Source: Scenedesmus sp. PABB004
Taxonomy: Eukaryota
NCBI GenBank assembly: GCA_014905635.1
Contig: JABVCE010000014.1
Span: 744,001-808,000, forward strand
Direction: 5' to 3'
Length of the DNA stretch: 64,000 bases
In this document: positions 1 to 64,000 of the stretch, piece by piece
Layout: each line of letters starts with the position of its first letter
How positions within the stretch are numbered: the first letter of the stretch is position 1
Program-made: the position numbers and the translations under genes
The notes under the pieces: model-generated
Seen by the model: only the letters and a program-made list of their open reading frames with translations
What the model was told of the DNA's origin: nothing
Databases searched by the model: none

Positions 1-1209
1 GCTCATGGGCCTGGCTTTGAATGGCCTGCAAGGCGGCGCGGCGGGCCCCGCCGCCCTTGCGCACCTCACGGGGCTGGAGGGCTTGACCCTGCGTGACGTC
101 ACGCTGGTCGACCCGGCCGCGGCGTTCACGCCGCTCACACGCCTCACGAAGCTGATGCTGCAGCTGTGGGAGGGTGGCGACAGCGCCACCACGTCAGCGC
201 TGCTGCGCGTGCTGCCGCGCCTGGCCCGGCTGCAGGACCTGGTCCTGGCCTTTGGGGACCACCGGGTCCTGGCCGGCTGCGCCGAGTCTGCCAGCAGCAT
301 CGCGTCGCTCACACAGCTGTCGCGCCTGGCGCTCCGTGGCAGCGATCTGGCGCCCGACGCGGCGGCGCGCCTGTTTGCGCGCGCGCTGCCGTCGCTGCGT
401 GAGCTGACCATCCAATGCACTGACGAGCCTCCAGGAGTTGTGCTTTCGCAGGCCGAGCTGGGCGCCCTGGTCGGCGCCTGCCCCGGCCTGCACGAGCTGC
501 AGCTTCTGTCAGCTGTCGAGCCGGGCGCGTCCTGCATGCGCCTCGGCCTGCTGAGCGAGCTGAAGTCGCTGCACCCGAGGGGCGACTGCGTGGGCGACGA
601 CGACGCGGCGCGCCTGGCGCGCGCTCTGACCGCGCTGCGGGGCCTCAGCATTTGGAGTGCACCCCGGCTGGGCACGGCCGGCGTGGTCCGCCTGGTGGAC
701 GCGACGCAGCTCACCTCTCTGGTCCTTAAGGATTGCGGCGCCAACTATGCCGGCGACGACGACGATGACGACAGCGGCGACGACGCCGGCGTCCTGCATC
801 ACTACATCAAGCTGCTGCGCACACTGCACTTCATCAAGCTGGTGCGCACAGTGGGCACGGGGCGAGCGGGCTGTCCACTGCTGTCGCTGCCTGCGCTTGC
901 CCGCACGCGCGCCGGCCGTCCCCGCGCCGCCGCAGGAGGACCCGCTCACGGTGTCGCACCAGCTGGAGGAGCTGTGCTGCACCAACGAGGTGCTGTGCAG
1001 GGCGCTGCTGGAGCGCAGGAGCGAGCGGCTGGCGGCGGCGCGCGGTGAGCGCGGGCCGGCGCAGGCGCTGGGCGGCGGGCCTCACGCGGGCGTGCAGGAT
1101 CGGGCGTGCGACGTGCTGCCCCCCGCCTCGCCGCGCAGGCGCGCTGGCAGCCAAGGACAAGAAGCTGGCCGCCAAGGAGCTGCAGCAGCCGGGTGGGGGC
1201 CACGGCTGA
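1..1209 (+). CDS. F-box/LRR/coiled-coil repeat-family gene, copy 1 (5' part lies outside the window)
   Basis: LxxLxLxx repeats ([33 protein letters not shown]). Conserved exon 3 (EDPLTVSHQLEELCCTNEVLCRALL, ~936-1045) and exon 4 (~1139-1209, TGA at 1207-1209). Bases ~24-262 are essentially identical to 22862-23100 in copy 3. Confidence 0.85.
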
Positions 1210-1470
1210 GCGTGGCGGCGGCCGTGCGCAAGCAGCAGGCGCGGGGCGGCGCCGGCGGCGGCGCGGTGGGCGAGGTTGTGCGGGCGTGTCGGCAACTGCG
1301 ACACTTGCTGCCCAGCTGCACACGTCACCGCTCGCTCGTCGCCCGCGGCCAGCCGGCAGCCACGCGCGCACCGCTCGCCGCCTGCACCCTGCAAGGCCCC
1401 GCCCGCACCCTGCAGGGCCCCGCCCGCGACCGCGCCGCGCGCCGCCTGGCGGGTCGCCCCCGCGAGCAGC

Positions 1471-3097
1471 TCAGTAGTACGACCGCCGCGGGTTGCCCAG
1501 CGGGTTGGGCCGGAACCTGCGGCCGCCGCCGGTGCGGCGTCAGCGGCGGGCCGCGGCGCGCCCGGCGCGGCGGGGCGGGCGCGCTTCGGGCTCCTGTGCC
1601 CCGCGGCGGTGTGCCGGGGTTCTGCCGCGCGGCGCGTCTCACTTGTATCCGAGCATCATCCGCTTCCGGAACTGCTCGTACGGGTCGTCCCCCGCCGCCA
1701 CGGCGCCGTGCGCCGCCGCGCCGAGGCCGCGCGTGTCGGCGCCGCCGACGCCGGCCGCTGCTGCGGCCGCAGCGGCGCCGGCCGCTGCGACGGGCGCGGT
1801 GCGGCCGTCCTCCTTGGCGCCCACGCCGCTGCCCTCCCTCCAGCCCATCTTCTGCAGCAGCCTGCGCGGCGCGGAGAGACGAGGCGCGGGGCGTGAGCGC
1901 AGCCGCGTGGAGGCATGCGGCGCGGGGCGCGGCGGCGTGCCGGCGCGGGGCGCGAGCGCGGCGGCGCAGCGGCCTGCAGCGTGGGGCGCGGCGCGCCCGG
2001 GCGCTCACTTGTGGCCGATGTTGTCGGCGCCGATCGCCGACTGCGCCTCGACCTGCGCCGGCGCGGGCGGCGCGGCGCGCCGCAGCCCGTTCAGGGCACC
2101 ACCGCGCCGCGCGCCCGCTGGCCCGCCGCGCTGCGCGCTGGTCGCGCATTCGCCTGCCGCGCCGCGCGTGCCGCACCCGCTGCGCGAGCGAGGCGTCGCC
2201 GCATGAGGCCATGAAGCGAGCGAGCTCTTCCTTTGGGATGTAGTCGCCCATGTGGTGCCCCCGGGTGCCGTCCTCGCGGTACACCGCCGTCACCTGCGGC
2301 GGCGCGCCGGCGGCGGCGGCGCGGCGCACGCGCCCCGGGGGCGAATGTTGAGGCGTGCAGCGAGGGGTTGAGAGGGCGGTGGCGAGTGCGCGCGGGCAGC
2401 GGGCAGCGGGCAGAGAGGCGCGCGGCGCGCGCCTTGCGCCGGTCAAACGCCGTCTCCTTGAGCAGCGGCGCGGCGGCGCGCCGCCGCCGCTCCTCCTCCT
2501 CCTCCTCGGCGTCGGCCGCCGCCTTGTGCTTGGCCGCCGCCTCGAGGCGGCGCATGTACTGGTCCATGGCGCTCAGCGCGCCGCCGCCGCTGCTGCCGCT
2601 CGCACCTCCGCCGGCACTGCTGCTGCCCGGCCCAGGCCCGGGGCCGGCGCCGGCGCCGCCCGCCGCCGCCGCCGCCGCCGCTGCTGCGGCGGCAGCGGCG
2701 GCCATGGCCATCGCGGCGTCCGCGGGCGGCGCCGGCGCGGCGGGGCTGGCGTCCCAGCGGCTGCGCTTGCGTCCCCCGGCCTGCTGCTGCGCTGGCGGCG
2801 GCGCCGCAGGCGTGCTGCCGGCGTGCTGCTCCCGCTGCTCCCGCTGCTGCTGCTGCTGCTGCGGCGGCGGCTGCGGCTGCCCCCCGCCACCGCCGCCTGC
2901 GAGCGGGTCAGAGCGCGCAAGGGCGTCAGCACGCCCTGCGAGGGCGCCGCGCCCCCGCGGCTGCGCGCGCCGCGGCGCGCACCCGCCGCTGCTGTCGCAG
3001 GCGCGGCGCGCTTGGCCGGCCGCGGCGCCGCCGCCCGCTCGTCGTCGCTGTCGTCGCCGAAGAGCTGGTCCACGCGCGGCGCCCCCGGCGCCGCCAT
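1471..3097 (-). CDS. SUGP1: SURP and G-patch domain-containing protein 1-like splicing factor (multi-exon)
   Basis: Exons encode GHHMGDYIPKEELARFM, IGADNIGHK, the G-patch QKMGWREGSGVG, DDPYEQFRKRMMLGYK and a terminal FRPNPLGNPRRSYY*, the characteristic C-terminus of SUGP1/SF4-family proteins. The start at 3097 (MAAPGAPRVDQLFGDDSDDE) is inferred. Confidence 0.85.
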
Positions 3098-3462
3098 GCT
3101 GCTGGCGAGCGGCGCGGCGCGCGAGAAACGGTGCTGCTGCGCGCGAGCGGCGGCGAGCGGCGCAGGGCGGCGAGGGGTCCGGGCGTGCCGTCGGGGCCGC
3201 TCGCTGTGACGACGGGACGCTGCTCGATCGCCCAGGAACGGCCGGGCAGCTGCGCAGGCCAGCAGGGCTCTTCTGCAGCGCTGACATCATCGGGGCGCCC
3301 GCGAGCCAGCGCGCACCCGTCTGTGGGCGCCCGCCACTCCCGCGCACCGCCGGCCGCCGGGCGCACCTCCCGGGCAGCTCCCGCGCCTCTCCGCGACCGC
3401 GGGCGTTGATTGTTGAACTCGCCCGGGCCGCCCGCCGCACCCAGCGCTCGCCAGCCGCAGCC

Positions 3463-6702
<3,240 letters not shown>

Positions 6703-7592
6703 GCCCCGGCGTCGCGACGGCTGGGCGGGCGGCGGGGGCTGGGCGGGCGGGCCAGGGACTGGGCTAGCGAGGGGGCAGGAGCCGAGGGCTGTAGCCAAGC
6801 CCGCGTTGTACCAACACCACCGAGCCCCGCCTGCGCGGGCGCTCCTGTGTGTCGCACTCCCTGCCGGGCGGCGGCGCTGCCGCCGGGCGTGTACTCTTGC
6901 GTGCTGTGTGAACTGCGCGCCCCATGCGCCAGCGCGGCGCGGCGCGCGCGGGGCCGCGCGCACGCGCTGTGCCCCGCCGCCGCCGCGCCGCTGCTGGCGC
7001 CGCGCCGCGGACGGCGCGGGCGCGGGCGGCGGGCGATTTGACCGACCGAGCGCGCGGCGCGTGGCCGCGTGGGCTGACTGGCGTTGACGGTGATGACGTG
7101 GAGATGACGACGCGAGCGCGGCAGCAACACGCGCGCGCCTTGGTCGAATCCCCTTTCTTTTTTTCGCGGCGGCGGCAGGCAGGCAGGCGCGCCACCCAAT
7201 CAAAGCCCCGCGCGCCCCCACCACCTCTCCTCCACTCCTCTCTCGCTTGTCAGAGCGACACCAGTGTATCATCACACCTTGTACGATAGCCGGCGATGGA
7301 TGGCGGCGGCGCGGCCCAGCGCGCGCGGGGCGGGATCGCGTGGGGGCGTTGCCTCCCGAGGTTGTTGTCGTTTGCCTCGTGAGCGTCGGCGTCGAGGCGG
7401 ATGAATGACGGCTGCTGAAAACCAGCGCAGCAGCACTAGCGCAGCACCAGCGCGCGGGGAGAAGCGAAGAAGAAGCGCGGATTGTGAGCCCACTGATCCC
7501 TGAGCGGCGGGCGAGGCGAGGGGGCTGCAGCACCGCCCCGGGGCACGCGCGTTGAGCACTCGAGAGTAACGCGGCGTCGCGGCGCACCGCCA

Positions 7593-7597
7593 TTACA
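7593..7597 (-). promoter_or_regulatory. Possible TGTAA polyadenylation signal for SUV3
   Basis: TTACA on the + strand, a few bases after the SUV3 stop codon. TGTAA is the established chlorophyte poly(A) signal. Confidence 0.4.
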
Positions 7598-7603
7598 CCC
7601 CGG

Positions 7604-8395
7604 TCACTCGCCCGCGGCGGCCGCGCGGCGCCGCTCCGGGCGGCCGCCGCCGTCGCTTCCGCCGCCGGGCTCTCCTCCCCCCGCCGCCGCTGCCGCCGCC
7701 GCCGCCGCCGCGGGCGGCCGCGGCGGCACGACGAAGCGCGGCCGCGAGCGCCAGCGCACGAAGCGCGACATGCTGGGGTCGAGCTCGGGCATGAGCAGCG
7801 CCTCAATCACCTCCACCGAGTGGTTCGTCCCCGCCGCGACGCCCGTCTCCGACAGCAGCGCGCCGCCGCCGCCGGGGCTGCCGCTGCTGCCCCCCCCCGC
7901 CGGCGCCGCCGCCGCTCGGCCACGCCGCGCCGGCGGCGACGGCGGTGCCCCAGTTGATGTAGGCCACGGGCGGCGGCGCGCCGCGCCGCGCCGGCCCGCC
8001 GCCGCCGCCGCTGCTGCTGGTGGGCCCCGCGCCGAGCAGGCCGTCGAGCAGCGCCGACGCGGCGGGGACCTCCACCACCGGCGTGTCCAGCACCGCCTCG
8101 TTGATCTCGTCCGCGTCGCTGCTGTCCGGCTGCTCCTCCGCCTGCGCGGGCGCCCCCAGCGCGCCGCCCGGCGCGCCGCCGTCGCCGCCGCCGCCGCCCG
8201 CGACGGAGGCGCTCGCGGCCGCGGACGCCGCGGACGCCGCGGAGGCCGTGGCGGAGGCCTGGATGTTGGCGAGCCCGAGGTTGAGCCAGTGGCTCAGCGT
8301 GCGCGCGAGGCCCGCGACGCGCTCGCGCCCCGGGAACGCGCCGTCCGCGAACCGGAACGACAGCCACAGCCACAGCGCAAGGATCTGGCGCCCGG

Positions 8396-8428
<33 letters not shown>

Positions 8429-11400
8429 GCGGGCGGGCGTCGCGTGGTCGGACGCGGGACGGTTGGCGCGGGCGGCGGCGCCGCGGCCGGCCGCGCGCTG
8501 GCTGGCTTGCACACCGCCCCGGCAGCGGGCCCCCGTGCCCCGCTGCAGCCCGCCTGCCCCGCGCAGCCACCTTGTGCAGACTCTCCGCGTCGGCCATCTG
8601 CGCCTCGTTGACCGGCGGCCCCGGCGGCATGAGCGCGGCGTTGAACACGACCGGCCGCCCCGCCGCGTACGCGTGCGTAAAGTCGAGCAGCGCGGCGCGC
8701 TGCTTCGCGTCGCCCGCGTCGACGGGCGCGTTGACGAGCGTGAACTGGTCCGCCAGCGACAGGCCCTTCACCTGCCGCGCGGCGCGGGCAGCGCGCGGGT
8801 GGCGACAGCGTGGGCGGCGCGCGGGCGGCGGCTTCGCGGCTCCGCCTCCGCCACACGCCGCCACTCTGCCCCCCCCCCCCCACACGCACACACACGCACA
8901 CATACATCAACCAACACCCACCCGGCCGAGCACGCGCGCCGTCTCGAGCAGCTGCTCCTGGTTGCACAGGAAGTACCGGCCGTCGAGCCGCGCCTCGGCA
9001 TCGAGCTTGGTCAGGAGCGCCTCGAGCGGCAGGTCGGGGAACTGCGCGGCGAGCAGCTCCAGCGTCTCCGCCTCGGGCGCGAGCCCCGCGCTCGGCGTCA
9101 GCAGGCGCTCCGCCGGCAGCGCCAGCGCCTTGGACAGCGCCGGCAGGTCGCGCGGGAGCAGCGTCGTGACGCAGCCCTCCGGGTAGATGCTGCGGCGGCG
9201 CGGCGAGGCGCGGCGGCGGCGAGGTGAGGCGGCGAGGTGAGACGGCGGCGAGTTGAGGCGGCGCGCTGCGTGCCGCGCGCGCGCCTGTTGCGCCGCCCCG
9301 CGCGGCCCGCGATCTGCTTGACGAGCGACGGCGGGACCGGCGCGAAGCCGCGCCCGCCGCGGCGCGTCTTGGACAGCGTGGTGAAGATGACGCGGCGGAT
9401 GTTGAAGTTGAGCCCGAGGCCGATCGCGTCGCTCGCGATGAGCACGTTGGCGCCCGAGGCCGGGTCGTTGAACAGGCGGGCCTGCAAGGAAGGGGGAGGG
9501 AGGTGGGCAGGGGCGTGTGAGGGAGGTCGGGGCCGTGCGTGGTGTTTTGTTGGTTGGGGGGCTGAGAGTCAAGGGCGGGTGGCGGGCGGGTGACGGGCGG
9601 GCGGCGGGCGAGCGGCAGCGGGCGCGGCCGCGCCTGCAGGCGGCGCGTCTCGGCGGGCAGCGCGCCGTAGACGATGCAGGTCCGCTGCCCCGTGGCCGCC
9701 TCGATGGCCTGCGCGGCCGCGGCGGCGGCGGCGTGGGCCTGCGGTGAGGGCGCGGGCGCCGGCGGGGGCCGCGCGCGGCGCAGGCAGCCGCCAGGGACGG
9801 CAGGCAGGCGGGCAGGCCGTGTTGCAACGGGCGCCGCGCGCCGAGCCAGCGCCCTGCACCTTGCGGGCCTTGTAGATGGCGCGCCGGCTGAACGCGACGA
9901 CCGCGTCGCCCGCCTGCACGTCCGCCCAGCCGTTGGGCAGGCCGGCCGCGTCGACGTTGAGCGGCGTCATGCTGCGCCGCGGCGGCGGCGGCGGCGGCGG
10001 GCGGCGCGTGCGGCGGCGGGCCGCGCGTGCGTGGCCACACTCTTAACTCACCCCGCGCGGCCGCCGCGCTGAGCTCCGCGCCCGCGCCCACGCCCGCGCC
10101 ACCTCCCGCGCCACCTCCCGCGCCGCCGCCACCACTCCCCCGCGCACCGCTCGTAGGTGTGGAGCTCGAACTCGTCGCCGCAGAGCGCGGCCATGTGGCG
10201 CACGAGCCCGACCGCGCTCGTGTCGCCGCAGACGTGGATGACGTTGGCGGGCAGGCCCAGCAGCGCGCGGCTCCACGCAAAGCCGCGCTGGTCGTCGCCG
10301 ATGAGCTGCAGAGAGGGTTGCGGGGTTGAGGGGTTCCGGAGTTTGAGCTCAGATTGAGTTTTAGGCTTTAGGTTTGAGGTTTGAACGCCGACACGCGCGG
10401 GCCGCGCGCGCGTGCGCAGCAGCGGCGTCACCTGGATCTCGTCGATGACCGCCACGTCAGCGTGGGCGTTGATCGCAGCCATCTCCACCGTGCACGCCAC
10501 GTGCCCCGCGCCCGGGACCTTGAGCACCTCCTGGCCCGTCACCTGGCGGGCCGCGCCGGCCGCGGCGGGTCGCGGCGGCGGGGTCGGCGGGCAGCGGCGG
10601 CGGGGTCGGCGGCGCGGGACAGCCCGCCGGGCCGCGACGAGGGGCCGGCTAGAAGCGGGCGGAGCCGCCGGGTCGGGAGGGCCGAGCGCCCAAGGGGGCG
10701 CGCACCAGGTCGCAGAGCACGCCGCGGTGGTTTAGGGTTTCGTACACCTCCATCGCCAGCAGGCGCAGCGGCGCGCAGTACACGCCGCGCGGCGCGGCCG
10801 CGAGCGACTGCAGTGCGTTGTACGTCTTGCCGCTGTTGGTCGGGCCTGTTGGTTGCGCGGCGCGGCGCGGCGCAGGCGTCGCGGCGCTGCGGCGGCGGTG
10901 GCGCGCGGCGCAGCCCCCAGACGGGCGTGGCGCGCAGCTCGTCGCAGGGTCACCGCAGCGAGGGAGCCCGCGTGCGCTGCCTACCGCCGTGGTAGATGAT
11001 CTTGCGCCGTATGGCGCGGGCGTAGGGGTACCAGGTGTGCGGCGCGCGCAGGTCGAGCGTCGCGACGGCCCCGGCGTACGCGGCCAGCTCCTGCCTGCGC
11101 CGCCGGCAACACAGTCAGCCGGCGGCGGTCAGCGCTCGGCGGCCGGGAGCGGCCGGGCGGTGGCGGTGGCGCGGCGGGTCGGCGCGGCGCGCCGGCGCGG
11201 CGCGGCGGCGGGCGGGCGGGCGGCGTGCAGGGGGCGCGCAGGTCGAGCGCCGCGCGCGCCGCACTTGTACTGGCGGCGGCAGAACTCGATGAAGTAGGGC
11301 ATCAGCGCCGCCTCGACCGCGGGCGTGTAGCGCAGCTGCCGCTCGGCGGCGGCCGGGGCCGCGCCGTCGCCGCCGTGCGGCGGCGGCGGCGGCGCGGCGG

Positions 11401-12402
11401 CGCCCGGCGGCGGCGGCGCCGGCGGCGGCGCGGCGGCGGCGACGAGCAGCGCCGCGGTGAGGCCGGGCGTGGCGGCGCGGGCGACAAACTTGCGGAAAGC
11501 CGTGGTGGCCTGAGGCAGCAGCTGCGGCGGCCGGGCGCGCACGCGGGGGGGGGGGGGGGGGGGGGTGAGCCGCATGCGCCCACCGGCCGGCAGCCGGCGG
11601 TGCCGCGGCGCCGCCGCGCCGCCGCTCACCGCCTTGGGCACGTGCGCGGCGCGCGCCGCCGCCTGCAGCCCGCGGCTCGCCCCAAACCTGCGCAGCAGCT
11701 GCGCGCGCGCTCGGCAAACGCCGCGTCGCTGACGCGCCCGCCGCGCGCCGCGCCGGCGAGCGCGAGGCGCTCCTGCGAGAGCAGCTCGTCAAAGGCCGGC
11801 TGCGGCGCGCGCTGCCACGGCAGGAGCCGCTCCGGCGCGCCGACGACGACGTGCGCGAGCAGCTGCGGGAAGGTCTCGCTGCTGCACAGCGCGGCGGGGA
11901 TGGTGCCCGCCGGCGCCGCGTGGTCGCCCGCCGCGGGCTGCGCCGGCGCGGGCCCGCCGCCGCCGCCGTGCGGGGCGCCGGCGGCGCGCGGCACCGTCGC
12001 CGCCGCCGCGCCGGGCGCCGCCGCGCCGGGCGCCGCCGCCGCGGGTCGGTCGTCAAAGTCGCCGGTGCTGCCGCCGTGGTCCGGGCGTCGCCCCTCGCCG
12101 GCTGCGCTGCTGGCACCACGCGCCCCAAGCGCCACCCAGCAGCTGCTCCACGGCACCTGCGACGCGGCAGGGCCGCGTGGGGCGCGGGCGGGGCCGCCCG
12201 CCGCCGCTGCACGCCGCCGACCGCTGCTGGGTGCGCTCGGCGGAGCCGCCACGACTCAGCAGAGGCGCCGCACCTGCTTGTCGCCAAGAGCAGAGGACCA
12301 GAGCACGTCGACGGCGGCCAACGGGGCCCGCTGGCGGCCGGAGGCCCCGGCGGCGAGCAGCGCTGCCGCCGCCTGCCCGAGCAGCCTCCCGCTCGCCCGC
12401 AT
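7604..12402 (-). CDS. SUV3: Mitochondrial ATP-dependent RNA helicase SUV3 (multi-exon)
   Basis: Motifs [92 protein letters not shown] and KQIAGRAGR. The start [16 protein letters not shown] resembles a mitochondrial presequence. Confidence 0.93.
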
Positions 12403-12569
12403 GCCTCCCCAGGTGCTGTGCTCACGCGCGCATGCTGACAATACTCGAGCGCGACACCCAGCGCCGCGGGAGGCGTTCTGCTGCGGCCGAGCAGCGGGTT
12501 TGCGCCCGGTGGCGGCTGACGAGCGCCGCGGCGTGGCGGCGGCGGGGGGGGGGGGGGGGGGGGGGGGGC

Positions 12570-15012
12570 GGCGGCGAGTGTGAAGGGCAGCGGCGGCGGC
12601 GGCGGCCGCACCACACGACGGCGGCCGCGCGCGAGCGGCAGGGTCGTGCGCAGAACCGCCGCCGACACTCGAGCACGGGCGCGGCGCAGCCAGGGCGGCG
12701 TGGCGGCCCCGTGGACTCCGCCCCGGCGTCGTTTGCCGCTCGCTCGCTCTCCGCGTCCGTGCTGCCGCTGCCGCCCGCTCGGGCAGCCGCGCCAGGCTCA
12801 ACGCGCACACAGGCCGCACAGCGTATCGCCCCCGCTCTCTCCGATGCTTTGGCAGCGCCTGCTGTCCGCTCAGCCGATCACTTGCGCCCCCCGCCCTGCG
12901 CCCAGCTGCTGCTGCAGCTCTGCCAGCTCGGCGGCCTGCGCCTGCTCCCTCGCGCCCGCGGCCGCCAGCTCCTGGTCCTTGGCGGCCAGCGCCACGTCCT
13001 TGGCCGCCAGCGCGTCTGCGCGGCGAGGCGGCGGGCAGCGCGTGAGACGCCCAATCCCGCCCGCCAGCGTGGCGCCAGCCGCCCAGCGCCCGCGCCGGCC
13101 CCCGCTCACCGCGCGCCGCCGCCAGCTGCTCGCTCCTGCGCTCCAGCAGCTATCCTGCACAGCTCCTCGTCACCGCGGCACCGCTCCTCCAGCTGCTGCG
13201 CGACCGTGGGCGCGTCCTCCTGCGGCGATGCGGCGGGGTCGTGTGTCAGCTGTCGTGTGGAGCAGGCGTGTGGAGCAGGCGTGCAGGCTGCTGCCGCAGT
13301 GGGCGGCCTGAAAGGGCCACTGCCACTCTCGTGGCAGCACAGCTCGACAACACCACAGTCCTCATCGCCACCATCAAAGCCGGTGTCGCAGACAAACAGA
13401 CGCACCAGCCGCGTCGTGTCCACCAGGCTGGCCACGCCGGCCGCGCCCAGCCGCGGCGCGCTGACAACGCTGAGGTGCTGCAGCGCGGGCAGCGCGCGCA
13501 CGAGGGGCACCACGTCGGCGTCGCTCACGCAGTCGCCCCTCAGCCACAGCGCCGTCAGCTCGCTCAGCAGGCTGAGGCGCGCGCAGGACGCGCCCGGCTC
13601 GACAGCTGACATAAGCTGCAGCTCGTGCAGGCCGGGGCAGGCGCCGACCAGGGCGTCCAGCTCGGCCTGCGAAAGCAGAACATCTGGAGGCTCGTATGTG
13701 CATTCGATGGCCAGCTCGCGCAGCGCCGGCAGCGCGCGCGCAAACAGGCGCGCCGCCGCGCCGGGCGCCAACTCGCCGCCAAACAGCACCAGGCGCGACA
13801 GCCGCGTGAGCGACGCGATGCTGCTGGCAGATTCGATGCAGCCGAGAGCGCAGCGCTCGGGAGCGCGTGGCCATGGAACAAAGGTTGGTGAGCGCCGGCA
13901 TGCGCGGCAGCGCCGACAGCACCTCGCCAACCGATGCCCCATCGCAACAGTGCAGGTGCAGCTCGTGCAGGCCGGGGCACAGCAAGCCGGGGGGGGGGGG
14001 GGGGAAGGTGCAGTAGTCCATGTGCAGGCGGGTCAGCGCCGGCAGCATGGCGCCGCCGCCGCCGCCGTCGCCGTGCAGCGCCACGGCCATGTGGTTGCAC
14101 GTCAGGCTGAGCAGCTGGGCCAGTGGCAGCGGCAGCTCCAGCGGCACGTAACGGTAATCGGGGGCGGTGGCGTCTAAGCTCACCACGCCGCGCCCCCGCC
14201 CCGCCAGCCAGCCGCTGAGCGCGGCGGCGCGCTGGGCCGCGCTTCCGACCTCGCCAAACTTCACATGCACCTCCCTGCTGGCCGCGGCCACCGCGTCGGC
14301 CCACACGCGGCACACGAGCGCGGCGGCGCCCAGGCGCTCGCGCACGTCCAGCTCCGCCAGCACGCGTGGCAGCACCTCCGCCGGCAGCCGCGCAAAGGCC
14401 GACGCGCCCTGCGGCACGCGCGGAGAGGCGGCTCAGGGAGGGTCAGGCGCGCAGGTGGCGGGGGACGCTGGCTCGCGCGGGCCGGCCGCGGGCGCGGGGC
14501 GCGCACGCAGCAGCGCGCGCACGCCCCCCGCGCCGCCGCAGGCCGCTGGCGCCCGCCCGTGATCCGTGCTCACCGAATCGCCGGGCTCCATGGGCGCGGC
14601 CCTGCAGGCGGGCCCGGGGCCAGGCGCGGCCGCGGCGGGCGGCGCGGCGCGGGCGCGAGCAGCAACGGCGGCGGCGGCGCCTCCTCGCAGGCGGTGCGCA
14701 GGCGTCGCGTGCGGCGCGGGCGCGAGCAGCAGCGACGGCGCCGCCTCCTCGCGGCCGGGCGGGCCGGGCGGGGCTGCGAGGCGGCACCGTAAGAGGGCGC
14801 GGGCGCCGGAGCACGCGGCGCCGTAGTGGCTCAGGCGGCCGGGGCGGCGGGCGCTGCGCGGTCCCAGCCGCGCGCGGGCGGAGCCGAGCGCCTTGTGCGT
14901 CTGCGGGGCGCCTGGCTGCGGCGCAGGGGCTTGGTGTGACCGGGCTGTGCGGGGCGCTGCGGTGGCGGGGAGGCTGCACGCGCCAAGCCCAGGGCGGTGT
15001 GCGCAGAACCGC
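12570..15012 (-). repeat. Repeat unit copy 2 (F-box/LRR cassette plus spacer; spacer motif at both ends)
   Basis: The motif GCGGTTCTGCGC..C..CCCTG (minus-strand reading) occurs at both ~14990-15012 and ~12640-12660. Homology to the other units runs throughout. Confidence 0.75.
12870..14591 (-). pseudogene. F-box/LRR/coiled-coil gene copy 2 with an internal deletion and frameshifts
   Basis: Micro-exon ATG GAG CCC GGC GAT TCG|GT, then F-box [32 protein letters not shown]. The coding sequence jumps from ..SAALS directly to ..GCIESASS at ~13840 (~360 nt missing relative to copy 7) and is split over several frames. Confidence 0.75.
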
Positions 15013-15119
15013 GAAGCCGAAGAGGCACAGCGCACACGCCAGCTTCGCACCGCCGCAACCCGGGCTGCCGGCAGCGCCGTGCGCCCGCAGAGATTGCACA
15101 GCTCCCCGCCAACCCCAGG

Positions 15120-18100
15120 TCACGCCGCGGCGGTTGCGACCTTGGCGCCCGGCAGCTTGAACCCCAGCGCGTCCACAACGGGCGCGCAGCGCCCGCAGAG
15201 CTCCGGGTGCTCCGCGCTCGCCGCGCCGACCTGTCGGCGCGCAGCCGCGGCCGCCGCGGTGAGCGCAGGGGTCCCGGGCGCCGCGCGCCTGCGCCGCGCG
15301 CGCCGGAGCGCGCGGCGCCGCGGCCCGCCCAGGCGCGGCCCGCCCTGCGCGCGCGCGCACCTGCGTTGAGTACATCCAGCAGCGCGCGCACTTGGCGCCC
15401 GCCGCGCGGCGCACGCCCACGGTCACGCCGCCGCCGCCGCCGGCCTCGGTCGCCGCGGCCGCGAGCGCGCCGTCGGCCGCGGCCACCGCGCTGGGCGCGA
15501 GCTCCACACTGCTGGCGATCAGCAGATACTTCAGCTCGTCCGCGGCGTTGCCTGCGGCGCGGCGGCGGCGCCGCGGGCGGCGGCCGGCCCCGGCGTGAGA
15601 TCGTGGCGGCTGGCCGGGACCTTGTTCGGCGGCAGGGGCGCGCGCGCGTGCGCGGGGCGGCAGGGCGCGCACGCAGAGCGCCCGCGCGCGTGCGCCGCGT
15701 GCGCGCCGCATACCCGCGGCGTTGAGCTCGGCCAGCCACGCCGCAAGGCCCGGGTCCTCCACGTGCAGCGCCGCCGCGGCCTCGAGGCTGCTCCCGAGCG
15801 CCTTGCCCGCGCGCGCCGCCTCCATCGCGCGCGCGAACGCCTCGCGCACCGCCGGCAGCGCGCCCCAGCGCGCCAGCTCCGCGTCGCTCAGCCCGGCCGC
15901 CCACTCGGGCGGCGGCGCCGCCCAGCCGGCCAGGAAGACGCTGTCGGCCGGCGCGCCGCCGGCCGCGGCGGGGGGCATGCTCAGCCACGCGTCCTCGGCC
16001 ATGTGGGGGACAATCGGCGCGAGCGCCGACAGCAGGCCCTGCGCGCACGGCGGGCGCCAGGGCAGGGCGGCGCGGCGCGGCGTCAGCGCGGCGACGTCAG
16101 CGCGGCGGCGCCAGCGCGGCGGCGTCAGCGCCGCAGCGCCGCGGCGGAGCGGCGTCTTATCAAGCGCCCCGCGCCGCCGGCGGCGGCGCCCCGCGCGCGC
16201 GCGCCTTGAGCACCGCCGCCTGCACTGTCTGGCACGCGCGCCGGCTGGGCGCGCCGGGGGCCTGTATGTAGCAGCGGTCCTTTGCTGCGTCGAGATAGAA
16301 GGAGGAGAGGTCGCCGGACACGTAGTTCAGCAGCGCCTGGTAGGCGCGGCGGAACTGCGGGGGTGGTGTGGTGTGGCGCCCGGTGAGTGAGTGAGTCAAT
16401 GCGTGAGTGAGTGAGTGAGTGAGTGAGTGAGTGAGTGCATGAGTGAGTGAGTGAGTGAGTGAGTGAGTGAGTGAGTGAGTGAGTGAGTGAGTGGGTGAGC
16501 AAAGAAGGGAGGGAGGCCGCCCCCGCCCCGTCCACCCGTCCCCCCCTCGCGCCCCCCGCCCCAGACAGCGGCCGACGCGCGCCTGGTAGGTCTCATACGC
16601 CTCGGCCACCTCCGCCATGACGCCGGCGTGCCGCGCGAGCAGCCAGCGGTCGACCGCGGGGAGCGCGCCGTACGGCACCGCGTGCGTTGACGCGTCAAAG
16701 TCGGCCAGGTTGCCCAGCAGGAAGCGCAGCGTGCCGCGCAGCTTGCGGTACGCCTCGGCCACCTGCTTCAGGATGCCCGCGCCGATCTGGGGGCGGCGCG
16801 GGCGACCGCGTGGGCGGCTTGCGCGCCGCCCCCGCCGCAGCCGCTGGGGCGCCGCCGCCCCGCGCAGGGGCCCCGTGCATGCCGCCCCGCGCGTCGGGCG
16901 GGCCCCACAGCAGGCGCAGGCCCCGTGGGCGCTGCGGCCGCGGCGCGGCCGCGGGCCGCACCATGACGTCGTTGGCGTAGTCGACGCTCGCGACCCACAG
17001 CCGCAGCACGTCGGCGCCGTACGGCGGCTCCTTGGCCGCGTCGGGCCCGCCCATGATGACGCGACGCGGGTCGACCACGTTGCCCAGAGACTTGCTCATC
17101 TTGGCGCCACGCTCGTCCAGCACAAAGCCGTGCGTGAGCACCTGCGCCAGCGCGGCGGCGTGCGAGTTGCGGCGGCGTGTCGGCGCGGGCTCGGGGTGCG
17201 GGCGCCGGGCGTCGAGAGAAGTGCGGGGCCGCCGCGGAGCACCGCGCAGGCGGCGGCGGCGGCGGCGGCGCGCCTGCTTGTACGGCGCGCCGCCCGTGGC
17301 CGCGACGCTCGTGAGCAGCGACGACTGGAACCAGCCTGCGGCCGGGCGGGCGGTGCCGGGCGCGCCGGTCAGGCGCGCGTGGCGCGCCGCGTGCGAGTGC
17401 ACGCTCTCCGGCGCAGCACGCTCCAGCGCAGCACGCGCAGCACACCACGCGCAGCGCACACAGCGCACACAGCGCGCGCCGCACCGCGGTGCTGGTCGCT
17501 GCCCTCGAGGTAGAGGTCGGCGGGGAAGGTCAGGCCCTCGCCCTCGCGCGCGCGCAGCACGCCCGCCCAGCTGCTGCCCGAGTCAAACCACACGTCCATC
17601 GTGTCCTCGCCCTTGACCAGACCCTCCGCCCGGCCGCGCAGCGCCTCCGGCAGCAGCTCCGCGACGCTCGCGGTCCACCACACGTCGCTGCCACGCTCCG
17701 CGACGAGCGCGGTCACGTGCGCGAGCGTCTCCTCCGTCAGCAGCGGCTCGCCTGCGCGCGCGCACGGGGCCGCGACGGTGAGAATTGAGGCCGCGGCGGT
17801 GGCGTCGAGGCCGCCGCGCGCCGCGCCCGGCGCGATGGGTGGGAGGGCTGCACATTCGGCGCGCGCGCGCGTGGGTCGTGCGGTGCGGGCGCGTCCGCCG
17901 CCGCACCCGAGTCCTTGTCGTAGAAGACCGGGATGGGCACGCCCCACTTGCGCTGCCGGCTGATGCACCAGTCGGAGCGGCCCTCCGTCATCGCAGTAAT
18001 GCGGTTGCGCCCGACCGCCGGCACCCAGCTCACGCCGCCGATCGCCTCCAGCGCCTGCGACCTGCGCGCGCACGCACGGCCGCGGCGCCGCGCCCGCGGC

Positions 18101-21100
18101 GGCGGCGGCGCGTCTCGGCGCCGTGCCGCGACGGTGCCGCCGCAGCGCGCGGCGCCGCCGCCGCCGCGCGCCGCCGCCGCGCGCCGGCACTCGCCTGAAG
18201 CCCTCGACGCTCGCAAACCACTGGCTGGTCGCGCGGAAGATGGTCGGCTTCTTGGTCCGCCAGTCGTAGGGACTTGTGGGCGTAGCTCTCCTCCCGCAGC
18301 AGCGCGCCCGCGGCCGCGAGCGCGTCCACGACCGCCGCGTTGCCGTCGCCCTGCGCGGCGAAAAGGCAGGCGGCGCGCGGGCGGCGCGGTGAGCCAGCGG
18401 CGCGGTGAGCCAGCGGCGCGGGACGGCAAGGCGCAGGGTCGGCGGGTGCAGCGGGGCGGCGGGTGAGGCTAGGTCGGCGCACAGCGGCCCGCACCTGGAC
18501 GTTGAGGCCGGCAAACGCGGGGCCCGCCTCGTCCGTGAACCGCCCCGCGTCGTCCACCGGCGACAGCAGCGGCAGCCCGTAGCGCAGGCCGACCTGGGGG
18601 GCGGCCCAGCAGCGACCCAGCGGCGCAGCGCTTGGCGGCGGCCGGACCCGGGCGGCGGCGACCAGGGCGGCCGGCCGGCCCCGGCGGCGCAGACCCCGCG
18701 CCGTCCCTCCCTCCCGGCGCGAACGGAGCGCCTGGCTCCGCTGCTGGGAGGCTGAAAAAAGGACGTCCCGCTGCTGCCGCGCGCCACGCACCTGGTAGTC
18801 CTCCTGCCCGTGCCCCGGCGCGGTGTGGACCAGGCCGGTGCCGCTCTCGGTCGTGATGTAGTCACCGCCGAGGACGAGCGGGCTCACGCGCTCAAAGAGC
18901 GGGTGCTTGTAGCGGCAGCCCTCCAGCGCGGCGCCCTTGAACATCGCCAGCACCTGGCGCAGCGCGGCGCGGGGCGGGCGGGCGGGGCGGCGACGTGGGC
19001 CGGCGTCCGTGGGTGGGTGGGCGGCGGAAGCACGCGCTGCCGCAGCCGTCGGCGGCGCGCGCGCGTAGCGCGGCCACAGCCGCGCGACCGCTCGCGTGCA
19101 CGCACACACCTGCAGCGGCGCGTCAAACTTCTCCGCCAGGCTGTTCACCAGCCCCTCCGCGACAATCAGGTGGTCGCTGTGCCACCCCGCCGCGCCCTCG
19201 CCCTGCGCGCGGCGCGCGCGGTGCGATCGCGTAGGCGTGTCAGCTCAATCGCGGCTCGCCGCGCGTGCGCGGCTCGGGGCCCCGCTGCCCGCCGGGCCGC
19301 GCCCCCTCTGACAGTTGCATTCGGCGCGCCGCCGCACGCCGCACCTCGGCTTTGACGAGGCAATAGTCCAGGTCGGCGTTGACCGCGACCGCCAGGTTGG
19401 CGGGGATCGTCCACGGCGTCGTCGTCCAGATCGCAAACGCGGCGCGCACGCCCGGCGCCGAGAGCGCGCCCGAAACGTCGGCCGGCAGTGCGTCGCCGAG
19501 CGACTGCGCGGCGCGGGCGGCGGGCGCGGCGCGCTGCTTAGCACGCGCCTCCCGTTGCTCGCAAGCCGCCCCCGCCATCCCCTAGGTCCAGCGCGCGCCG
19601 TGCGCCGCACCGTGATGGGCATGGCCACGTAGATGCTGCGGCTCGTGTGGCCCTCCGGGTACTCCAGCTCCGCCTCGGCGAGCGCGGTGCGGCTGCTGGG
19701 CGACCAGTGCACCGGCTTCTTGCCCCTGCGCACGCGCGGCGGCGGCGGGCGCGGCGCGGGGCGGTCAGCAGCCGCCCGTGCACGGCCGAGCCCGGCGGCA
19801 CCGTCACACATCTGCTGGTGCTGTTGGCACCCGCATGCTGGTGCCATCATTGCAAAATGCTGAAATCAGCATGCTATGGCGCCGCCGCACCGATAGATGT
19901 GGCCGTTGAGGAACATCGCGCCAAACACGCGCAGCTGCGCGGCTTCGTACTCGGGCTGCAGCGTGGTGTAGGGCGAACCCCAGTCCGCCCACACGCCGTA
20001 CCTGCGCGCCGCCGCCGCGCGGCGTCGCGGTGGTTGCGGCGGGCACAGCGGCTGTCTGGCCTGCCGCCGCCGCCACGGCGCCCTCGCAGCGCGGCGCCCC
20101 TGCAGCGCAATGCGGCGCGGTGCGCCACCGCACCGTTTGAACTGCTCCTTCTGGGCCTCAACCGTCTGCAGCGCGTACGCGCGCGCCTTGCCGCGCAGGC
20201 CGAGCGTGTCGAGCCCCGCGCGCTCGGCCGGCGGCAGGGCCTGCAGGACCTTGAGCTCGATCGGCAGCCCGTGCGTGTCCCAGCCGGGCACAAACCTGGC
20301 GGCGGGGTTTGCGCGCGGGGTTTGGGCGGCGCGGGCCGGCGCGGCGGCGGCGAGGCGGGGTCGTGAGCCGCCCGCGGCCGCGCGCGCAGCGACCGCCCGG
20401 CACGCGCCCCGGCGGCAGCGGCGCGGCCGCCGCACCGCGCGCGGCGGCCCTGCAGCAGCTGGTAGCGGTTGATTACGTCCTTGAGCACCTGCAGCGCGGC
20501 GCGGCGCATGGCGCAAGGCGCATGGCGGGGGGCACGGCGCGGCACGGCACGGACCGGGGCGCGACGGCGCGCTTCGGCGGGCGCGCGCGGCGGGGCCGCA
20601 GCAGGGCCGTGGCGCGGGGCCCGGCCCGCCTCCCAGGCGCGCGCGCCCTGTCCCCGGGGCGCGCGCGCGCCTTGTTAAGGGCGTGGCCGATGTGGAGGTC
20701 GCCGTTGGCGTAGGGAGGGCCGTCGTGCAGCGTGAACGGCGCCTGCGCCGCGGCGCCGGCCGCGGCGGGCGCGGGGCGGCGGTGAGGCGGGCCGCGCGGC
20801 GCGGCGCCCGCCGCCGACCGCCGACCGCCGCTCGCCGGCGCGGCTGCCGTGCGCCGCCGCCGCCACCGGCGCGAGCGCCGCGCGCTGGCACACACCCCGG
20901 GGTTTTGGCTGGCGAGGCGCTCGTACACGTCGCGCGCGGCCCAGTGCTCCTGGATCTGGGGCTCCCGCACGACGCTGTTGGCGCGCAGGCTGAACTCGGT
21001 GACGGGCGTGGTGACGGTAGGAGAATAGGGACCGCCGCCGGCTGCTGTGCGGGGCACCGAGGCGCGCGCCGGCGCCGGCGCGTGGGCGCTGGCGGCGGGC

Positions 21101-21289
21101 GGCGCCAAGTGCCGCAGCGGCTGCGCCGCGGGGGCGCGGGCAGGCCGCACCTCCGCCCTCCGACTTCTTGCCGCCGCCCTTGCCGCCGGCCTTCTTGCCG
21201 CCCGCGGCCGCGACGGCGCTGCTGCCCCGCCGCAGCGCCGGCAGCAGCGCGGGCGCGCGCCCCAGCAGCCGGCTGCCGCCCGAGAGCAT
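15120..21289 (-). CDS. ileS: Isoleucyl-tRNA synthetase, bacterial-type (chloroplast/mitochondrial), multi-exon
   Basis: HIGH motif [97 protein letters not shown] motif [14 protein letters not shown], and a C-terminal zinc finger KCARCW...LCGRC. The N-terminus resembles a transit peptide. One apparent indel lies at ~18271. Confidence 0.95.
16384..16498. repeat. (GAGT)n tetranucleotide microsatellite, intronic
   Basis: Near-perfect GAGT array with a few interruptions inside an IleRS intron. Confidence 0.95.
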
Positions 21290-21681
21290 CCCCAGAGACT
21301 GCGGAAGCGAATGCGCGGCGCCGGGCGGGCGCTCGGCGCGGCAATTGGGCGGCGGCGGGCGCAGCAGTCGGCGGCAGCGGCGCCCCACCTGGCGCCCCGC
21401 CGCGGTGCGCACTGATGTCGCCTGCCCTCCGGTTGTGCCCAACATCGTGCGAGCGACGCCTACGCGTGCGGCATGCACTCCGCGGCGCCCGGGCGGCGAG
21501 GAGCGCTGGCGGCCACGGGTCGCTGCGCGGCGGGGAGGGACAGGCGGCGCCGTGTGAGGCGCGGCGGGCGGCGGGAGTGCGGTGCGACCGGGAGCGACCA
21601 GTAGGGACATGCCGCGGCGGCCGGCGGGCGCGTGGCGCCGGCGGTGCAGCGGCGGCGGGCGACGCGCGCCCATTTCCGCAG

Positions 21682-24420
21682 TGCGGCCGCCGCCGCTCCG
21701 CACACTCGCCGCAGCCGCCCCACCGCCACACAGCCACAGCGCCCCTAGCGCGCCACACCGCACGCCCGACCGAACTGCCGCGCCCGCCGCGCCCCCCCCC
21801 CCCCCCCCCCCCCAGCCGCCTGAGCCACTGCAGCGCCGCGGGATCCGGCGCCCTCGCCCTCGCCCGGGGCCGCCCAGCAGCCCCTCCCGGCCCGCCCGGC
21901 CGTGGGGAGGCGGCGCCGCCGCCGCTGCTCGCTCCCGCGCCGCGCCGCCCGCCGCGGCCGCGCCCGGCCCCGGCCCCGCTGCAGCGCCGCGCCCATGGAG
22001 CCCGGCGATGCGGTGAGCACGGATCACGGGCGGGCGCCAGCGGCCGGCGGCCGGCGGCGGCGCGGGGGGCGTGCGCGCGCCGCTGCTGCTGCGTGCACCC
22101 CGGCGCCCGCCGCCGCCCTCGCGCGAGCCAGCGCCGCGCCCCCCGCCGGCTGTGCGCCGGAACCTCCCTGCTCCGCTTCTCCGCCCGCGCCGCAGGGCGC
22201 GTCGCCCTTTGCGCGGCTGCCGGCGGAGGTGTTGCCGCGCGTGCTGGCGGAGCTGGACCTGCGCGAGCGTCTGAGCGCCGCCGCGCTCGTGTGCCGCGCC
22301 TGGGCCGACGCGGCGGCGCGGCCAGCAGGGACGTGCGCATCAAGCTTGAATCGGCGGTGAGCGCGGCCCAGCGCGGCGCTGCAGTCAGCGGCTGGGTGGG
22401 GGGGCGGGGGCGCGGCGTGGTGAGCTTGGACACTGAGGGCTCTGGGTCCTACGAGGATGACCTGGAGCTGCCGCTGCCGCTGGCCCAGCTGCGCAGCCTG
22501 AAGTGCTTTCTCACGGGCGTGGCGCTGCGCGACGACGGTGGCGGCGGCGGCGCGCTGCCAGCGCTGACCTGCCTGCACATGGATGAGTGCATCTTTCCCG
22601 CCGGCCTGCTGTGCCCCGGGTTGAGCGATCTGCGCCTGCAGTATTGCAATGGGGCATCGGTCGGCGAGGTGCTCGCGGCGCTGCCGCGCATGCCGGCGCT
22701 CACCGACATGTTTATTGTTGGCGACGCATTTGCCAGCGCCGCGCTCTCTGCAGCGGCAGCGCTGACGGCGCTGCAGCACCTGAAGCTGTATGTGCACGAT
22801 GCACCAGGGCCAACGCACGTCCCGCCGCTGCCGCCCGCGCTCACACGTCTGGAATTGGACTGCCTGCAAGGCGGCGCGGCGGGCCCCGCTGCCCTCGCGC
22901 ACCTCACGGGGCTGGAGGGCTTGACCCTGCGTGACGTCACGCTGGTCGACCCGGCCGCGGCGTTCACGCCGCTCACACGCCTCACGGAGCTGATGCTGCA
23001 GCTGTGGGAGGGTGGCGACAGCGCCACCACGTCAGCGCTGCTGCGCGTGCTGCCGCGCCTGGCCCGGCTGCAGGACCTGGTCCTGGCCTTTGGGGACCAC
23101 CACCAGATCCTGGCTGGCTGCGCCGAGTCTGCGAGCAGCATCGCGGCGCTCACGGGGCTGTCGTGCCTGGTCCTGTCTGGCAGCTCTCTGGCGCCTGGCG
23201 CGGGAGCGCGCCTGTTTGCACGCGCGCTGCCGTCGCTGCGTGCGCTGGCCATCAACTGCACTGTCAGCGTGCCAGTCCTGCGACTGGGGCAGGCCGAGCT
23301 GGACGCCCTGGTCGGCACCTGCCCCGGCCTGCGACAGCTGCAGCTGTTTCACGCAGTGGAGCCCGGCGCAAGCTGCGCGCGCCTTGGCCTGCTGAGCGAG
23401 CTGAGGTTGCTGGACCTGGACGGCGACTGCCTGAGCGACGACGACGTGGCGCACCTGGCGCGCGCGCTGACCGTGCTGCGGGACCTCAGCTTTTGGAGTG
23501 CGCCGCGGCTGGGCGCCGCCGGCGTGGCCAGCCTGGTGGACGCGACGCGGCTCACGCGCCTGAAGGTGCAGGAGCGCGGCTTGGATTTTGAGCTGACGTG
23601 CACGGTGCGACACAACGGGGGTCGCCGGCAGGCCTGCGCGCCGGCCCACGGCACGCCTGCACACGCGCCACGGCCGCGTCGCCGCAGGAGGACCCGCCCA
23701 CGGTGTCGCGCCAGCTGGAGGAGCTGTGCTGCAGCAGCAAGGCGCTGTCCAGGGCACTGGTGGCGCATCAGCGCCAGCAGCTGGCGACGGCGCGCGGTGA
23801 GCGGGGGCCAGCGCTGGCGCTGGGCGCCGTGCCTCGTGCCGGCTTGAGGGACAGACACCGTCTCACGCGCTGCCTGCCGCCACCGCGCCCTGCAGGCGTG
23901 CTGGAGGCCAAGGAGCTGGTGGCTGCGGCCGCGGCCGCGAGGGAGCAGCAGCAGGCCACCGAGCTCGCGGCCGCGGGCGCGAGGGAGCGGCAGCTGGCCG
24001 CCGAGCTGGCAGCGGCGCGCGCGTTGGCGGCGGAGCTGCAGCAGCAGCCGGGCGTGGCGCGCGGGCACAGCTGAGGGGAGGCGCAGCTGAGCGGGCGCCG
24101 CCTGCGGGAGCCTGCAGCGGGGGTGAGATGGGGCGGCCGAGCGCGTGTGTGCGTGCGGCTGAGCCGGCCACTGAGCGGGCGGCGGCGGCGCGGGTGGGAG
24201 CCGCGGGGCAACAGGCAGGCAAGCAAGCGAGCGTCAACGCCGCCGTCACGCAGAGGGCCCGCCGCGCCGCCCCTCCAGCTTTGCCGCTTCCGCAGCAACC
24301 TCACCGTGAGCGGCCGGCGCCGCCGGGACCAGCGGTTCTGCGCAGCGCACCGCCCTGCCGCGCGCCGCTGTGCGCAATACGGCGGCCGCCGTCGCGCCGC
24401 ACACTCACCGCAGCCGCCCT
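21682..24420 (+). repeat. Repeat unit copy 3, with a ~40 bp terminal direct repeat
   Basis: GCGGCCGCCG..CGCACACTC(G/A)CCGCAGCCGCCC occurs at both 21683-21720 and ~24382-24419. The spacer at 24075-24420 matches 36870-37220, 39615-39970 and 42381-42730. Confidence 0.8.
21995..24074 (+). CDS. F-box/LRR/coiled-coil gene copy 3 (one apparent 1-nt frameshift at ~22318)
   Basis: Micro-exon MEPGDA|GT at 21995, then F-box [50 protein letters not shown] lacks one C relative to the other copies. LRRs follow, then exon 3 [15 protein letters not shown] and a coiled-coil exon 4. Confidence 0.75.
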
Positions 24421-24488
24421 GCTGCCCTCCGCTGTGCCCTCCGGTGTGCGCCTTGCGTGCGCGGCAGCAGCGCACGTTCGCCGCCGCG

Positions 24489-28430
<3,942 letters not shown>

Positions 28431-28664
28431 GCCCCCCCGTGCGTGGTGCGGCGCTGCGTCCGCCCCGTTTGTACAACCACCAGCTGGGGCTGTGTGTATC
28501 ATAAAGACAGGCACCCCCCATCAGCGGGGGGACAGGGGGACAGGGGGCGAGGCGCCGGGGCAGCCCGCGCCGCTGCTGTACTCATGTTTGCGCGCGCGCG
28601 CGCTGCTGCTGCGGAAGCGGGCGCAGCGCACGGCGCGGGCCTCCGCCGCGGTCGCCGCCGGCGT

Positions 28665-28685
28665 TGTAAGCACTTGCCCGTTACA
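28665..28685. promoter_or_regulatory. Facing TGTAA polyadenylation signals of two convergent genes
   Basis: TGTAA at 28665-28669 (+, protease) and TTACA at 28681-28685 (-, ankyrin gene). Confidence 0.5.
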
Positions 28686-28846
28686 CGGCTCGCGGCAACA
28701 AGATAAGGAGGGGCCGCGGGCCGCCGCAGCGCGGCGGTGGCCGCGCGGGCAGACAGATGGGGAGCGCTCGTGGGGCTGGTCAAGCTCAAAACTGCGTGGG
28801 CCCGCCGCTGCCGCCGCCGCCGCCCGTGCACGCAGCTGCAGGGGCC

Positions 28847-30775
28847 TCACTTGGCGGCGCCGCTGGTGATGCCCAGCTGCTGCTCTAGCAGGTACCGCAC
28901 CGTCTCCCTCTGCGGCGGCAGCGGCGGCGGCGGTGATCACCGGTGTTTCATGAAACGCCGGCTGGCTGCCCTGGCCACGGGTGCCCAGGTCCACCCGGGC
29001 CCCCCGGCCCCCACGCGCCGCTGCACGCACCTCGCCGTTGAGCTTGGCCACGTCCAGCGGCTTCTGCTGCTTGGCGTTGACAGCCTCGATGTCGGCGCCG
29101 CGCTCCAGCAGCAGCTTGGTCAGCGCCAGCCGCCCGTAGCCTGCGCGGCGGCGGCGGTGAGCTCGAGCCGGGCGCGGCCGCGGGCGCGCGGGGAGGAGCG
29201 GCGGGCGGCCGCGGGCCGCGGCGGCGCAGCGACGCACCGGCCGCGTAATGCAGGACCGTGTTGCCCGCGCCGTCGCGCGCGCCTAGGTCGGCGCCGGCGT
29301 CCAGAAGCAGGCCGACGAGCTCGGCGCGGTCAAAGCCCACCGCCACGCCCAGCGCGCTCACGCCGCGCTCGTTCTGGCGCACGGAAGCGGAAGCGGCGGC
29401 GGCGGCGGCGGCGCATGAGCGGGGCGCCGCCGGGCTCCCGCGCGGTGGCGCGCAGGGCGCGGGCGCGGGGGCGCGCGCCGCACCAGCGCGTTGACGTCCG
29501 CGCCGCAGTCCAGCACGCGCCGCGCCGCGTCGGCGTCGCCCCACTTGGCGGCGTCGTGCAGGCTCACGATCGCCTCGCTCGGCGGCTGCAGGCGCGCAGC
29601 AGGCGCGCGCGCGGACGGGTTGGTGCAGACGGTGGGCGCGAACGGCGCCCCGGGGCGCCGGGCCGCGCCGCGCCGCGCGCTGCGCCGCCGCACCCTGGCC
29701 GACTTGCCCTTGGCCGGCGCGCCGCCGCCGTCGGCGCCGCCGCCGTCGACGCGCATTCCGCGCAGCTTGGCGCTGATCTTGGACATGAGCTCCGTGTCGT
29801 CCCAGTACCTGCCGGGCGGAGAGCGGGTGTAGCGTGGGCGCGGGCGCGGCGCTCGCCGCGCCAGGCCGCGGCCCGGCGGCGCCCCGCGCGCGGCGCGGAA
29901 CACGCGCGGCGGGCGCGCGCGTCCCCGCCGGCGCGCCCGCGCCCACTTTTGCAGCGCGCCGGGGCCGTTGGCCTTCACGTCTTCAAACACCGGCGCCAGC
30001 TCGGCGTCGTCCTTCAGCGCCTCGTACACCGCGGCGCTCTTGGCCGGGTCGGCCTGCGACTGCGCGGGCGGCGCGCGCGGCGCGGGCGTCGGCCCCCCCG
30101 CCGCGCGCGCGGGCGCCCGCGCATTGCCGCCCGGCCGCGGCGGCCGCCGCCGGCCGGCCGGCCGGCGCCACGCGCCTGCATGCCGACGAACGCGCTTGCC
30201 AGGCCCGGCTGGGTCTGCATGATGCTCTGCGCCTGCGCGGCGGCGGCGTGCGTGGGCGGGCGGTCGAGTGTGGGCGGGCGGGCGCGCTGCGCTGCGCGGG
30301 CGCGCTGCGCTGGGCGGGCGCGCGCTTGCGCTGCGCGGCCTCCGCGCGCCTGCGCCCACGCGGCCTTTGCGGCCTCCGGGTTGGACCGGAGGTACTCGAT
30401 GATGCCCGCCGCCTGCTCCGCGGGCATGCCGGGCGGGATGCGCACCGGCACCTGCGCGCGCAGGGCGGCCGGGCGGCGGCGGCGGCGGCGTTCGCGCGCG
30501 GCGAGATCCGGCGCGCCGCGCCAGCAGATGCGCGTGCGCGGGCGCTCGTGGCGGCCACGCAGCGCGCGCGGGAGCGTGCGCTGGCGCGTGAGGGACGCCA
30601 GGCTGAACGAGCGCGGCGCGCTCTCGCCGCCGCCGCTGCCGCGTGTGCGCGCGCTCGCCTGCGTGCCGTCGGGCAGGTCGACCGACTGCGACATGCCGAT
30701 GGGCAGCTCCTTCGCGCCCGGCGCAGCCTTCTTGGCCTTGCTCGGCAGCGCGGGTCCGGCCTTGCCCGGCGCCAT
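28847..30775 (-). CDS. STI1/ankyrin-repeat protein, AKR2-like (multi-exon)
   Basis: STI1-like YEALKDDAELAPVFEDVKANGPGALQK|YWDDTELMSKISAKL. Ankyrin repeats LHDAAKWGDADAARRVLDCGADVNA, GVSALGVAVGFDR, GNTVLHYAAGYGR and QKPLDVAKLNG. Confidence 0.85.
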
Positions 30776-30929
30776 CGCGTCTCGCGCTGTAGGGCAGATG
30801 CGGAGTGCGGGCGGGCGGCGGGAGCTGCTCGGTGACGCGAATGTGGGCGAATGGAGCGCGGCGTGGCGCCCGGCGCAGCGCAATTGCAATCATCTCTGTT
30901 GGCGGCGCCCGTTCAGCTTCGGCGAATCG

Positions 30930-32674
30930 CGCGCGCCGCCGCCCGCTCGGTGGCCGGCTGAGCTGCGCGGAAACCGCACGCACGCTCAGCCGCCCCATCT
31001 CGCCCCCGCTGCAGGCTCTCCCGCGCGGCAGCGCCTGCCCGGTCGCGCCCCCGCTCAGCCGCGCGCCCGCGCCACGCCCAGCTGCAGCTGCTGCTGCAGC
31101 TCCGCCGCCAGCGCGCGCGCGGCCGCAAGCTCGGCGGCGAGCTGCTGATCCCTCGCGCCCGCGGCCGCGAGCTCGGCAGCCTGCTGCTGCTCCCTCGCGC
31201 CCGCGGCTGCCAGCTCGGCAGCCTGCTGCTGCTCCCTCGCGGCCGCGGCCTCGGCCGCCAGCTCCTTGGCCGCCAGCGCGCCTGCGGGCGTGGCGAGGCG
31301 GCGGGCAGCGCGTCGCACGCCCAATCCCGCACGCCAGCGCGAGGCCAGCCGCTCAGCACCTGCGCCGGCCCCGCTCACCGCGTGCCGCCGCCAGCTGCGC
31401 GTTCTTGTGCGCCAGCAGCGCCCTGCACAGCGCCTCGTCATCGGGGCACAGCTCCTCCAGCTGCTGGGCGACCGTGGGCGCGTCCTCCTGCGGCGGCGCG
31501 GCGGGGTCGTGTGTCAGCTGTCGTGTGCAGCAGGAGTGCAGGCTGCTGCTGCAGTGGGCGGTCTGAAAGGGCGACTGCCGCTTACGTTTGACCACAAGTT
31601 GATGGCGTCCTCATCGTCCTCACTATCGACGTCGCCACCAGCAAAGCCCGTGCCAAAGAGACGCAGACGCACCAGCCGCGTCGCGCCCACCAGGCTGGCC
31701 ACGCCGGCCGCGCCCAGCCGCGGCGCTTCAGCGAGCTTCAGGTCCTGCAGCGCGGTCAGCGCGCGCGCCAGGTGCGCCACGTCGGCGTTGCTCACGCAGT
31801 CGCCCGTCAGGTGCAGCAATGTCAGCTTGCTCAGCGAGCCGAGGCGCGCGCAGCTTGTGCGGGGCCCGGCTGCGTGCACGAGCCGCAGCTGCCACAGCCC
31901 GGGGCAGGCGCCGACCAGGGCGTCCAGCTCGGCCTGCGCCATTCGCGCGCCTGGCCCGCTGACAGTGCAAAAGATGGTCAGGTCACGCAGCGCCGGCAGC
32001 GCGCGCGCAAACAGGCGCGCCCCCGTGCCGGGCGCCACAGCGCTGCCAGACAGCACCAGGCACGACAGCTGTGTGAGCGCCGCGATGCTGCTGGCAGACT
32101 CGGCGCAGCCGGCCAGGATCTGGTGCTGGTACCCAAAGTCCAGGACCAGCTCCTGCAGCCGGGCCAGGCGCGGCAGCACGCGCAGCAGCGCCGAAGTGGT
32201 GGCGCTGTCGCCGGCCTCCCACAGGTGCAGCGTTAGCGCCGAGAGGCGCGTGAGCGGCGCGAACGCTGCGGCCGGGTCGACCAGCGTGATGTCACGGAGG
32301 CGCAAAAACTCCAGGCCCGTGAGGTGCGCGAGGGCGGCGGGGGCCGCCGCGCCGCCTTGCAGGCCGTCCAGCTCCAGGCGCGTGAGCGCGGGCGGCAGCA
32401 GCGGGACGTGCGTTGGCCCTGGTGCGCCGTACATACACACCTCCAGGTGCCGCAGCCCCGTCAGCGCGGCCGCAGCCGAGAGCGCGGCACTGGCGAGGGG
32501 GTGGCCGGAGATGACGAGCTCTGTCAGCGCCGGCATGCGCGGCAGCGCCGCCAGCACCTCGTCAGACAATGCGCCCTCCCAACCTCGCATTTGCAGCTCG
32601 CACAGGCCGGGGCACAGCAGGGCGGCGGGGAAGGTGCACTCTTTCATGTGCAGGCGGGTCAGCGCCGGCAGCGG

Positions 32675-32733
<59 letters not shown>

Positions 32734-33723
32734 CGCCGCGCAGCGCCACGCCCATGCCAGTGCACTTCAGGCTGCGCAGCTGGGGCAGCAACAGCGGCAG
32801 CTCCAGCGGCACGTAACAGTATTCGAGGGCGGTGGCGTCCAGGCTCGCCACGCCGCGCCCGCGCCCCGCCAGCCAGCCGCTGAGCGCGGCGCCGCGCTCC
32901 TCTGCTTTAAAAACGTCGCCAAACTCTATGCACACGTCCCTGCTGGCCGCGGCCGCCGCGTCGGCCCAGGCGCGGCACACAAGCGCGGCCGCGCCCAGGC
33001 GCTCGTGCAGTTCCAGCTCCGCCAGCACGCGCGGCAGCACCTCCGCCGGCAGCCGCGCAAAGGGCGACGCGCCCTGCGGCTCGTGACCGGGGCGGCGCAG
33101 GGAGGGTCAGGCGCGCAGTCGGCGGGGGTGCGGCGCTGGCTCGCGGGGCGGCCGCGGCGCGGGGCGCACGCAGCAGCGGCGCGCGCACGGCCCCCGCGCC
33201 GCCGCCGGCCGCCGGCCGCCGGCCGCTGGCGCCCGCCCTTGATCCGTGCTCACCGTATCGCCGGTATCCATGGGCGCGGCGCTGCAGGCGGGGCCGGGGC
33301 CAGGCGCGGCCGCGGCGGGCGGCGCGGCGCAAGGGCGAGCAGCGGCGGCGGCGCCGCCTCCTCGCGGCCGGGCGGGCTGGGCGGGGCTGCGGGGCGGCAC
33401 CGGGAGAGGGCGAGGGCGCAGGAGCACGCTGCAGCGACCAGGCGCCCGGGGGGGGGGCGCGGACGGGCGCGGCGCGGTTCGAACTGGCGTGCGTGTGGCG
33501 CGGGCGCAGGCGCGCGCAGCGTGTGGGCGCCAGGCGGCTGCGGCGAGTGTTGCTGAGTCATGGCGGCGCCCGCACCACACGGCGACTGCGGCGCGCGGCA
33601 GGGCAGTGCGCGCAGAACCGCCGCCGGCTCCGGCGGCGCCGGCCGCTCACGGCGCGGTTGCTGAGGAAGCGGCAGAGCTGGAGGAGCGGCGCGGCGGGCC
33701 CTCTGCGCGACGGCGCCATTGCC
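30930..33723 (-). repeat. Repeat unit copy 4 (circularly permuted: starts and ends inside the spacer)
   Basis: On the minus strand it begins at GGCAATGGCGCCGTCGCGCAGAGGG (~33723) and ends at ..CCACCGAGCGGGCGGCGGCGCG (~30930). In the tandem array these two points are only ~40 nt apart (~36990 and ~37031). Confidence 0.8.
31055..33271 (-). CDS. F-box/LRR/coiled-coil gene copy 4 (apparently intact, 4 exons)
   Basis: Micro-exon MDTGDT|GT, then an open ~500-aa exon 2 with F-box, poly-Gly (GGC)n linker and LRRs. Exon 3 EDAPTVAQQLEELCPDDEALCRALL; exon 4 has three AAELAAA units. Confidence 0.85.
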
Positions 33724-33831
33724 AGCTGGACGACAGCGCGGTTACCACCGGCCGCGCGCGCCGCCGCCGCCCAGGCACGCCCCCGCCCCGCCGACGGATC
33801 ATCACGCCGCTCGGCACCGCCGTCGCCCAGC

Positions 33832-34896
33832 TCAGAGGATGTAGTAAAAGGGGTTTGGCAGCTTGAACGCCGCCGGCGCCGCGTGGTCGCCGTTGAGGTC
33901 GCTGAACTGGTCCCCCACGAGCCCCGACAGCGCGTACGCGCCGCCCGCGAGCAGCTGCGCGCGCGCCGCCGGCTTGAAGACCGACGCGAGGCGCGTGTCG
34001 TTGGCGCCGCGCATCAGCAGCGCGTCGAAGCAGCAGCCGCCGGGCGCGGCGGCGGCGCGCCCGCGCGCGCCGCCGGCCGCGCAGGGGCCGCCGTAGCCCG
34101 CGGCCGCGAGGTTGGCGAGCGTCGCCGCGCGGCTCACCTCGCGGCGCCCCGTGACGAGCGCGAGCGCAAAGCCCGCGCGGCAGAGCGCGCCGTACAGTTG
34201 CGCCACGGGCGCGAGCGGCGGCGCGGCCGCGGCCGCGACCCACTTGTCCCAGGGCCACGCCTCGGGCGAGAGGATCTGCGCCATGTTTGACAGCAGCGTC
34301 TCGTCGATGTCAAAGACCACGAGCGGCGCCGGCGATGCCGCCGCCGCCCCGGCGCCGGCGCCGGCGCGCAGCAGGCTGCGCGCGCGGCGCGCCGCGCCGC
34401 GGACGGCGTCGCCGCTCTCGTTGAAGCCGAACGCGTCCATCGCGCTCCGCGCCGCGAGCTCCACCTGCGCAGGGCGTGGGCGCCGGCGGCGCGCGGCGCT
34501 CGGCGGTGGGCGAGCTCGCGCGCGGCGCGCGGAGGGCCGGCCCCCGCCCCGCACCTCCTTCCAGTAGGCGCCGCCGCTGCTCCCGTACGACGCGAGCTGG
34601 GCGCGGCAGTAGGGCGGCGACGGCCCCGCCGGGTGCAGGCTGCCGCCGGGCGCGACGGCGCCGCCGCCGAGCAAGTGAAGACATTCCGCCGCGACGCCGG
34701 CGCCGCCACCGCTCGCCCTCAGCCGCGCCGACAGCGCCGCCACCCAGCACGCCAACGCCAGCAGCGCGCAGCCGCCGAGCGCCTCCGCCGCGATGCGCAG
34801 GCTGAAGCAGCGCCGGCGCCGCTGCGTGGCGAGCCCCGAGTGGCCCCAGGCGCCGCCGCCCAGCGCCTCCAGGTCCTCTCCCGCAATGGTCTGCAT
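33832..34896 (-). CDS. Class B (HAD superfamily, plant VSP-like) acid phosphatase with N-terminal membrane anchor
   Basis: HAD motif I VVFDIDETLLSN, motif II LVTGR, motif IV VGDQFSDL and the family C-terminus FKLPNPFYYI. One in-frame intron lies at ~34466-34553. Confidence 0.92.
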   Translation of the reverse strand: MQTIAGEDLEALGGGAWGHSGLATQRRRRCFSLRIAAEALGGCALLALACWVAALSARLRASGGGAGVAAECLHLLGGGAVAPGGSLHPAGPSPPYCRAQLASYGSSGGAYWKEVRGGGRPSARRARARPPPSAARRRRPRPAQVELAARSAMDAFGFNESGDAVRGAARRARSLLRAGAGAGAAAASPAPLVVFDIDETLLSNMAQILSPEAWPWDKWVAAAAAPPLAPVAQLYGALCRAGFALALVTGRREVSRAATLANLAAAGYGGPCAAGGARGRAAAAPGGCCFDALLMRGANDTRLASVFKPAARAQLLAGGAYALSGLVGDQFSDLNGDHAAPAAFKLPNPFYYIL

Positions 34897-35209
34897 GCTG
34901 AGACTGGCTACAGCCGCTCAGGAGTGAGTTCAGGTGCGCAGGTGCGGCGCGGGTGAGGTGCTGTCGAGGCCGAGATGGCCGGCTTCCTGCGCCCGCTGTG
35001 GGCCGCCAACCCACGCGCCGACACGCACCGAGGTTGATCGGCCGGCAGGTGTGCCGGGCGAGCCGCAGGAGGAGCACGGCGCGCAGAACGAGGACTCAAC
35101 TCCCAAAGTGACGCCGGCGCGTGGCTCCAGGGAGCGCGCCCCGCCTCCCACAGCCCCGCCGCCGCGCACTCTCTCTCACAACGGCTCCGCGCAGCCCTGC
35201 GGCCGGCGA

Positions 35210-36373
35210 ATGGCCGCGGCAGCGCCCGCGCTGCGCGTGCGCCGCTCGTGCCCCGCCGCCGCCGCGCGCCGCGGGCGCTGCGCGTGCGCCGAGTGCGCGT
35301 CATGGCGGCCGCGCTGCCGCCGGAGCGGCGCTTGCCGCCTGGCGTTGAAGATATGGGTGTGCGCTTGCTCGCCGGCGCGTCGGCCGCTCCGAGCCTGGTG
35401 CTCAGCGCCGCCGAGCGCGCGCGGCTGGACGAGGGCGACGACGCTGCGTTCTACGCTCGGCCGCGCATGATGCAACACATGGGCCCCGCGGAGCTGGCCC
35501 TGCTGAGCGGCGTGTACGCGCAGCTGCTGCCGCCGGGCGCGACGGCGCTCGAGCTGTGCGCGAGCCACAGCTCCCACCTGCCGCCGGGCCTGGCGCTCGC
35601 GGCGCTGGTGGGGCAGGGAATGTGCGCGGCGGAGCTCGGCGCCAACGCGGCGCTCACGTCGTGGTTTGTCCAGGCGCGGCCGGCGCGCGGCGCGCGGCGC
35701 GCACGCGCGCCGCGCGCGCGCGCGCTCTCGCTCCCGCTGTGAGCTCGTGCTCGTGCCGCCCCATGCCGCCGCGCAGGACCTGAACCGGCAGCCGGCGCTG
35801 CCCGACTTGGCGGACGAGAGCTTTGACGCCGTGCTGGTCGTGCAGGGTATTCAGTACCTCACGCAGCCAGAGGCAGTGCTCACAGAGGTGAGGCGCAGCG
35901 CCGTCACCCCGGCCGCCCCTGTCCCGTCCCGTGCGGCCGCCGAGACCGCGCGTGCCTCGCCCCCGCGCACAGGCGCGCCGGCTGCTGCGCCCGGGCGGCG
36001 CGGTGCTGCTGGCGTTTGGGCCGCACTGCTTCCGCGAGAAGGCGCTCGCGGCCTGGCTCTCGCGGGACACGGCGCAGCGCTGCGACCTGCTGCAGCGGTG
36101 CGGCGGCCGCGCGGCGCGCCCGGCGCCCGCGTGCACAGCGCGCAGCGCCCAGCGCCCCACGCGCAGCGCCCCACGCCGACGCCGCGCCGCAGAATGCTGC
36201 GGGCCAACGGCTTTGACCAGGTGGCCGCCCTGGACCGCCTGCCCGCCGCGCAGCCGGCGCCAGCGGCAGACGGTGGCGGCGGCGGCGGCGGCGCGCAAGA
36301 GGAGCCGGCGCTCTGCATCGTCGTCGGCGTCCGGGCAGCTGCCGGGCAGGTCGACCCCGCGCTCAGCGGCGGC

Positions 36374-36405
<32 letters not shown>

Positions 36406-36736
36406 GCCGGCGGACCGCGTGGCTGAGTGGTTCACCAAGCCGGGGCTTGCGGGGCTGGCCGCGGCGGCGCGCGCCGACGGCCATAGGAGCGCCGACGCGC
36501 GTGACGGCGCCGCGCTGGGCGACGCGCCCGCGCTGCTGTCCGCGGCGGCCGCGAACGAGCGCCTCCTGGAGCAGTGGGCCGGTGCGTACGAGGTGCTCGC
36601 GTCCGACGCGCACGCGCTCGGCATCCCGCGGTCCGCCATCCCCGCGCTGCCGCGCGGCGCGGCGCCGGCGGAGATCCAGGCCGCGCTGGAGCACCTGCGC
36701 GGCATGGTCGCGAGCTTCTTGAGCGCCGGGCTGTGA
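35210..36736 (+). CDS. Class I SAM-dependent methyltransferase (type 11-like), probably plastid-targeted, multi-exon
   Basis: RLDEGDDAAFYARPRM, LELCASHSSHLP, GQGMCAAELGAN, FVQ|DLN, DESFDAVLVVQGIQYLTQPEAVLTE|ARRLLRPGG. The start is uncertain. Confidence 0.8.
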
Positions 36737-36771
36737 CGACGACTTGCGGGGCTGGGGCTCGCGCGTGGTGT

Positions 36772-36863
36772 GAGGCAGCGGCAGCTGGCCGCCGAGCTGG
36801 CGGCCGCCGCGCACGTGCTAGCGGCGGAGCTGCAGCAGCAGCTCGGCGCGGGGGCGCAGCTGA
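36772..36863 (+). pseudogene. Isolated last-exon remnant of the F-box/LRR family
   Basis: Encodes [30 protein letters not shown] with no upstream exons. It starts ~35 nt after the methyltransferase stop. Confidence 0.75.
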
Positions 36864-37480
36864 GGGCGTGTGACCGAGCAGGCGCTGCCGCGCGGGAGAG
36901 CCTGCAGCGGGGTTGACATGGGGCGGCCGAGCGTGCGTGCGGTGTGCGGGCGGCTGAGCCGGCCACCGAGCGGGCGGCGGCGGCGGCGCGGATGGGAGCT
37001 GCGGGGCGGGCGGCAGGCAAGCAAGCGAGCGGCAACGGCACCATCGCGCAGAGGGCCCGCCGCGCCGGTCCTGCAGCTCCGCCGCTTCTTCAGCAACCAC
37101 ACCTCGAGCGGCCGGCGCCGCCGGGCCGCGGCGGCGGTTCTGCGCGCACCGCCCTGCCGCGCGCGCCGCAGTCGCCGTGTGGTGCGTCCGCCACGACTCT
37201 GCAACACTCGCGGCAGCCGCCCCGTGCCCACACACCGCGCTCGCCTGCGCCCGCACCGCACACGGCCGTTTGAACTGCGCAGCGCCCGCGCGCGCCCCCC
37301 GGCCGCCTGGTCGCTGCAGCGCCGCGTGCTCCTGCGCCCTCGCCCTCTCCCGGTGCCGCCCCGCAGCCCCGCCCGGCCCGCCCGGCCGCGAGGAGGCGGC
37401 GCCGCCGCCGCTGCTCGCCCCGCGCCGCGCCGCCCGCCGCGGCCGCGCCTGGCCCCGGCCCCGCCTGCAGCGCCGCGTCC

Positions 37481-39613
37481 ATGGCGCCCGGCGATGCGGT
37501 GAGCACGTATCAAGGGCGGGCGCCAGCGGCCGGCAGCCGGCGGCAGCGCGGGGGCCGTGCGCGCGCCGCCGCTGCGTGCGCGCGCGCGCCCGCGGCCGCC
37601 CCTGTGCGAGCCAGCGCCCGCGCCCCCCGCCGGCTGCGCACCTGAGCCTGCGCCGCCCCGGTCACGAGCCGCAGGGCGCGTCGCCCTTTGCGCGGCTGCC
37701 GGCGGAGGTGCTGCCGCGCGTGCTGTCGGAGCTGGACCTGCGCGACCGCCTGGGCGCCGCCGCGCTTGTGTGCCGCGCCTGGGCCGACGCGGCGGCCGCG
37801 GCCAGCAGGGACGTGTGCACAAATTTTAGTGACATTTATAAAGCAGAGGAGCGCGCTGCCGCGCTCAGCGGCTGGCTGGCGGGGCGCGGGCGCAGCGTGA
37901 CGAGCCTGGACACTGCGGGCTGTGGGTGCTACGAGGACCTGGAGCTGCCGCTGCCGCTGCCCCAGCTGCGCAGCCTGAAGTGCTTTCTCACGGGCGTGGC
38001 GCTGCGCGGCGGCGGCGGCGGCGGCGGGTCCCCGCTCCCTGCGCTGACCCGCCTGCACATGGACAGCAGCTATTTGCACACTGGCCTGCTGTGCCCCGGG
38101 CTGCGCGAGCTGCACGTGAACTACTGCAAAGGGGCATCGTTCGTCAGGGTGCTGGCAGCGCTGCCGCACATGCCAGCGCTGACAGAGCTCGTCATCATGG
38201 GCCCCGCCGGCGCGTCGCTCTCGGGCGTGGCCGCGATCTCGGCCGCGGGCGCGCTCTGTGCGGCGGCCGCGCTGACGGGGCTGCGGCACCTGGTGCTGGA
38301 AGTGGACGACGCACCAGGGCCAACGCACGTCCCGCCGCTGCCGCCTGCGCTCACGCGCCTGGAGCTGGACGGCCTGGTCGGTGGCGCGGCGGGCCCCACT
38401 GCCCTCGCGCACCTCACGGGCCTGGAGGGCTTAACCCTGGGTGGTGTCACGCTGTTGGACCCGGCCGCAGCGTTCGCGCCGCTCACGCGCCTGACAACGC
38501 TTTATCTGCGCCTGTGGAAGGGCGGAGACAGGGCTGCCGCCACGTGGGCGCTGCTGCGCGTGCTGCCGCGCCTGGCCCGGCTGCATAACCTGGCCCTTGA
38601 CTTTGGGCGGGACCACCAAATCCTGGCCGGCTGCGCCGAGTCTGCCAGCAGCATCGCATCGCTCACGCGGCTGTCGCGCCTGGTGCTGCGCGGCGACAAG
38701 TTGGCGCCCGGCGCGGCGGCGCGCCTGTTCGCGCGCAGGCTGCCGTCATTGCGTGGGCTGGCCATCTCTTGCACGGTCAGCGGGCCAGGCCCGCGAATGG
38801 CGCAGGCCGAGCTGGACGCCCTGGTTGGCGCCTGCCCTGGCCTGCAGGGGCTGGACCTTTTCAAGACTGCCGAGCCCGGTACAAGCTGCGCGCGCCTCGG
38901 CCTGCTGAGCGAGCTGACGTCGCTGCACCTGGCCGGCGACTGCGTGGGCGACCACGACGCGGCGCACCTGGCGCGCGCGCTGCCTGTGCTGCAGGACCTC
39001 AGCGTAGTCAGCGCGCCGCGGCTGGGCGCGCTCGGCGTGGCCAGCCTGGTGGACGCGACGCGGCTCACGCGCTTGAAGGTGCAGGATTGTGGCTTGGATT
39101 TTGACCTGATATCCCACGTGAGCGGCCGCGGGCGCAGGGCGCCGCAAACGGCCACACGACTGCCCGCTGCACGCCTGCACACGCGCGCCGCCCCCGCCCC
39201 CGCCCACGTCGCCGCAGGAGCACGCGTGGTGGACGGTGTCGCGCCAGCTGGATCGGCTGTGCTGGGCCGACGACTTGCTGTGCAGGGCGCTGCTGGCGCA
39301 CAGGAGCGAGCAGCTGGCGGCGGCGCGCGGTGAGCGGTGGCTGGCGTGGGTGCTGGGCGCACCCTGCCTCGTGCCTGCGCGGGGGACAGAGCGTCTCACG
39401 CGCTGCCTGCCGCCGCCGTGCCCTGCAGACGCGCTGGCGGCCAAGAACCAGGAGCTGGCGGCTGCGGCGGTCACAGGCGCGAGGCAGCGGCAGCTGGCCG
39501 CCGAGCTGGCGGCCGCGGGCGTGAGGGAGCAGCAGCTCGCCGCCGAGCTTGCGGCCGCGCGCGCGCTGGCGGCGGAGCTGCAGCAGCTGGGCGCGGCGCG
39601 CGGGCGCGGCTGA
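37481..39613 (+). CDS. F-box/LRR/coiled-coil gene copy 5 (apparently intact)
   Basis: Micro-exon MAPGDA|GT, then F-box [33 protein letters not shown] and an open LRR exon. Exon 3 EHAWWTVSRQLDRLCWADDLLCRALL; coiled-coil exon 4. Confidence 0.85.
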
Positions 39614-40230
39614 GCGGGCGCGACAGAGCAGGCGCCGCCGCATGCGGGCGCCTGCAGCGGGGGTGAGATGGGGCGGCCGAGCGTGCGTGCGGTGTGCGTG
39701 CGGCTGAGCCGGCCACCGAGCGGGCGGCGGCGGCGCAGATGGGAGCCGCGGGGCGGGCGGCAGGCAAGCGAGCGAGCGGCAACGGCGCCGTCGCGCAGCG
39801 GGCCCGCCGCGCCGCTCCTCCAGCTCTGCTGCTTCCTCAGCAACCTCACCGTGAGCTGCTGGTGCCGCCGGGGCCGGCGGCGGTTCTGCGCGCACCGCCC
39901 TGCCGCGCGCCGCGGTCGCCGTGTGGTGCGGCCGCCGCCACGACTCTGCAACATTCGCCGCAGCCGCCTCGCCGCCACACAGAGCGCTCGCCTGCGCCCG
40001 CGCCGCACACGCACCGTTCGAACTGAGGCCCCGCCCGTCCGCGCCTCCCGGCCCGCCTGTTCGCTGCAGCGCCGCGTGATCGGGCGCCCTCGCCCTCTCC
40101 CGGTGCCGCCCCGCCGCCCCGCCCGGCCCGCCCGGCTGCGAGGAGGCGGCGCCGCCGCCGCTGCTCGCCCCGCGCCGCGCCGCCCGCCGCGGCTGCGCCT
40201 AGCCCCGGCCCCGCCTGCAGCGCCGCGTCC

Positions 40231-42380
40231 ATGGCGCCCGGCGATGCGGTGAGCGCGGATCAAGGGCGGGTGCCAGCGGCTGGCGGCCGGCGGCGGCGCG
40301 GGGGCCGTGCGCGCGCCGCCGCTGCGTGCGCCCGCGCGCCCGCCGCCGCCGTCGCGTGAGCCAGCGCCGCGCCGCCCGCCGGCTGCGCGCCTGACCCTCC
40401 CTGCGCCGCCTCTCCGCGCGTGCCGCAGGGCGCGTCGCCCTTTGCGCGGCTGCCGGCGGAGGTGCTGCCGCTCGTGCTGTCGGAGCTGGACCTGCGCGAC
40501 CGCCTGGGCGCCGCCGCGCTTGTGTGCCGCGCCTGGGCCGACGCGGCGTCCGCGGCCAGCAGGGACGTGTGCATTGAGCTCGGCGAGCATGAACATGCAG
40601 CCCAGCAGCGCGCCGCCGCGCTCAGCGGCTGGCTGGCGGGGCGCGGGCGCGGCGTGGTCAGCCTGGACGTGACCGGCGACGACGAGGATGTGTCGCACTG
40701 GCAACACTGTTGTGTTGAGTTGAAGCTGCTGCTGCCGCTGCCCCAACTGCGCAGCCTGAGGTGTCATCGCATGGACGTGGCCCTGCGCGGCGACGACGGC
40801 GGCGGCGGCGGCGCCCCGCTGCCGGCGCTGACCCGCCTGCACATGGACGAGTGCACCTTCCCCGCCGCCCTGCTGTGCCGCGGCCTGCGCGAGCTGAGCC
40901 TGTACAGTTGCGATGGGGCATCTTCTGACGAGGTGCTGGCGGCGCTGCCGCGCATGCCGGCGCTGACAGAGCTCTTCATCGCTGGCCCCGATGGCTCCTC
41001 GCTCTCGGGGGCGGCGGCGCTCTCAGGCGCGGCCGTACTCTCGGCCGCGGCCGCGGTGACCGGGCTGCGGCACCTGGTGATGTCGTGTTGGGTGTTGCAT
41101 GACAACACGCACGCAACGACCCCTGCCGCCATCCCGCCGCTGCCGCCCGAGCTCACGCACCTGGAGCTGGACGGCCTGGACGGCAGCGCTGCGGGTCCCG
41201 CTGCCCTCGCGCACCTCACGGGCCTGGAGTTTTTGCACCTACGTGACATCACGCTCGTCGACCCGGCCGCAGCGTTTGCGCCGCTCACGCGCCTCTCGGC
41301 GCTGACGCTGGACCTGTGGAAGGGCGGCGACAGCTCCACCACGTCGGCGCTGCTGCGCGTGCTGCCATGCCTGGCCCGGCTGCGGGACCTGCAACTTGAC
41401 TTTGGGGCAGACCACCAGATCCTGGCCGGCTGCGCCGAGTCTGCCAGCAGCATCGCGTCGCTCACGCAGCTGTCACACCTGCGGCTGCGTGGCAGCGATC
41501 TGGCGCCCGGCACGGCGGCGTGCCTGTTTGCGCGCGCGCTGCCGTCACTGCGTAAGCTGCAGATTGCTTGCGTTGAGAGCACGCCAGGCCTGCGACTGGC
41601 GCAGGCCGAGCTGGACGCCCTGGTCGGCGCCTGCCCCGGCCTGCGGCAGCTGCACCTCTTTAAGATTGCCGGCCCAGGCACAAGCTGCGTCCGCCTCGGC
41701 CCGCTGAGCGAGTTGAGGTGGCTGCACCTGGCCGGCGACTGCGTGGGCGACGCCGACGTGGCGCACCTGGCGCGCGCGCTGCCTGTGCTGCAGGACCTCA
41801 GCGTGCGCAGTGCGCTGCGGCTGGGCTCCGCCGGCGCGGCCAGCCTGGTGGACGCAACGCGGCTGAGCCGTCTACAGCTTGCCTTCTGTGGTGTGCAACA
41901 CTGCATCGACGACGATGCCGACATCGACCTGACGTGCGAGGTGCGCGGCGGCGGGCGCGGGGCGTCGCCAACAGCCACGCGGCTGCCCGTCGCACGCCTG
42001 CACACGCGCGCGCCCGCCGCCACACCCCTCGCCCGCGTCGCCGCAGGAGGACCCGCCCACGGTGTCGCACCAGCTGGAGGAGCTGTGCTGCACCAACGAG
42101 GCGCTGAGCAGGGCGCTGGTGGCGCATCAGCGCCAGCAGCTGGCGGCGGCGCGCGGTGAGCGGGGGCCGGCGCTTGCGCCGGGCGCTGTGCCTCGTGCCG
42201 GCGCGGTGGGCTGATCGTCGCACGCGCTGCCTGCCGCCGCCGCCGCTGCCGCCGCGCCCCGCAGACGCGCTGGCGATTGCGGGTGCGAGGGAGCGGGAGC
42301 AGGCCGCCGAGCTGGCGGCCGCGCGCGCGCTGGCGGCGGAGCTGCGGCAGCAGCTAGGCGCGGCGCGCGGGCACAGTTGA
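40231..42380 (+). CDS. F-box/LRR/coiled-coil gene copy 6 (intact; exons 40231-40248, 40429-41940, 42047-42155, 42265-42380)
   Basis: All three introns have GT...AG ends that preserve frame, with a CTGAC branch-like motif at 40391. Encodes an F-box, roughly a dozen LRRs and a coiled-coil tail. Confidence 0.88.
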
Positions 42381-43015
42381 GCGGGGGCGCGACCGAGCAG
42401 ACGCTGCCGCGCGGGAGAGCCTGCATCGGGGACGAGATGGGGCGCCTGAGCGTGCGTGCTGCGTGCGGCTGAGCCGGCCACCGAGCGGGCGGCGGCGCGG
42501 GTGGGAGCCGCGGGGCGGGCGGCAGGCAAGCAAGCGAGCGGCAACGGCACCATCGCGCAGAGGGCCCGCCGCGCCGGTCCTGCAGCTCCGCCGCTTCTTC
42601 AGCAACCACACCTCGAGCAGCCGGCGCCGCCGGGGCCGGCGGCGGTTCTGCGCGCACCGCCCTGCCGCGCGCCGCGGTCGGCGTGTGGTGCGGCCGCCGC
42701 CCCCGCTCTGCAACACTCGCCGCAGCCGCCCCGTGCCCACACACACCGCGCTCGCCTGCGCCCGCACTGCACACGCGCCGGCGCGGCGGCCTGCTGTTCA
42801 AACTTGAAACATCTGCTCGCGCCGGGAGAGCGACCCCGCGCGGCGCCCACGGTCGCAGAGCGCGTTGATCGGACCCCGGAGCATCAGGGGGCAGGCGTGC
42901 GCGACCGCAGCGCAGGCCGCGACCGCGCCCACACCGGGGGCGGCCTCGCTCGCTCCCTGCCGGGGCAGCGCAGCGCCCTGCATGCCGGCGTGACGGGCAC
43001 GGCCGGTGCGTCGCC

Positions 43016-43957
43016 ATGAGCGGCCGCAGCAGGCGCGTGGTGCAGAACCGGAGCCGCGCCGTGGTGGCGTCGGCCCTGGAGCAGCTCCAGGCGGCCAAGA
43101 GCGGCGCCAAGCGCGTCGACACGTTCGCGCTCAAGGAGGAGGAGGCCGTGTACGATGTGGTGGACGAGGAGGACTACGCCCAGCTCGTCACCAAGCGCCG
43201 CATCGAGCACGGTGCGCGGCCGCGCAGCAGCCCACGCCCACGCGCTGCCGGGCCGGGCACCGTCGCCTGTGGCTCCCGCGTCGCTCCGCCGGCGCCCGCC
43301 GGCGGGCGCGCCGGCGGCGCGGCGCGGCGCGGCGCGGCCGCCGGGCGCTGCTGCCGCGGCGCGCCGGCGTTTGAAACCGGGGCCGCCCCGTCGCAGGCGA
43401 CTTCATCGAGAACGACGACGGCGACGACTACATGGAGACGGGTGAGGAGGACGAGCTCTTCAAGCAGCAGGCAGAGGGCGGCGGCGGCGGCAAGAAGCGC
43501 AAGGGCGCCTCCGACAAGGGTGCGGCGCGCCCGCGCGCCGCGCGGCGCCGCGACGCGCCGCGGCTGCGAGCGCTCACGCCGCGCTGCGCGCCGCAGACGA
43601 GAGCGCCGCCAAGCGCAAGGAGCTGGACGCGAGCCGCAACAAGGCGCGCATGAACGCGATGTTTGCCAAGCGCATGGGTGCGCACGCCGCAGCGCTGAGC
43701 GGGAACGGCAGCAACGCCCCCGGCGGCGGCCGATGGCGGCCCCGCCCGTCGCGCTCACGCGACGGCCCGTGCCCACGCCGCCCCCGCGCCGCGCGCCCGC
43801 AGCCCAGAAGCCCGCCGCGGCGCCGCGCGGGCAGGCGCCGGCGGCGGACGCGGGGCAGGAGGACGCGCTGCTGGGTGACATCCTCAGCGGCATCGGCGGC
43901 GACGCCCCGGCGGCGCCGGAGCCGGCCAAGCCGCGCGCCGCGCCGCCGCTGCGCGCG

Positions 43958-43999
<42 letters not shown>

Positions 44000-46900
44000 G
44001 CCGGCGGCAACCCGTTTGCGCGCAAGCGCGGCGCCGACGCGGCCACGCCCGCGGCGGCGCCGGCGGCCAAGACCTTTGCGCGCGGCGCGAGGCCCGCGGC
44101 GGCGCCGCCGTCCACGGGCGGCGCGCCTGCCGCGGCTGGCGCCGTGAAGCAGGAGCCGGCGCAGTCGTTCAGCTTTGCCGCCGCCGCGGCGAGCGCCGCC
44201 GCGCGGCGCGACGACGACGACGGCGCCGCGGCCGGCGGCGCCGGCGCCGAGGAGCAGGAGTTCTCCTTTGCCCTGCCCGGCGGCGCCGAGCCGGAGGCGC
44301 TGCCGGAGGACCCGTTCGAGCCCGGGGCGGCCGGGCCGGGCGGGGACGCCGCGGACACGCCCGCCGACGTGCCGCCCGCCGACGACGCGCCGGCGGCGGC
44401 GGCGCCGCCGCGGCGGTTTGCCGACGACGTGCCGGCGTGCCCCGACGCCGCGGCGTGCCCAGCGACCGGCTGGCTGGAGGTCTACGGCTCCGACCTGCCG
44501 CCCGGCGGGGCGCCGCCCGGCGGCGACGCCGGCGGCGCGGCGGCCAGCCCCGCGGCCGACGGCGCCGCCGGCGGCGAGGCCCGCGACGCGGGCGACGCGC
44601 ACGCGGCGGCGCCGGCCGAGGGCGAGGGCGGGGGCGAGGAGGTTCCCTTCTTCTTCCTGGACGCCTATGACAGCCCCGACAGGCCGGGTGCGCGCGCGCG
44701 AGCGCGGGGTTGGGATGGGGGCAGGGTTGGGGGCAGCGCCCGCGCTCGTGCGGCGCGGCGCGGCGCCGGCCCCGCGGCCCCGCCTCGCCCCACGCGCCCC
44801 GTCCCCGCCCGCGCCCGGTCCCCGCCCCGCCCACGCAGACACGCTCTTCCTGTTCGGCAAGGTCGCCGCCGACCCCGGCGCGCCCGGCACGCCCGGCGCG
44901 GCGGCCGCCGCGCCGCGCAGCCCCGGCGGCGCCGGCGGCGGTACGGCCGGCTGGGCGTCGTGCTGCGTCGTGGTGCCCAACCTGCACCGCAGCGTGCTCG
45001 CCGTGCCGCGGCCGGAGGTCTTTGATGACGCCGACGGCGCGATCGCGGCCGCCGAGGCGGCCGCCGCGGCCGACCCGGCGGCGCGCATGGCGCTGCTGCA
45101 GCTGCTGCACGGCCGCTGCGGCGGGCTCAAGGCCGAGCTGCGCGAGCTGTGCGTGCGGCACGGCATCAAGACGATGCGTGTCGTCCCCGTCAAGCGCAGC
45201 TACGCGTTTGAGGACCCCGCCATCCCCACGCGCGAGCAGTGGGTGCTCAAGGTGTGACATGACATTCCCCGCGGCGGCGGCGCACCGCGGCGCGCGGCGC
45301 GGCGGGCGCTCTCGCGGAGGGGGCTCTCTGCGCGCGGCCCTCACCCCGCCGCCGCCGCCGCCGTGGCCGCCGCGGGGCGCGCGCGCAGATCCGCTACCCC
45401 GCGTCGCTGCCGGCGCTGCCGCTGGGCGTGAGCGGGGAGCACTTTGTCGCGCTCGCGGGCGCGCAGACGAGCGCGCTGGAGGCGCTGCTGATTAAGCGCG
45501 GCCTGCGCGGCCCCGGCTGGGCGACGCTGCGCGCGCCCGTGCGGCGCGAGGGCGCGCAGATGGTGCGGCCGCGCCCGCGGCGGCCGCGGCGGCGCTGCCG
45601 CACACATGTTGGCGCGTCGGCGGCTGGCTGCCGGCCGTCGGCGCTGCGCGCGCCCGCGGCCGCGCATCGCCCCAACCACCCTCACCCGCCCACCGCCGCC
45701 GCCGCCGCGGCGGCGCGCGCAGGTGAGCTGGTGCCGCACGGAGTACGTGCTCGCCAACGCCAAGGCGCTGTCGCCGGCGGCGCCGGGCAGCGCGCTCGCG
45801 GCGCGGCCGCCGCCGCCGCTGACCGTGGCGGCGCTCAACCTGCGGCTGCACACGGACCCCAAGTCGCGGCAGCAGGAGATCCTCGCGGCGAGCGTGGTGC
45901 ACCTCTCGGGTGCGCGGCGCTGCGCGCCGGAGCGGCCGCGCGGCCGCGCGGCCGTGGCGCTCGCTCCAGCCAATGCCGACGCTGCGCCCACGCCCGGCGC
46001 CGCCGCCCGCGCCCGCAGGCGTCGGCATGGACGCCCCGACGCCGCGCGCCGTGTGGGGCAGCCCGACGGCGCTGCGCAACTTCACCATCGTTCGCAAGCT
46101 CGACAACCGGCCCTGGCCGCCGGGTGCGGACCCCCCTGGCACGGCGGGCGCGCGCGGCCGCCGCCGCTCGGAATAGAGGGCGGGGGCCCTGGACGGCGGG
46201 CGCGCCCCTCCCGCGCGCTCGAGTCCGCGCCCGCTCGCCCCCGCCCTCACCCGCGCCGCGCCCGCTCGCCCGTCGCTCGCCGGCCGCAGGCTTTGAGGCG
46301 CTCGTCGCGTCCGACAACGCGACGCCGCGCGGCGCGCTCAACGGCGGCGCGATGCTGGCGACCGCGCCCAACGAGCGCGCGCTGCTCGGCTGCCTGCTCG
46401 CGCGCCTCGCCGCGCTCGACGCCGACGTGCTGGTGGGGCACAACATCGGGGCCTACGAGCTGCCCATCCTCCTCGGCCGCCTCCAGGCGCACAAGGTCGG
46501 CGCGGCGCCGCGCCGCGCAGCACCGCGCCGCGCTGGTCCTTCCATCCCGCGCGCGCGTCGGCGGGGCCCCGCGGCGGCCGCCCGACCCGCCGCGCGCCGC
46601 GCGCCGCGCGCCGCGCGCCGCCGCCGCGCTCGCTCTCGCGCAGGTGCAGCTGTGGAGCCGCGTCGGCCGGCTCAAGCGCAGCGCCTTCCCCAAGCTCACG
46701 GGCGGCGGGCACACGTTTGGCGGCGGCGCGGGCCCCGGCGTGATGTCGGCGCTCGCCGGCCGCCTGCTGTGTGACACCTACCTCTCGGGTGCGCGCCCGC
46801 ACGAGACCTCTGCGGGCGCCCCCGCACGAGGGCTCCCGCGCCCCCGCGCCCCCGCGAGCTCCCGCCCGCCGCCCGCCGCGCCCGCTCACCCTCCCGCCCT

Positions 46901-47180
46901 CTCCCACCCTCTCTCGCCCGCCGCGCAGCGCGCGAGCTCGTGCGTGAGGTGGACTACACGCTGAAGACGCTCGCGCGCTCGCTGCTCGGCCAGGACCGCG
47001 CCGAGGTGCCCGCGGCCGACGTGCCCGCGCGCTACGACGGCGCGGCGGGGCTGCGCCAGCTGCTGCTGCTTGGCGAGAGCGACGCGTGGCTCGCGCTCGG
47101 GCTCGCGTTCCAGCTCTCGGGTGCGCCGCAGCAGCGCGCCGCACCGTCTGCACGCCTGCCGTCTGCGCGCCGCCGTCTGC

Positions 47181-47211
<31 letters not shown>

Positions 47212-48700
47212 TGCGCGTCACCCCCGCCGCGCGCGCGCCGCGCAGTCCTGCCGCTGACGAAGCAGCTGAGCGTCGTGTCGGGCAGCCTGTGGAGCCGCAC
47301 GCTGCAGGGCGCGCGCGCGGCGCGCATCGAGATGCTGCTGCTGCATGAGTTCCACGCCCGCAAGTTCATCCTGCCCGACCGCCTCACCGCGCGCGACCGC
47401 GCCGCGCTCGCGGCGGCCAAGGCCGGCGGGCGGCGGCGGCGGCGGCGGCGGCAGGCAGGCCCGCGCCAGCGGCGCCGGCGAGGAGGAGGAGGTGGGTGTG
47501 GGTGCGCGGGCGCGTCGCGCGCGGCGCGGCCGGGCGCCCCGGCCGCGCGCCGCTCACCGCCGCCGCCGCCGCCGCGCCACGCGCGCGCAGCACGACGGCC
47601 CGCCGCCGCCCGACGACGACGCCGACGGCGACGACGCCGGCGCCGGCGACGGCGCCGCGCCCGGCGCGTCCGCGCCCGCGCCCGGCGCGGGGCTGAGCAA
47701 GCGCGCGGGCGGCAAGGGCCCGCAGTACGCCGGCGGGCTCGTGCTGGAGCCCAAGCGCGGCCTGTACGACAGCTACGTGATCATGCTGGACTTCAACAGC
47801 CTCTACCCCTCCATCATACAGGCGCGTTACTTTTTGCGTTACGTCACGTCATGTTTGGCGTCACATGCCGCCGCCGCCGCCGCGCGCACGTGCTCGCACC
47901 TATCCGCACGCTCACCCGCCCGCCCCGCCCCGCCCCGCCCCTCGCACAGGAGTTTAACATCTGCTTCACGACCGTCAAGCGCCCCGCCGGCGGCGGCGTG
48001 CCCGAGCTGCCGGGCGGCGCTGACGCGGGCGGCGGCCCCGGCGGGCTCGCGCCGCTGCCGACCGTGATCCAGGGCCTCGTCCGCAAGCGGCGGGAGGTCA
48101 AGGCACAGATGAAGCTCTGCAGGCGCGGCGCCGGCGGGCAGGCAGCGCGCGGGCCCGCGCGCGGGCGGGCCGGCTTGCTGCGCGGCGCTCCGCGCCGCGC
48201 CGCCGTGCCTGGCCTCACGGGCGCGCCGCCGCCGCGCGGCGCCGCAGGGACCCGGTGCTGCTGCAGCAGCTCACGATCCGGCAGCAGGCGCTGAAGCTCA
48301 CCGCCAACTCCATGTACGGCTGCCTCGGCTTCTCCAACAGCAGGTGCGGCCGCTGTCGGCGCTGCACTCGGCTCGCCCGGCAGCGCCGCGGCGCCCCGCC
48401 CCGCCCGACGCCGCCCGCCGCCGCCGCCGCCGCCGCCGCCGCGCAGGTTCTTTGCGCGCCCGCTGGCGGAGCTCATCACGAGCCAGGGCCGCGACATCCT
48501 GCAGTCGACCGTCAACCTGGTGCAGGACCTGGGCGTGCCGGGGCTCGAGGTGCGCGCCAGCGCAGCCGCCCGCCGCTGCCCCGCCCTGCTGCCCCGCGCG
48601 CGGCCACTGCGTTTGCCCCCGGCGCAGCGCGGCGGCAGCATCGGCGCCCACGCCACGTCGCCCCGTCGCTGCCGCCGCTGCCGCCGCCGCCGCCGCCGCC

Positions 48701-48732
<32 letters not shown>

Positions 48733-51604
48733 CGCCGCCGCCGCCGCTGCCGCTGCCGCCGCTGCCGCTGCCTCTGCCGCCGCTGCCGCTGCCGCTGCCG
48801 CCGCCGCCAGGTGATCTACGGCGACACCGACTCCATCATGATCCACACCGCCACGACCGACTACGACGCCGCCGAGGCGCTCGGGGCGCGCATCAAGGCG
48901 GCGGTCAACAAGCGCTACAGGCGCGGCGGCGGCGCCAGCGCCGGCGCCGGCGGCGGCTGCGCGCCCGCTGCGCGCCCGTGCGGCCGCCCGCCCGTCGCGC
49001 CCGTCGCGCCGCTTTGGCTGACCGCGCCCGGCGTCTGACACGCGCGACTGCCCTGCAGGCTGCTTGAGATTGAGCTCGACGCCGTGTACCGCAGCATGCT
49101 GCTGCTGAAGAAGAAAAAGTACGCCGCGGTCAAGGTGCGCCGCGCGCGGCCCTGCTAGGGCTGCGCTCCCGCGCGCGCCCGGCCGCGCCGCGCGCGGGGC
49201 CAGCACCCACCGGCGCGCCGACGCCGGCGCGTGCGGCGCGCGCGCAGATCGAGCGCGGCCCCGGCGGCGTGCTGTCGGAGGCGCTGGAGGCGAAGGGCCT
49301 CGACATGGTGCGCCGCGACTGGTGCCCGCTCTCCAAGGACACCGGCAACTACGCGCTGCAGCAGATCCTCTCGGGTGCGCCGCCGCCGGCCGGCCACGGC
49401 GCCCGCTGCCGCCGCGCCCGCCCGCGCCGCGCCCGCCCGCGCGCCCCGCCCGCGGCTCACGCGCGCCGCCGGGCCCCCGGCCGGCCGGCAGGCAAGCCCA
49501 AGGCCGAGGTGGTGGAGGCGGTGCACGAGAAGCTGCGCTCCGTCGGCGCGGCGCTGCGGCGCGGGGAGCTGCCGCTCGGTGCGTTTGTGATCACCAAGCA
49601 GCTCACCAAGCGCCCCGAGGACTACCCCGACGCGCGCGCGCAGCCGCACGTGCAGGTGCGGCGGGCGCCGCAGGGTGCCGCGCGCGGCGCGGCGCGGCGC
49701 GGCGTCAGGGGCCGGGCGCGGTGTTGTGGGCAGGGCGAGGCCGCGGCGCAGCGTGGCGCCGCGCGCGAGCGACCCCGCCCGCCCGCCCGCCCGGCTGTGC
49801 CGCAGGTCGCGCTGCGCCGGCGCGCGGCGGGCAAGCGCGACGGCGTCATGCCGGGGGAGACGGTGCCGTACGTCATCTGCCTGCGCCTCTCGCCGGAGCA
49901 GCAGGCGGCGGCCGCGGCGTCGCCGGCACCGGCGGCGGCCGAGGCGGGCGGCGGGGCGGAGCCGATGCAGGCGGACGGCGAGCAGCCCGCGGCGGCGGCC
50001 GCGGCGCAGCCGGCGGCGTCGCCCCCGGCCGTCGGCGACGGCCAGGCCAGCCCGGCGGCGGCGGGCGGCGGCGAGCAGCCGCCGGCGAGCCCCGGCGCGC
50101 CCGCGAGCCCCGGCGCGCCCGCGAGCCCCGCCGCCACGCCGAGCGGCGGCGCCGGCGGCGGCGGCAGCGGCGGCGTGCGCACGGCGGGCGGCGGCGGCGG
50201 CGGCGGCGGCATCGCGGAGCGCGCGTTCCACCCGGACGAGCTGCGCGCCGACCCCAGCCTCGTGGTGGACGCCGACTACTACCTGGCGCAGCAGGTGCTG
50301 CCCGTGGTGGTGCGCCTGTGCGCGCCGATCGAGGTGCGGCGCGCGCGAGGGCGCGCAGGCGCTGCACGCGGGCGCGACGCGCGACGCGGCGGCTGACCGG
50401 CGCCGCTGGCCGCGCGCCGCCGCCACCGTCGCCGCCTTGCGCACAGGGCACCAACGGGGGCCACCTGGCGCAGTGCCTCGGCCTCGACGCGTCGCGCTAC
50501 GGCGGCGGCGGCGGCGGCGGCAGCAGCATGGCGGCGGCGCTGCGGGAGGAGGCGATGCAGGTGACCGGCAGCCTGCTGGACGACGACACGCACTACGCCA
50601 AGTGCGAGCCGCTGCGGCTCACCAGCGCCAACGCGACGAGCTGGGAGTTTTGTGGCGTGCGCGCGGCGCTCAAGTGCGTGGCAGGGGGCGGAGGCGCGGC
50701 CGGCCTGGCGCTGCACGGCCGCCGGGCCGGTCACTGACGCCCGGCCCCCGCGCCGCGCCGCCCCGCCGCGCAGGAACAGCGTGCCCGGCAGCGCGCTGCT
50801 CACGCCGCCGGACGCGGTCGCCGACCCTGCTGCGGAGCTCACCGCCGCGCAGCTCGCCAACCAGGCAGTGCTCGCGGCGCGGCGCGCGATCGTCAAGTGC
50901 GCGCGCGACGCGCTCTGCCGCGCCGCGCGCTCGCGCGCTCGCGCGCACCGCGTGCTCACGCGCCCCGCCCCTCCCGCCGCCCTTGCCGCGCCGCGCCGCG
51001 CCAGGTATTACGACGGCCAGCTGGTGTCGGACGACGAGATGGCGCCCGCGGGCGCCGACTGCCGCGACGTCGTGCTCGCGCCGCCGCCGCCCGAGGCGCC
51101 GCCCGGCGCGCTGCCCAAGCCCGGCGGCGGCGGCGTGCTGCTGTCGCGCGCTTACACCGAGGGCCAGCTGTACACCCAGGTGCGGCGCCGGCGCCACGCC
51201 AGCTGACGCTGCGTCCTGCAAGGGCCCGCGCCGCGCGCGTCCTGCGAGCGCGCGCGCCCTGCGAGCGCGCCCGCCGCCCCGCGCCCGTGCCCGTGCCCAC
51301 GCGCGCGCGCCCCCGCCCGCGCGCGCAGCTGAGCTACCTGGTGCGCCTGCTGGACGTCAAGGCCGCGGTCGCGGTGCTGCCTGACAAAGCGCGGCGCGAC
51401 GCCGCGGCCGCGGCGCTCGCGAGCGGCGCGGGCGCGGTCCCCGCGGCCGCGTCGCTCGCGGCCGCGGCGGCAGCGGTGTCGCGGCTGCGCGACGCGTGCG
51501 CGTATCGCTGGGTCGACCTGGGGCAGCTGTTCGGCCGCCTGCGCGCGGGCGGCCCGGCCGGCGGCGGCGCGCCGCCCGCCGCGCCCGCGCTGCGCGTGGC
51601 GTGA
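43016..51604 (+). CDS. POLA1: DNA polymerase alpha catalytic subunit (B family), multi-exon
   Basis: N-terminal [90 protein letters not shown] (region II), [17 protein letters not shown] (III), [10 protein letters not shown] (I), [31 protein letters not shown] and YYLAQQVLP. Confidence 0.96.
48668..48807. repeat. (GCC/GCT)n trinucleotide tract, intronic
   Basis: A ~140 bp GCC/GCT array directly before the acceptor of the VIYGDTDS exon. Confidence 0.9.
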
Positions 51605-52109
51605 CGCGCGGTTGCGGCGGCAGGGGACGGGCGGCGCGGGCGGGCGGTAACTCCGGCCGGCGTTGTGTGCGCGCGGCTCGCGCGCAGCCCGGGCGGCGAG
51701 GGGCGGCCCGCGCACCGAACGCGGGCCGGCGGCGCCCTGCCGCCGCCGCCGCCGGCGGCGCCCTGCCGCCGCCGCCGCCGGCGGCGTGGCCCTGGCCGCG
51801 AGCAGTGGAGCTCTCCCGCGCTCGCCTGCGCGGGAGTCGGTGGGCGGCTGCTGGAGCGCGGCGCGTGGGTGGGGGTCTCCCGACCAGCAGAGACCCGCGG
51901 TGCCCCGCCCCCACGCGCCGCCCCGCGCCCCACGCCCCCGCCCGGGCGTGCGCTGCGCATTCTTCGTTCCCTCGCTGGCCCCTCCGCGAGCTGCCGACCG
52001 CCGTTCGCGCCAGGCGGCCGACAGCAGTAGGCGCGTAGCGGCCGGACCCCCCCCCCCCGCGCGCCGCGGCCCGGCGGCCCTGCGGCGGCTGCGGAGGTGG
52101 TGCGGCGCG

Positions 52110-55100
52110 ATGTTTGACACCGCCATCGTGGGGCTGTGGGTGCCCGCGGTGGTGTTTGCCCACGTCTTCAGCGCCTACTGGTTCATCAGGACCGCCCTGG
52201 TCTACAATCCCGCCGCCTTCTCGCTCCGGCGACGCCCCCGGCCCTCCACGACCGGGCTGCCCGTCAAGGGCGGCGCGGCGGAGCCCGAGGACGAGCGCGC
52301 CGTGGAGGCGGTGCTGGCCGGCGCCAAGGGCAGCCTGAGCGGCGCGCCGCCCCTCATTCGTGAGTGCTGGGAGCTTGCAAGCCTCCCGGGCCGCGTGCCA
52401 GGGCGCCGGGGGCCGTGGGGCCGAGGCGGCCCGCGGCGTTGGCGCGCATCGCGCGGCCGGCCGCCCGACGCGCCCCCGGCGCGCGCCGCAGGCGCAAAGG
52501 TCGTCACCGAGAGCGAGGGCGACGGCTCGGCCGATGGCGGGCCCGGCAAGCGCCCCGGCGGGCGGGCGGCGGCGAGCGTGCAGCGCGTGCACCTGGAGTG
52601 GCAGCAGCTCTGCTGCAGCTACAGCGTCGGCGGCGCCAAGCTGGTGGTGCTGCAGGACGTCTGGGGCTCTGCGGCGCCGGGCGAGATGCAGGTGCGGCGG
52701 CGGCGCGAGCGGCGCGGGCGGCGCGAGCGGCGGCGGCGCGGGCGGCGCGAGCGGCGGCGGCGCGGGCGGCGCGCGCGGCGGCGCGCGGCGGCGCGGGCAG
52801 CCGCCAGCGGCCAGCGCGGCCGGCGCAGCGCAGGCTGGCGGCCGCACAAGGCAGCGGGTGCCGGCCGCACGCTCCTGCAGCCGTGCTGGCGCTGCGCGGC
52901 CCGGCGCGCGCCGCCCACTGGCCCGCGCGCCTGCCTGGCGCCGCGCGCAGGCGCTGCTGGGTCCGAGCGGCGCGGGCAAGTCGACGCTGATGGACATCCT
53001 GGCGCAGCGCAAGAGCATGGGCAGTCTCAGCGGCTTCCTGCTGGTCAACGGCCGCCCCGCGGGCAGCAGCTTCATCCGCAAGACGGCCTACGTGCCCCAG
53101 GTGCGCGCCGGGCGCCGCGCGCAGCGCCCGCTGGCAGCGGCGGCGGCGGCGCCGACGGCGGCAGCAGCAGCAGCTCGGACGGCGGCAGTGCTGGACACAG
53201 CTGTGGCGGCAGCGGCGGCAGCTTGGTCAGCAGCACCGGCAGCGGCGGCGGCGGCGGCGGCGCTCACTTGCCCGCGCCGCCGCGGTCGCCTCCCCGCTGC
53301 CGCCGCTGGTGCCGCCGCCGCGCGCAGGACGACAACTTTGTCGCGACGATGACGACCGCCGAGACGATGGCCTTTTACGCGGACATCATCCTGCCCTCCA
53401 CCTGGACCAAGGCCGACCGCAAGGCGCGCGTGGCCGAGGTGCTGGCGGCCATGGGCCTGCGCCACAAGCACCGCACCATGGTCGGCGGCACGCTGCCGGG
53501 CGGCCTCATGCTGCGCGGCCTCAGCGGCGGCGAGCGCAAGCGGCTCAGCATCGCCGCGGGCATCCTGGCGGCGCCGAGCATTGTGTACCTGGACGAGCCG
53601 ACCAGCGGGCTGGACAGCTTCTCGGCGCTGACCGTGATGGGCTACCTGAAGCGCATGGCGCGCGACAACGGGCACGTGGTGATTGCCTCCATCCACCAGC
53701 CCCGCTCCGCCATCTGGTCCATGTTTGACAAGGTGCGGCGCGCAGCTCTGCCGTGCGGCGGCGGCGGCAGCAGCGGCGGCGGCAGCAGGCGACGGCAGCA
53801 GGCGGCGGCAGCAGCAGACGCCCGTGCGGCAGGCTGGCAGCCGGCCGGGCGCTGACGCGCGCGCGCACCCGCGCCCGCGCCCGCCTCCGCCGCTGCCGCC
53901 GCCCCGTGCAGGTGACGCTGCTGGCGAGCGGGCGGCTGATGTTCCACGGCGCGCGCGACGACCTGGTGCCCTGGTTTGGGCACCTGGGCTACGCGTACGA
54001 CCCCGCGCTGCACGGCGTGGCCTCGGACTGGGCGCTGGACCTGGTGGCCATCGGCTTCCACAAGCCCAAGCGCTTCTACGGCCACACCATCACCACCACC
54101 GAGGAGCTGGCGCGCGCGAGCAGCGAGTTTGTGGCCAGCTACGCCGCCGGGGTCGCGCCCTTTGCCGGCGGCAGCGGCAGCATGATCGGCTCCAAGTCGC
54201 TCGGCCAGAAGATGCAGGCGCGCGTCAACAAGCTCGTTGGCGCGCGTGCCAGCACCGGCGGCGTCGGCTCTGCCGTCATGCCGATGGCCAGCGACACCAG
54301 CAGCGACGGCGACGCTCTGGACTTCCCGAAGGACCTGGTGCCCGCGCTCGCGGCGCCGCGCGGCGGCGCGGACGCGCAGGTGCACGGCGCGCCGCCGCAG
54401 TCCAAGTGGGCGACCGGCTGGTGGCGCCAGTTTGCGTCGTGCTACTGCCGCGAGCTGCTCTCGATCACGCGCAACCCCGCCGACGTCGCTGGGCGCACGA
54501 TGACCTTTGCCTGGGTGGGCATCCTCATGGGCCTGCTCTACTACGGCATGCCCAGCGACGCGAGCAGCATCCGGGGGCGCCTCAACATGACCTTCAACAA
54601 CCTGGTCTTCTTCTGCCTCATGCCCTACGTCTCGATGAGCCTCTACTGCGCCGACAAGAAGTTTTACCTCGCCGACGCGAGCGCCAAGCTCTACCGCCCG
54701 CACGCGTACTACGCGGCCAAGGTGCTCGCCATCACGCCGTTCCACATCATCTCGGCGCTCGTCTTCACGTTCACCATCTACGGCATGACCGGCCTGCGCC
54801 CCGGCGGCCGCTTCATCCTGCAAAACGGCACCATCTCCACGCTGCTGCTGCTCATCTCGTCGCAGGTGCGGCGGCCAGCGGTCGTGCGGGCTGCGTTCTG
54901 CGCGATGCGCTACGCTGCACTGCGCTGCGCCGCGCGCCGCCGCGGCCTGAGCCCCGCGCCGCCGCGCCGCCGCGCCGCCGCGCCGCCGCGCCGCCGCCGC
55001 CAGGTGCTGCACGCGTGCGCGATCATCGCGCCCAACCAGGACGTCGCGTTCATGCTGAGCATCGTGTGGACGGCGGTGCAGCTGTTCTTCAGCAACTACT

Positions 55101-55480
55101 TCATCCTCTTCACGCAGGTCAAGCTCTCGGGCATCACCTTTTTCCGCTGGGGCTCGGCGCTCTGCTACGCGTTTGAGGGCATGCTCGTGACCGAGTTTGG
55201 CGGCATGCGCTACCGCTGCGACGGCGGGCTCGACGCCGCGTCGCTGAGCATGCTGCGCACGCTGCTGCCCGGCAACCGCTGGCTCAGCATGCCCGCCGTC
55301 GTGGCGGGGCTCGAGCGCCCCGGCGCCGACTGCGTCGCCGACACCGACGCGGTGCTGGACTACTACGGCTTCCGCCAGCCCTTCACCCACACCTTTGGCA
55401 TCCTGCTCGGCTACCTCGCCGTCTGCCACGCCGCGACGTACGCGGCGATGATCGCCGTCGCGCGCCACGAGCGCCGCTGA
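52110..55480 (+). CDS. ABCG (White-type) half transporter, paralogue A, multi-exon
   Basis: Walker [11 protein letters not shown]-loop AYVPQ|DD, signature [12 protein letters not shown], Walker [19 protein letters not shown], and a C-terminal ABC2 membrane domain. There is an extra N-terminal TM segment. Confidence 0.93.
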
Positions 55481-56080
55481 GCGGGAGCGCCGCCGGGCGG
55501 CCGCGCGCTCGGGGGAACGGCGCGGCGGCGGCGCGCGGGGCACGCGCGGCGTGCGCAGCGTGCGCGGCGTGCGCGCGTGATCTGTCAATCCTCGGCCGCT
55601 GATCAGCAAACCCAATCTTGCGTGTGCGCGTGCTCCCCGGCGTGCCCGGCGGCGCCTGTGCATGCGGCGCGGGCGGCGCACCGGGGAGGGGAGCGGGCCT
55701 TCTTTCACGACGGGACTGCCTTGGAGGGGTGTGCGACCAACGGCAGCCACGCTCCGCTCGCGGCAGCGGCCGGCGGCGGTTCTGCGCGCCCCCAGCCCGC
55801 ACACTCGCCGCAGCCGCCTGGTGCCACACTCTGCGCTCGCCTGCGCCACGCCGCACACACACGCCAGTTCGGACTGTGCAGCGCCCGTCCGCGCCCCCCG
55901 GCCGCCTGGTCGCTGCAGCGCCGCGTGCTCCGGCGCCCTCGCCCTCATCCGCTGCCGCCCCGCAGCCTCGCCCAGCCCGCCCGGCCGCGAGGAGGCGGCG
56001 CCGCCGCCGCTGCTCGCGCCCGCGCCGCGCCGCCCGCCGCGGCCGCGCCTGGCCCCGGGCCCGCCTGCAGCGCCGCGCCC

Positions 56081-58498
56081 ATGGAGCCCGGCGATGCGGT
56101 GAGCACGTATCATGGGCGGACGCCAGCGGCCGGCGGCCGGCGGCGGCGCGGGGGCCGTGCGCGCGCCGCTGCGTGCGCCCCCGCGCCCGTGGCCGCCCCC
56201 GCGCGAGCCAGCGCCGCACCCCCGCCGACTGCGCGCCTGACCCTCCCTGTGCCGCCCCGGTCACGAGCCGCAGGGCGCGTCGCCCTTTGCGCGGCTGCCG
56301 GCGGAGGTGCTGTCGCGCGTGCTGGCGGCGCTGGACCTGCCCGAGCGCCTGGGCGTCGCCGCGCTCGTGTGCCGCGCCTGGGCCGACGCGGCGGCCGCGG
56401 CCAGCAGGGACGTGTGCATAGAGCTTGGCGAGGCCGACAGTACGGCCGAGCGCGCCGTCGCGCTCAGCAGCTGGCTGGCGGGGCGCGGGCGCGGCGTGAC
56501 CAGCCTGGACGTGACCGGCGGCTACGTGGTGCAGTTGAAGCTGCCGCTGCCGCTGGCCCAGCTGCGCAGCCTGTTGTGCTATTGCATGGACGTGGCGCTG
56601 CGCGGCGACGACGGCGGCGGCGGCGACGCCCCGCTGCCTGCGCTGACCCGTCTGGACATGGACGAGTGCACCTTCCCCGCTGCCCTGCTGTGCCGCGGCC
56701 TGCGCCAGCTGCGTCTGAACTACTGCATAGGGGCATCGTCTGAAGAGGTGCTGGCGGCGCTGCCGCGCATGCCGGCGCTGACAGAGCTCATCATCGCTGG
56801 CCACGCGCTCGACAGCGCCGCGCTCTCGGCCGCGGCCGCGGTGACGGGGCTGCGGCGGCTGGTGCTGTGTATGTACGGCGCACCAGGGCCAATGCACGTC
56901 CCGCCGCTGCCGCCCGCGCTCACGTGTCTGGCTTTGGACGGCCTGAAAGGCGGCGCGGCGGGCCCCGCTGCCCTCGCGCACCTCACAGGCCTGGAGTGCT
57001 TGTCCCTGCTTGAGGTCGTGCTGGTGGACCCGGCTGCAGCGTTCGCGCCGTTCACGCGCCTCATGACGCTTCATCTGCACCTGTGGTCCAGCGACAGGGC
57101 TGCCACATCGGCGCTGCTGCGCGTGCTGCCGCGCCTGGCCCGGCTGCATGGTCTGGCCCTTGACTTTGCGGCAGACCACCAGATCCTGGCCGGCTGCATC
57201 GAATCTGTCAGCAGCATCGCGGCGCTCACGCGGCTGTTGCGCCTGGTGCTGCGCGGCGACGAGTTGGCGCCCGGCGCGGCGGCGCGCCTGTTTGCGCGCA
57301 TGCTGCCGTCACTGCGTGGGCTGACCATCTCTTGCGCTGTCAGCGGGCCACGCGTGCGGCTGGCGCAGGCCAAGCTGGACGCCCTGGTCGGCGCCTGCCC
57401 CCGCCTGCGGGGGCTGAAGCTCTCGCATGCAGTCGAGCTCGGCACAAGCTGCGCGCGCCTCAGCCTGCTGAGCGAGCTGAGAGCGCTGAACCTGGCCGGC
57501 GACTGCGTGAGCGACGACGACGTGGCGCACCTGGCACGCGCGCTGCCTGTGCTGCAGGACCTCAGCGTTGTCAGCGCGCCGCGGCTGGGCGCGCTCGGCG
57601 TGGCCAGCCTGGTGGACGTCACGCGGCTGAGCCGTCTCCAACTCGCCGACTGCGGCGTGCAAGAATACTTCGACGATGATGGCGACATCGAGTTGACGTG
57701 GAAGGTGAGCGCGGCGTGCGCAGGGCGCCGCAAACGGCCACGCAACTGCCCGCTGCACGCCTGCACACGCGCGCGACCGCCCCTCGCCCGTGCCGCCGCA
57801 GGAGGAGCACGCGTGGTGGACGGTGTCGCGCCAGCTGGAGGAGCTGTGCTGCACCAACGAGGCGCTATGCAGGGCGCTGGTGGCGCGAAAAAACGCGCAG
57901 CTGGCGGCGGCGCGCGGTGAGCGGCGGCCGGCGCGGGCGCTGGGCGCCGCGCCTCGTGCCGGCGCAGGGGACAGAGCGTCTCACGCGCTGCCCGCCGCCG
58001 CCGCCGCCGCGCCCCGCAGACGCGCTGGCGGCTAGGTGGCAGCAGCAGGCCGCCGAGCTCGCGGCTGCACGTCAGTGGCTCCAACAGCAGGCCGCCGAGC
58101 TCGCGGCTGCACGTCAGTGGGGGCAACAGCTCGCCGCCGAGCTCGCGGCTGCGGGCACGAGGGAGTGGCAGCTGGCCGCGGAGCTCGCGGCTGCACGTCA
58201 GTGGGGGCAACAGCTCGCCGCCGAGCTCGCGGCCGCAGGCACGAGGGAGTGGCAGCTGGCCGCCGAGCTCGCGGCTGCACATCAGTGGGGGCAACAGCTC
58301 GCCGCCGAGCTCGCGGCCGCAGGCACGAGGGAGTGGCAGCTGGCCGCCGAGCTCGCGGCTGCACATCAGTGGGGGCAACAGCTCGCCGCCGAGCTCGCGG
58401 CCGCAGGCACGAGGGAGTGGCAGCTGGCCGCCGAGCTGGCAGCCGCGCGCGCGCTGGCAGCGGAGCTGCAGCGGCTGGGCATGGGCGCGGCCGAGTGA
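56081..58498 (+). CDS. F-box/LRR/coiled-coil gene copy 7 (intact, expanded coiled-coil tail)
   Basis: Micro-exon MEPGDA|GT, F-box and LRR exon, exon 3 [16 protein letters not shown], and exon 4 with ten AAELAAA units. Confidence 0.85.
58038..58450 (+). repeat. Coding minisatellite: 42-nt module with an 84-nt higher-order period
   Basis: [27 protein letters not shown](R/H) occurs four times, preceded by two single 14-aa units. Confidence 0.92.
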
Positions 58499-59190
58499 GC
58501 GGGGGCGAACGCAGAGGCTGGTGTGTGGCCACGGAGCGTTGCACGCCGCACGGCACGGGCAGAATCCAGGCAGCTATGCACAGACGAGGGGCCGCCCGCA
58601 GCTGGCGCGACACCCGCTCAGGCCGGCGCAATGCGTGCGAATGTGGGCGTCAGCAGCAGTTGAGCGGGCCGGCCGAGCCGGCGGGCAGGGCGCCCGCCGC
58701 CCTGGTGCGCGGCATGCCGCGGGTGCGCAGCACGCCGCGGCGCCGGCCACAGGCAATACAGAGGGGGTTCGTCGACATTCGTGCCCGCCCACCGCCCCCA
58801 TCCCATCCCAGCCCCAGCCGGCCAAGGCGCGCTGCGCGTGCGGCCGCCCGCGCGTGGGCGCCGCCCGCCGCTACCAGCACATCCCCAGTGCCGCGCTGCG
58901 TGGTGCAGCCTTCAAGTTTGATCGCTCGGCGCCGCAGCACGCACTCGCAGCCCCCACCTAGCGCAGCGCGCGGCGGCGCGCTGGCACCGCCGCGCGCGCT
59001 CGGCCGCCCGCCTGCCTGCCGGCAGGGCACCCTGCACCAGCCGCCTTCACCCTGCATCCAGCCCGGCCGCCGCCCGGCCCGGCCTCCCTCGCCGCGCTGC
59101 AGCAGGCGCGTGCCGGCGGCGCACCACGCCCCCACGCTGGCCGTGCAGCATGCCGCCGGCCCGGCAGCGCTCAGCGGGTCTCAGCGGGTC

Positions 59191-62100
59191 TCAGCGGCGC
59201 TCGTGGCGCGCGACGGCGATCATCGCCGCGTACGTCGCGGCGTGGCAGACGGCGAGGTAGCCGAGCAGGATGCCAAAGGTGTGGGTGAAGGGCCGGTCGA
59301 AGCGGTAGTACCCGAGCACCGCGTTGGTGTCGGCGACGCAGTCGGCGCCCGGGTGCTGCAGGCCGTTGACCACGAGCGGCGATTGCAGGAAGCGGCTGTT
59401 GGGCAGCATCGTGCGCAGCATCGTGAGCGACGCGGCGTCGAGCCCCGCGTCGCACTCGTACGTCATGCCCCCAAACTCGGTCACGCTGAGCCCCTCAAAC
59501 GCGTAGTACAGCGCCGACACCCAGCGCAGCGCGGTGAGCCAGCGGAAGACCACCTCGGTGAAGGTGATGAAGAAGTTGGACATGAGCAGCTGGATCGCCG
59601 TCCACACGATGCTCAGCATGAACGCGACGTCCTGGTTGGGCGCCAGGATGGCGCAGCAGTGCAGCACCTGGCGGCGGCGCGGCGGAGGTGCGGCGTTGGC
59701 GGCGGAGGCGCGTGTGGGCGGCGGGCGCGGCGGGCGGCGGCCCCGCCAGCCGCGCGCGGGGCCGGCGGCGCTGCGCTGACGGGGCGCGCCCCGCGGGGCG
59801 GCGGCGCGCGCCGCACCTGCACGGCGATGAGCGAGAGGAGCGTGGAGATGACGCCGTTCTCGATGATCGCGCGGCCGCCGGGGCGCAGGCCGGCCATGCC
59901 GTACACGGTGAAGCAAAAGACGAGCGCGGAGATGATCTGGAACGGCGTCGTCGCGGCGACCTTGGCCGCGTAGTACGCGTGCGGGCGGTAGAGCTTGGCG
60001 CTCGCGTCGGCGATGTAAAACTTCTTGTCGGCGCTGTAGAGGCTCATTGAGATGTACGGCATGAGGCAGAAGAAGGAGAGGATGTTGAAGGTCATGTTGA
60101 GGCGCCCCCGGATGCTGCTCGCGTCGCTGGGCATGCCGTAGTAGAGCAGGCCCATGAGGATGCCCACCCAGGCAAAGGTCATCGTGCGCCCCGCGACGTC
60201 GGCGGGGTTGCGCGTGATCGAGAGCAGCTCGCGGCAGTAGCACGACGCAAACTGGCGCCACCAGCCGGTCGCCCACTTGGACTGCGGCGGCGCGCCGTGC
60301 ACCTGCGCGTCCGCACTGCCCACCCGGTTGCCGAGCTGCGGCAGCTGCGAGCCGCCGGAGCTCGGAGCGATGTCGGCGCCGCGCGCGCCAACGAGCTTGT
60401 TGACGCGCGCCTGCATCTTCTGGCCGAGCGACTTGGAGCCGATCATGCTGCCGCTGCCGCCGGCAAAGGGCGCGACGCCGGCGGCGTAGCTGGCCACAAA
60501 CTCGCTGCTCGCGCGCGCCAGCTCCTCGGTGGTGGTGATGGTGTGGCCGTAGAAGCGCTTGGGCTTGTGGAAGCCGATGGCCACCAGGTCCAGCGCCCAG
60601 TCCGAGGCCACGCCGTGCAGCGCGGGGTCGTACGCGTAGCCCAGGTGCCCAAACCAGGGCACCAGGTCGTCGCGCGCGCCGTGGAACATCAGCCGCCCGC
60701 TCGCCAGCAGCGTCACCTGCACACGACGGCGGCAGCGGCGGAGGCGGACGCGGGCGCGGGTGCGCGTGCGCATCAGCGCCCGGCCGGCTGCCAGCCTGTC
60801 GCACGGGCGTCTGCTGCTGCCGCCGCTTGCTGCCGCCTGCTGCCATTGACTGCTGCAGCCGCCTGCTGCCGCCGCCGCCGCTGCCGCCGCCGTCGCGCGG
60901 CAGAGCTGCGCGCCGCACCTTGTCAAACATGGACCAGATGGCGGAGCGGGGCTGGTGGATGGAGGCAATCACCACGTGCCCGTTGTCGCGCGCCATGCGC
61001 TTCAGGTAGCCCATCACGGTCAGCGCCGAGAAGCTGTCCAGCCCGCTGGTCGGCTCGTCCAGGTACACAATGCTCGGCGCCGCCAGGATGCCCGCGGCGA
61101 TGCTGAGCCGCTTGCGCTCGCCGCCGCTGAGGCCGCGCAGCATGAGGCCGCCCGGCAGCGTGCCGCCGACCATGGTGCGGTGCTTGTGGCGCAGGCCCAT
61201 GGCCGCCAGCACCTCGGCCACGCGCGCCTTGCGGTCGGCCTTGGTCCAGGTGGAGGGCAGGATGATGTCCGCGTAAAAGGCCATCGTCTCGGCGGTCGTC
61301 ATCGTCGCGACAAAGTTGTCGTCCTGCGCGCGGCGGCGGCACACGCGGCGGCAGCGGGGAGGCGACCGCGGCGGCGCGGGCAAGTGAGCGCCGCCGCCGC
61401 CGCTGCCGGTGCTGCTGACCCAGCTGCCGCCGCTGCCACCGCTGCCGCCGCCGCCGCCACCGCCGTCGCCAGCACTGCCGCCGTCCGAGCTGCTGCTGCT
61501 GCTGCCGCTGTCGGCGCTGCCGCCGCTGCCAGCGGGCGCTGCACGCGGCGCCCGGCGCGCACCTGGGGCACGTAGGCCGTCTTGCGGATGAAGCTGCTGC
61601 CCGCGGGGCGGCCGTTGACCAGCAGGAAGCCGCTGAGGCTGCCCATGCTCTTGCGCTGCGCCAGGATGTCCATCAGCGTCGACTTGCCCGCGCCGCTCGG
61701 CCCCAGCAGCGCCTGCGCGCGGCGCCAGGCAGGCGCGCGGGCCAGTGGGCGGCGCGCGCCGGGCCGCGCAGCGCCAGCACGGCTGCAGGAGCTGTCGGCC
61801 GGCAGCCGCTGCCTCGTGCGACCGCCAGCCTGCGCTGCGCCGGCCGCGCTAGCCGCTGGCAGCCGCCCGTGCTGCGTGCGCGCGCGCTCGCGCCGCCGCC
61901 GCGCGCGCTCTCGCGCCGCTCGCGCAGCCGCTGCACCTGCATCTCGCCCGGCGCCGCAGAGCCCCAGACGTCCTGCAGCACCACCAGCTTGGCGCCGCCG
62001 ACGCTGTAGCTGCAGCAGAGCTGCTGCCACTCCAGGTGCACGCGCTCGACCTTGCTCGCCGCCTTGCTGTCGTGCGCGGCGTCGTCGTACACCTCGCTGG

Positions 62101-62570
62101 GCACGCGCGACAGGCCGCCCGGGGGCTCCGGCTCCGCCACGCAGCGGGCGTGGCCATCTGCGCGGCGGGGGCGGCCGGGGTGAGCGGGTGGGCCTCCTGG
62201 CCATTGCCCGGGCTGGCCCGCCGCCTGCCGTCGCCGCGAGCTGCCAGACCGCTCCGCGAAAGCTGCCCCAAACCTCACCCGACTTGAGGCCGCTGCTCCC
62301 GCTCGCAGAGGAGGTGCTGCGGCGCTTGGCGAGCGTGAGCACTACATCGTCGCTGCAGACCACGCCCGTCCGGCCCTCATCGCCCTCGCTGATGCGCGCC
62401 TTGGGCGCTCTGTGGCCGAAGCTCGTCCGTCGGCGCCGCCGGAAGGCCGCCAGGGGCCTGGGATCGTAGATAAGGTAGGTCTTCAGGAACCAGAAGGCAG
62501 CAAAGACGTGGGCAAACACCACCGCGGGCACCCAGAGCCCCACGATGGCCGTCTCGTGGAGCAGCGCCAT
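59191..62570 (-). CDS. ABCG (White-type) half transporter, paralogue B, inverted relative to paralogue A
   Basis: The NBD motifs match paralogue A and are near-identical at DNA level. The N-terminus ([23 protein letters not shown]) and membrane domain are diverged. Confidence 0.93.
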
Positions 62571-63125
62571 GGCCCGCCTCTCCGGCGCGGCTCAGCGCCC
62601 CGGCGCGGGCGGCGCGGCGGCCAGGGCGGGGCGCGAGGGGGCCGCCCAGTTGGCCCCGTGCCGGCTGCGCGGGGGGTGGCCTGGCGGCTGGCAGCGGCGC
62701 CCGGGAGCGGGAGAGGGAGTGTCTGAAGCTCTGAGTGGGCGCCGCCAGGGCGTCCGGGCACGGGCGGCGCCGGGAGACAACCCCCCGCGCGCGCGGTACG
62801 CGAGGTTTACCTGCCAGGCACGGGCGGGCGCCGCTCTCGCGCGCAGAGACCGCAAAATGAGCCCCCACACCTCCCGGCGGAGCGCGGTGGCGCGCCGGGC
62901 TGCTGCGGCGAAGCTGGCGCGCGGGTGCCGCGAGCGGCCACCGCGCCCGCGGGAGCGGCGCTGGCGGGCGGCCAGGGGCGCCGAACGTGCAGGCGCACGG
63001 GCCCGGCCACGCGCTGGCGGCGCCGCGGCGAGCGCGGTGTCGGCGGCGGCGGCGCGGGCGTCGGCGGCGGCGGCGCTGCTGCTGTCCGCGCGCGGTGCGG
63101 CGGTGCTCGCTCGGTCGTTGCAGAC

Positions 63126-63147
63126 ATCATCATCATCATCATCATCA
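63126..63147. repeat. (ATC)7 microsatellite
   Basis: ATCATCATCATCATCATCATC in an otherwise GC-rich intergenic region. Confidence 0.85.
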
Positions 63148-63592
63148 GCACTCTACGGACGCAAACAATACGGCCATAATGATGTGGTGTGGGGTTCGTG
63201 CACGCGCGCCCGCCGGCGCCTTTATCTCACGCTGCGCTGCGCGCAGTAGCAGCAGCGCGCTCCCGTTTATCTCGCGCACACCACGCGGGAGCAAGGACGG
63301 CCGCCACGGAAGGTGGCGCGCCGCAACAACACCGGCCAAGGGGCGCCGCCGAAGGGCGCCGCCGCGCCGGCCGCCCGGCGGCGGGCCAACATGAACACTC
63401 GCTCGCGCGCCGCACACACTCGGCACGCGCGGCGTGCGCGCCGCGCTCGCCAGCAGCGGTCACACCCGCTGCTAGAGTACACACCACCACGCGGGCCCCT
63501 CTCGGCTGCCGACCCGCGCCGCCCGCGCCAGTGGGCGCGCCGACGACTCAACCCCCCCCCCCCCTGCACGCACGCGGTACGAACAGGCCGCC

Positions 63593-64000
63593 TCAGAACA
63601 CACCGCTGCGCATGAGCAGCGTGCCCGCGGCCGCCATGACCGCGCTCAGCGCCGCCGCGGTGAGCTGCTGGCCCTCGACCGTCGCCGCGCCCTTGCGCCC
63701 CACCTCGGCCGCGAGCTGCGCGGTCAGGCCGTCGGGCTCGACGCCGTCGCGCCGCATCGCGCGCAGCAGCTCGAGCGCGCGGTCGTACAGGCCCGCGCGG
63801 TCCGCCGCCGCGACGAGCGCGTTGTAGAGGTGCACGCTCGGGGCGCGCCCCGCCGCCGCGGCGCGCGCGCGCACGCGCAGCGCCGCGCCCGCGTCGCCGG
63901 CGAGCGAGTGCGCGGCGACGAGCCCGCAGAATGCGTAGTCGCCGGGCGCCAGCCCCGCGCCCTCCATCGCGCGCACGAGCGCCTCGGCGCGCGCGGGGTC
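63593..64000 (-). CDS. Pentatricopeptide-repeat protein, 3' end (5' part lies outside the window)
   Basis: 35-aa PPR motifs: AMEGAGLAPGDYAFCGLVAAHSLAGD, PSVHLYNALVAAADRAGLYDRALELLRAMRRDGVEPD. Confidence 0.85.
   Translation of the reverse strand, partial: DPARAEALVRAMEGAGLAPGDYAFCGLVAAHSLAGDAGAALRVRARAAAAGRAPSVHLYNALVAAADRAGLYDRALELLRAMRRDGVEPDGLTAQLAAEVGRKGAATVEGQQLTAAALSAVMAAAGTLLMRSGVF

Follow-up and report, generated by a model that had tools for sequence, protein, structure and literature searches.

Seven diverged F-box/LRR gene copies among housekeeping genes of Scenedesmus sp. PABB004: a probable lineage-specific cluster of substrate receptors

COI1, TIR1 and D3/MAX2, in which an N-terminal F-box is followed by a long LRR solenoid, are conserved hormone co-receptors that are not known to be arranged in clusters. 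Plant NLR and Cf-type LRR resistance genes occur in clusters that evolve by birth-and-death, vary most at the x residues of the xxLxLxx motif and exchange sequence. The gene-carrying DNA transposons include Pack-MULEs and Helitrons with captured genes, which are delimited by TIRs with TSDs or by defined Helitron ends and in most cases contain parts of genes. The “unstable” FBA and FBK F-box subfamilies of land plants are outlined in PMC3719486 as lineage-specific and often tandem or closely linked, with purifying selection on the F-box and positive selection on the target-binding domain, and the same outline has the FBA-subfamily protein absent from most algal genomes. The expanded F-box families of nematodes are summarized as having the same pattern of lineage-specific expansion and selection (10.1101/2020.07.09.194670).

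The window analyzed here, a stretch of 64,000 bases from a very GC-rich green alga, contains seven diverged copies of an F-box/LRR gene interspersed among housekeeping genes. The unit is about 2.75 kb long and nucleotide identity between copies is 72-87%. The reference unit, to which all q-coordinates refer, is copy 6 (39615-42380, 2766 bp counted from 39615); used as a BLASTN query against the window it returns 18 HSPs, the 17 non-self ones at 72.8-87.1% identity. Self-BLAST places the repeats at 1-1200, 12556-14755, 21681-24437, 30928-33723, 36762-42780 and 55797-58508, a total of 17,684 of the 64,000 bases (27.6%), in agreement with a first-pass annotation that had described seven cassettes filling more than a quarter of the window in the orientations + - + - + + + for copies 1-7. 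Its coordinates hold to within about 20 bases except at the 5' end of copy 2, which it put at 15012 and which a more sensitive pairwise BLAST moves to about 14914; the same search extends the 5' limit of copy 7 to 55759.

Every unit comprises a complete gene, laid out as a conserved promoter/5'UTR region of about 250 bp, an 18-nt exon, a large exon, two short tail exons and a 3' flank; its product has an F-box, about 15 LRRs and a coiled-coil tail built of 14-residue repeats. The 18-nt micro-exon, noticed in the first-pass annotation, is present in all six copies that have their 5' part inside the window and is followed by GTGAGC in each, its peptides in copies 2-7 being, in the order reported, MEPGDS, MEPGDA, MDTGDT, MAPGDA, MAPGDA and MEPGDA. 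The introns and non-coding DNA said to be shared do align: all three introns do so with conserved GT/AG sites, as does the 5' flank, and copies 2-6 can also be aligned across the 3' flank or spacer. Because introns, promoter region and 3' flank have been duplicated too, the copies are not retrocopies of spliced mRNA, as had been argued, and the duplication took place at the level of DNA.

The proposed architecture of F-box, LRRs and coiled coil is supported. An F-box-like match exceeds the Pfam cut-off of 24.3 bits in each of the six copies that hold the region (25.7-33.6 bits), and the AlphaFold2 model of copy 6 exon 2 (pLDDT 88.8, pTM 0.89), a check that had been suggested for the F-box and the LRR solenoid, shows the helices of an F-box and, after them, a beta/alpha solenoid. 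Its best Foldseek matches are COI1-ASK1, TIR1-ASK1 and D3/MAX2-ASK1 (PDB 3ogk, 2p1q, 6bro, 9kkx; E 4.5e-13 to 1e-9, probability 1.00), at identities of only 12-19% and TM-scores of 0.30-0.48; its ESM Atlas neighbours are F-box/FBXL clusters. Unlike these co-receptors, the family in the window has a hypervariable binding face among clustered paralogues and a C-terminal coiled-coil tail, whose repeats remain in frame although their number ranges from about 1 to about 10. A 758-aa antisense ORF without a Pfam match also runs across the cassette; with such an ORF present, and at 78% GC, open frames are weak evidence.

The copies lie between genes identified by Pfam, among them SUV3, IleRS and DNA polymerase alpha, as had been annotated, together with a papain-type protease, an ankyrin ORF, an acid phosphatase and a methyltransferase; the single-copy status that had been claimed for the first three holds within the window, by self-BLAST. 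Four copies are intact (4, 5, 6, 7), two are damaged (2, 3) and one runs off the window edge (1). Copy 1 (1..1209, + strand by BLASTN), truncated on the left, retains the 3' part of exon 2 with LRRs (ORF 2-1045; Pfam LRR_At5g56370 at 32.1 bits, cut-off 27), exon 3 (936-1044) and a short exon 4 with a stop (1139-1209). Copy 2 (12556..14914, - strand; first exon 14574-14591) still has the F-box (ORF 13377-14432, 25.7 bits) and is probably a pseudogene: its LRR region has a deletion of about 450 bp plus a frame change, and its exon 3 is 110 nt long, whereas four of the other six have 109, so that its phase is off by one base relative to exon 4. About 24 consecutive Gs (+ strand) stand at the 3' end of this copy. 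Copy 3 (21681..24437, + strand; F-box-like 32.2 bits; exon 1 21995-22012, exon 2 from 22196, exon 3 23688-23796, exon 4 23896-24074) has a 1-base deletion in the F-box near 22316, a frameshift that could be either genuine or an assembly error. Copy 4 (30928..33723, - strand; exon 1 33254-33271, exon 2 31586-33073, exon 3 31379-31487, exon 4 31055-31281; F-box-like 26.7 and LRR_At5g56370 32.5 bits) starts 110 bp downstream of the acid phosphatase stop codon.

Copies 5 and 6 are a tandem pair within a head-to-tail array on the + strand. Its left end, 26 bp past the methyltransferase stop, is what remains of a lost upstream copy (36762..36871, by BLASTN), namely the final ~110 bp of its exon 4, followed by copy 5 (36872..39613; exons 37481-37498, 37675-39117, 39218-39329 and 39429-39613; F-box-like 32.2 bits) and copy 6 (39614..42380; exons 40231-40248, encoding MAPGDA, 40429-41940, 42047-42155 and 42265-42380), which encodes a protein of 584 residues, with the F-box and about 15 LRRs in exon 2. 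A partial third spacer (42381..42780, the first ~400 bp of a unit) closes the array, positions 36767-37268 and 42282-42780 matching at 88%, and the first recognizable DNA polymerase alpha domain begins about 300 bp further on. Copy 7 (55759..58508, + strand; exons 56081-56098, 56274-57704, 57802-57916 and 58020-58498; F-box-like 28.6 bits) is without the shared 3' flank, and its exon 4 is enlarged by 9.5 copies of a 42-bp (14-residue) repeat (58038-58437) with an 84-bp higher-order period (97% match). It is bracketed by an inverted pair of ABCG-type ABC transporter genes, which the first-pass annotation does not mention: the left arm (52568..55481, + strand) ends at the stop codon, and it and the right arm (59190..62063, - strand) share 83-97% identity, depending on the segment, with 91-97% in the four longest. 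Local duplication is active in this window, in the form of the tandem pair with the remnant of a third copy and of the inverted ABCG duplication.

The variation among copies is greatest on the predicted target-binding surface of the protein. With x and scaffold positions of the LxxLxLxx motif set from the outgroup protein P0002 alone, the mean pairwise amino-acid difference is 0.572 in x columns, 0.075 in scaffold columns and 0.243 in other columns; at least three residues occur in 41 of 70 x columns versus 43 of 274 elsewhere (Fisher p = 3e-12), and 6 of 42 scaffold columns are variable. In the modelled structure such positions with at least three residues make up 41% of strands, 10% of helices and 18% of loops. 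The dN/dS ratio is 0.16 in the scaffold (CI 0.04-0.38), 0.98 elsewhere and 1.29 at x positions (bootstrap CI 0.94-1.82, so that an excess over 1 is not significant on its own), and ratios close to 1 outside the scaffold would also be compatible with strongly relaxed constraint. The F-box hardly varies, and the LRR coding part has diverged more (mean identity 79.7%) than the 5' flank (85.3%), intron 1 (88.6%) or the F-box (89.5%), although homogenization, and not constraint, could explain why the 5' part has diverged so little. The copies are also mosaic: which partner is nearest switches from one stretch of the unit to another, and some patches have 93-98% identity. A PHI test signals gene conversion between copies, the observed statistic being 0.486 and the mean under permutation 0.526 +/- 0.007, with none of 2000 permutations as low; all ten pairings among five copies are backed by 15-38 informative sites. 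The earlier designation of a diversified receptor family fits this combination of conserved F-box and leucine scaffold, hypervariable beta-strand x positions and mosaicism.

Close homologues were found solely in Scenedesmus sp. PABB004. The nearest, KAF8061386.1 (P0003, with a coiled-coil tail) and KAF8061379.1 (P0002, whose gene model is fused to an alcohol dehydrogenase), lie on one contig with accession numbers seven apart and are 57-69% identical to the window copies, neither being identical to any of them; KAF8062024.1 (P0004), a DHHC fused to two tandem F-box-LRR units, belongs to a more remote subfamily (E 1.5e-48) and is likewise identical to no window copy. In a FastTree phylogeny the window copies group together to the exclusion of P0002 and P0003 (support 0.966), and neither of these two known outside relatives is interleaved with them.

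Several explanations other than a family of functional genes can be weighed against these data. Identity of 72-87% across 2-2.7 kb at E = 0 is not due to chance, and that the copies are an assembly artefact of collapsed or duplicated contig pieces can practically be dismissed, because duplication in assembly would yield near-identical copies, while these differ by 13-28% with differing indels and repeat numbers; each copy has unique flanks, and a metagenome contig bridges the array junction at 42780 with 0 mismatches (42716-42989). It is very improbable that the family is functionless and decaying, a set of old duplicates drifting neutrally with frames left open merely by the rarity of stops at 78% GC. 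Whole-exon dN/dS of 0.78-1.29, the frame-breaking lesions in copies 2 and 3 and the frequency of long meaningless ORFs in this DNA would agree with such decay, but it does not account for the low dN/dS and few variable columns of a scaffold that was defined from an outgroup, the near-invariant F-box, the first exon and splice sites retained in all copies, the tail repeats kept in frame through changes in number, or the clustering of variation on a single structural face.

The first-pass annotation had suggested a non-autonomous DNA-mobilized element, which would be a host-like gene moved by a transposase or Rep supplied in trans from another part of the genome. In its favour, the 64 kb contain seven copies, in a genome given as repeat-poor in the figures of PMC12571836 (1.31% repeats); they lie in both orientations and between unrelated genes, three of their 5' ends and three of their 3' ends cluster around one motif in a segment of the unit about 110 bp wide, and a host-like gene multiplied without a transposase ORF inside the copy recalls Pack-MULEs and Helitrons. 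Unlike those, however, the F-box units are whole genes with promoter and 3' flank, coinciding with the unit limits, and pairwise BLAST and junction comparison show copy limits that vary between copies and no shared sharp termini. As had been noted, no TIR is present at any copy end, no TSD at the junctions examined, and no transposase, integrase, RT or Rep/helicase domain by Pfam in the 358 window ORFs. The copies are, moreover, old and form a single local clade, with both known outside relatives more distant. The unit is therefore not supported as a transposon, and mobilization in trans is improbable. Somewhat less improbable, though still doubtful, is the re-insertion into nearby breaks of unit-length DNA derived from the array, either as a circle excised through recombination between neighbouring units or by replicative template switching, which would be expected to leave circularly permuted single units and would amount to semi-mobile spread of a host gene family with no transposase. 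The dispersed copies 2, 3 and 4 are each circularly permuted and within 61 bp of the 2766-bp unit, although opened at two places: copy 2 spans from about q350 to q362 of the next unit (+12), copy 3 from q312 to q362/373 (+50 to +61), with a stretch around ACACTCGCCGCAGCCGCC at both ends (21681-21745 and 24376-24437), and copy 4 from q158/164 to q122/127 (-31 to -42). Both orientations, short distances and the lack of TIRs and TSDs agree with re-insertion, and the adjacent inverted ABCG duplication suggests fold-back or template-switch events in the region. Against it, the end points are places of fading similarity, fuzzy by tens of bases (weak similarity extends upstream of the copy 3 start at 21681 to about 21616); a compact genome may retain whole genes only, which would bias copies toward unit length; a monomer circle leaves terminal redundancy unexplained; and copy 7, without q9-q286, copy 1 and the array ends (the array begins at q2648) do not fit. 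Simple tandem duplication does not explain whole units in both orientations between unrelated genes, nor does random segmental copying predict three unit-length copies at two phases.

The copies are quite likely a lineage-specific paralogous cluster of F-box/LRR substrate receptors of SCF ubiquitin ligases, evolving by birth-and-death, and not a transposon, although two of the six fully visible copies are broken, which counts against it. Units would have multiplied as DNA from a head-to-tail array like the extant one at 36762-42780 and been placed in both orientations into nearby intergenic gaps, perhaps by local template switching or re-insertion of array-derived DNA; birth-and-death since then would have left four intact copies, two damaged and one not fully visible, while patchwise gene conversion, inverted copies included, would continue. 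The cluster resembles the land-plant FBA/FBK and nematode F-box families as a closely linked, lineage-specific expansion, but it has an LRR interaction domain and a chlorophyte host, and its copies are interspersed with housekeeping genes and not gathered in a single array. It resembles NLR and Cf clusters in its hypervariable solvent-exposed x positions, mosaic paralogues and mixture of intact and broken copies, but it is without an NB-ARC, TIR or kinase domain, its output domain being an F-box. In this reading the F-box and leucine scaffold stay conserved, and change is fastest at the x residues exposed to solvent on the LRR beta-strands; the F-box would dock on Skp1/Cullin, and the variable concave LRR face would bind differing proteins, which would then be ubiquitinated. 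The targets may be rapidly changing proteins, such as those of pathogens or selfish elements, so that an immune or a selfish role is conceivable for the family; with an F-box as output, binding is predicted to end in degradation of the target instead of in signalling.

Self-comparison of the window yields, besides short GC-rich simple sequence, only two kinds of repeat: the F-box/LRR/coiled-coil gene units, referred to here as cassettes, and a pair of inverted arms. The cassettes occupy 1-1200, 12556-14755, 21681-24437, 30928-33723, 36762-42780 and 55797-58508, a total of 17,684 of the 64,000 bases (27.6%), and comprise seven gene units, numbered as copies 1 to 7 along the forward strand. When copy 6 (39615-42380), whose 2766 bp are taken as the reference unit, is compared with the window by BLASTN, 18 HSPs are obtained, of which the 17 non-self matches are 72.8-87.1% identical. 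The first-pass annotation had claimed seven dispersed cassettes making up more than a quarter of the window, and both statements are borne out, the search recovering every place that it listed; its coordinates are accurate to ~20 bases, the one exception being the 5' limit of copy 2, which finer pairwise alignment extends to ~14914; the same alignment shifts the corresponding limit of copy 7 to 55759. Chance and assembly duplication can be ruled out because the copies are 72-87% identical to one another, a level that contradicts the annotation's own alternative that they were duplicated in the assembly.

The DNA of the window is eukaryotic and its composition extreme, GC amounting to 72.5-82.6% per 2-kb segment. 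Runs of GCC/GCT triplets, which code for poly-Ala or poly-Gly, occur at 48585-48871 in the DNA polymerase alpha gene, at 61340-61566 in an ABCG transporter arm and at 32656-32748 in exon 2 of copy 4 (about 20 Gly); such runs are typical of so GC-rich a genome and are the source of many spurious repeat families. A (GTGA)n microsatellite of ~170 bp lies at 16355-16526 within the isoleucyl-tRNA synthetase region and is presumably intronic. Homopolymers are found at 21790-21815 in the 5' flank of copy 3 (~22 C, where the other copies have ~6 C at the equivalent site) and at 12545-12568 at the 3' end of copy 2 (~24 G on the + strand).

Read directly, copy 6 is a four-exon gene on the + strand that encodes a protein of 584 residues. 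Exon 1 (40231-40248) consists of ATG GCG CCC GGC GAT GCG and is followed by GTGAGC, exon 2 (40429-41940) is preceded by CCGCAG, exon 3 lies at 42047-42155, and exon 4 (42265-42380) terminates with TGA. The 18-nt first exon, which had been described as a shared micro-exon, is indeed present in all six copies whose 5' part falls inside the window (MEPGDS, MEPGDA, MDTGDT, MAPGDA, MAPGDA and MEPGDA), and introns 2 and 3 can be aligned at their donor and acceptor sites in all seven. Exons 3 and 4 encode a helical tail rich in Ala, Glu, Leu and Gln and built of 14-residue (42-bp) repeats, the number of which varies among copies with the reading frame always preserved: copy 6 has one or two, copies 3 and 5 have three each, copy 4 has four, and copy 7 has about ten. 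In this last copy 9.5 repeat copies are detected by TRF at 58038-58437, with an 84-bp higher-order period and a 97% match, and the in-frame expansion of the 42-bp repeat is recent.

Four of the copies (4, 5, 6 and 7) are intact. Copy 3 carries a single-base deletion in its F-box, which may be genuine or a mistake of the assembly; in copy 2 ~450 bp of the LRR region are missing, with a change of frame, and the phase of exon 3 is off by one base; copy 1 is truncated by the window edge. An antisense ORF of 758 aa at 38749-41022 (-) spans copies 5 and 6 and has no Pfam match, so that at 78% GC a long open frame is of little evidential value. At 36762-36871 the last ~110 bp of an exon 4 survive as a remnant 26 bp past the stop codon of the methyltransferase gene, whose 3' UTR must therefore enter cassette-derived DNA, and copy 4 likewise starts 110 bp past the acid phosphatase stop.

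The predicted proteins combine an F-box with leucine-rich repeats. The PF12937 F-box-like domain exceeds its curated Pfam cut-off of 24.3 bits in all six copies that hold the region (25.7, 32.2, 26.7, 32.2, 33.6 and 28.6 bits in copies 2 to 7), and its residues are nearly invariant among copies, which would fit retention of the predicted interaction with Skp1. The LRR family PF24758 is matched by copy 1 (32.1 bits) and copy 4 (32.5 bits; cut-off 27), and PF23598 (LRR_14) reaches 39.3 bits in copy 6, just below its cut-off of 40. The first-pass annotation had proposed structure prediction as a check for an F-box and an LRR solenoid, and a confident AlphaFold2 model of copy 6 exon 2 (mean pLDDT 88.8, pTM 0.89, 61 aligned sequences) contains both, in the form of F-box helices followed by a solenoid of ~17 short strands alternating with helices. 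The top-ranked Foldseek matches to this model in the PDB are COI1-ASK1, TIR1-ASK1 and D3/MAX2-ASK1, with E values from 4.5e-13 to 1e-9, identities of 14-19% and TM-scores of 0.30-0.48, and the neighbours of the cassette protein in the ESM Atlas are F-box/FBXL clusters. The nucleotide-binding domain that marks NLR immune receptors is lacking, no Pfam match to NB-ARC or NACHT being found in any cassette ORF.

How the copies have evolved can be judged from the distribution of divergence along the unit, expressed for each feature as mean identity over all comparable copy pairs. This amounts to 85.3% in the 5' flank, 88.6% in intron 1, 89.5% in the F-box coding part, 79.7% in the LRR coding part, 79.5% in intron 3 and 64.8% in the 3' flank (80-89% among copies 3-6), so that the LRR coding part is more diverged than the 5' non-coding DNA of the same unit. 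For exon 2 as a whole dN/dS is ~1 (0.78-1.29), an average which masks two opposite signals. These are separated when LRR positions are set from the outgroup protein KAF8061379.1 (P0002) alone, in which [LIVMF]xx[LIVMF]x[LIVMF] motifs are recognized, 14 in all, with five x positions per repeat. Pairwise amino-acid difference among six window copies is 57.2% at x positions, 24.3% at other positions and 7.5% in the leucine scaffold; at least three different residues occur in 41 of 70 x columns as against 43 of 274 others (Fisher p = 3e-12), and only 6 of the 42 scaffold columns vary at all. The dN/dS ratio is 0.16 in the scaffold (CI 0.04-0.38), 0.98 elsewhere and 1.29 at x positions, where a crude Nei-Gojobori count on four recombining copies gives a bootstrap 95% CI of 0.94-1.82, with 94.3% of bootstraps above 1, and the excess over 1 is not significant. 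The raw non-synonymous difference at x positions is 0.357, which is 2-3 times the divergence of intron 1 or the 5' flank in the same four copies. On the structural model, the positions with at least three residues make up 41% of strand, 10% of helix and 18% of loop residues. This is unlike the drift of a dead gene: the pattern is that of a family which retains its fold and its ligase-docking head and alters its predicted binding face, and the hypervariability of the x positions against a conserved F-box and scaffold upholds the earlier claim of a diversified receptor family.

The copies have not diverged independently, for the nearest partner of each switches along the unit. For copy 1 this partner is copy 3 (97-98%) over 41199-41420 in copy-6 coordinates and, a few hundred bases on, copy 2 (91-92%); copies 3 and 5 share one patch at 95%, and copies 2 and 4 are 93% identical around intron 2. 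The PHI statistic, computed on 218 informative sites in copies 3-7, is 0.486 against a permuted mean of 0.526 (sd 0.007), none of 2000 permutations being as low, and all ten pairings of the five copies are backed by 15-38 sites each. Sequence has therefore been exchanged between loci, including those holding copies in opposite orientation.

The first-pass annotation had read the cassettes as a mobile family, observing at the same time that they lack a transposase, integrase, reverse transcriptase or Rep/helicase ORF, that no TIR or TSD is evident, and that the retained introns argue against retroposition. The observations hold and the mobile-element reading does not. A Pfam scan of 358 ORFs (113 of at least 50 aa with GC3 excess and all 245 others of at least 130 aa, leaving aside 267 ORFs of 50-129 aa without GC3 excess) detects no transposase, integrase, reverse transcriptase or Rep/helicase domain in the unit, and none in the rest of the window except helicase-type matches, which fall in the SUV3 gene only. 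Terminal inverted repeats are absent from the four copies searched with their flanks, in which only internal GC-rich low-complexity pairs of 70-85% complementarity are seen, and no target-site duplication is present at the junctions read. The copy termini moreover differ from copy to copy. In unit coordinates, where q1 is the base after the upstream stop codon and the unit is 2766 bp long, the 5' ends fall at ~q158-164 (copy 4), ~q286 (copy 7), ~q312 (copy 3) and ~q350 (copy 2), and the 3' ends at ~q9 (copy 7), ~q122-127 (copy 4), ~q362 (copy 2), q362-373 (copy 3) and, after copy 6, ~q402. A DNA transposon of the TIR type, including non-autonomous and Pack-type forms, is not supported, given the lack of TIRs in the four copies searched, of common sharp ends and of TSDs at the junctions read, and neither is a Helitron or other rolling-circle element, helicase matches being confined to SUV3 and 5'-TC/3'-CTRR termini not being common to the copy ends. 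A retrocopy is rejected, as the three introns are kept in every copy where they are visible and there is no poly(A) tract at the copy 3' ends. Scans for tRNAs and Rfam families place no feature at the cassette ends; one ARAGORN call of tRNA-Pro(GGG) at 51698-51772 (-), which has no Rfam match at gathering score, is probably a false call in GC-rich DNA. Two further candidate features were dropped, a putative poly(A) signal TGCAA in the spacer, which is not conserved in copies 2, 3, 4 and 7, and a bias of the copies to sit just downstream of a same-strand gene (four of five in the window), which is not significant.

The features of tandem and segmental duplication are present, in the form of a head-to-tail array and the duplication of an unrelated ABCG gene. 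The array (36762-42780) is a plain one of 2.18 units with co-linear spacers; its left end lies inside the exon 4 of a lost copy, 26 bp past the methyltransferase stop, and its right end ~300 bp ahead of the first recognisable DNA polymerase alpha domain. Since the array spacer runs co-linear both with 3' flanks (those of copies 2, 3, 4 and 6) and with 5' flanks (those of copies 2, 3, 4 and 7), the dispersed copies look like pieces of the array, and not the reverse. The ABCG transporter gene forms an inverted duplication (52568-55481 on the + strand and 59190-62063 on the - strand) whose arms are 83-97% identical by segment, the four longest segments being 91-97% identical, and which is younger than the divergence of the cassettes. 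Copy 7 lies between the two ABCG genes, both of which point towards it; each arm stops where the stop codon of its gene lies, and the 3.7-kb spacer between the arms consists of copy 7 together with 277 bp and 681 bp of unique DNA. Complete genes have thus been duplicated as DNA, without the hallmarks of a transposon, in a birth-and-death process that has left intact and broken copies side by side.

Three of the dispersed copies have almost exactly the length of one unit though opened at different places, copy 2 exceeding the 2766-bp unit by 12 bp and copy 3 by 50 to 61 bp, and copy 4 falling short of it by 31 to 42 bp; a stretch around ACACTCGCCGCAGCCGCC occurs at both ends of copy 3 (21681-21745 and 24376-24437). 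Such lengths would be expected neither of segments copied at random from an array, which should be of any size, nor of a longer insert that has collapsed, of which anything from nothing to a full unit should be left over. Survivorship may account for them, in that only whole genes with a promoter and a 3' end would persist in a tightly packed genome, useless remainders being eroded. The other explanation, judged quite improbable, is a unit-length intermediate, either a circle excised from the array or a template switch spanning one unit. The positions of the copy ends are uncertain by tens of bases, and copies 1 and 7 do not fit.

Among 1.84 billion cluster representatives a family HMM detects 3062 proteins at E <= 0.001, of which only two reach E <= 1e-30, both from Scenedesmus sp. 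PABB004: P0002 and KAF8061386.1 (P0003). They are 57-69% identical to the window copies, and P0003 ends in a coiled coil resembling the cassette tail. In the protein tree, which includes only these two outside sequences, the window copies group together as a single clade (support 0.966) and both relatives fall outside it, an arrangement which local amplification or local homogenisation would predict and genome-wide transposition would not. P0002 and P0003 share one PABB004 contig and are seven accession numbers apart, and in a third protein, KAF8062024.1 (P0004), a DHHC gene is followed by a tandem pair of units from a more distant subfamily; close spacing with intervening genes therefore seems typical, to judge from the accession numbering. 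The public model of P0002 joins an alcohol dehydrogenase to one F-box-LRR unit, and that of P0004 joins a DHHC palmitoyltransferase to its two. Very short intergenic gaps have probably led the annotation into error in both cases. This matters for annotation, as two of the three PABB004 relatives are modelled as fused to unrelated upstream genes.

The PABB004 genome is characterized, in the text available from PMC12571836, as a Sphaeropleales outlier with 78.5% GC, 39.8 Mb and 1.31% repeats, and the window shares this unusual GC content of ~78%. When the DNA polymerase alpha exon and the acid phosphatase ORF served as queries in protein searches, green-algal homologues were recovered and no PABB004 protein, the best named matches being to Haematococcus (39%) and Tetradesmus obliquus (64-65% identical), respectively; the best matches of window genes outside the cassettes, as with the acid phosphatase, are to Scenedesmaceae. 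Of 251 candidate stretches in JGI metagenome contigs, 2 could be confirmed, and each matches the F-box only, at 48% identity. Two freshwater-metagenome runs from one study contain 0.09 and 0.07 of the sampled words of the window, and their contigs over 30001-50000 (~230-520 bp) include some that are near-identical and many that differ by 10-16% over cassette DNA. Unique parts of the window are matched with 0 mismatches at 42716-42989 and with 4 at 35714-35952. The near-identical contigs indicate that the same or a very close alga was present in that freshwater material; no empty site could be read from the contigs over 30001-50000, where the sides of the joints are 20-40 letters long at 80% likeness and untrustworthy.

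F-box/LRR proteins are the substrate receptors of SCF ligases, as exemplified by TIR1, COI1 and Skp2. By analogy with such established proteins, the cassette F-box would bind Skp1 and the concave LRR face would bind a protein target, which would then be ubiquitinated and degraded. The pattern of variation suggests that the targets differ between paralogues and change fast, and targets of this kind point to, without establishing, conflict with viruses, parasites or selfish elements, or a self/non-self system. A fuller proposal, which is tentative and rather unlikely, is that the cluster belongs to a degradation-based intracellular recognition repertoire of a green microalga, directed at viruses, parasites and selfish elements and expanded by the re-insertion of single units released from the array. 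Hypervariable F-box-LRR receptors would hand bound foreign proteins to the SCF ligase, and units, each bringing its promoter and 3' flank, would leave the head-to-tail array by way of circles one unit long or of template switches spanning one unit, and would be inserted again into intergenic gaps nearby; if so, new receptor loci would arise without disturbing the packed housekeeping genes.

In its details the variation of the cassette LRRs matches that of plant resistance-gene clusters. The cassette family also resembles the unstable F-box subfamilies of land plants, for which the text available from PMC3719486 describes tandem clusters in which the F-box is conserved and the interaction domain is under positive selection, with the FBA subfamily missing from most algal genomes; it resembles in evolutionary pattern the nematode F-box genes as well, for which the same pattern is described in the available part of 10.1101/2020.07.09.194670. 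Full-text searching of the accessible literature found no report of a hypervariable F-box-LRR cluster in a green alga. The cluster is therefore a known kind in a new lineage, with a dispersal mode that is unexplained; it is not a new kind of element. Of the two halves of the interpretation first placed on it, the receptor family stands, on its conserved head and scaffold and hypervariable face, and the mobile element is not supported, transposon hallmarks being absent.

To our knowledge, the recognition of viruses and parasites inside unicellular green algae is largely an open subject. The cluster is a good and testable candidate for a green-algal intracellular recognition repertoire, its nearest known relatives belonging to a cultured strain, and it offers concrete candidates for such recognition in a compact family with a conserved ligase-docking head and a face that varies as plant resistance genes do. 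It also indicates that a small, reportedly repeat-poor algal genome is able to harbour a locally amplified, recombining gene cluster, and if the permuted unit-length copies are re-inserted array DNA, they would provide a natural example of the spread of a receptor family without a transposase.

Follow-up and report, generated by a model that had tools for sequence, protein, structure and literature searches.

Mosaic paralogues of an F-box–LRR gene cluster in Scenedesmus sp. PABB004 point to repeated ectopic gene conversion

Seven F-box–LRR paralogues are interspersed with housekeeping genes

The region analysed here, referred to as the window, is a stretch of 64,000 bp of Scenedesmus sp. PABB004 (contig JABVCE010000014.1, positions 744,001 to 808,000). 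Its G+C content is about 78% and its genes are spliced. Self-BLASTN and tblastn searches revealed exactly seven copies of one gene family in the window, c1 to c7 (Table 1), and between them lie housekeeping genes for a Suv3-like helicase, IleRS, an acid phosphatase and DNA polymerase alpha. The family gene consists of four exons, encoding an F-box, a linker with a poly-Gly tract, 14 leucine-rich repeats (LRRs) and a coiled-coil tail rich in Q, A, E and L. Copies c4 to c7 are intact: their four-exon models are all open, and each of these four complete genes has its own conserved upstream region, start codon, F-box and splice sites. Copies c5 and c6 lie in tandem, repeating at about 2752 bp. In c7, the fourth exon is extended by a tandem repeat, and the stop codon lies at the end coordinate given in the initial annotation. 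Copy c1 is truncated by the window edge and its reading frame is open through the exon-2 portion; an acidic insertion private to this copy lies in the exon-2 tail and leaves the 3' end of its gene model uncertain. A frameshift interrupts c3; the loss of this single base may be genuine or an indel introduced by the assembly. Copy c2 is broken by several lesions.

Table 1. Family copies, unit-end remnants, exchange tracts and shared peptides (positions in the window)
Feature	Position	Strand	Partner position	Description
c1	1..1250	+		LRR5 onward, exon 3 (936-1044), short exon 4; starts before window
c2	12556..14914	-		pseudogene; ~390 bp internal deletion, junction 13844/13845; 1-bp deletion near 13878; poly-C expansion 13986-14006; exon-2 donor (13330) GA, not GT
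c3	21681..24427	+		exons 21995-22012, 22196-23604, 23688-23796, 23896-24074; one base lost between 22316 and 22317 (CC to C), directly past F-box
c4	30929..33723	-		intact; exons 33271-33254, 33073-31586, 31487-31379, 31281-31055
c5	37182 (about)..39613	+		intact; exons 37481-37498, 37675-39117, 39218-39329, 39429-39613
c6	39926..42380	+		intact; exons 40231-40248, 40429-41940, 42047-42155, 42265-42380
c7	55797..58498	+		intact; exons 56081-56098, 56274-57704, 57802-57916, 58020-58498; 84-bp tandem repeat 58085-58437 (4.2 copies); stop codon 58496-58498
Unit-end remnant downstream of c3	~23972-24437			resembles upstream regions of c4, c5, c6
Unit-end remnant upstream of c5	36762-37100			resembles 3' ends of other copies
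Tract c1-c3	24-256	+	22862-23094	230/233 identical; LRR6, LRR7, parts of LRR5 and LRR8
Tract c1-c2	291-560	+	13558-13827 (-)	246/270 identical; LRR9-11
Tract c4-c2	31320-31724	-	13050-13457	84.0% identity; exon-2 tail, intron 2, exon 3, part of intron 3
Tract c5-c7	38927-39055	+	57490-57618	124/129 identical; LRR12-13
Second tract c5-c7	38660-38772	+	57223-57335	107/113 identical
Tract c6-c4	41130-41366	+	32172-32408 (-)	216/237 identical; LRR5-7
Tract c3-c6	23651-23841	+	41992-42200	177/191 identical; intron 2 end, exon 3, intron 3 start
Peptides c1/c2	416	+	13702 (-)	CTDEPPGVVLSQ / CTYEPPDVLLSQ
Peptide c3/c5	22486		37963	15 residues
Peptide c4/c6	32299	-	41239 (+)	24 residues
Peptide c4/c7	32437	-	56868 (+)	CMYGAPGP
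Peptide c5/c7	38980		57543	LPVLQDLSVVSAPRLGALGVASLVD
Peptide c5/c7	39218		57805	EHAWWTVSRQL

Pfam scans of eight copy ORFs matched F-box and LRR families only, and no NB-ARC (or TIR/CC) signalling domain. PF12937 (F-box-like) was found in the ORFs of c3, c5 and c6 with 32.2, 32.4 and 33.7 bits (cutoff 24.3); c4 and c7 gave 14.4 and 15 bits, the scanned ORF fragments beginning inside the F-box. LRR families were matched in all eight ORFs, with PF24758 over its cutoff of 27 in c4 (32.6 bits) and c1 (32.1 bits) and PF23598 at 29.9 to 39.5 bits, under its cutoff of 40. The F-box also showed a weak sequence match to FBXL17 (E 4e-4). Judged by domain content, the family encodes putative substrate receptors of SCF ubiquitin ligases.

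Among 1.84 billion representatives, only one 50%-identity cluster was matched at E ≤ 1e-30, and the next match was 35% identical. Three relatives outside the window, HT031_004477 (P0001), 'roco8' (P0155) and 'ADH9' (P0156) of Scenedesmus sp. PABB004, are 59 to 62% identical over 96 to 99% of the query. They are all located on one 1,005,304-bp contig and none is encoded by a window copy. Their N-terminal 19 residues are identical to those of the window family, and P0001 and P0155 also match its coiled-coil tail and its junction of exons 1 and 2. In the annotations of P0155 and P0156, unrelated upstream domains are fused to the family sequence, which looks like a merging of gene models. The gene is specific to a green-algal lineage, and the cluster comprises seven of its paralogues.

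Variation concentrates on the predicted concave face of the LRR solenoid

An AlphaFold (AF2) model of c4 exon 2 (pLDDT 74, pTM 0.74) displayed 14 beta-strands, which coincide with all 14 LxxLxL motifs. Foldseek searches with this model retrieved the LRR solenoids of internalin A, TIR1, COI1 and TLRs (E 3e-10 to 1e-6) as well as the TIR1-ASK1, COI1-ASK1 and D3-ASK1 complexes (E 2e-8 to 4e-7, TM-scores 0.37 to 0.47). Mean identity among the copies is 92% in the upstream DNA, 89% in intron 1 and 82% in the LRR part of the exon; in the F-box part, the five full copies agree at 95%. Each LRR unit is 57 to 102 bp long, and variable, cassette-like beta-strand segments alternate with constant DNA. At the x positions of the concave face dN was 0.48, compared to 0.14 elsewhere, and 14 of 70 of these positions were invariant, compared to 166 of 268 elsewhere (Fisher p = 2e-10). 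According to the model, variation is thereby concentrated on the predicted concave beta-strand face, that is, the presumed ligand face. The dN/dS ratio at face positions was 1.13 (range 0.77 to 1.82; above 1 in 6 of 10 pairs), as obtained by the Nei-Gojobori method, whose estimates are unreliable here (GC3 = 0.885). Since the ratio is only 1.13 and dS is also raised at these positions (0.45 versus 0.21 elsewhere), the values fall short of demonstrating positive selection.

No single tree fits the whole gene

The initial annotation had described the copies as patchwork mosaics and listed shared peptides in support. By six-frame translation, all 14 strings were recovered in the copies to which they had been assigned (Table 1), and the nearest neighbour was indeed found to switch along the gene, both per window of the alignment and per LRR. 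A single tree for all windows, the outcome which the initial annotation had set against its mosaic, was rejected by the PHI test, a breakpoint search, AU tests and likelihood comparison. The observed PHI value was reached in none of 2000 permutations for each of five taxon/column sets. A parsimony breakpoint search with five taxa (K=5) yielded 950 steps, the minimum of 100 permutations being 972, and for two six-taxon sets the observed result beat 50 of 50 and 30 of 30 permutations. The best trees per segment, with branch lengths free in each, together surpassed the best-fitting single topology by 76.0 lnL, and at least four distinct topologies were found along 2.7 kb. In AU tests, each of five segments rejected the trees of the others (p<0.02) with the exception of B and D, which have the same topology; these segments were picked from the same data and are hence post hoc, which the permutation controls address. 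Segments B (columns 1015-1383) and D (columns 2129-2377) both support ((c3,c5),(c6,c7),(c2,c4)), a topology that the intervening segment C rejects (AU p ~2e-4).

Parallel substitutions under selection at a few LRR positions, together with rate heterogeneity, might mimic mosaicism in the complete absence of exchange. Overall homoplasy is high (1005 steps over 727 variable sites, five taxa) and variation clusters at a few positions, namely those of the face, as such a scenario would have it. However, when the PHI test was restricted to non-coding columns or to third codon positions, it stayed significant, a single permutation out of 2000 reaching the observed value in either case. The signal persists in these sites and is therefore not a result of convergent protein evolution. 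Moreover, the pair-specific c2-c4 and c3-c6 tracts cross introns and the spatial clustering of compatible sites exceeded every permutation, making an origin without exchange extremely unlikely.

Exchange tracts connect intact and broken copies

In three sets, 5 of 10, 3 of 15 and 3 of 21 pairs had pair-specific tracts with the lowest p that 1000 permutations allow (0.001). For c5 and c6, which are neighbours in tandem, no significant pair-specific tract emerged (p 0.09 to 0.33), hence proximity is not an obvious driver of exchange. Broken c2 and frameshifted c3 both participate in tracts with open copies. The match of copy 1 to copy 3, initially placed at about 24-262, corresponds to the c1-c3 tract, within which neither c1 nor c3 exceeds 89.7% identity to any other copy. 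Copy 1 then switches to copy 2, as had been proposed, identity to any other copy being at most 80.4% there. For both tracts, flanking relationships do not discriminate donor from acceptor. In the c2-c4 tract, the other copies are at most 71.2% identical.

Among the clearest tracts, those of high identity measure 73 to 233 bp, and diverged ones reach about 270 to 490 bp. Covering about 1 to 5 repeats each, they do not establish the LRR-sized blocks of the initial annotation, the LRR unit being 57 to 102 bp and the breakpoints being placed too coarsely for a comparison with repeat boundaries. Conserved scaffold DNA is present as had been suggested: every pair of copies has 5 to 24 identical runs of at least 20 bp, the longest run per pair measuring 31 to 107 bp. 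The c1-c3 tract, which includes a perfect run of 107 bp, looks like the youngest and is the only one of recent appearance (98.7%). All other tracts are 84 to 96% identical and therefore represent old events that have diverged since.

Paralogues of ~80% identity with identical runs of up to 107 bp are a known polishing hazard, and reads of one paralogue might have been used to build or correct another during assembly. The c1-c3 tract could in principle have arisen in this way, and the single base lost from a CC dinucleotide in c3 is typical of consensus errors. Nevertheless, we consider such an artefact very unlikely as the source of the mosaic pattern. All tracts but one are diverged, which is unexpected from artefactual copying, and a simple collapse is disfavoured since identities range from 84 to 98.7% rather than 100%. 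The phylogenetic signal is also coherent across hundreds of bp, introns included. At the protein level, the independently annotated P0001, P0155 and P0156 likewise change nearest neighbour from one part of the protein to another; between P0155 and P0156, a sister relationship holds in the N-terminal LRRs only, with 58 to 83% identity there compared to 35 to 56% to the next-nearest member. Furthermore, a published table gives 77 contigs and an N50 of ~1.3 Mb for the likely type of source assembly (PMC12571836).

Repeated ectopic gene conversion is the favoured mechanism

Tree conflict, the signal at silent sites and the return of the B topology after segment C best support exchange between the paralogues, and repeated ectopic (interlocus) gene conversion, rather than crossing-over, is very probably the explanation. 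The initial annotation had likewise invoked ectopic conversion, and had called it frequent; with one recent-looking tract among old, diverged ones, this qualifier is not upheld. The copies would first have been made by local duplication, one pair remaining in tandem. Afterwards, the paralogues would have overwritten one another repeatedly in stretches of ~70 to 500 bp, with homology supplied by the many identical runs of 20 to 100 bp encoding the LRR scaffold and by the highly similar 5' region. As an outcome, every copy would hold its own set of LRR beta-strand variants, in differing combinations, and near-uniformity would be preserved in the F-box, the promoter-proximal DNA and intron 1.

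Mosaics could also stem mainly from a former tandem array in which unequal crossing-over took place and chimeric genes were duplicated (birth-and-death), in place of non-reciprocal patches. Consistent with such a history, c5 and c6 are still in tandem, unit-end remnants lie upstream of c5 and downstream of c3, and the internal deletion of c2 is of a type that misaligned repeat recombination can yield. This origin is nonetheless unlikely. Conversion is favoured over single crossovers because B and D share a topology while C differs, which requires two breakpoints per event, and because tracts join copies that lie on opposite strands (c4 with c6, c2 with c1). At least four topologies would have to be accommodated within 2.7 kb, and with inverted partners and housekeeping genes in between, reciprocal crossovers would invert or delete essential DNA.

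Gene conversion among the paralogues could conceivably be part of a programmed diversification, in which silent or broken donors rewrite genes somatically or at a high rate, as in lamprey VLR or pseudogene-templated antigenic variation. The tracts that c2 and c3 have in common with open copies, and the cassette-like variable segments between constant DNA, would fit such a program. Its probability is vanishingly small, however, given four complete genes rather than one expression site plus cassettes, and tracts that are old and diverged with a single exception. A scan of 35 neighbouring ORFs, not designed to find a dedicated enzyme, revealed none.

Any adaptive value of the mosaicism is conjectural. 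The initial annotation had proposed combinatorial specificities, with broken copies as possible donors; variation does lie on the predicted ligand face, though at a dN/dS of only about 1.1, and c2 and c3 do take part in tracts, which give no direction of transfer. It is doubtful, though conceivable, that the family is, in a streamlined and extremely GC-rich green alga, a fast-evolving, immune-like or self/non-self repertoire of SCF substrate receptors, with surfaces assembled by conversion and c2 and c3 as pseudogene donors. If so, the targets might be viral, selfish-element or mating-related proteins, and binding surfaces would be built combinatorially from LRR beta-strand cassettes. The cluster would then be a ubiquitin-ligase analogue of plant resistance-gene clusters in a lineage lacking classical NLRs.

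Comparison with plant resistance-gene clusters and F-box families

The algal cluster displays the same kind of mosaic evolution that is already known from plant resistance-gene and F-box clusters. Formal tests document a chlorophyte F-box-LRR cluster evolving like plant resistance-gene clusters. The tomato Cf-4/9 LRR cluster reportedly evolves by exchange between paralogues. The same is described for the coffee SH3 CC-NBS-LRR cluster (PMC3113787) and for the Arabidopsis RPP8 triad, whose tandem duplicates have less sequence in common with one another than either has with a distant paralogue (PMC6771003). The similarities include clustered LRR paralogues with detected conversion, variation on solvent-exposed LRR residues, pseudogenes among intact copies and, as for RPP8, a tandem pair (c5-c6) without special sharing. 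In contrast, the algal family has no NB-ARC or receptor domain, its effector module is an F-box, so that ubiquitylation rather than immune signalling would be the output; it occurs in a unicellular chlorophyte, and with dN/dS ~1.1 positive selection is not demonstrated.

Conversion or rapid diversification has reportedly also been noted for the S-locus F-box genes of Petunia and Malus, and for nematode and plant adapters by Thomas in 2006. Two further studies describe a GENECONV tract for mammalian Fbxo6/Fbxo44 (PMC3984280) and positive selection for C. elegans F-box genes (PMC8120010). As in the alga, the domain of the F-box adaptor that binds the substrate diversifies in these families once local duplication has occurred, and interlocus exchange is documented for some of them. 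The algal substrate domain is an LRR, unlike FBA, FTH or others, and the clade is lineage-specific with a C-terminal coiled coil.

At 39.8 Mb and 1.3% repeats, the genome of the nearest named relatives is described as compact, and numerous gene families are reported to have contracted in it (PMC12571836). A ten-member family that is kept and diversifies in such a compact, contracted genome hints at selective value, and its members are concrete candidates for what algal SCF receptors recognise. Gene trees of the family need recombination-aware analysis before being trusted, and the public gene models, two of them fusion-like, call for the same caution. TIR1, COI1, D3/MAX2 and FBXL17 share the order of F-box followed by LRR solenoid with the algal proteins, yet sequence identity is just 13 to 16%, and these receptors, which serve hormone perception or quality control, are conserved and present in one or few copies, whereas the algal cluster is hypervariable.

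Seven copies of an F-box–LRR gene

Exactly seven copies (c1 to c7) of a gene for an F-box, 14 leucine-rich repeats (LRRs) and a coiled-coil tail were found within the window by self-BLASTN and by tblastn with the c4 protein, and their overall nucleotide identity is 77-82%. A gene model derived from a MAFFT alignment of the units comprises four exons, with junctions of a conserved GTGAGC...CGCAG type. Exon 1 consists of 18 nt (ATG and five codons), exon 2 of 1.4-1.5 kb covering the F-box, a poly-Gly linker and the LRRs, and exon 3 of about 110 nt, followed by a Q-, A-, E- and L-rich exon 4. Spliced by this model, c4, c5, c6 and c7 are open through to a common stop, which in c7 (58496-58498) lies 3' of an 84-bp tandem repeat in exon 4 (58085-58437, 4.2 copies, 97% matches). 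The repeat encodes 28-residue coiled-coil units (QLAAELAAA...), and the C-terminal tail of c7 is longer than in the other copies. P0001 (HT031_004477) and P0155 ('roco8'), annotated family members outside the window, have a matching exon 1/2 junction and C-terminal tail. A (GGC)n microsatellite in exon 2 (about 32660-32750 in c4, aligned sites elsewhere) yields the poly-Gly tract, the length of which is very unequal among copies and by far greatest in c4; it cross-matches many GGC-rich spots across the window.

Two copies are damaged. A base missing in c3 at 22316/22317 shifts the frame right after the F-box; this could be an assembly error, because the change is CC to C. In c2, about 390 bp are deleted (junction 13844/13845) and a further single base is lost, a poly-C run has expanded, and the exon-2 donor reads GA; this copy is a pseudogene. 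The unit-end remnants suggest that the tandem array was once longer and that it was subsequently split, with housekeeping genes coming to lie among the units.

Positions of the gene copies, shared tracts and neighbouring features
Feature	Position	Strand	Remarks
c1	1-1250	+	truncated at window edge; visible part open
c2	12556-14914	-	broken
c3	21681-24427	+	1-bp frameshift
c4	30929-33723	-	intact
c5	~37182-39613	+	intact
c6	39926-42380	+	intact; tandem with c5
c7	55797-58498	+	intact
c1-c3 tract	24-256 vs 22862-23094		230/233 identical
c5-c7 tract	38927-39055 vs 57490-57618		124/129 identical
c5-c7 second tract	38660-38772 vs 57223-57335		107/113 identical
c3-c6 tract	23651-23841 vs 41992-42200		177/191 identical
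c1-c2 tract	291-560 vs 13558-13827		246/270 identical
c4-c6 tract	32172-32408 vs 41130-41366		216/237 identical
c2-c4 tract	13050-13457 vs 31320-31724		330/393 identical
c4/c5 upstream stretch	33443-33354 vs 37305-37399		89/90 identical
Unit-end remnant, upstream of c5	36762-37100		resembles 3' ends of other copies
Unit-end remnant, 3' of c3	~23972-24437		resembles c4/c5/c6 upstream regions
Unit-end remnant, 3' of c6	42380-42780		resembles c4/c5/c6 upstream regions
IleRS exons	16163-22448	-	several introns
Inverted duplication	52568-55481 / 59190-62063	+ / -	~2.9 kb, 87% identity; ABCG-type transporter in each arm

With Pfam, the F-box-like family exceeded its cutoff and LRR families were also matched. 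For c4 exon 2, the model that AlphaFold gave from an alignment of five members is a beta-strand/helix solenoid (pLDDT 74, pTM 0.74), in which 14 strands coincide with all 14 LxxLxL motifs. Foldseek searches with this model retrieved LRR solenoids, among them the F-box receptors TIR1, COI1 and D3; sequence matches in the PDB are weak (FBXL17 F-box, E 4e-4; TIR1, E 5e-3). Among 1.84 billion cluster representatives, 469 matched at E<=1e-3 and just one, P0001, at E<=1e-30, the next being 35% identical. The closest named relatives are P0001, P0155 and P0156 ('ADH9'), all from Scenedesmus sp. PABB004, and the copies form a lineage-specific clade within the broad F-box–LRR class. NLR-like and VLR-like classifications were rejected on architecture. 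P0155 (1934 aa) carries unrelated kinase/DnaJ-C domains upstream and P0156 (928 aa) an alcohol dehydrogenase; the family start MEPGDAGASPF is internal in both, and each of these public gene models seems to join a family member to an unrelated gene upstream of it.

Nearest neighbours switch along the copies

The initial annotation had described the copies as mosaics of LRR-sized blocks, citing peptides shared by particular copies, and had attributed them to frequent ectopic gene conversion through scaffold DNA, with combinatorial specificities as the outcome and broken copies as possible donors. Every quoted peptide is present in the copies named, and the nearest neighbour indeed switches along the alignment, per window as well as from LRR to LRR, often by large margins (best/second-best identity 99/86% where c1 is nearest c3, 93/76% for c1 and c2, 92/70% for c2 and c4, and 90/74% for c3 and c5). 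In all seven tracts listed in the table, the two partners are each other's nearest copy, and the damaged copies c2 and c3 both participate. When flanking neighbours were compared for the c1-c3 and c1-c2 tracts, either direction of transfer cost an equal number of events. A GENECONV-like scan with lenient penalties returned long fragments rich in mismatches, and a stricter scan many short 'tracts' of scaffold common to all copies, with only the top entries pair-specific. Breakpoints lie within identical runs and well-defined tracts are few.

Collapse of similar copies during assembly, or polishing, would yield identical tracts, but all except c1-c3 are 84-96% identical. Moreover, the three members outside the window, annotated independently, switch neighbours along their length too: P0001 and c5 reach 96% identity in one stretch of 30 residues, and P0155 and P0156 are sisters in the N-terminal LRRs only. 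Assembly error is of most concern for the c1-c3 tract, which is the youngest, and for the c3 frameshift; as an account of the whole mosaic, such an artefact is very improbable.

A single tree was rejected by the PHI test, by a breakpoint search and by likelihood. In each of five taxon/column sets, none of 2000 permutations reached the observed PHI value. PHI remained significant when the test was confined to non-coding columns or to third codon positions (1/2000 each), and several tracts cross introns, all of which makes convergent protein evolution an unlikely source of the mosaic. Breakpoints were searched by dynamic programming over all topologies (15, 105 and 105 trees) with parsimony length as the score. 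With five taxa and K=5 the observed length of 950 compares with 100 permutations that averaged 979.5 and never went below 972, and for the 6-taxon sets the length fell below 50/50 and 30/30 permutations. The AU test used ML trees from five segments, taken from the alignment of six copies at columns 331-1014, 1015-1383, 1384-2124, 2129-2377 and 2378-2993. Trees of other segments are rejected throughout (all p<0.02, many <1e-3), except between segments two and four, which have the same topology, ((c3,c5),(c6,c7),(c2,c4)). The best single topology is 76.0 lnL worse than the per-segment best trees (105 topologies per segment, branch lengths free both ways). The segments for the AU and likelihood comparisons were picked on the very data they were tested on; it is the permutation controls that provide an unbiased test. 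The mosaic is real and statistically solid.

Unequal crossing-over alone fits these data poorly: one tree recurs on both flanks of a differing middle segment, oppositely oriented copies have tracts in common, and essential genes lie between the copies. The housekeeping genes in these intervals encode a Suv3-like helicase, isoleucyl-tRNA synthetase (IleRS), a HAD acid phosphatase and DNA polymerase alpha; two ABCG transporters are also present.

Conservation and variation along the gene

Mean pairwise identity is 92% in the upstream DNA, 89% in intron 1, 95% in the F-box and 82% in the LRR part. Nowhere is the gene as uniform as in its 5' part, and the region at alignment columns 331-930 is either homogenised or strongly constrained. 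Variation in the LRRs is concentrated at the x positions of LxxLxLxx, the predicted concave face, where dN is 0.48 vs 0.14 for the rest of the LRRs and 14/70 positions are invariant vs 166/268 others (Fisher p = 2e-10). Nei-Gojobori dN/dS is about 1.1 at x positions and 0.7 elsewhere; these are rough estimates (GC3 0.885), so diversifying selection at the face positions is plausible only. Each pair of copies shares 5-24 identical runs of at least 20 bp, the longest being 31-107 bp, and an LRR unit measures 57-102 bp.

A model for the origin of the mosaics

The array, with units of about 2.75 kb, most likely arose by local duplication; the c5-c6 tandem and the unit-end remnants show that unequal recombination built it. 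Many perfectly identical runs are supplied by the 5' region and by the codons of the LRR scaffold. Ectopic repair could begin and resolve in these runs, and conversion tracts of about 70-500 bp most likely then carried one to about five LRRs at a time from copy to copy. Each copy thereby has its own assortment of beta-strand variants set on a shared scaffold, and, to judge from the gene family, such assortments might alter the substrate choice of an SCF ligase. The proposed exchange between paralogues via conserved DNA is borne out. The word 'frequent' goes further than the data, in which just one tract (c1-c3) appears young, and so does 'LRR-sized', for tracts extend over one to several repeats. 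A programmed, cassette-type diversification system is not supported, as four genes are complete and each has its own 5' region. The likely mechanism, interlocus gene conversion within a clustered LRR family, is ordinary in kind.

Cf-4/9, S-locus F-box exchange and the lamprey VLRs also offer comparisons, and Thomas 2006 is said to offer another. Copies c1 to c7 follow the pattern known from plant LRR resistance-gene clusters. For coffee SH3, such a cluster, conversion among paralogues is reported together with positive selection at solvent-exposed residues (PMC3113787). For Arabidopsis RPP8, where intergenic conversion was inferred, tandem duplicates are described as sharing less mutually than with a distant paralogue (PMC6771003), and the tandem pair c5-c6, likewise, has no special sharing. 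Among F-box genes, conversion between mammalian Fbxo6 and Fbxo44 was demonstrated with GENECONV (PMC3984280), and strong positive selection is reported in C. elegans (PMC8120010). Searches of the green-algal literature for this F-box–LRR family or for such conversion turned up nothing relevant, which does not prove absence. What is new is the instance: a lineage-specific F-box–LRR–coiled-coil family from a green alga of extremely high GC content.

Composition and neighbouring genes

The Scenedesmus sp. PABB004 genome is reported as 39.8 Mb in 77 contigs, with 78.5% GC, 7,092 genes and 1.31% repeats (PMC12571836), and the window belongs to a scenedesmacean green alga of this type. G+C is 74-83% throughout the window (about 78% overall), and the genes are spliced and eukaryotic. 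Stop-free ORFs of at least 200 aa number 150 and are mostly Ala/Arg/Pro/Gly-rich; because at this G+C they occur in all six frames, ORF length does not indicate genes here. The 5' end of the IleRS gene lies head-to-head with c3, a few hundred bp from its conserved upstream region. Both transporters of the inverted duplication have ABC_tran and ABC2_membrane domains, and c7 lies exactly between the arms.

Follow-up and report, generated by a model that had tools for sequence, protein, structure and literature searches.

Circularly permuted copies of an F-box/LRR gene between housekeeping genes of Scenedesmus sp. PABB004, perhaps spread as small circles

Copies of a rapidly diversifying F-box/LRR gene appear to have spread intact into gaps between housekeeping genes of the alga Scenedesmus sp. 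PABB004, perhaps as small circles. The contig stretch of 64,000 nt analyzed here (the window) contains seven copies of a four-exon F-box/LRR/coiled-coil gene at six loci. Gene and spacer together form a unit of ≈2.75 kb, and the copies are 75–85% alike, i.e., 15–25% apart. The same spacer lies upstream in some copies and downstream in others, from which it follows that the copies derive from head-to-tail DNA. We consider it probable (roughly 0.85) that they were lifted from such DNA by host recombination, with no transposase involved. How single intron-containing genes can move in the absence of transposons is debated largely on the basis of isolated events. In this window, a single 2.75-kb unit was opened at several points, with an array and dispersed copies within 60 kb, and the host is a cultured, repeat-poor alga in which a pop-out-circle model is directly testable.

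The copies are numbered c0 to c6 along the window. Copies c1, c2 and c3 correspond to copies 2, 3 and 4 of the first-pass annotation, and c4 and c5 to its array; c0 and c6 were absent from that set and were added here. Five loci are complete (c1, c2, c3, the c4+c5 array and c6). c0 (1–1217, + strand) is the 3' part of an F-box/LRR copy whose 5' part lies beyond the window; its homology stops ≈5 nt past the stop codon, and the downstream G-patch gene is convergent. c1 (12562–15012, − strand) is a diverged copy in which exon 2 is frameshifted by a ≈360-nt deletion and exon 3 has gained 1 nt, located 107 nt after the IleRS stop codon and ≈160 nt before the probable Suv3 start. c2 (21681–24418, + strand) has a frameshift ≈41 codons into exon 2, which is either real or an assembly error. 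It lies between divergent genes, with an in-frame ATG of IleRS ≈70 nt away on one side and the ATG of a probable C1A protease 70 nt away on the other. Exon 2 is open in c3 (30929–33723, − strand), which lies between a HAD acid-phosphatase gene, whose stop codon precedes it by 108 nt, and an ankyrin-type gene, whose ATG follows at ≈153 nt. It is also open in c6 (55768–58516, + strand), a copy of ≈0.9 unit between two convergent ABCG-type paralogues that ends ≈16 nt past its stop codon and carries expanded 42-nt repeats in its last exon.

The array, on the + strand throughout, starts 33 nt past the stop codon of a methyltransferase gene with a remnant of the last coding exon and a full spacer (R1, 36770–37480). 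The c4 gene follows (37481–39613; exons 37481–37498, 37675–39117, 39218–39329 and 39429–39613), with splice sites assigned from GT-AG and conservation among the copies; its second exon encodes the F-box and ≈15 LRRs, and its last exon coiled-coil-like repeats. The central spacer (R2, 39614–40230) presumably comprises the 3' UTR plus the promoter and 5' UTR. The second unit, c5 (40231–42380), is ≈80% alike to c4 and has an open exon 2, and the array tail (R3, 42381–42780), a sister of R1 and not of R2, is followed after 235 nt by the ATG of DNA polymerase alpha (43016).

Copy ends were expressed in coordinates of the central spacer (c4 stop codon 39611–13, next ATG 40231) by anchored extension and alignments. 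One spacer stretch, 39778–39968, lies 5' of c3, yet 3' of c1, c2 and the array. c1 and c2 carry the array junction, and c3 and c6 carry the array spacer upstream. The identity between copies behind this permutation is 80–93% across hundreds of nucleotides, and the permutation is far beyond chance. c1 runs from ≈39880 around to 39968 (one unit +88 nt), c2 from 39926 to 39968 (+42 nt), c3 from 39778 to 39736 (−42 nt), c6 from ≈39872 to 39628 (−244 nt), and the array from 39505–39521 to 40016 (two units plus ≈495 nt); the 3' end of c0 is at ≈39620. Flanking direct repeats longer than 15 bp are found at four of the five complete loci (c1, 88; c2, 42; c3, 16; array, 495 nt; c6, none), and the redundancies of 42–495 nt are unit-derived.

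These measurements bear out the permuted and redundant ends that the first-pass annotation had claimed from the sequence. Its opening of c3 at 37031/36990 is equivalent to 39778/39736 here, and its c3 length of one unit minus ≈40 nt stands, with the refinement that the unit is 42 nt short and that a 16-nt repeat and 29 nt of DNA foreign to the unit are added to it. In c2, the motif CACTC(G/A)CCGCAGCC recurs at 21703 and 24402 with a redundancy of 42 nt, and both ends carry the variant CCGCACACTC, which is also present in c6. In c1, GCGGTTCTGCGC occurs at 15012 and 12659, as had been described, with the 3' motif ≈97 nt inside the end. The array, said to start in the last coding exon and to extend for two units plus ≈500 nt, was likewise recovered. 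In c0 and c6, the homology breaks off at the stop codon and there is no redundancy, which counts against a circle, as does the shortfall of 244 nt in c6.

All 11 copy ends fall within ≈510 nt of the unit (39505–40016), corresponding to R2 and the end of the last exon; for 11 of 11 ends within ≈500 of 2750 nt, p ≈ 4e-7 under uniform placement. The clustering of breakpoints in the spacer, noted earlier, would be expected under circular and linear models alike. With three scoring schemes, both c3 ends and the 3' end of the array were stable, and the 5' end of the array shifted by only ≈20 nt. Both ends of c1 and c2, the 5' end of c6 and the 3' ends of c0 and c6 were soft, shifting by tens to hundreds of nucleotides. 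The edges of soft ends are more diverged (57–74% identity in c1, 64–72% at the 5' end of c2), as expected from erosion or from the limit of conversion.

An exact direct repeat of 16 nt, found nowhere else in the window, flanks c3 on both sides (p = 0.005 compared with random pairs, and 0.002 conditional on that junction). The 5' copy (33753–33768, − strand) is followed by 29 nt without detectable unit homology (33724–33752); in the 3' copy (30928–30943, − strand) the first 10–11 nt match unit sequence as microhomology. We rejected the 29 nt as degraded unit (p = 0.57–0.84; p = 0.05–0.10 for the whole 49-nt edge). The repeat and the sharp ends would be the scar of a single crossover or a staggered-break insertion. 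An inspection of junctions for microhomology or target-site duplications, as had been proposed, was thus productive at c3 only (one of five loci); the remaining four loci have repeats of 6–8 nt, at chance level. Contigs from runs X1 and X2 reach across the 3' junction of c3 but cover just 30 letters of the copy, below the 31-letter rule, and were not counted.

The copies show no signature of a transposon with defined ends. No two 5' ends agree, only two of six 3' ends coincide mid-spacer (c1 and c2), and the ends vary by ≈400 nt on both sides. Helitrons are marked by a 5' TC, a 3' hairpin with CTRR, and insertion between A and T. Among the window copies there were no shared termini, TIRs or Helitron ends, and the copy ends had no 5' TC, 3' CTRR or shared terminal hexamer. 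No subterminal hairpin was common to the 11 end regions, nor was a fixed short terminal direct repeat of the Replitron type common to the copies. The Helitron-type TC...CTRR ends with a hairpin that the first-pass annotation had suggested looking for at the junctions were absent, and the common termini with TIRs or target-site duplications that it had named as evidence against its reading were likewise lacking among the window copies. Helitron, Replitron and TIR ends were accordingly rejected, the ends being unrelated and a repeat resembling a target-site duplication occurring at one of five loci.

It is still conceivable, at very long odds, that the unit is a cargo or non-autonomous member of an HUH rolling-circle transposon of Helitron or Replitron type, the staggered ends then resulting from imprecise termination and insertion in tandem. 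The copy-type spread with retained introns would fit, and the fuzzy right ends and variable target-site duplications described for Replitron-1 insertions resemble the c3 repeat (PMC10288648). As presented in that source, Replitrons and Helitrons are alike to our case in their copy-and-paste spread of DNA in green algae, fuzzy ends and occasional target duplications. However, they have fixed terminal motifs, hairpins, a target preference (AT/TT for the Helitron) and an HUH transposase (PMC10288648), none of which was found among the copies. Searches of exons 2 and 4 of the unit detected neither a Rep nor a transposase domain, and the disagreement and ≈400-nt variation of the ends and the missing terminal motifs speak against this reading, as does the lack of a solo copy of the distinctive part of the spacer among the top matches listed for the masked window. 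The spacer as an independent MITE was rejected, since only GC-low-complexity matches were listed for the masked window. A poly(A) signal as the cause of the ends (TGCAA at 39947, ≈20 nt before the c1 and c2 ends) is unsupported, the word being absent from c1 and c2.

Every copy retains its introns, which supports copying at the DNA level. An origin by RNA-mediated (target-primed) insertion of unspliced read-through transcripts of the array is most improbable, and we give an assembly artifact as little credit. A target-primed insertion leaves a short duplication with 3' microhomology, which the 16-nt duplication at c3 resembles; however, the three introns are kept and no copy has a poly(A) tail. 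Long G/C homopolymers and the two frameshifted copies suggest local assembly errors, but a difference of 15–25% between copies is too large for mis-assembly, and a contig from the independent freshwater run X1 bridges the 3' junction of the array (42716–42989; 0 other letters, 4 gap letters).

We infer a circle as the vehicle of the copies, which we rate at about even odds and as the likeliest single option. A lineage-specific F-box/LRR gene would form a head-to-tail duplication, and recombination between units would loop out gene-sized circles of ≈2.75 kb, sometimes dimers. Tandem repeats are described as yielding both monomer and multimer circles (PMC3225859). Host repair would then reinsert the circles nearby, at microhomologies or breaks, opened at varying points. 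Only insertions opened in the spacer, with the gene intact, and landing between host genes would be kept. Ectopic conversion among the copies would later shuffle the LRR surfaces. Of the earlier proposal that copies were cut from concatemers or circles, the head-to-tail origin, the DNA-level copying with three introns kept and the lack of fixed ends hold; the template may have been either a free circle or rolling-circle product or the chromosomal array.

Linear copying followed by trimming fits nearly as well as the circle, and we regard it as a serious possibility, if somewhat short of even. No free circle would be involved; stretches of the chromosomal array would be copied into nearby breaks or forks by template switching, SDSA/MMBIR or unequal ectopic crossover, starting and ending arbitrarily. 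Deletion in the compact genome would then remove non-functional overhangs until the needs of promoter, terminator or neighboring gene halt it. This accounts for the permutation equally well. At three of the five complete loci the length differs from one unit by less than 90 nt (+88, +42 and −42 nt), but with ends confined to the spacer this is not significant (p = 0.13–0.21), and the locus lengths of 0.9–1.03 and 2.2 units agree with independent draws of both ends from the spacer; a permutation of start/end pairings gave 4 of 120, with a statistic chosen post hoc. Linear copying would also agree with the useless last-exon remnant kept at the head of the array and with the internal deletions present in the c1 and c6 spacers. 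The 3' tails are 124–404 nt only where the downstream gene is co-oriented (4/4) and ≈5–16 nt where it is convergent (2/2; chance of this split, 1 in 15), as if retention followed function. Furthermore, repeats make up 1.31% of the small genome (PMC12571836), and three of three annotated family matches are on one contig, a distribution that favors a circle no more than local template switching.

Against linear copying stand the c3 ends, which are sharp, nearly unit-exact and bracketed by the 16-nt repeat, and the sisterhood of the outer array spacers R1 and R3. Nor were degraded remnants detected, which the first-pass annotation had regarded as the mark of eroded longer arrays: none beyond the 11 ends in the window was significant (2 of 22 tests nominal at p ≈ 0.04, one of them the c3 16-mer). 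The copies are 33–287 nt from the stop or start codons of their upstream neighbors, too close for long relics to fit in between. Tandem duplication plus deletion is a recognized mimic of circle-derived copies, and Takahashi and Innan, in their treatment of eccDNA, exclude a tandem array in the same region as a false positive (PMC7188851). Our window does contain an array, rather than a linear donor without a mimicking tandem duplication. c3 is only a candidate donor; neither the window nor the metagenome scans nor the run contigs revealed a donor locus or an empty site, and the 15 listed of 144 run contigs included no well-supported joint across a copy.

R1 and R3 share 10 derived sites, versus 3 and 0 for the other spacer pairs, and are 93% identical, versus 89% and 88%. 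This would be expected if one template supplied both ends of the array. However, eight of the 10 shared sites are inside one 65-nt tract, and conversion, which is common here, can explain the sharing. The copies are recombination mosaics, and the surface residues of the LRRs are hypervariable among them. The dN/dS ratio (Nei–Gojobori) was 1.01 overall and 1.38 at exposed LRR sites, but the GC3 of 0.87 biases this ratio upward, and we do not take it as proof of positive selection. We can imagine, doubtfully, that the gene is a transposase-free, gene-sized mobile cassette, in which circles re-form, reintegrate between co-oriented host genes and recombine with resident copies to give the shuffled, hypervariable LRR surface. 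Just as doubtfully, the split spacer of such a cassette would provide the host gene upstream with a terminator and the one downstream with a promoter. If true, green algae would have a system in which circles drive the diversification of ubiquitin-ligase receptors. Such a route may be general, since another F-box/LRR family of PABB004 also appears as a tandem pair, directly behind a host gene.

The route itself has already been proposed for plant F-box genes, and the alga offers an unusually clear example. The closest case is in Arabidopsis, where Woodhouse et al. (2010) described transposed F-box, LRR and defensin genes with flanking direct repeats (PMC2869330). Alike are the tandem-prone F-box/LRR genes at new sites; the flanking repeats, of tens of bp, look like remnants of tandem duplication, and a pop-out circle with homologous reinsertion was proposed, no transposon being needed (PMC2869330). 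As reported there, empty sites are known in A. lyrata and the repeat is often target-derived, whereas the redundancies in the alga are unit-derived and several openings of one unit adjoin an array. Cohen et al. (2010) treated orphons and eccDNA from tandem gene arrays, with dispersed array-derived copies, circles of exact-unit monomers and multimers, and reintegration suggested as the source of orphons (PMC3225859). The arrays in that account are long and homogeneous (5S rDNA, histones, satellites), whereas the algal array has two units, 20% apart, that encode a diversifying protein. Duplications through circular intermediates have been described for human segmental duplications (PMC7450558, PMC7188851), tilapia vasa (PMC3245284) and a 17-kb region of wine yeast with several independent openings (reviewed in PMC5499181). 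These accounts share with ours a permuted order, retained introns, microhomology or small indels at junctions and no transposon ends, but the segments they describe in yeast, fish and cattle are far larger (15–480 kb). The human studies had a defined donor and a non-tandem location (PMC7450558, PMC7188851), in contrast to the tandem array of the alga, which those authors treat as non-diagnostic.

The product is likely a substrate receptor of an SCF ubiquitin ligase, judging from its domains. The F-box matched PF12937 (Pfam) with 33.1 bits against a cut-off of 24.3, and the LRR part, of ≈15 repeats, matched PF24758; the predicted model (pLDDT 76.5, pTM 0.74) gave LRR matches with Foldseek. FBXL17, TIR1, COI1 and MAX2/D3 are alike in their N-terminal F-box (PF12937) and ≈15-repeat LRR solenoid, but the algal protein is only 14–22% identical to solved structures and has additional C-terminal coiled-coil-like repeats. 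Its close relatives were found in PABB004 alone. The family had 251 pattern matches in metagenome contigs, of which 0 were confirmed, and a related 12-protein family had 152, again with 0 confirmed; 27 matches in viral contigs yielded 0 confirmed, and the short-protein search 0 of 8000. No published description of this Sphaeropleales F-box/LRR family was found outside subscription journals, although the supplements of PMC12571836 might list it. With the present analysis, Sphaeropleales gain a documented F-box/LRR family that is mosaic and hypervariable at its surface.

Self-BLAST of the window identified a unit of ~2.75 kb in seven copies at six loci: c0 (1–1217, + strand; the 3' part of a copy that extends beyond the window start), c1 (12562–15012, −), c2 (21681–24418, +), c3 (30929–33723, −), a two-unit array, c4+c5 (36770–42780, +), and c6 (55768–58516, +). 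One unit comprises a four-exon gene and a spacer of ~620 nt, and pairwise identity between copies is 75–85%. Introns are present in every copy, and the reading frame of exon 2 is open in c3–c6 and frameshifted in c1 and c2. The window DNA is 78% GC and rich in introns; for the genome of Scenedesmus sp. PABB004, PMC12571836 gives 39.8 Mb, 78.5% GC and 1.31% repeats.

Exon 2 encodes an F-box (PF12937, over the cut-off) and ~15 LRRs, and exon 4 encodes coiled-coil-like repeats of variable number. The last-exon repeat number differs in every copy, and in c6 (58035–58460) 42/84-nt repeats (AAELAAA...QQL), 85–90% alike, are expanded. The predicted structure is an LRR solenoid (pLDDT 76.5), with TIR1, COI1 and MAX2/D3 among its structural neighbours, alongside generic LRR proteins. 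At the exposed xxLxLxx positions (60 columns) the copies differ at 0.58, and in the other 362 columns at 0.24 (p 5e-5); DNA identity is 95% in the F-box and 90% in the 5' flank; dN/dS is unreliable for these copies at their GC3 of 0.87. A conserved F-box combined with variable exposed LRR sites is what a recognition surface undergoing diversification, on a putative SCF adaptor, would show.

Relatives outside Scenedesmus sp. PABB004 are distant, with profile E values of 1e-30 at best. Two more family members are annotated, P0001 and P0160, apparently on the contig that carries the NCBI “ileS” model, which matches many exons of the IleRS–c1–Suv3 region letter for letter; this hints at local clustering in a sparse annotation. 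Most window copies have no gene model of their own in the lengths searched, and the public models P0160 (NCBI “roco8”) and P0161 (“ileS”) fuse copies with adjoining host genes. In P0160, a further copy lies immediately behind a co-oriented kinase gene. P0002 (NCBI “PAT11”, on another PABB004 contig) joins a palmitoyltransferase-named host gene to two units, arranged head-to-tail, of another F-box/LRR family, which suggests that a second family behaves similarly. A large related F-box/LRR family, its members 40–55% alike, occurs in JGI/Logan contigs (P0007, P0009, P0014, P0017, P0023, P0025, P0027, P0028, P0046, P0047 and P0141).

Copy ends were mapped on the central spacer of the array (R2; stop at 39611–39613, next ATG at 40231), and the permuted ends reported in the first-pass annotation proved to be correctly placed. 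In R2 coordinates, c1 starts at 39880 and ends at 39968, c2 runs from 39926 to 39968, c3 from 39778 to 39736, the array from 39521 to 40016, and c6 from 39872 to 39628, while c0 ends at 39620. Under changed scoring, the ends of c3 and the array were stable and those of c1, c2, c6 and c0 were soft; c0 and c6 have their 3' ends at the stop codon. All 11 ends fall inside ~500 nt (p ≈ 4e-7 vs placement over the whole unit), bearing out the suggested clustering of breakpoints in the spacer region. The copies descend from head-to-tail DNA, as had been proposed, because the spacer DNA that precedes c3 is the same as that which follows c1, c2 and the array. A contig from the independent freshwater run X1 spans the array 3' junction, which is thus real and common to a wild strain. 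At 30588–30958, wild-strain contigs of runs X1 and X2 match across the 3' junction of c3 for 30 nt before diverging at the point where c3 leaves the family consensus; they perhaps represent a differently converted allele.

Each copy lies between host genes, and none within one. c1 is 107 nt past the IleRS stop and ~160 nt ahead of the probable Suv3 ATG; c2 lies in the gap of a divergent gene pair, ~70 nt from either ATG (the IleRS start in the NCBI model is a later ATG than that used for this spacing); c3 is 108 nt past a HAD phosphatase stop and ~153 nt ahead of an ankyrin-type gene; the array begins 33 nt past a methyltransferase stop and ends 235 nt ahead of Pol alpha; and c6 sits between convergent ABCG paralogues. 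The protease (by c2), ankyrin and ABCG labels are tentative, given by sequence motifs rather than by Pfam. The ABCG-type pair flanking c6 is inverted (52100–55481, +; 59190–62570, −) and 87% alike across ~2.9 kb, with some stretches near-identical. The 3' tails are long where the downstream gene is co-oriented (four loci) and short where it is convergent (two loci), an arrangement with a chance of 1 in 15. Tails may be kept for use as a terminator or neighbour promoter, and copy ends would then be shaped in this way under any mechanism.

We put at about one half the probability of a route in which the gene was first tandemly duplicated, gene-sized circles would then have looped out and been put back locally by host repair, copies opened in the spacer would have survived, and conversion would have followed among the copies. 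The circle or concatemer origin proposed earlier gains from the head-to-tail source, from the flanks, where no degraded-array remnants were found past the copy ends (2/22 tests nominal), and from copy length, three of the five complete loci differing from a single unit by no more than 90 nt. With ends confined to the spacer, however, such closeness has p 0.13–0.21, and a pairing permutation gave 4/120 for a statistic picked after the data were seen; also against certainty are the 3' ends at the stop codon in c0 and c6, two copies that the first-pass annotation did not use. Linear copying out of the array with later trimming is a serious competitor, judged somewhat less likely. Inspection of the junctions revealed an exact 16-nt repeat bracketing c3 and found at its two junctions only (p 0.005; ~0.025 allowing for five loci). 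The 3' copy of this repeat overlaps the end of the unit itself, and its 5' copy is followed by 29 nt of non-unit DNA, which fits microhomology insertion, or c3 as donor of the first circle or tandem duplication. At the other four of the five loci, no repeat lying outside the unit flanks the junctions.

The outer spacers of the array, R1 (head) and R3 (tail), are 93% identical, vs 89% and 88% for R2 against them, and share 10 derived sites (other pairings 3 and 0), as would result from a concatemer of two units or from a circle that had integrated into an existing copy. However, 8 of these 10 sites lie within 65 nt. All 10 possible splits among c2–c6 are supported, each by 10–24 of 160 informative sites, which are locally clustered (p 0.0002), and c0 and c2 have in common a tract of ~200 nt at 97–99%. 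By these patterns the copies are mosaics, so that conversion could have made R1 and R3 alike; it may also set some apparent copy ends.

We consider HUH-type transposition very unlikely: the 11 copy ends have no common motif, terminal hexamer or inverted repeat, and the Helitron-type TC...CTRR ends with hairpin sought at the junctions were absent. The shared terminal features described for Replitrons and Helitrons in PMC10288648 are missing here. No transposase domain was detected in the exons scanned, and no solo copy of the distinctive spacer part occurs in the window among the matches listed. An RNA route or an artefact, set beside the retained introns and the X1-spanned junction, is slightly less credible still. 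The boldest reading, in which gene circles act as a cassette that moves again and again without a transposase and shuffles LRR surfaces as well, seems improbable.

For transposed Arabidopsis F-box and LRR genes, PMC2869330 describes flanking repeats resembling tandem-duplication remnants and suggests insertion of a circular product, a route that works like the one favoured here, as do orphons from eccDNA of tandem arrays in the account of PMC3225859. The PABB004 copies have the features expected of a gene that arose in a tandem array and was transposed; they lack the defined donor and freedom from tandem mimicry of a strict eccDNA duplication, and Takahashi and Innan (PMC7188851) discarded permutations adjoining tandem duplications as non-diagnostic. 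The permuted copies are real and well formed and of a kind already known, their circle route unproven, and they offer a testable case.

Some of the sequence may be inflated by the assembly: long G/C homopolymers, together with one run of GGC, occur at 12544–12568, 21790–21814, 11545–11566 and 32662–32735, some of them at or near copy ends. Several copies have a TT(C/T)GAAC word ~210 nt 5' of their ATG, and GTTCAAA occurs just past the array 3' end, upstream of Pol alpha (word sites 37269, 40017, 33478 and, at the array end, 42796); it is a possible core promoter element.

Follow-up and report, generated by a model that had tools for sequence, protein, structure and literature searches.

The 64 kb window analysed here (the whole stretch of DNA, ~78% GC, spliced and green-alga-like) carries seven paralogous F-box and leucine-rich repeat (LRR) genes whose repeats are conserved in their framework and hypervariable at the xxLxLxx positions. 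The variable residues appear, from a structural model, to be the exposed residues at every other position of the beta strands on the concave face, which is the presumed binding face, and the paralogs recombine. The cluster is best explained as a set of SCF-type F-box/LRR receptors of a GC-rich alga undergoing concerted evolution, in which the patches are kept different probably by selection, a reading to which we give about an even chance of being right.

The x columns are motif positions 2, 3, 5, 7 and 8 of LxxLxLxx, which over 15 repeats amounts to 75 columns. Mean pairwise amino-acid difference is 0.575 at these columns and 0.229 at the 240 other LRR columns, a 2.5-fold excess (Mann-Whitney p ~6e-16), with a value of 0.071 at the 45 L columns. 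This confirms the hypervariability on a near-invariant scaffold described in an earlier sequence-only reading, whose scaffold strings and two sets of example strings are present as quoted, the first set being LRR 3 and the second LRR 5; its copies 3-7 correspond to c3-c7, and 21995, where its feature begins, is the position of the c3 ATG. Residues at the x positions are 40% charged, 14% aromatic and 28% GARP, against 14%, 4% and 41%, respectively, in the scaffold.

An AF2 model of the c7 protein (pLDDT 90.3, pTM 0.88) shows regular strand/helix repeats that form a solenoid of 15 canonical repeats with ~3 N-terminal cap strands. The DSSP strands of the model coincide with motif positions 3-7 in 15/15 repeats, variability is highest in strands (0.434), against 0.210 in helices and 0.274 in the remainder, and high and low variability alternate along every strand. 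The model thereby supports the placement of the variable residues on one face of the structure, as the sequence-only reading had expected.

The PF12937 F-box-like model scores 26.8-34.1 bits in c4, c5, c6 and c7 (Pfam cut-off 24.3), and the F-box motif LPxEVL...L...VCRxW is seen in the alignment of the copies. The Pfam LRR models mostly fall under their cut-offs, the exceptions being LRR_14 in c6 (40.3 vs 40) and PF24758 in c4 (33.2 vs 27). The nearest protein combines an F-box with LRRs, and among 1.84 billion representative proteins there is a single match with E<=1e-30. The best Foldseek matches of the model are TIR1, COI1, MAX2/D3 and FBXL2 (E 5e-11 to 4e-9, 15-18% identity), although generic LRR proteins such as InlA are also returned. 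From these features we infer that the copies encode cytosolic-type F-box/LRR (FBXL-like) proteins, putative SCF substrate receptors.

The seven copies were located by tblastn with the c3 LRR region as the query (see the table). Four have an intact large exon (c4-c7), one is frameshifted (c3), one is internally deleted (c2) and one runs off the edge of the window (c1). Open frames are weak evidence in this DNA because of its 78% GC, the window containing 392 ORFs of >=100 amino acids. In c2, ~100 codons are missing between the part with the F-box and LRRs 1-4 (14408-13881) and that with LRRs 10-15 (13855-13358), and the two parts are in different frames. In exon 2 of c3 the F-box is in frame 2 and the LRR part, from 22318, is in frame 1, so that the two are mutually out of frame; the change near 22318 is either a true frameshift or an assembly error. 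c5 and c6 form a tandem pair with a spacing of ~2.75 kb. The last exon of c5 encodes an Ala/Glu/Leu-rich repeat tail, and the 3' layout of c5 is shared by the other copies.

Coordinates of the F-box/LRR copies (c1-c7) and their patches in the window
Feature	Positions	Strand	Evidence
c1, 3' part of LRR exon, LRRs 6-15, truncated by window start	2..790	+	tblastn
c1 patches, first five	2-28, 74-100, 143-169, 230-256, 317-343	+	
c1 patches, last five	395-421, 488-514, 560-586, 635-661, 710-736	+	
c2, disrupted by internal deletion and frame change; exon 1 ATG at 14591	14591-13358	-	tblastn
c3 exon 1 (MEPGDA), ATG 21995	21995..22012	+	N terminus of protein P0002 matches
c3 intron 1, GT...AG	22013-22195	+	
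c3 exon 2, F-box and 15 LRRs	22196..23619	+	tblastn, patch map
c3 nine-codon patch starts, 1-8	22489, 22564, 22621, 22699, 22771, 22840, 22912, 22981	+	
c3 nine-codon patch starts, 9-15	23068, 23158, 23236, 23329, 23401, 23476, 23551	+	
c4 exon 2, intact, 489 codons; F-box 33061-32951 and 15 LRRs	33073-31607	-	F-box-like 26.8 bits
c4 patches, first to last	32779-32753 to 31675-31649	-	
c5 exon 2, intact, 486 codons; F-box 37687-37797 and 15 LRRs	37675..39132	+	F-box-like 33.1 bits
c5 patches, first to last	37966-37992 to 39064-39090	+	
c5 3' part: intron 2, exon 3, intron 3, last exon	39121..39650	+	alignment; tblastn to P0002 C terminus
c6 exon 2, intact, 509 codons	40429..41955	+	F-box-like 34.1 bits; LRR_14 40.3 bits
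c6 patches, first to last	40747-40773 to 41863-41889	+	
c7 exon 1, start codon 56081; intron 1 then to 56273	56081..56098	+	
c7 exon 2, intact, 478 codons; protein used for AF2 model	56274..57707	+	F-box-like 29.0 bits
c7 patches, first to last	56562-56588 to 57627-57653	+	
c7 C-terminal tail, tandem array, 9.5 x 42 nt (or 4.2 x 84 nt, 97% matches)	58038..58437	+	

Exchange of sequence between the paralogs is shown by several observations. The PHI statistic is 0.36 against 0.49 in permutations (p<=0.0005), trees of different segments disagree, and a longest-shared-run test, which scores the longest stretch of consecutive polymorphic sites with the same state in both copies, gives p<0.05, uncorrected, in 4/10 pairs. 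The 5' 500 bp is the most similar part across the copies, with a divergence of 0.03-0.15, and c1 bases 1-263 are 95% identical to c3 22839-23101 whereas the DNA downstream is just 79-82% identical. The p-distance is 0.11 in intron 1, 0.30 in intron 2 and 0.19 in intron 3, and 0.36 per nucleotide in the x codons, so the impression that the patches are more divergent than the introns holds, if narrowly for intron 2.

Under the preferred reading, the protein would be tethered to SKP1/cullin by its N-terminal F-box, as its domains suggest, and the LRR solenoid would, judging from the fold, offer its concave beta sheet to the substrate. Through exchange between the copies, the promoter, exon 1 and intron 1 would remain similar and rich in GC, as would the F-box and the LRR framework, with the short strand patches staying different under that exchange; selection for differing binding faces, the most likely reason, would retain or promote the patch differences against homogenisation.

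The divergence is not confined to replacement changes. Synonymous divergence is 0.218 at the 102 columns lying no more than 3 codons from an x codon and 0.122 at the 173 farther columns (p 0.0008), a rise of ~1.8-fold, and for Leu codons it is 0.248 inside the patches against 0.075 in the scaffold. All three positions of the x codons are equally diverged (p-distance 0.36/0.37/0.34). Raised synonymous divergence by the patches is not predicted by positive selection on point mutations alone. The main rival to selection is neutral escape from gene conversion ('genomic drift'), in which exposed positions are unconstrained and there is no selection for diversity. As conversion needs near-identity, it homogenises the framework, the framework synonymous sites and the introns, and the diverged patches escape it and drift apart neutrally, with many copies perhaps becoming pseudogenes. 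The synonymous rise, the even divergence of the codon positions, the recombination between copies and the disruption of c2 and c3 all favour this reading, which we regard as a serious contender though clearly less probable than the one preferred. Against it, shared variants stand in much the same proportion to single-copy ones in the patches (45:69) as in the scaffold (79:154), which agrees with faster change and not just with old lineages that conversion has missed.

Tests of selection, which are limited to seven mutually recombining sequences, do not separate the two cleanly. The site-model comparisons M1a/M2a (2dL 63.7) and M7/M8 (2dL 68.9) are both highly significant, with 2dL still 28.3 when only strict columns are used and 36.7 as a sum across segment-specific trees. 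The strong diversifying selection proposed earlier is nevertheless not shown, as the signal is lost with a double-hit parameter (p=0.19), with synonymous-rate variation (p=0.07) or with both (p=0.61). The double-hit parameter brings a large gain in fit (lnL -3733 to -3688), and such a conservative model is justified because adjacent changes are clustered even in non-coding DNA (46 adjacent pairs vs 27 expected, p<=0.0005). On its own rate scale, omega at the x codons is 1.32 with MG94 (p=0.14 vs 1) and 0.87 with GY94, close to 1 relative to local synonymous change as drift would have it. When branch lengths are shared with the rest of the gene it becomes 1.56 with five copies (p 3e-4) and 1.76 with seven (p 3e-8), and the addition of double hits gives 1.18 (p 0.27) and, with seven copies, 1.35 (p 0.012). 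Set against the dividing line of 1 named by the sequence-only reading, omega at the x positions as a class is borderline and ranges over 0.87-1.76 by model. The point estimate nevertheless exceeds 1 in all MG94 fits, which speaks against drift.

The rest of the protein is constrained, with an omega of 0.49 (p 4e-11 vs 1) in the non-x LRR codons and 0.60 in the F-box and linker, and the data support purifying selection on the LRR framework (omega 0.33-0.49). A wholly unconstrained binding face on so conserved a scaffold would be odd in a working receptor unless diversity were useful, which also tells against drift. Nonsynonymous divergence at the x codons is 2.43 times the pooled intron divergence (bootstrap 1.83-3.18) and 2.4 times the scaffold dS (1.8-3.2), the two yardsticks agreeing since scaffold dS is 1.01 of intron divergence. 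Sites with an M2a posterior >0.9 occupy 6/75 x columns and 3/300 other LRR columns (Fisher p 0.003), one 'selected' site being an invariant Ser column that alternates between AGC and TCN codons. The evidence for selection as the driver of patch diversity is suggestive, not firm, and an omega above 1 is model-dependent.

That Ser column, the indels among copies in several loops and the two disrupted genes would also be expected if the hypervariability were an artefact of misaligned indels or decaying pseudogenes. The pattern, however, persists on a strict set of 378 gap-free columns from five full copies and is periodic with the repeat, and decaying pseudogenes would be expected to lose the L and framework positions as well. 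The strict-column analyses largely refute this explanation, which we consider very improbable.

The patches are AT-richer than their surroundings, as had been noticed by eye. GC at codon positions 1/2/3 is 0.62/0.51/0.79 in the x codons and 0.80/0.54/0.90 in the other LRR codons, and the deficit at position 3 persists after stratification by amino acid (Mantel-Haenszel OR 0.53, p 1.7e-5 at the codon level, the copies not being independent). An A/T-ending codon occurs in 39/75 x columns and 115/390 others (Fisher p 0.00026), and 15/150 Leu codons in the patches end in A/T against 10/297 in the scaffold (p 0.007). Both AT-rich strings singled out earlier are where they were placed, but only that at 22706-22721 falls in a patch (c3 patch 4, 22699-22725); that at 37822-37842 is outside the 15 LRR patches, in the variable linker just after the c5 F-box. 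The enrichment is a by-product of residue composition and a general GC-to-AT bias: exposed charged, aromatic and polar residues use AT-richer codons than the Ala/Leu/Gly/Pro framework, and new changes are GC-to-AT-biased across the locus and are more numerous in the patches. Single-copy changes run far more often from GC to AT than from AT to GC in patches, scaffold and introns (49 vs 3 at non-x third positions; 47 vs 7 in the three introns).

The raised synonymous divergence and the A/T-ending Leu codons inside the patches, together with the gain from the double-hit parameter, leave some room for locally raised or clustered mutation, be it targeted mutagenesis, error-prone repair that produces multi-nucleotide changes or templated micro-conversion from unsampled diverged copies. 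Metagenome contigs that match the scaffold on both sides carry different letters of equal length exactly at the patches, which is no more than a weak hint given how short the matched flanks are. The mutagenesis suggested by the sequence-only reading has no signature of its own, the bias towards AT and a transition:transversion ratio near 1, with no transition excess, being the same in patches, scaffold and introns. Moreover, kappa is lower, not higher, in the x codons (1.8 vs 3.1), and single-copy third-position changes are equally frequent in x (17/75) and non-x codons (83/388). Double changes are no more clustered in x codons (33 vs 22.8 expected) than in non-x codons (42 vs 20.6 expected) or non-coding DNA. 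A scan of 31 long ORFs revealed no reverse transcriptase, and the window shows neither a cassette array nor an incomplete germline gene. Local mutation is thus improbable. A diversity-generating retroelement was rejected for want of a reverse transcriptase in the 31 ORFs and because the changes are mostly GC-to-AT, not adenine-specific.

In plant NLR and Cf-type resistance clusters, tandem paralogs that exchange sequence are hypervariable at xxLxLxx. As here, the variation lies on solvent-exposed LRR strand residues of mosaic paralogs with conserved flanks. Lamprey VLRs also vary on the concave face of their LRRs, but they are built by the somatic insertion of cassettes into a germline gene that is itself incomplete, and the proteins are either secreted or GPI-anchored. 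The likeness to both drawn by the sequence-only reading does not extend to identity. Pfam found just F-box and LRR families in the copies, with no NB-ARC, TIR or transmembrane part; an NLR identity is rejected as an F-box, pointing to ubiquitin-ligase targeting, stands N-terminal to the LRRs in place of NB-ARC. A VLR-type system is rejected as the F-box + LRR exons are complete (478-509 codons) and the window has neither extra LRR fragments nor a cassette array.

A further parallel in pattern is the MHC, where introns and framework are homogenised and diversity and raised synonymous divergence are limited to binding-site codons. Here too intron 1 and the 5' region are conserved, the codons of the presumed binding site have diverged and linked synonymous divergence rises over a short range, although these are paralogs of one genome and not alleles. 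In domain order and fold the copies resemble TIR1, COI1, MAX2/D3, FBXL2 and Skp2, whose LRR surface binds a degron or ligand. Those, however, are signalling receptors encoded by conserved single-copy genes and do not form hypervariable arrays, and the C-terminal Ala/Glu/Leu repeat tail sets the present proteins apart.

Plant and nematode F-box families already provide examples of a conserved framework with a variable binding domain, and positively selected, lineage-specific F-box subfamilies were reportedly described by Thomas in Genome Res in 2006. As treated by Hua et al. 2011 (PMC3030570) and Navarro-Quezada et al. 2013 (PMC3719486), these families share with the present cluster an F-box joined to a variable substrate-binding domain, a recognition domain that diverges while the F-box is conserved, clustered lineage-specific copies including pseudogenes (here seven, two of them disrupted) and the same dispute between positive and relaxed selection. 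Hua et al. favour drift for lineage-specific plant FBX genes and note Ka/Ks >1.4 mainly in C. reinhardtii and monocots, GC-rich genomes. Unlike those families, the present one has a chlorophyte host of ~78% GC, variable sites placed residue by residue on a strand face and raised synonymous divergence beside them, and its recognition domain is an LRR solenoid, whereas the cited cases of positive selection have mainly FBA, kelch and other domains.

It is conceivable, though rather unlikely, that the cluster is part of a diversified algal ubiquitin-ligase recognition repertoire of many F-box/LRR receptors against fast-changing targets, for example viral or other foreign proteins, with patches swapped as blocks between paralogs. 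GC-biased conversion would then hold the framework uniform and block exchange would generate the specificities, the short-range synonymous rise and the environmental contigs being its traces.

The C-terminal tail of c7 has 9.5 units of 42 nt, against about two in the other copies. A 20-Gly run is present in the loop between LRR 1 and LRR 2 of c4.

Seven copies of one gene, c1 to c7, are found within the window by a tblastn search whose query was the LRR segment of the first long frame. The GC content is 73–83% all along the window, and PMC12571836 gives a similar value, 78.5%, for the Scenedesmus sp. PABB004 genome; the DNA is eukaryotic, its genes having GT...AG introns. Two very large protein searches return just one close relative, at 61–65% identity: the hypothetical protein P0002 of Scenedesmus sp. 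PABB004, 550 residues long, in which Pfam recognises F-box-like and LRR domains. In a representative-protein search E<=1e-3 was reached by 394 proteins, 1e-10 by 25 and 1e-30 by P0002 only. The layout of the copies was drawn up with P0002, compared as a protein sequence only, as the guide. On this basis, each gene is predicted to open with an 18-nt exon encoding MEPGDA and an intron 1 of ~180 nt, followed by a single large exon of 478–509 codons that holds the F-box and the entire LRR domain, with two short introns and a C-terminal repeat tail rich in Ala, Glu and Leu behind it. The large exon is intact in c4, c5, c6 and c7; the frame change in c3 reflects either a real pseudogene or an assembly error. 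The copies do not make up a single pure tandem array but are scattered among housekeeping genes, and c5 and c6 alone stand in direct tandem.

Positions of the F-box/LRR copies, neighbouring genes and repeats within the window
Feature	Position	Strand	Remarks
c1	2-790	+	truncated by window edge
c2	14591-13358	-	
c2, deletion	13855-13881	-	LRRs 5-9 gone, ~100 codons lost, frame altered
c3	from 21995	+	
c3, frame shift	22184-22330	+	between F-box and LRR part, ~13 codons absent
c4, exon 2	33073-31607	-	
c5, exon 2	37675-39132	+	
c6, exon 2	40429-41955	+	
c7, exon 2	56274-57707	+	
c5, 5' stretch	37283-37800	+	promoter/5'UTR, exon 1, intron 1, F-box; equivalents in c3, c4, c6, c7
c5/c6, metagenome matches	37200-42300		freshwater and sludge contigs
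Class I tRNA synthetase	14446-22448	-	
DNA polymerase alpha catalytic subunit	42869-46771	+	
ABC-2/ABCG-type transporter	51651-55477	+	
ABC-2/ABCG-type transporter	59194-61848	-	
HAD IIIB acid phosphatase	33835-34917	-	
c7, tail repeat	58038-58437	+	9.5 units of 42 nt, alternatively 4.2 of 84 nt (97% matches)
c3, tail repeat	23918-24102	+	only ~two units
c5, tail repeat	39460-39644	+	only ~two units
c6, tail repeat	42266-42408	+	only ~two units
c4, Gly run	32656-32748	-	+ strand (GCC)n, 20 Gly
Microsatellite	16355-16526		(GTGA)n / GTGAGTGA, ~170 nt
Trinucleotide array	48585-48871		long, imperfect GCC/GCT
Trinucleotide array	61340-61566		long, imperfect GCC/GCT
Trinucleotide array	28261-28439		long, imperfect GCC/GCT

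The F-box-like domain PF12937 scores over the Pfam cut-off in c4–c7, and neither NB-ARC nor any other Pfam domain besides F-box and LRR is found in the copies. An AlphaFold2 model of c7, built from a 36-row alignment (mean pLDDT 90.3, pTM 0.88), most closely resembles, among solved structures, the F-box/LRR receptors TIR1, COI1, MAX2/D3 and FBXL2, together with generic LRR proteins. By domain content the copies are therefore FBXL-type SCF substrate receptors, which would be expected to bind SKP1 and to function in a ligase.

The variability between copies is concentrated at a small set of repeat positions. P0002 and the seven copies were aligned over 535 columns, and 15 repeats were marked by the LxxLxLxx motif; the mean pairwise amino-acid difference is 0.00–0.19 at the three L positions and 0.39–0.76 at positions 2, 3, 5, 7 and 8, falling to 0.06–0.37 at repeat positions 11–26. 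By class, the 75 columns of these five positions, termed x positions here, average 0.575 against 0.229 for the 240 other LRR columns, the scaffold (p ~6e-16). All strings quoted in the sequence-only reading occur in the sequence; both of its AT-rich examples are also present, the first in an LRR patch of c3 and the second in the variable linker after the F-box rather than in an LRR patch. In the c7 model the DSSP strands coincide with motif positions 3–7 in 15 of 15 repeats and variability alternates within every strand, a pattern that fits residues projecting from the concave sheet. The proposed placement of the variable sites on one face agrees with the model, as judged from its DSSP string and strand periodicity.

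The patches, meaning these strand stretches, were also said to be more divergent than the introns, and this holds, narrowly so for intron 2. The p-distances of x codons at positions 1, 2 and 3 are 0.36, 0.37 and 0.34, compared with 0.14, 0.12 and 0.17 for other LRR codons, 0.08–0.14 for the upstream 170–300 nt, and 0.11, 0.30 and 0.19 for introns 1, 2 and 3. In a tree-free bootstrap the dN of x positions is 2.43 times (1.83–3.18) the divergence of introns and 2.4 times (1.8–3.2) the dS of the scaffold, which itself stands at 1.01 relative to introns; over intron 2 only, the first ratio is 1.28 (0.91–1.82). The most alike parts of the genes, at a mean pairwise difference of 0.03–0.15, lie in the 5' stretch from promoter to F-box. 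This stretch differs less between copies than do silent sites in the LRR exon, suggesting recent conversion or regulatory constraint.

The paralogs recombine. For the PHI statistic, 0.36 is observed and 0.49 obtained in permutations (p<=0.0005). In a test of the longest stretch of polymorphic sites where two copies agree, an uncorrected p<0.05 is reached by 4 of 10 pairs, and trees of segments disagree. A common tract of 263 nt in c1 and c3 is 95% identical, compared with ~80% outside it, and patch variants are mosaic, with c3 resembling c5 at LRR 1, c1 at LRRs 7–8, c4 at LRR 10 and c6 at LRR 12. Silent divergence rises over short distances around the variable residues. Of same-residue pairs of Leu codons, 85 of 343 differ when the codons lie within the patches (motif positions 4 and 6) and 37 of 491 when they lie in the scaffold; the embedded Leu codons also end in A/T more often (15/150 vs 10/297, p 0.007). 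Over all non-x LRR columns, synonymous difference varies with the distance from an x position, being 0.218 in the 102 columns within three codons and 0.122 in the 173 beyond (p 0.0008); in strict columns of five copies the values are 0.200 and 0.111 (p 0.004). GC3 does not differ between all near and all far columns (0.884 vs 0.903, p 0.22). Same-residue pairs at x positions themselves display no synonymous rise (0.158 vs 0.144), a count given less weight because it is biased towards recently related pairs; the embedded-Leu and distance results speak against the view, which this count had suggested, that patches have no raised synonymous rate.

The model that fits best is one in which conversion between paralogs would homogenise intron 1, the 5' region and the framework together with its silent sites, with the strand patches remaining different despite conversion elsewhere. 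The local silent rise, a dN/dS of about 1 measured locally and one of 1.5–2.4 measured against scaffold or introns all fit this model. The preferred reading, given about an even chance on seven recombining sequences, is that the patches stay apart as selection favours different binding faces.

Strong diversifying selection had been proposed from the sequence; site-wise dN/dS does not establish it. With codon models written for the purpose, M0 omega is 0.71 (MG94-F3x4) or 0.55 (GY94), MG94 fitting far better. The standard tests are strongly positive (M1a/M2a 2dL 63.7; M7/M8 68.9; 13% of sites at omega 3.4), and the signal persists when the analysis is confined to the five full copies and their gap-free columns (28.3) and when each segment has its own tree (36.7 in total, 8 df, p 1.3e-5). 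Sites with posterior >0.9 make up 6 of 75 x positions and 3 of 300 others (p 0.003), one flagged site being an invariant serine that changes codon family, a known artefact. Significance is lost once a double-nucleotide parameter (2dL 3.3, p 0.19), three synonymous-rate classes (5.3, p 0.07) or both (1.0, p 0.61) are added. As a fixed class with its own rate scale, the x positions have an omega of 1.32 (MG94, p 0.14) or 0.87 (GY94); with branch lengths shared with the rest it is 1.56–1.76, and when double hits are allowed as well it is 1.18 for five copies (p 0.27) and 1.35 for seven (p 0.012). Adjacent derived differences in non-coding DNA number 46 against 27 expected (1.7x, p<=0.0005), and double changes per codon exceed expectation ~2-fold at non-x and 1.45-fold at x codons. 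Such clustered changes are real at the locus, so the conservative codon models cannot be dismissed. The locus is a cautionary case: in this genome of 78% GC, with paralogs that recombine, PAML-type testing gives a very strong signal of positive selection that is gone when multi-nucleotide changes and synonymous-rate variation are modelled. It warns that standard site tests exaggerate selection in recombining gene families of extreme GC content.

Several observations nevertheless argue for selection: the omega of x positions is never clearly below 1 while the scaffold is conserved (omega 0.33–0.49), all MG94 estimates for x positions exceed 1, and their residue composition is interface-like. 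Set against these, unconstrained positions might simply drift past the reach of conversion and keep the patches apart, the main alternative, which we regard as less likely. This is the genomic-drift view taken by Hua et al. 2011 (PMC3030570) for lineage-specific plant F-box genes, and GC-rich genomes had the highest Ka/Ks in that study.

That the patches are AT-richer than the background is confirmed by GC1/GC2/GC3 values of 0.62/0.51/0.79 in x codons and 0.80/0.54/0.90 in other LRR codons; intron GC is 0.79–0.85. The enrichment is largely due to amino-acid content, x positions being 40% charged, 14% aromatic and 28% G/A/R/P, and the scaffold 14%, 4% and 41%. Composition alone is ruled out, as GC3 is also lower at x positions within amino-acid classes (Mantel-Haenszel OR 0.53, p 1.7e-5); an A/T-ending codon occurs in 39 of 75 x columns and 115 of 390 others (p 0.00026). 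Single-copy changes run from G/C to A/T rather than the reverse by 49 to 3 at non-x third positions, 33 to 16 in x codons and 47 to 7 in introns. This direction is found in every compartment, so the positions that change most turn AT-richer. Across exon 2, introns 1–3 and the upstream 300 nt such changes are ~5–16x as frequent as the reverse, and per-site rates in the two directions are about equal. Hence the copies are nowhere near equilibrium in their composition and lose GC within a genome of 78% GC, unless such changes are afterwards removed by biased conversion.

A mutational process that raises change in the patches would be compatible with the silent-site divergence, yet it has no spectrum of its own, and we consider it very improbable. 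Targeted mutagenesis, the other suggestion of the sequence-only reading, likewise lacks a signature, the spectra of patches, scaffold and introns being alike; single-copy changes comprise 38 transitions and 26 transversions in x codons and 116 and 96 in non-x codons. Repeat-induced mutation of the RIP type was rejected for want of a transition excess, a DGR because no RT is present among the 31 long ORFs scanned and VLR-like assembly because the window has no cassettes.

In plants and nematodes, the families of F-box receptors belong to those that evolve fastest, and Thomas reportedly treated, in 2006, such lineage-specific families and the adaptive-versus-neutral debate around them. It is still debated whether F-box diversity is adaptive, serving a targeting like that of innate immunity, or the neutral product of genomic drift. 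Plant resistance-gene LRRs share a similar xxLxLxx pattern, but their defining NB-ARC is absent here, and the somatic assembly of VLRs is without support in the window copies. The nearest kind is the lineage-specific, fast-evolving F-box family of plants and nematodes, with the same dispute, as set out in PMC3719486 and PMC3030570. The phenomenon itself is already known; a full-text literature search found no description of a hypervariable F-box/LRR cluster in chlorophytes, and this cluster is a clean example, compact and well resolved, in which the variable residues can be placed on the binding face one by one. The short-range rise in silent divergence near variable residues offers a concrete, testable clue to the interplay of conversion and diversity.

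Among the sequencing runs listed with related sequence there is no RNA run; the four DNA runs are all metagenomes, with shares of 0.05–0.10, and at 85% likeness they yield short contigs only; of 121 pattern matches to related DNA in metagenome contigs, 0 were confirmed. In freshwater and sludge contigs both scaffold flanks match, and these short flanks (21–55 letters) enclose 21–40 other letters, equal in length and in frame, exactly at LRR patch 4, LRR patch 12 and the linker loop. This gives a weak hint that the contigs may come from additional members of the family, or from strains, that carry different patches.

The tail exon carries a 42-nt (14-codon) Ala/Glu/Leu-rich tandem repeat that varies in copy number; the tail is a probable coiled coil without a Pfam match. 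The Gly run of c4 lies in the loop between LRR 1 and LRR 2, where other copies have 5–7 Gly. The microsatellite falls within the tRNA-synthetase gene region and is presumably intronic, and the trinucleotide arrays code for poly-Ala or poly-Gly depending on strand.
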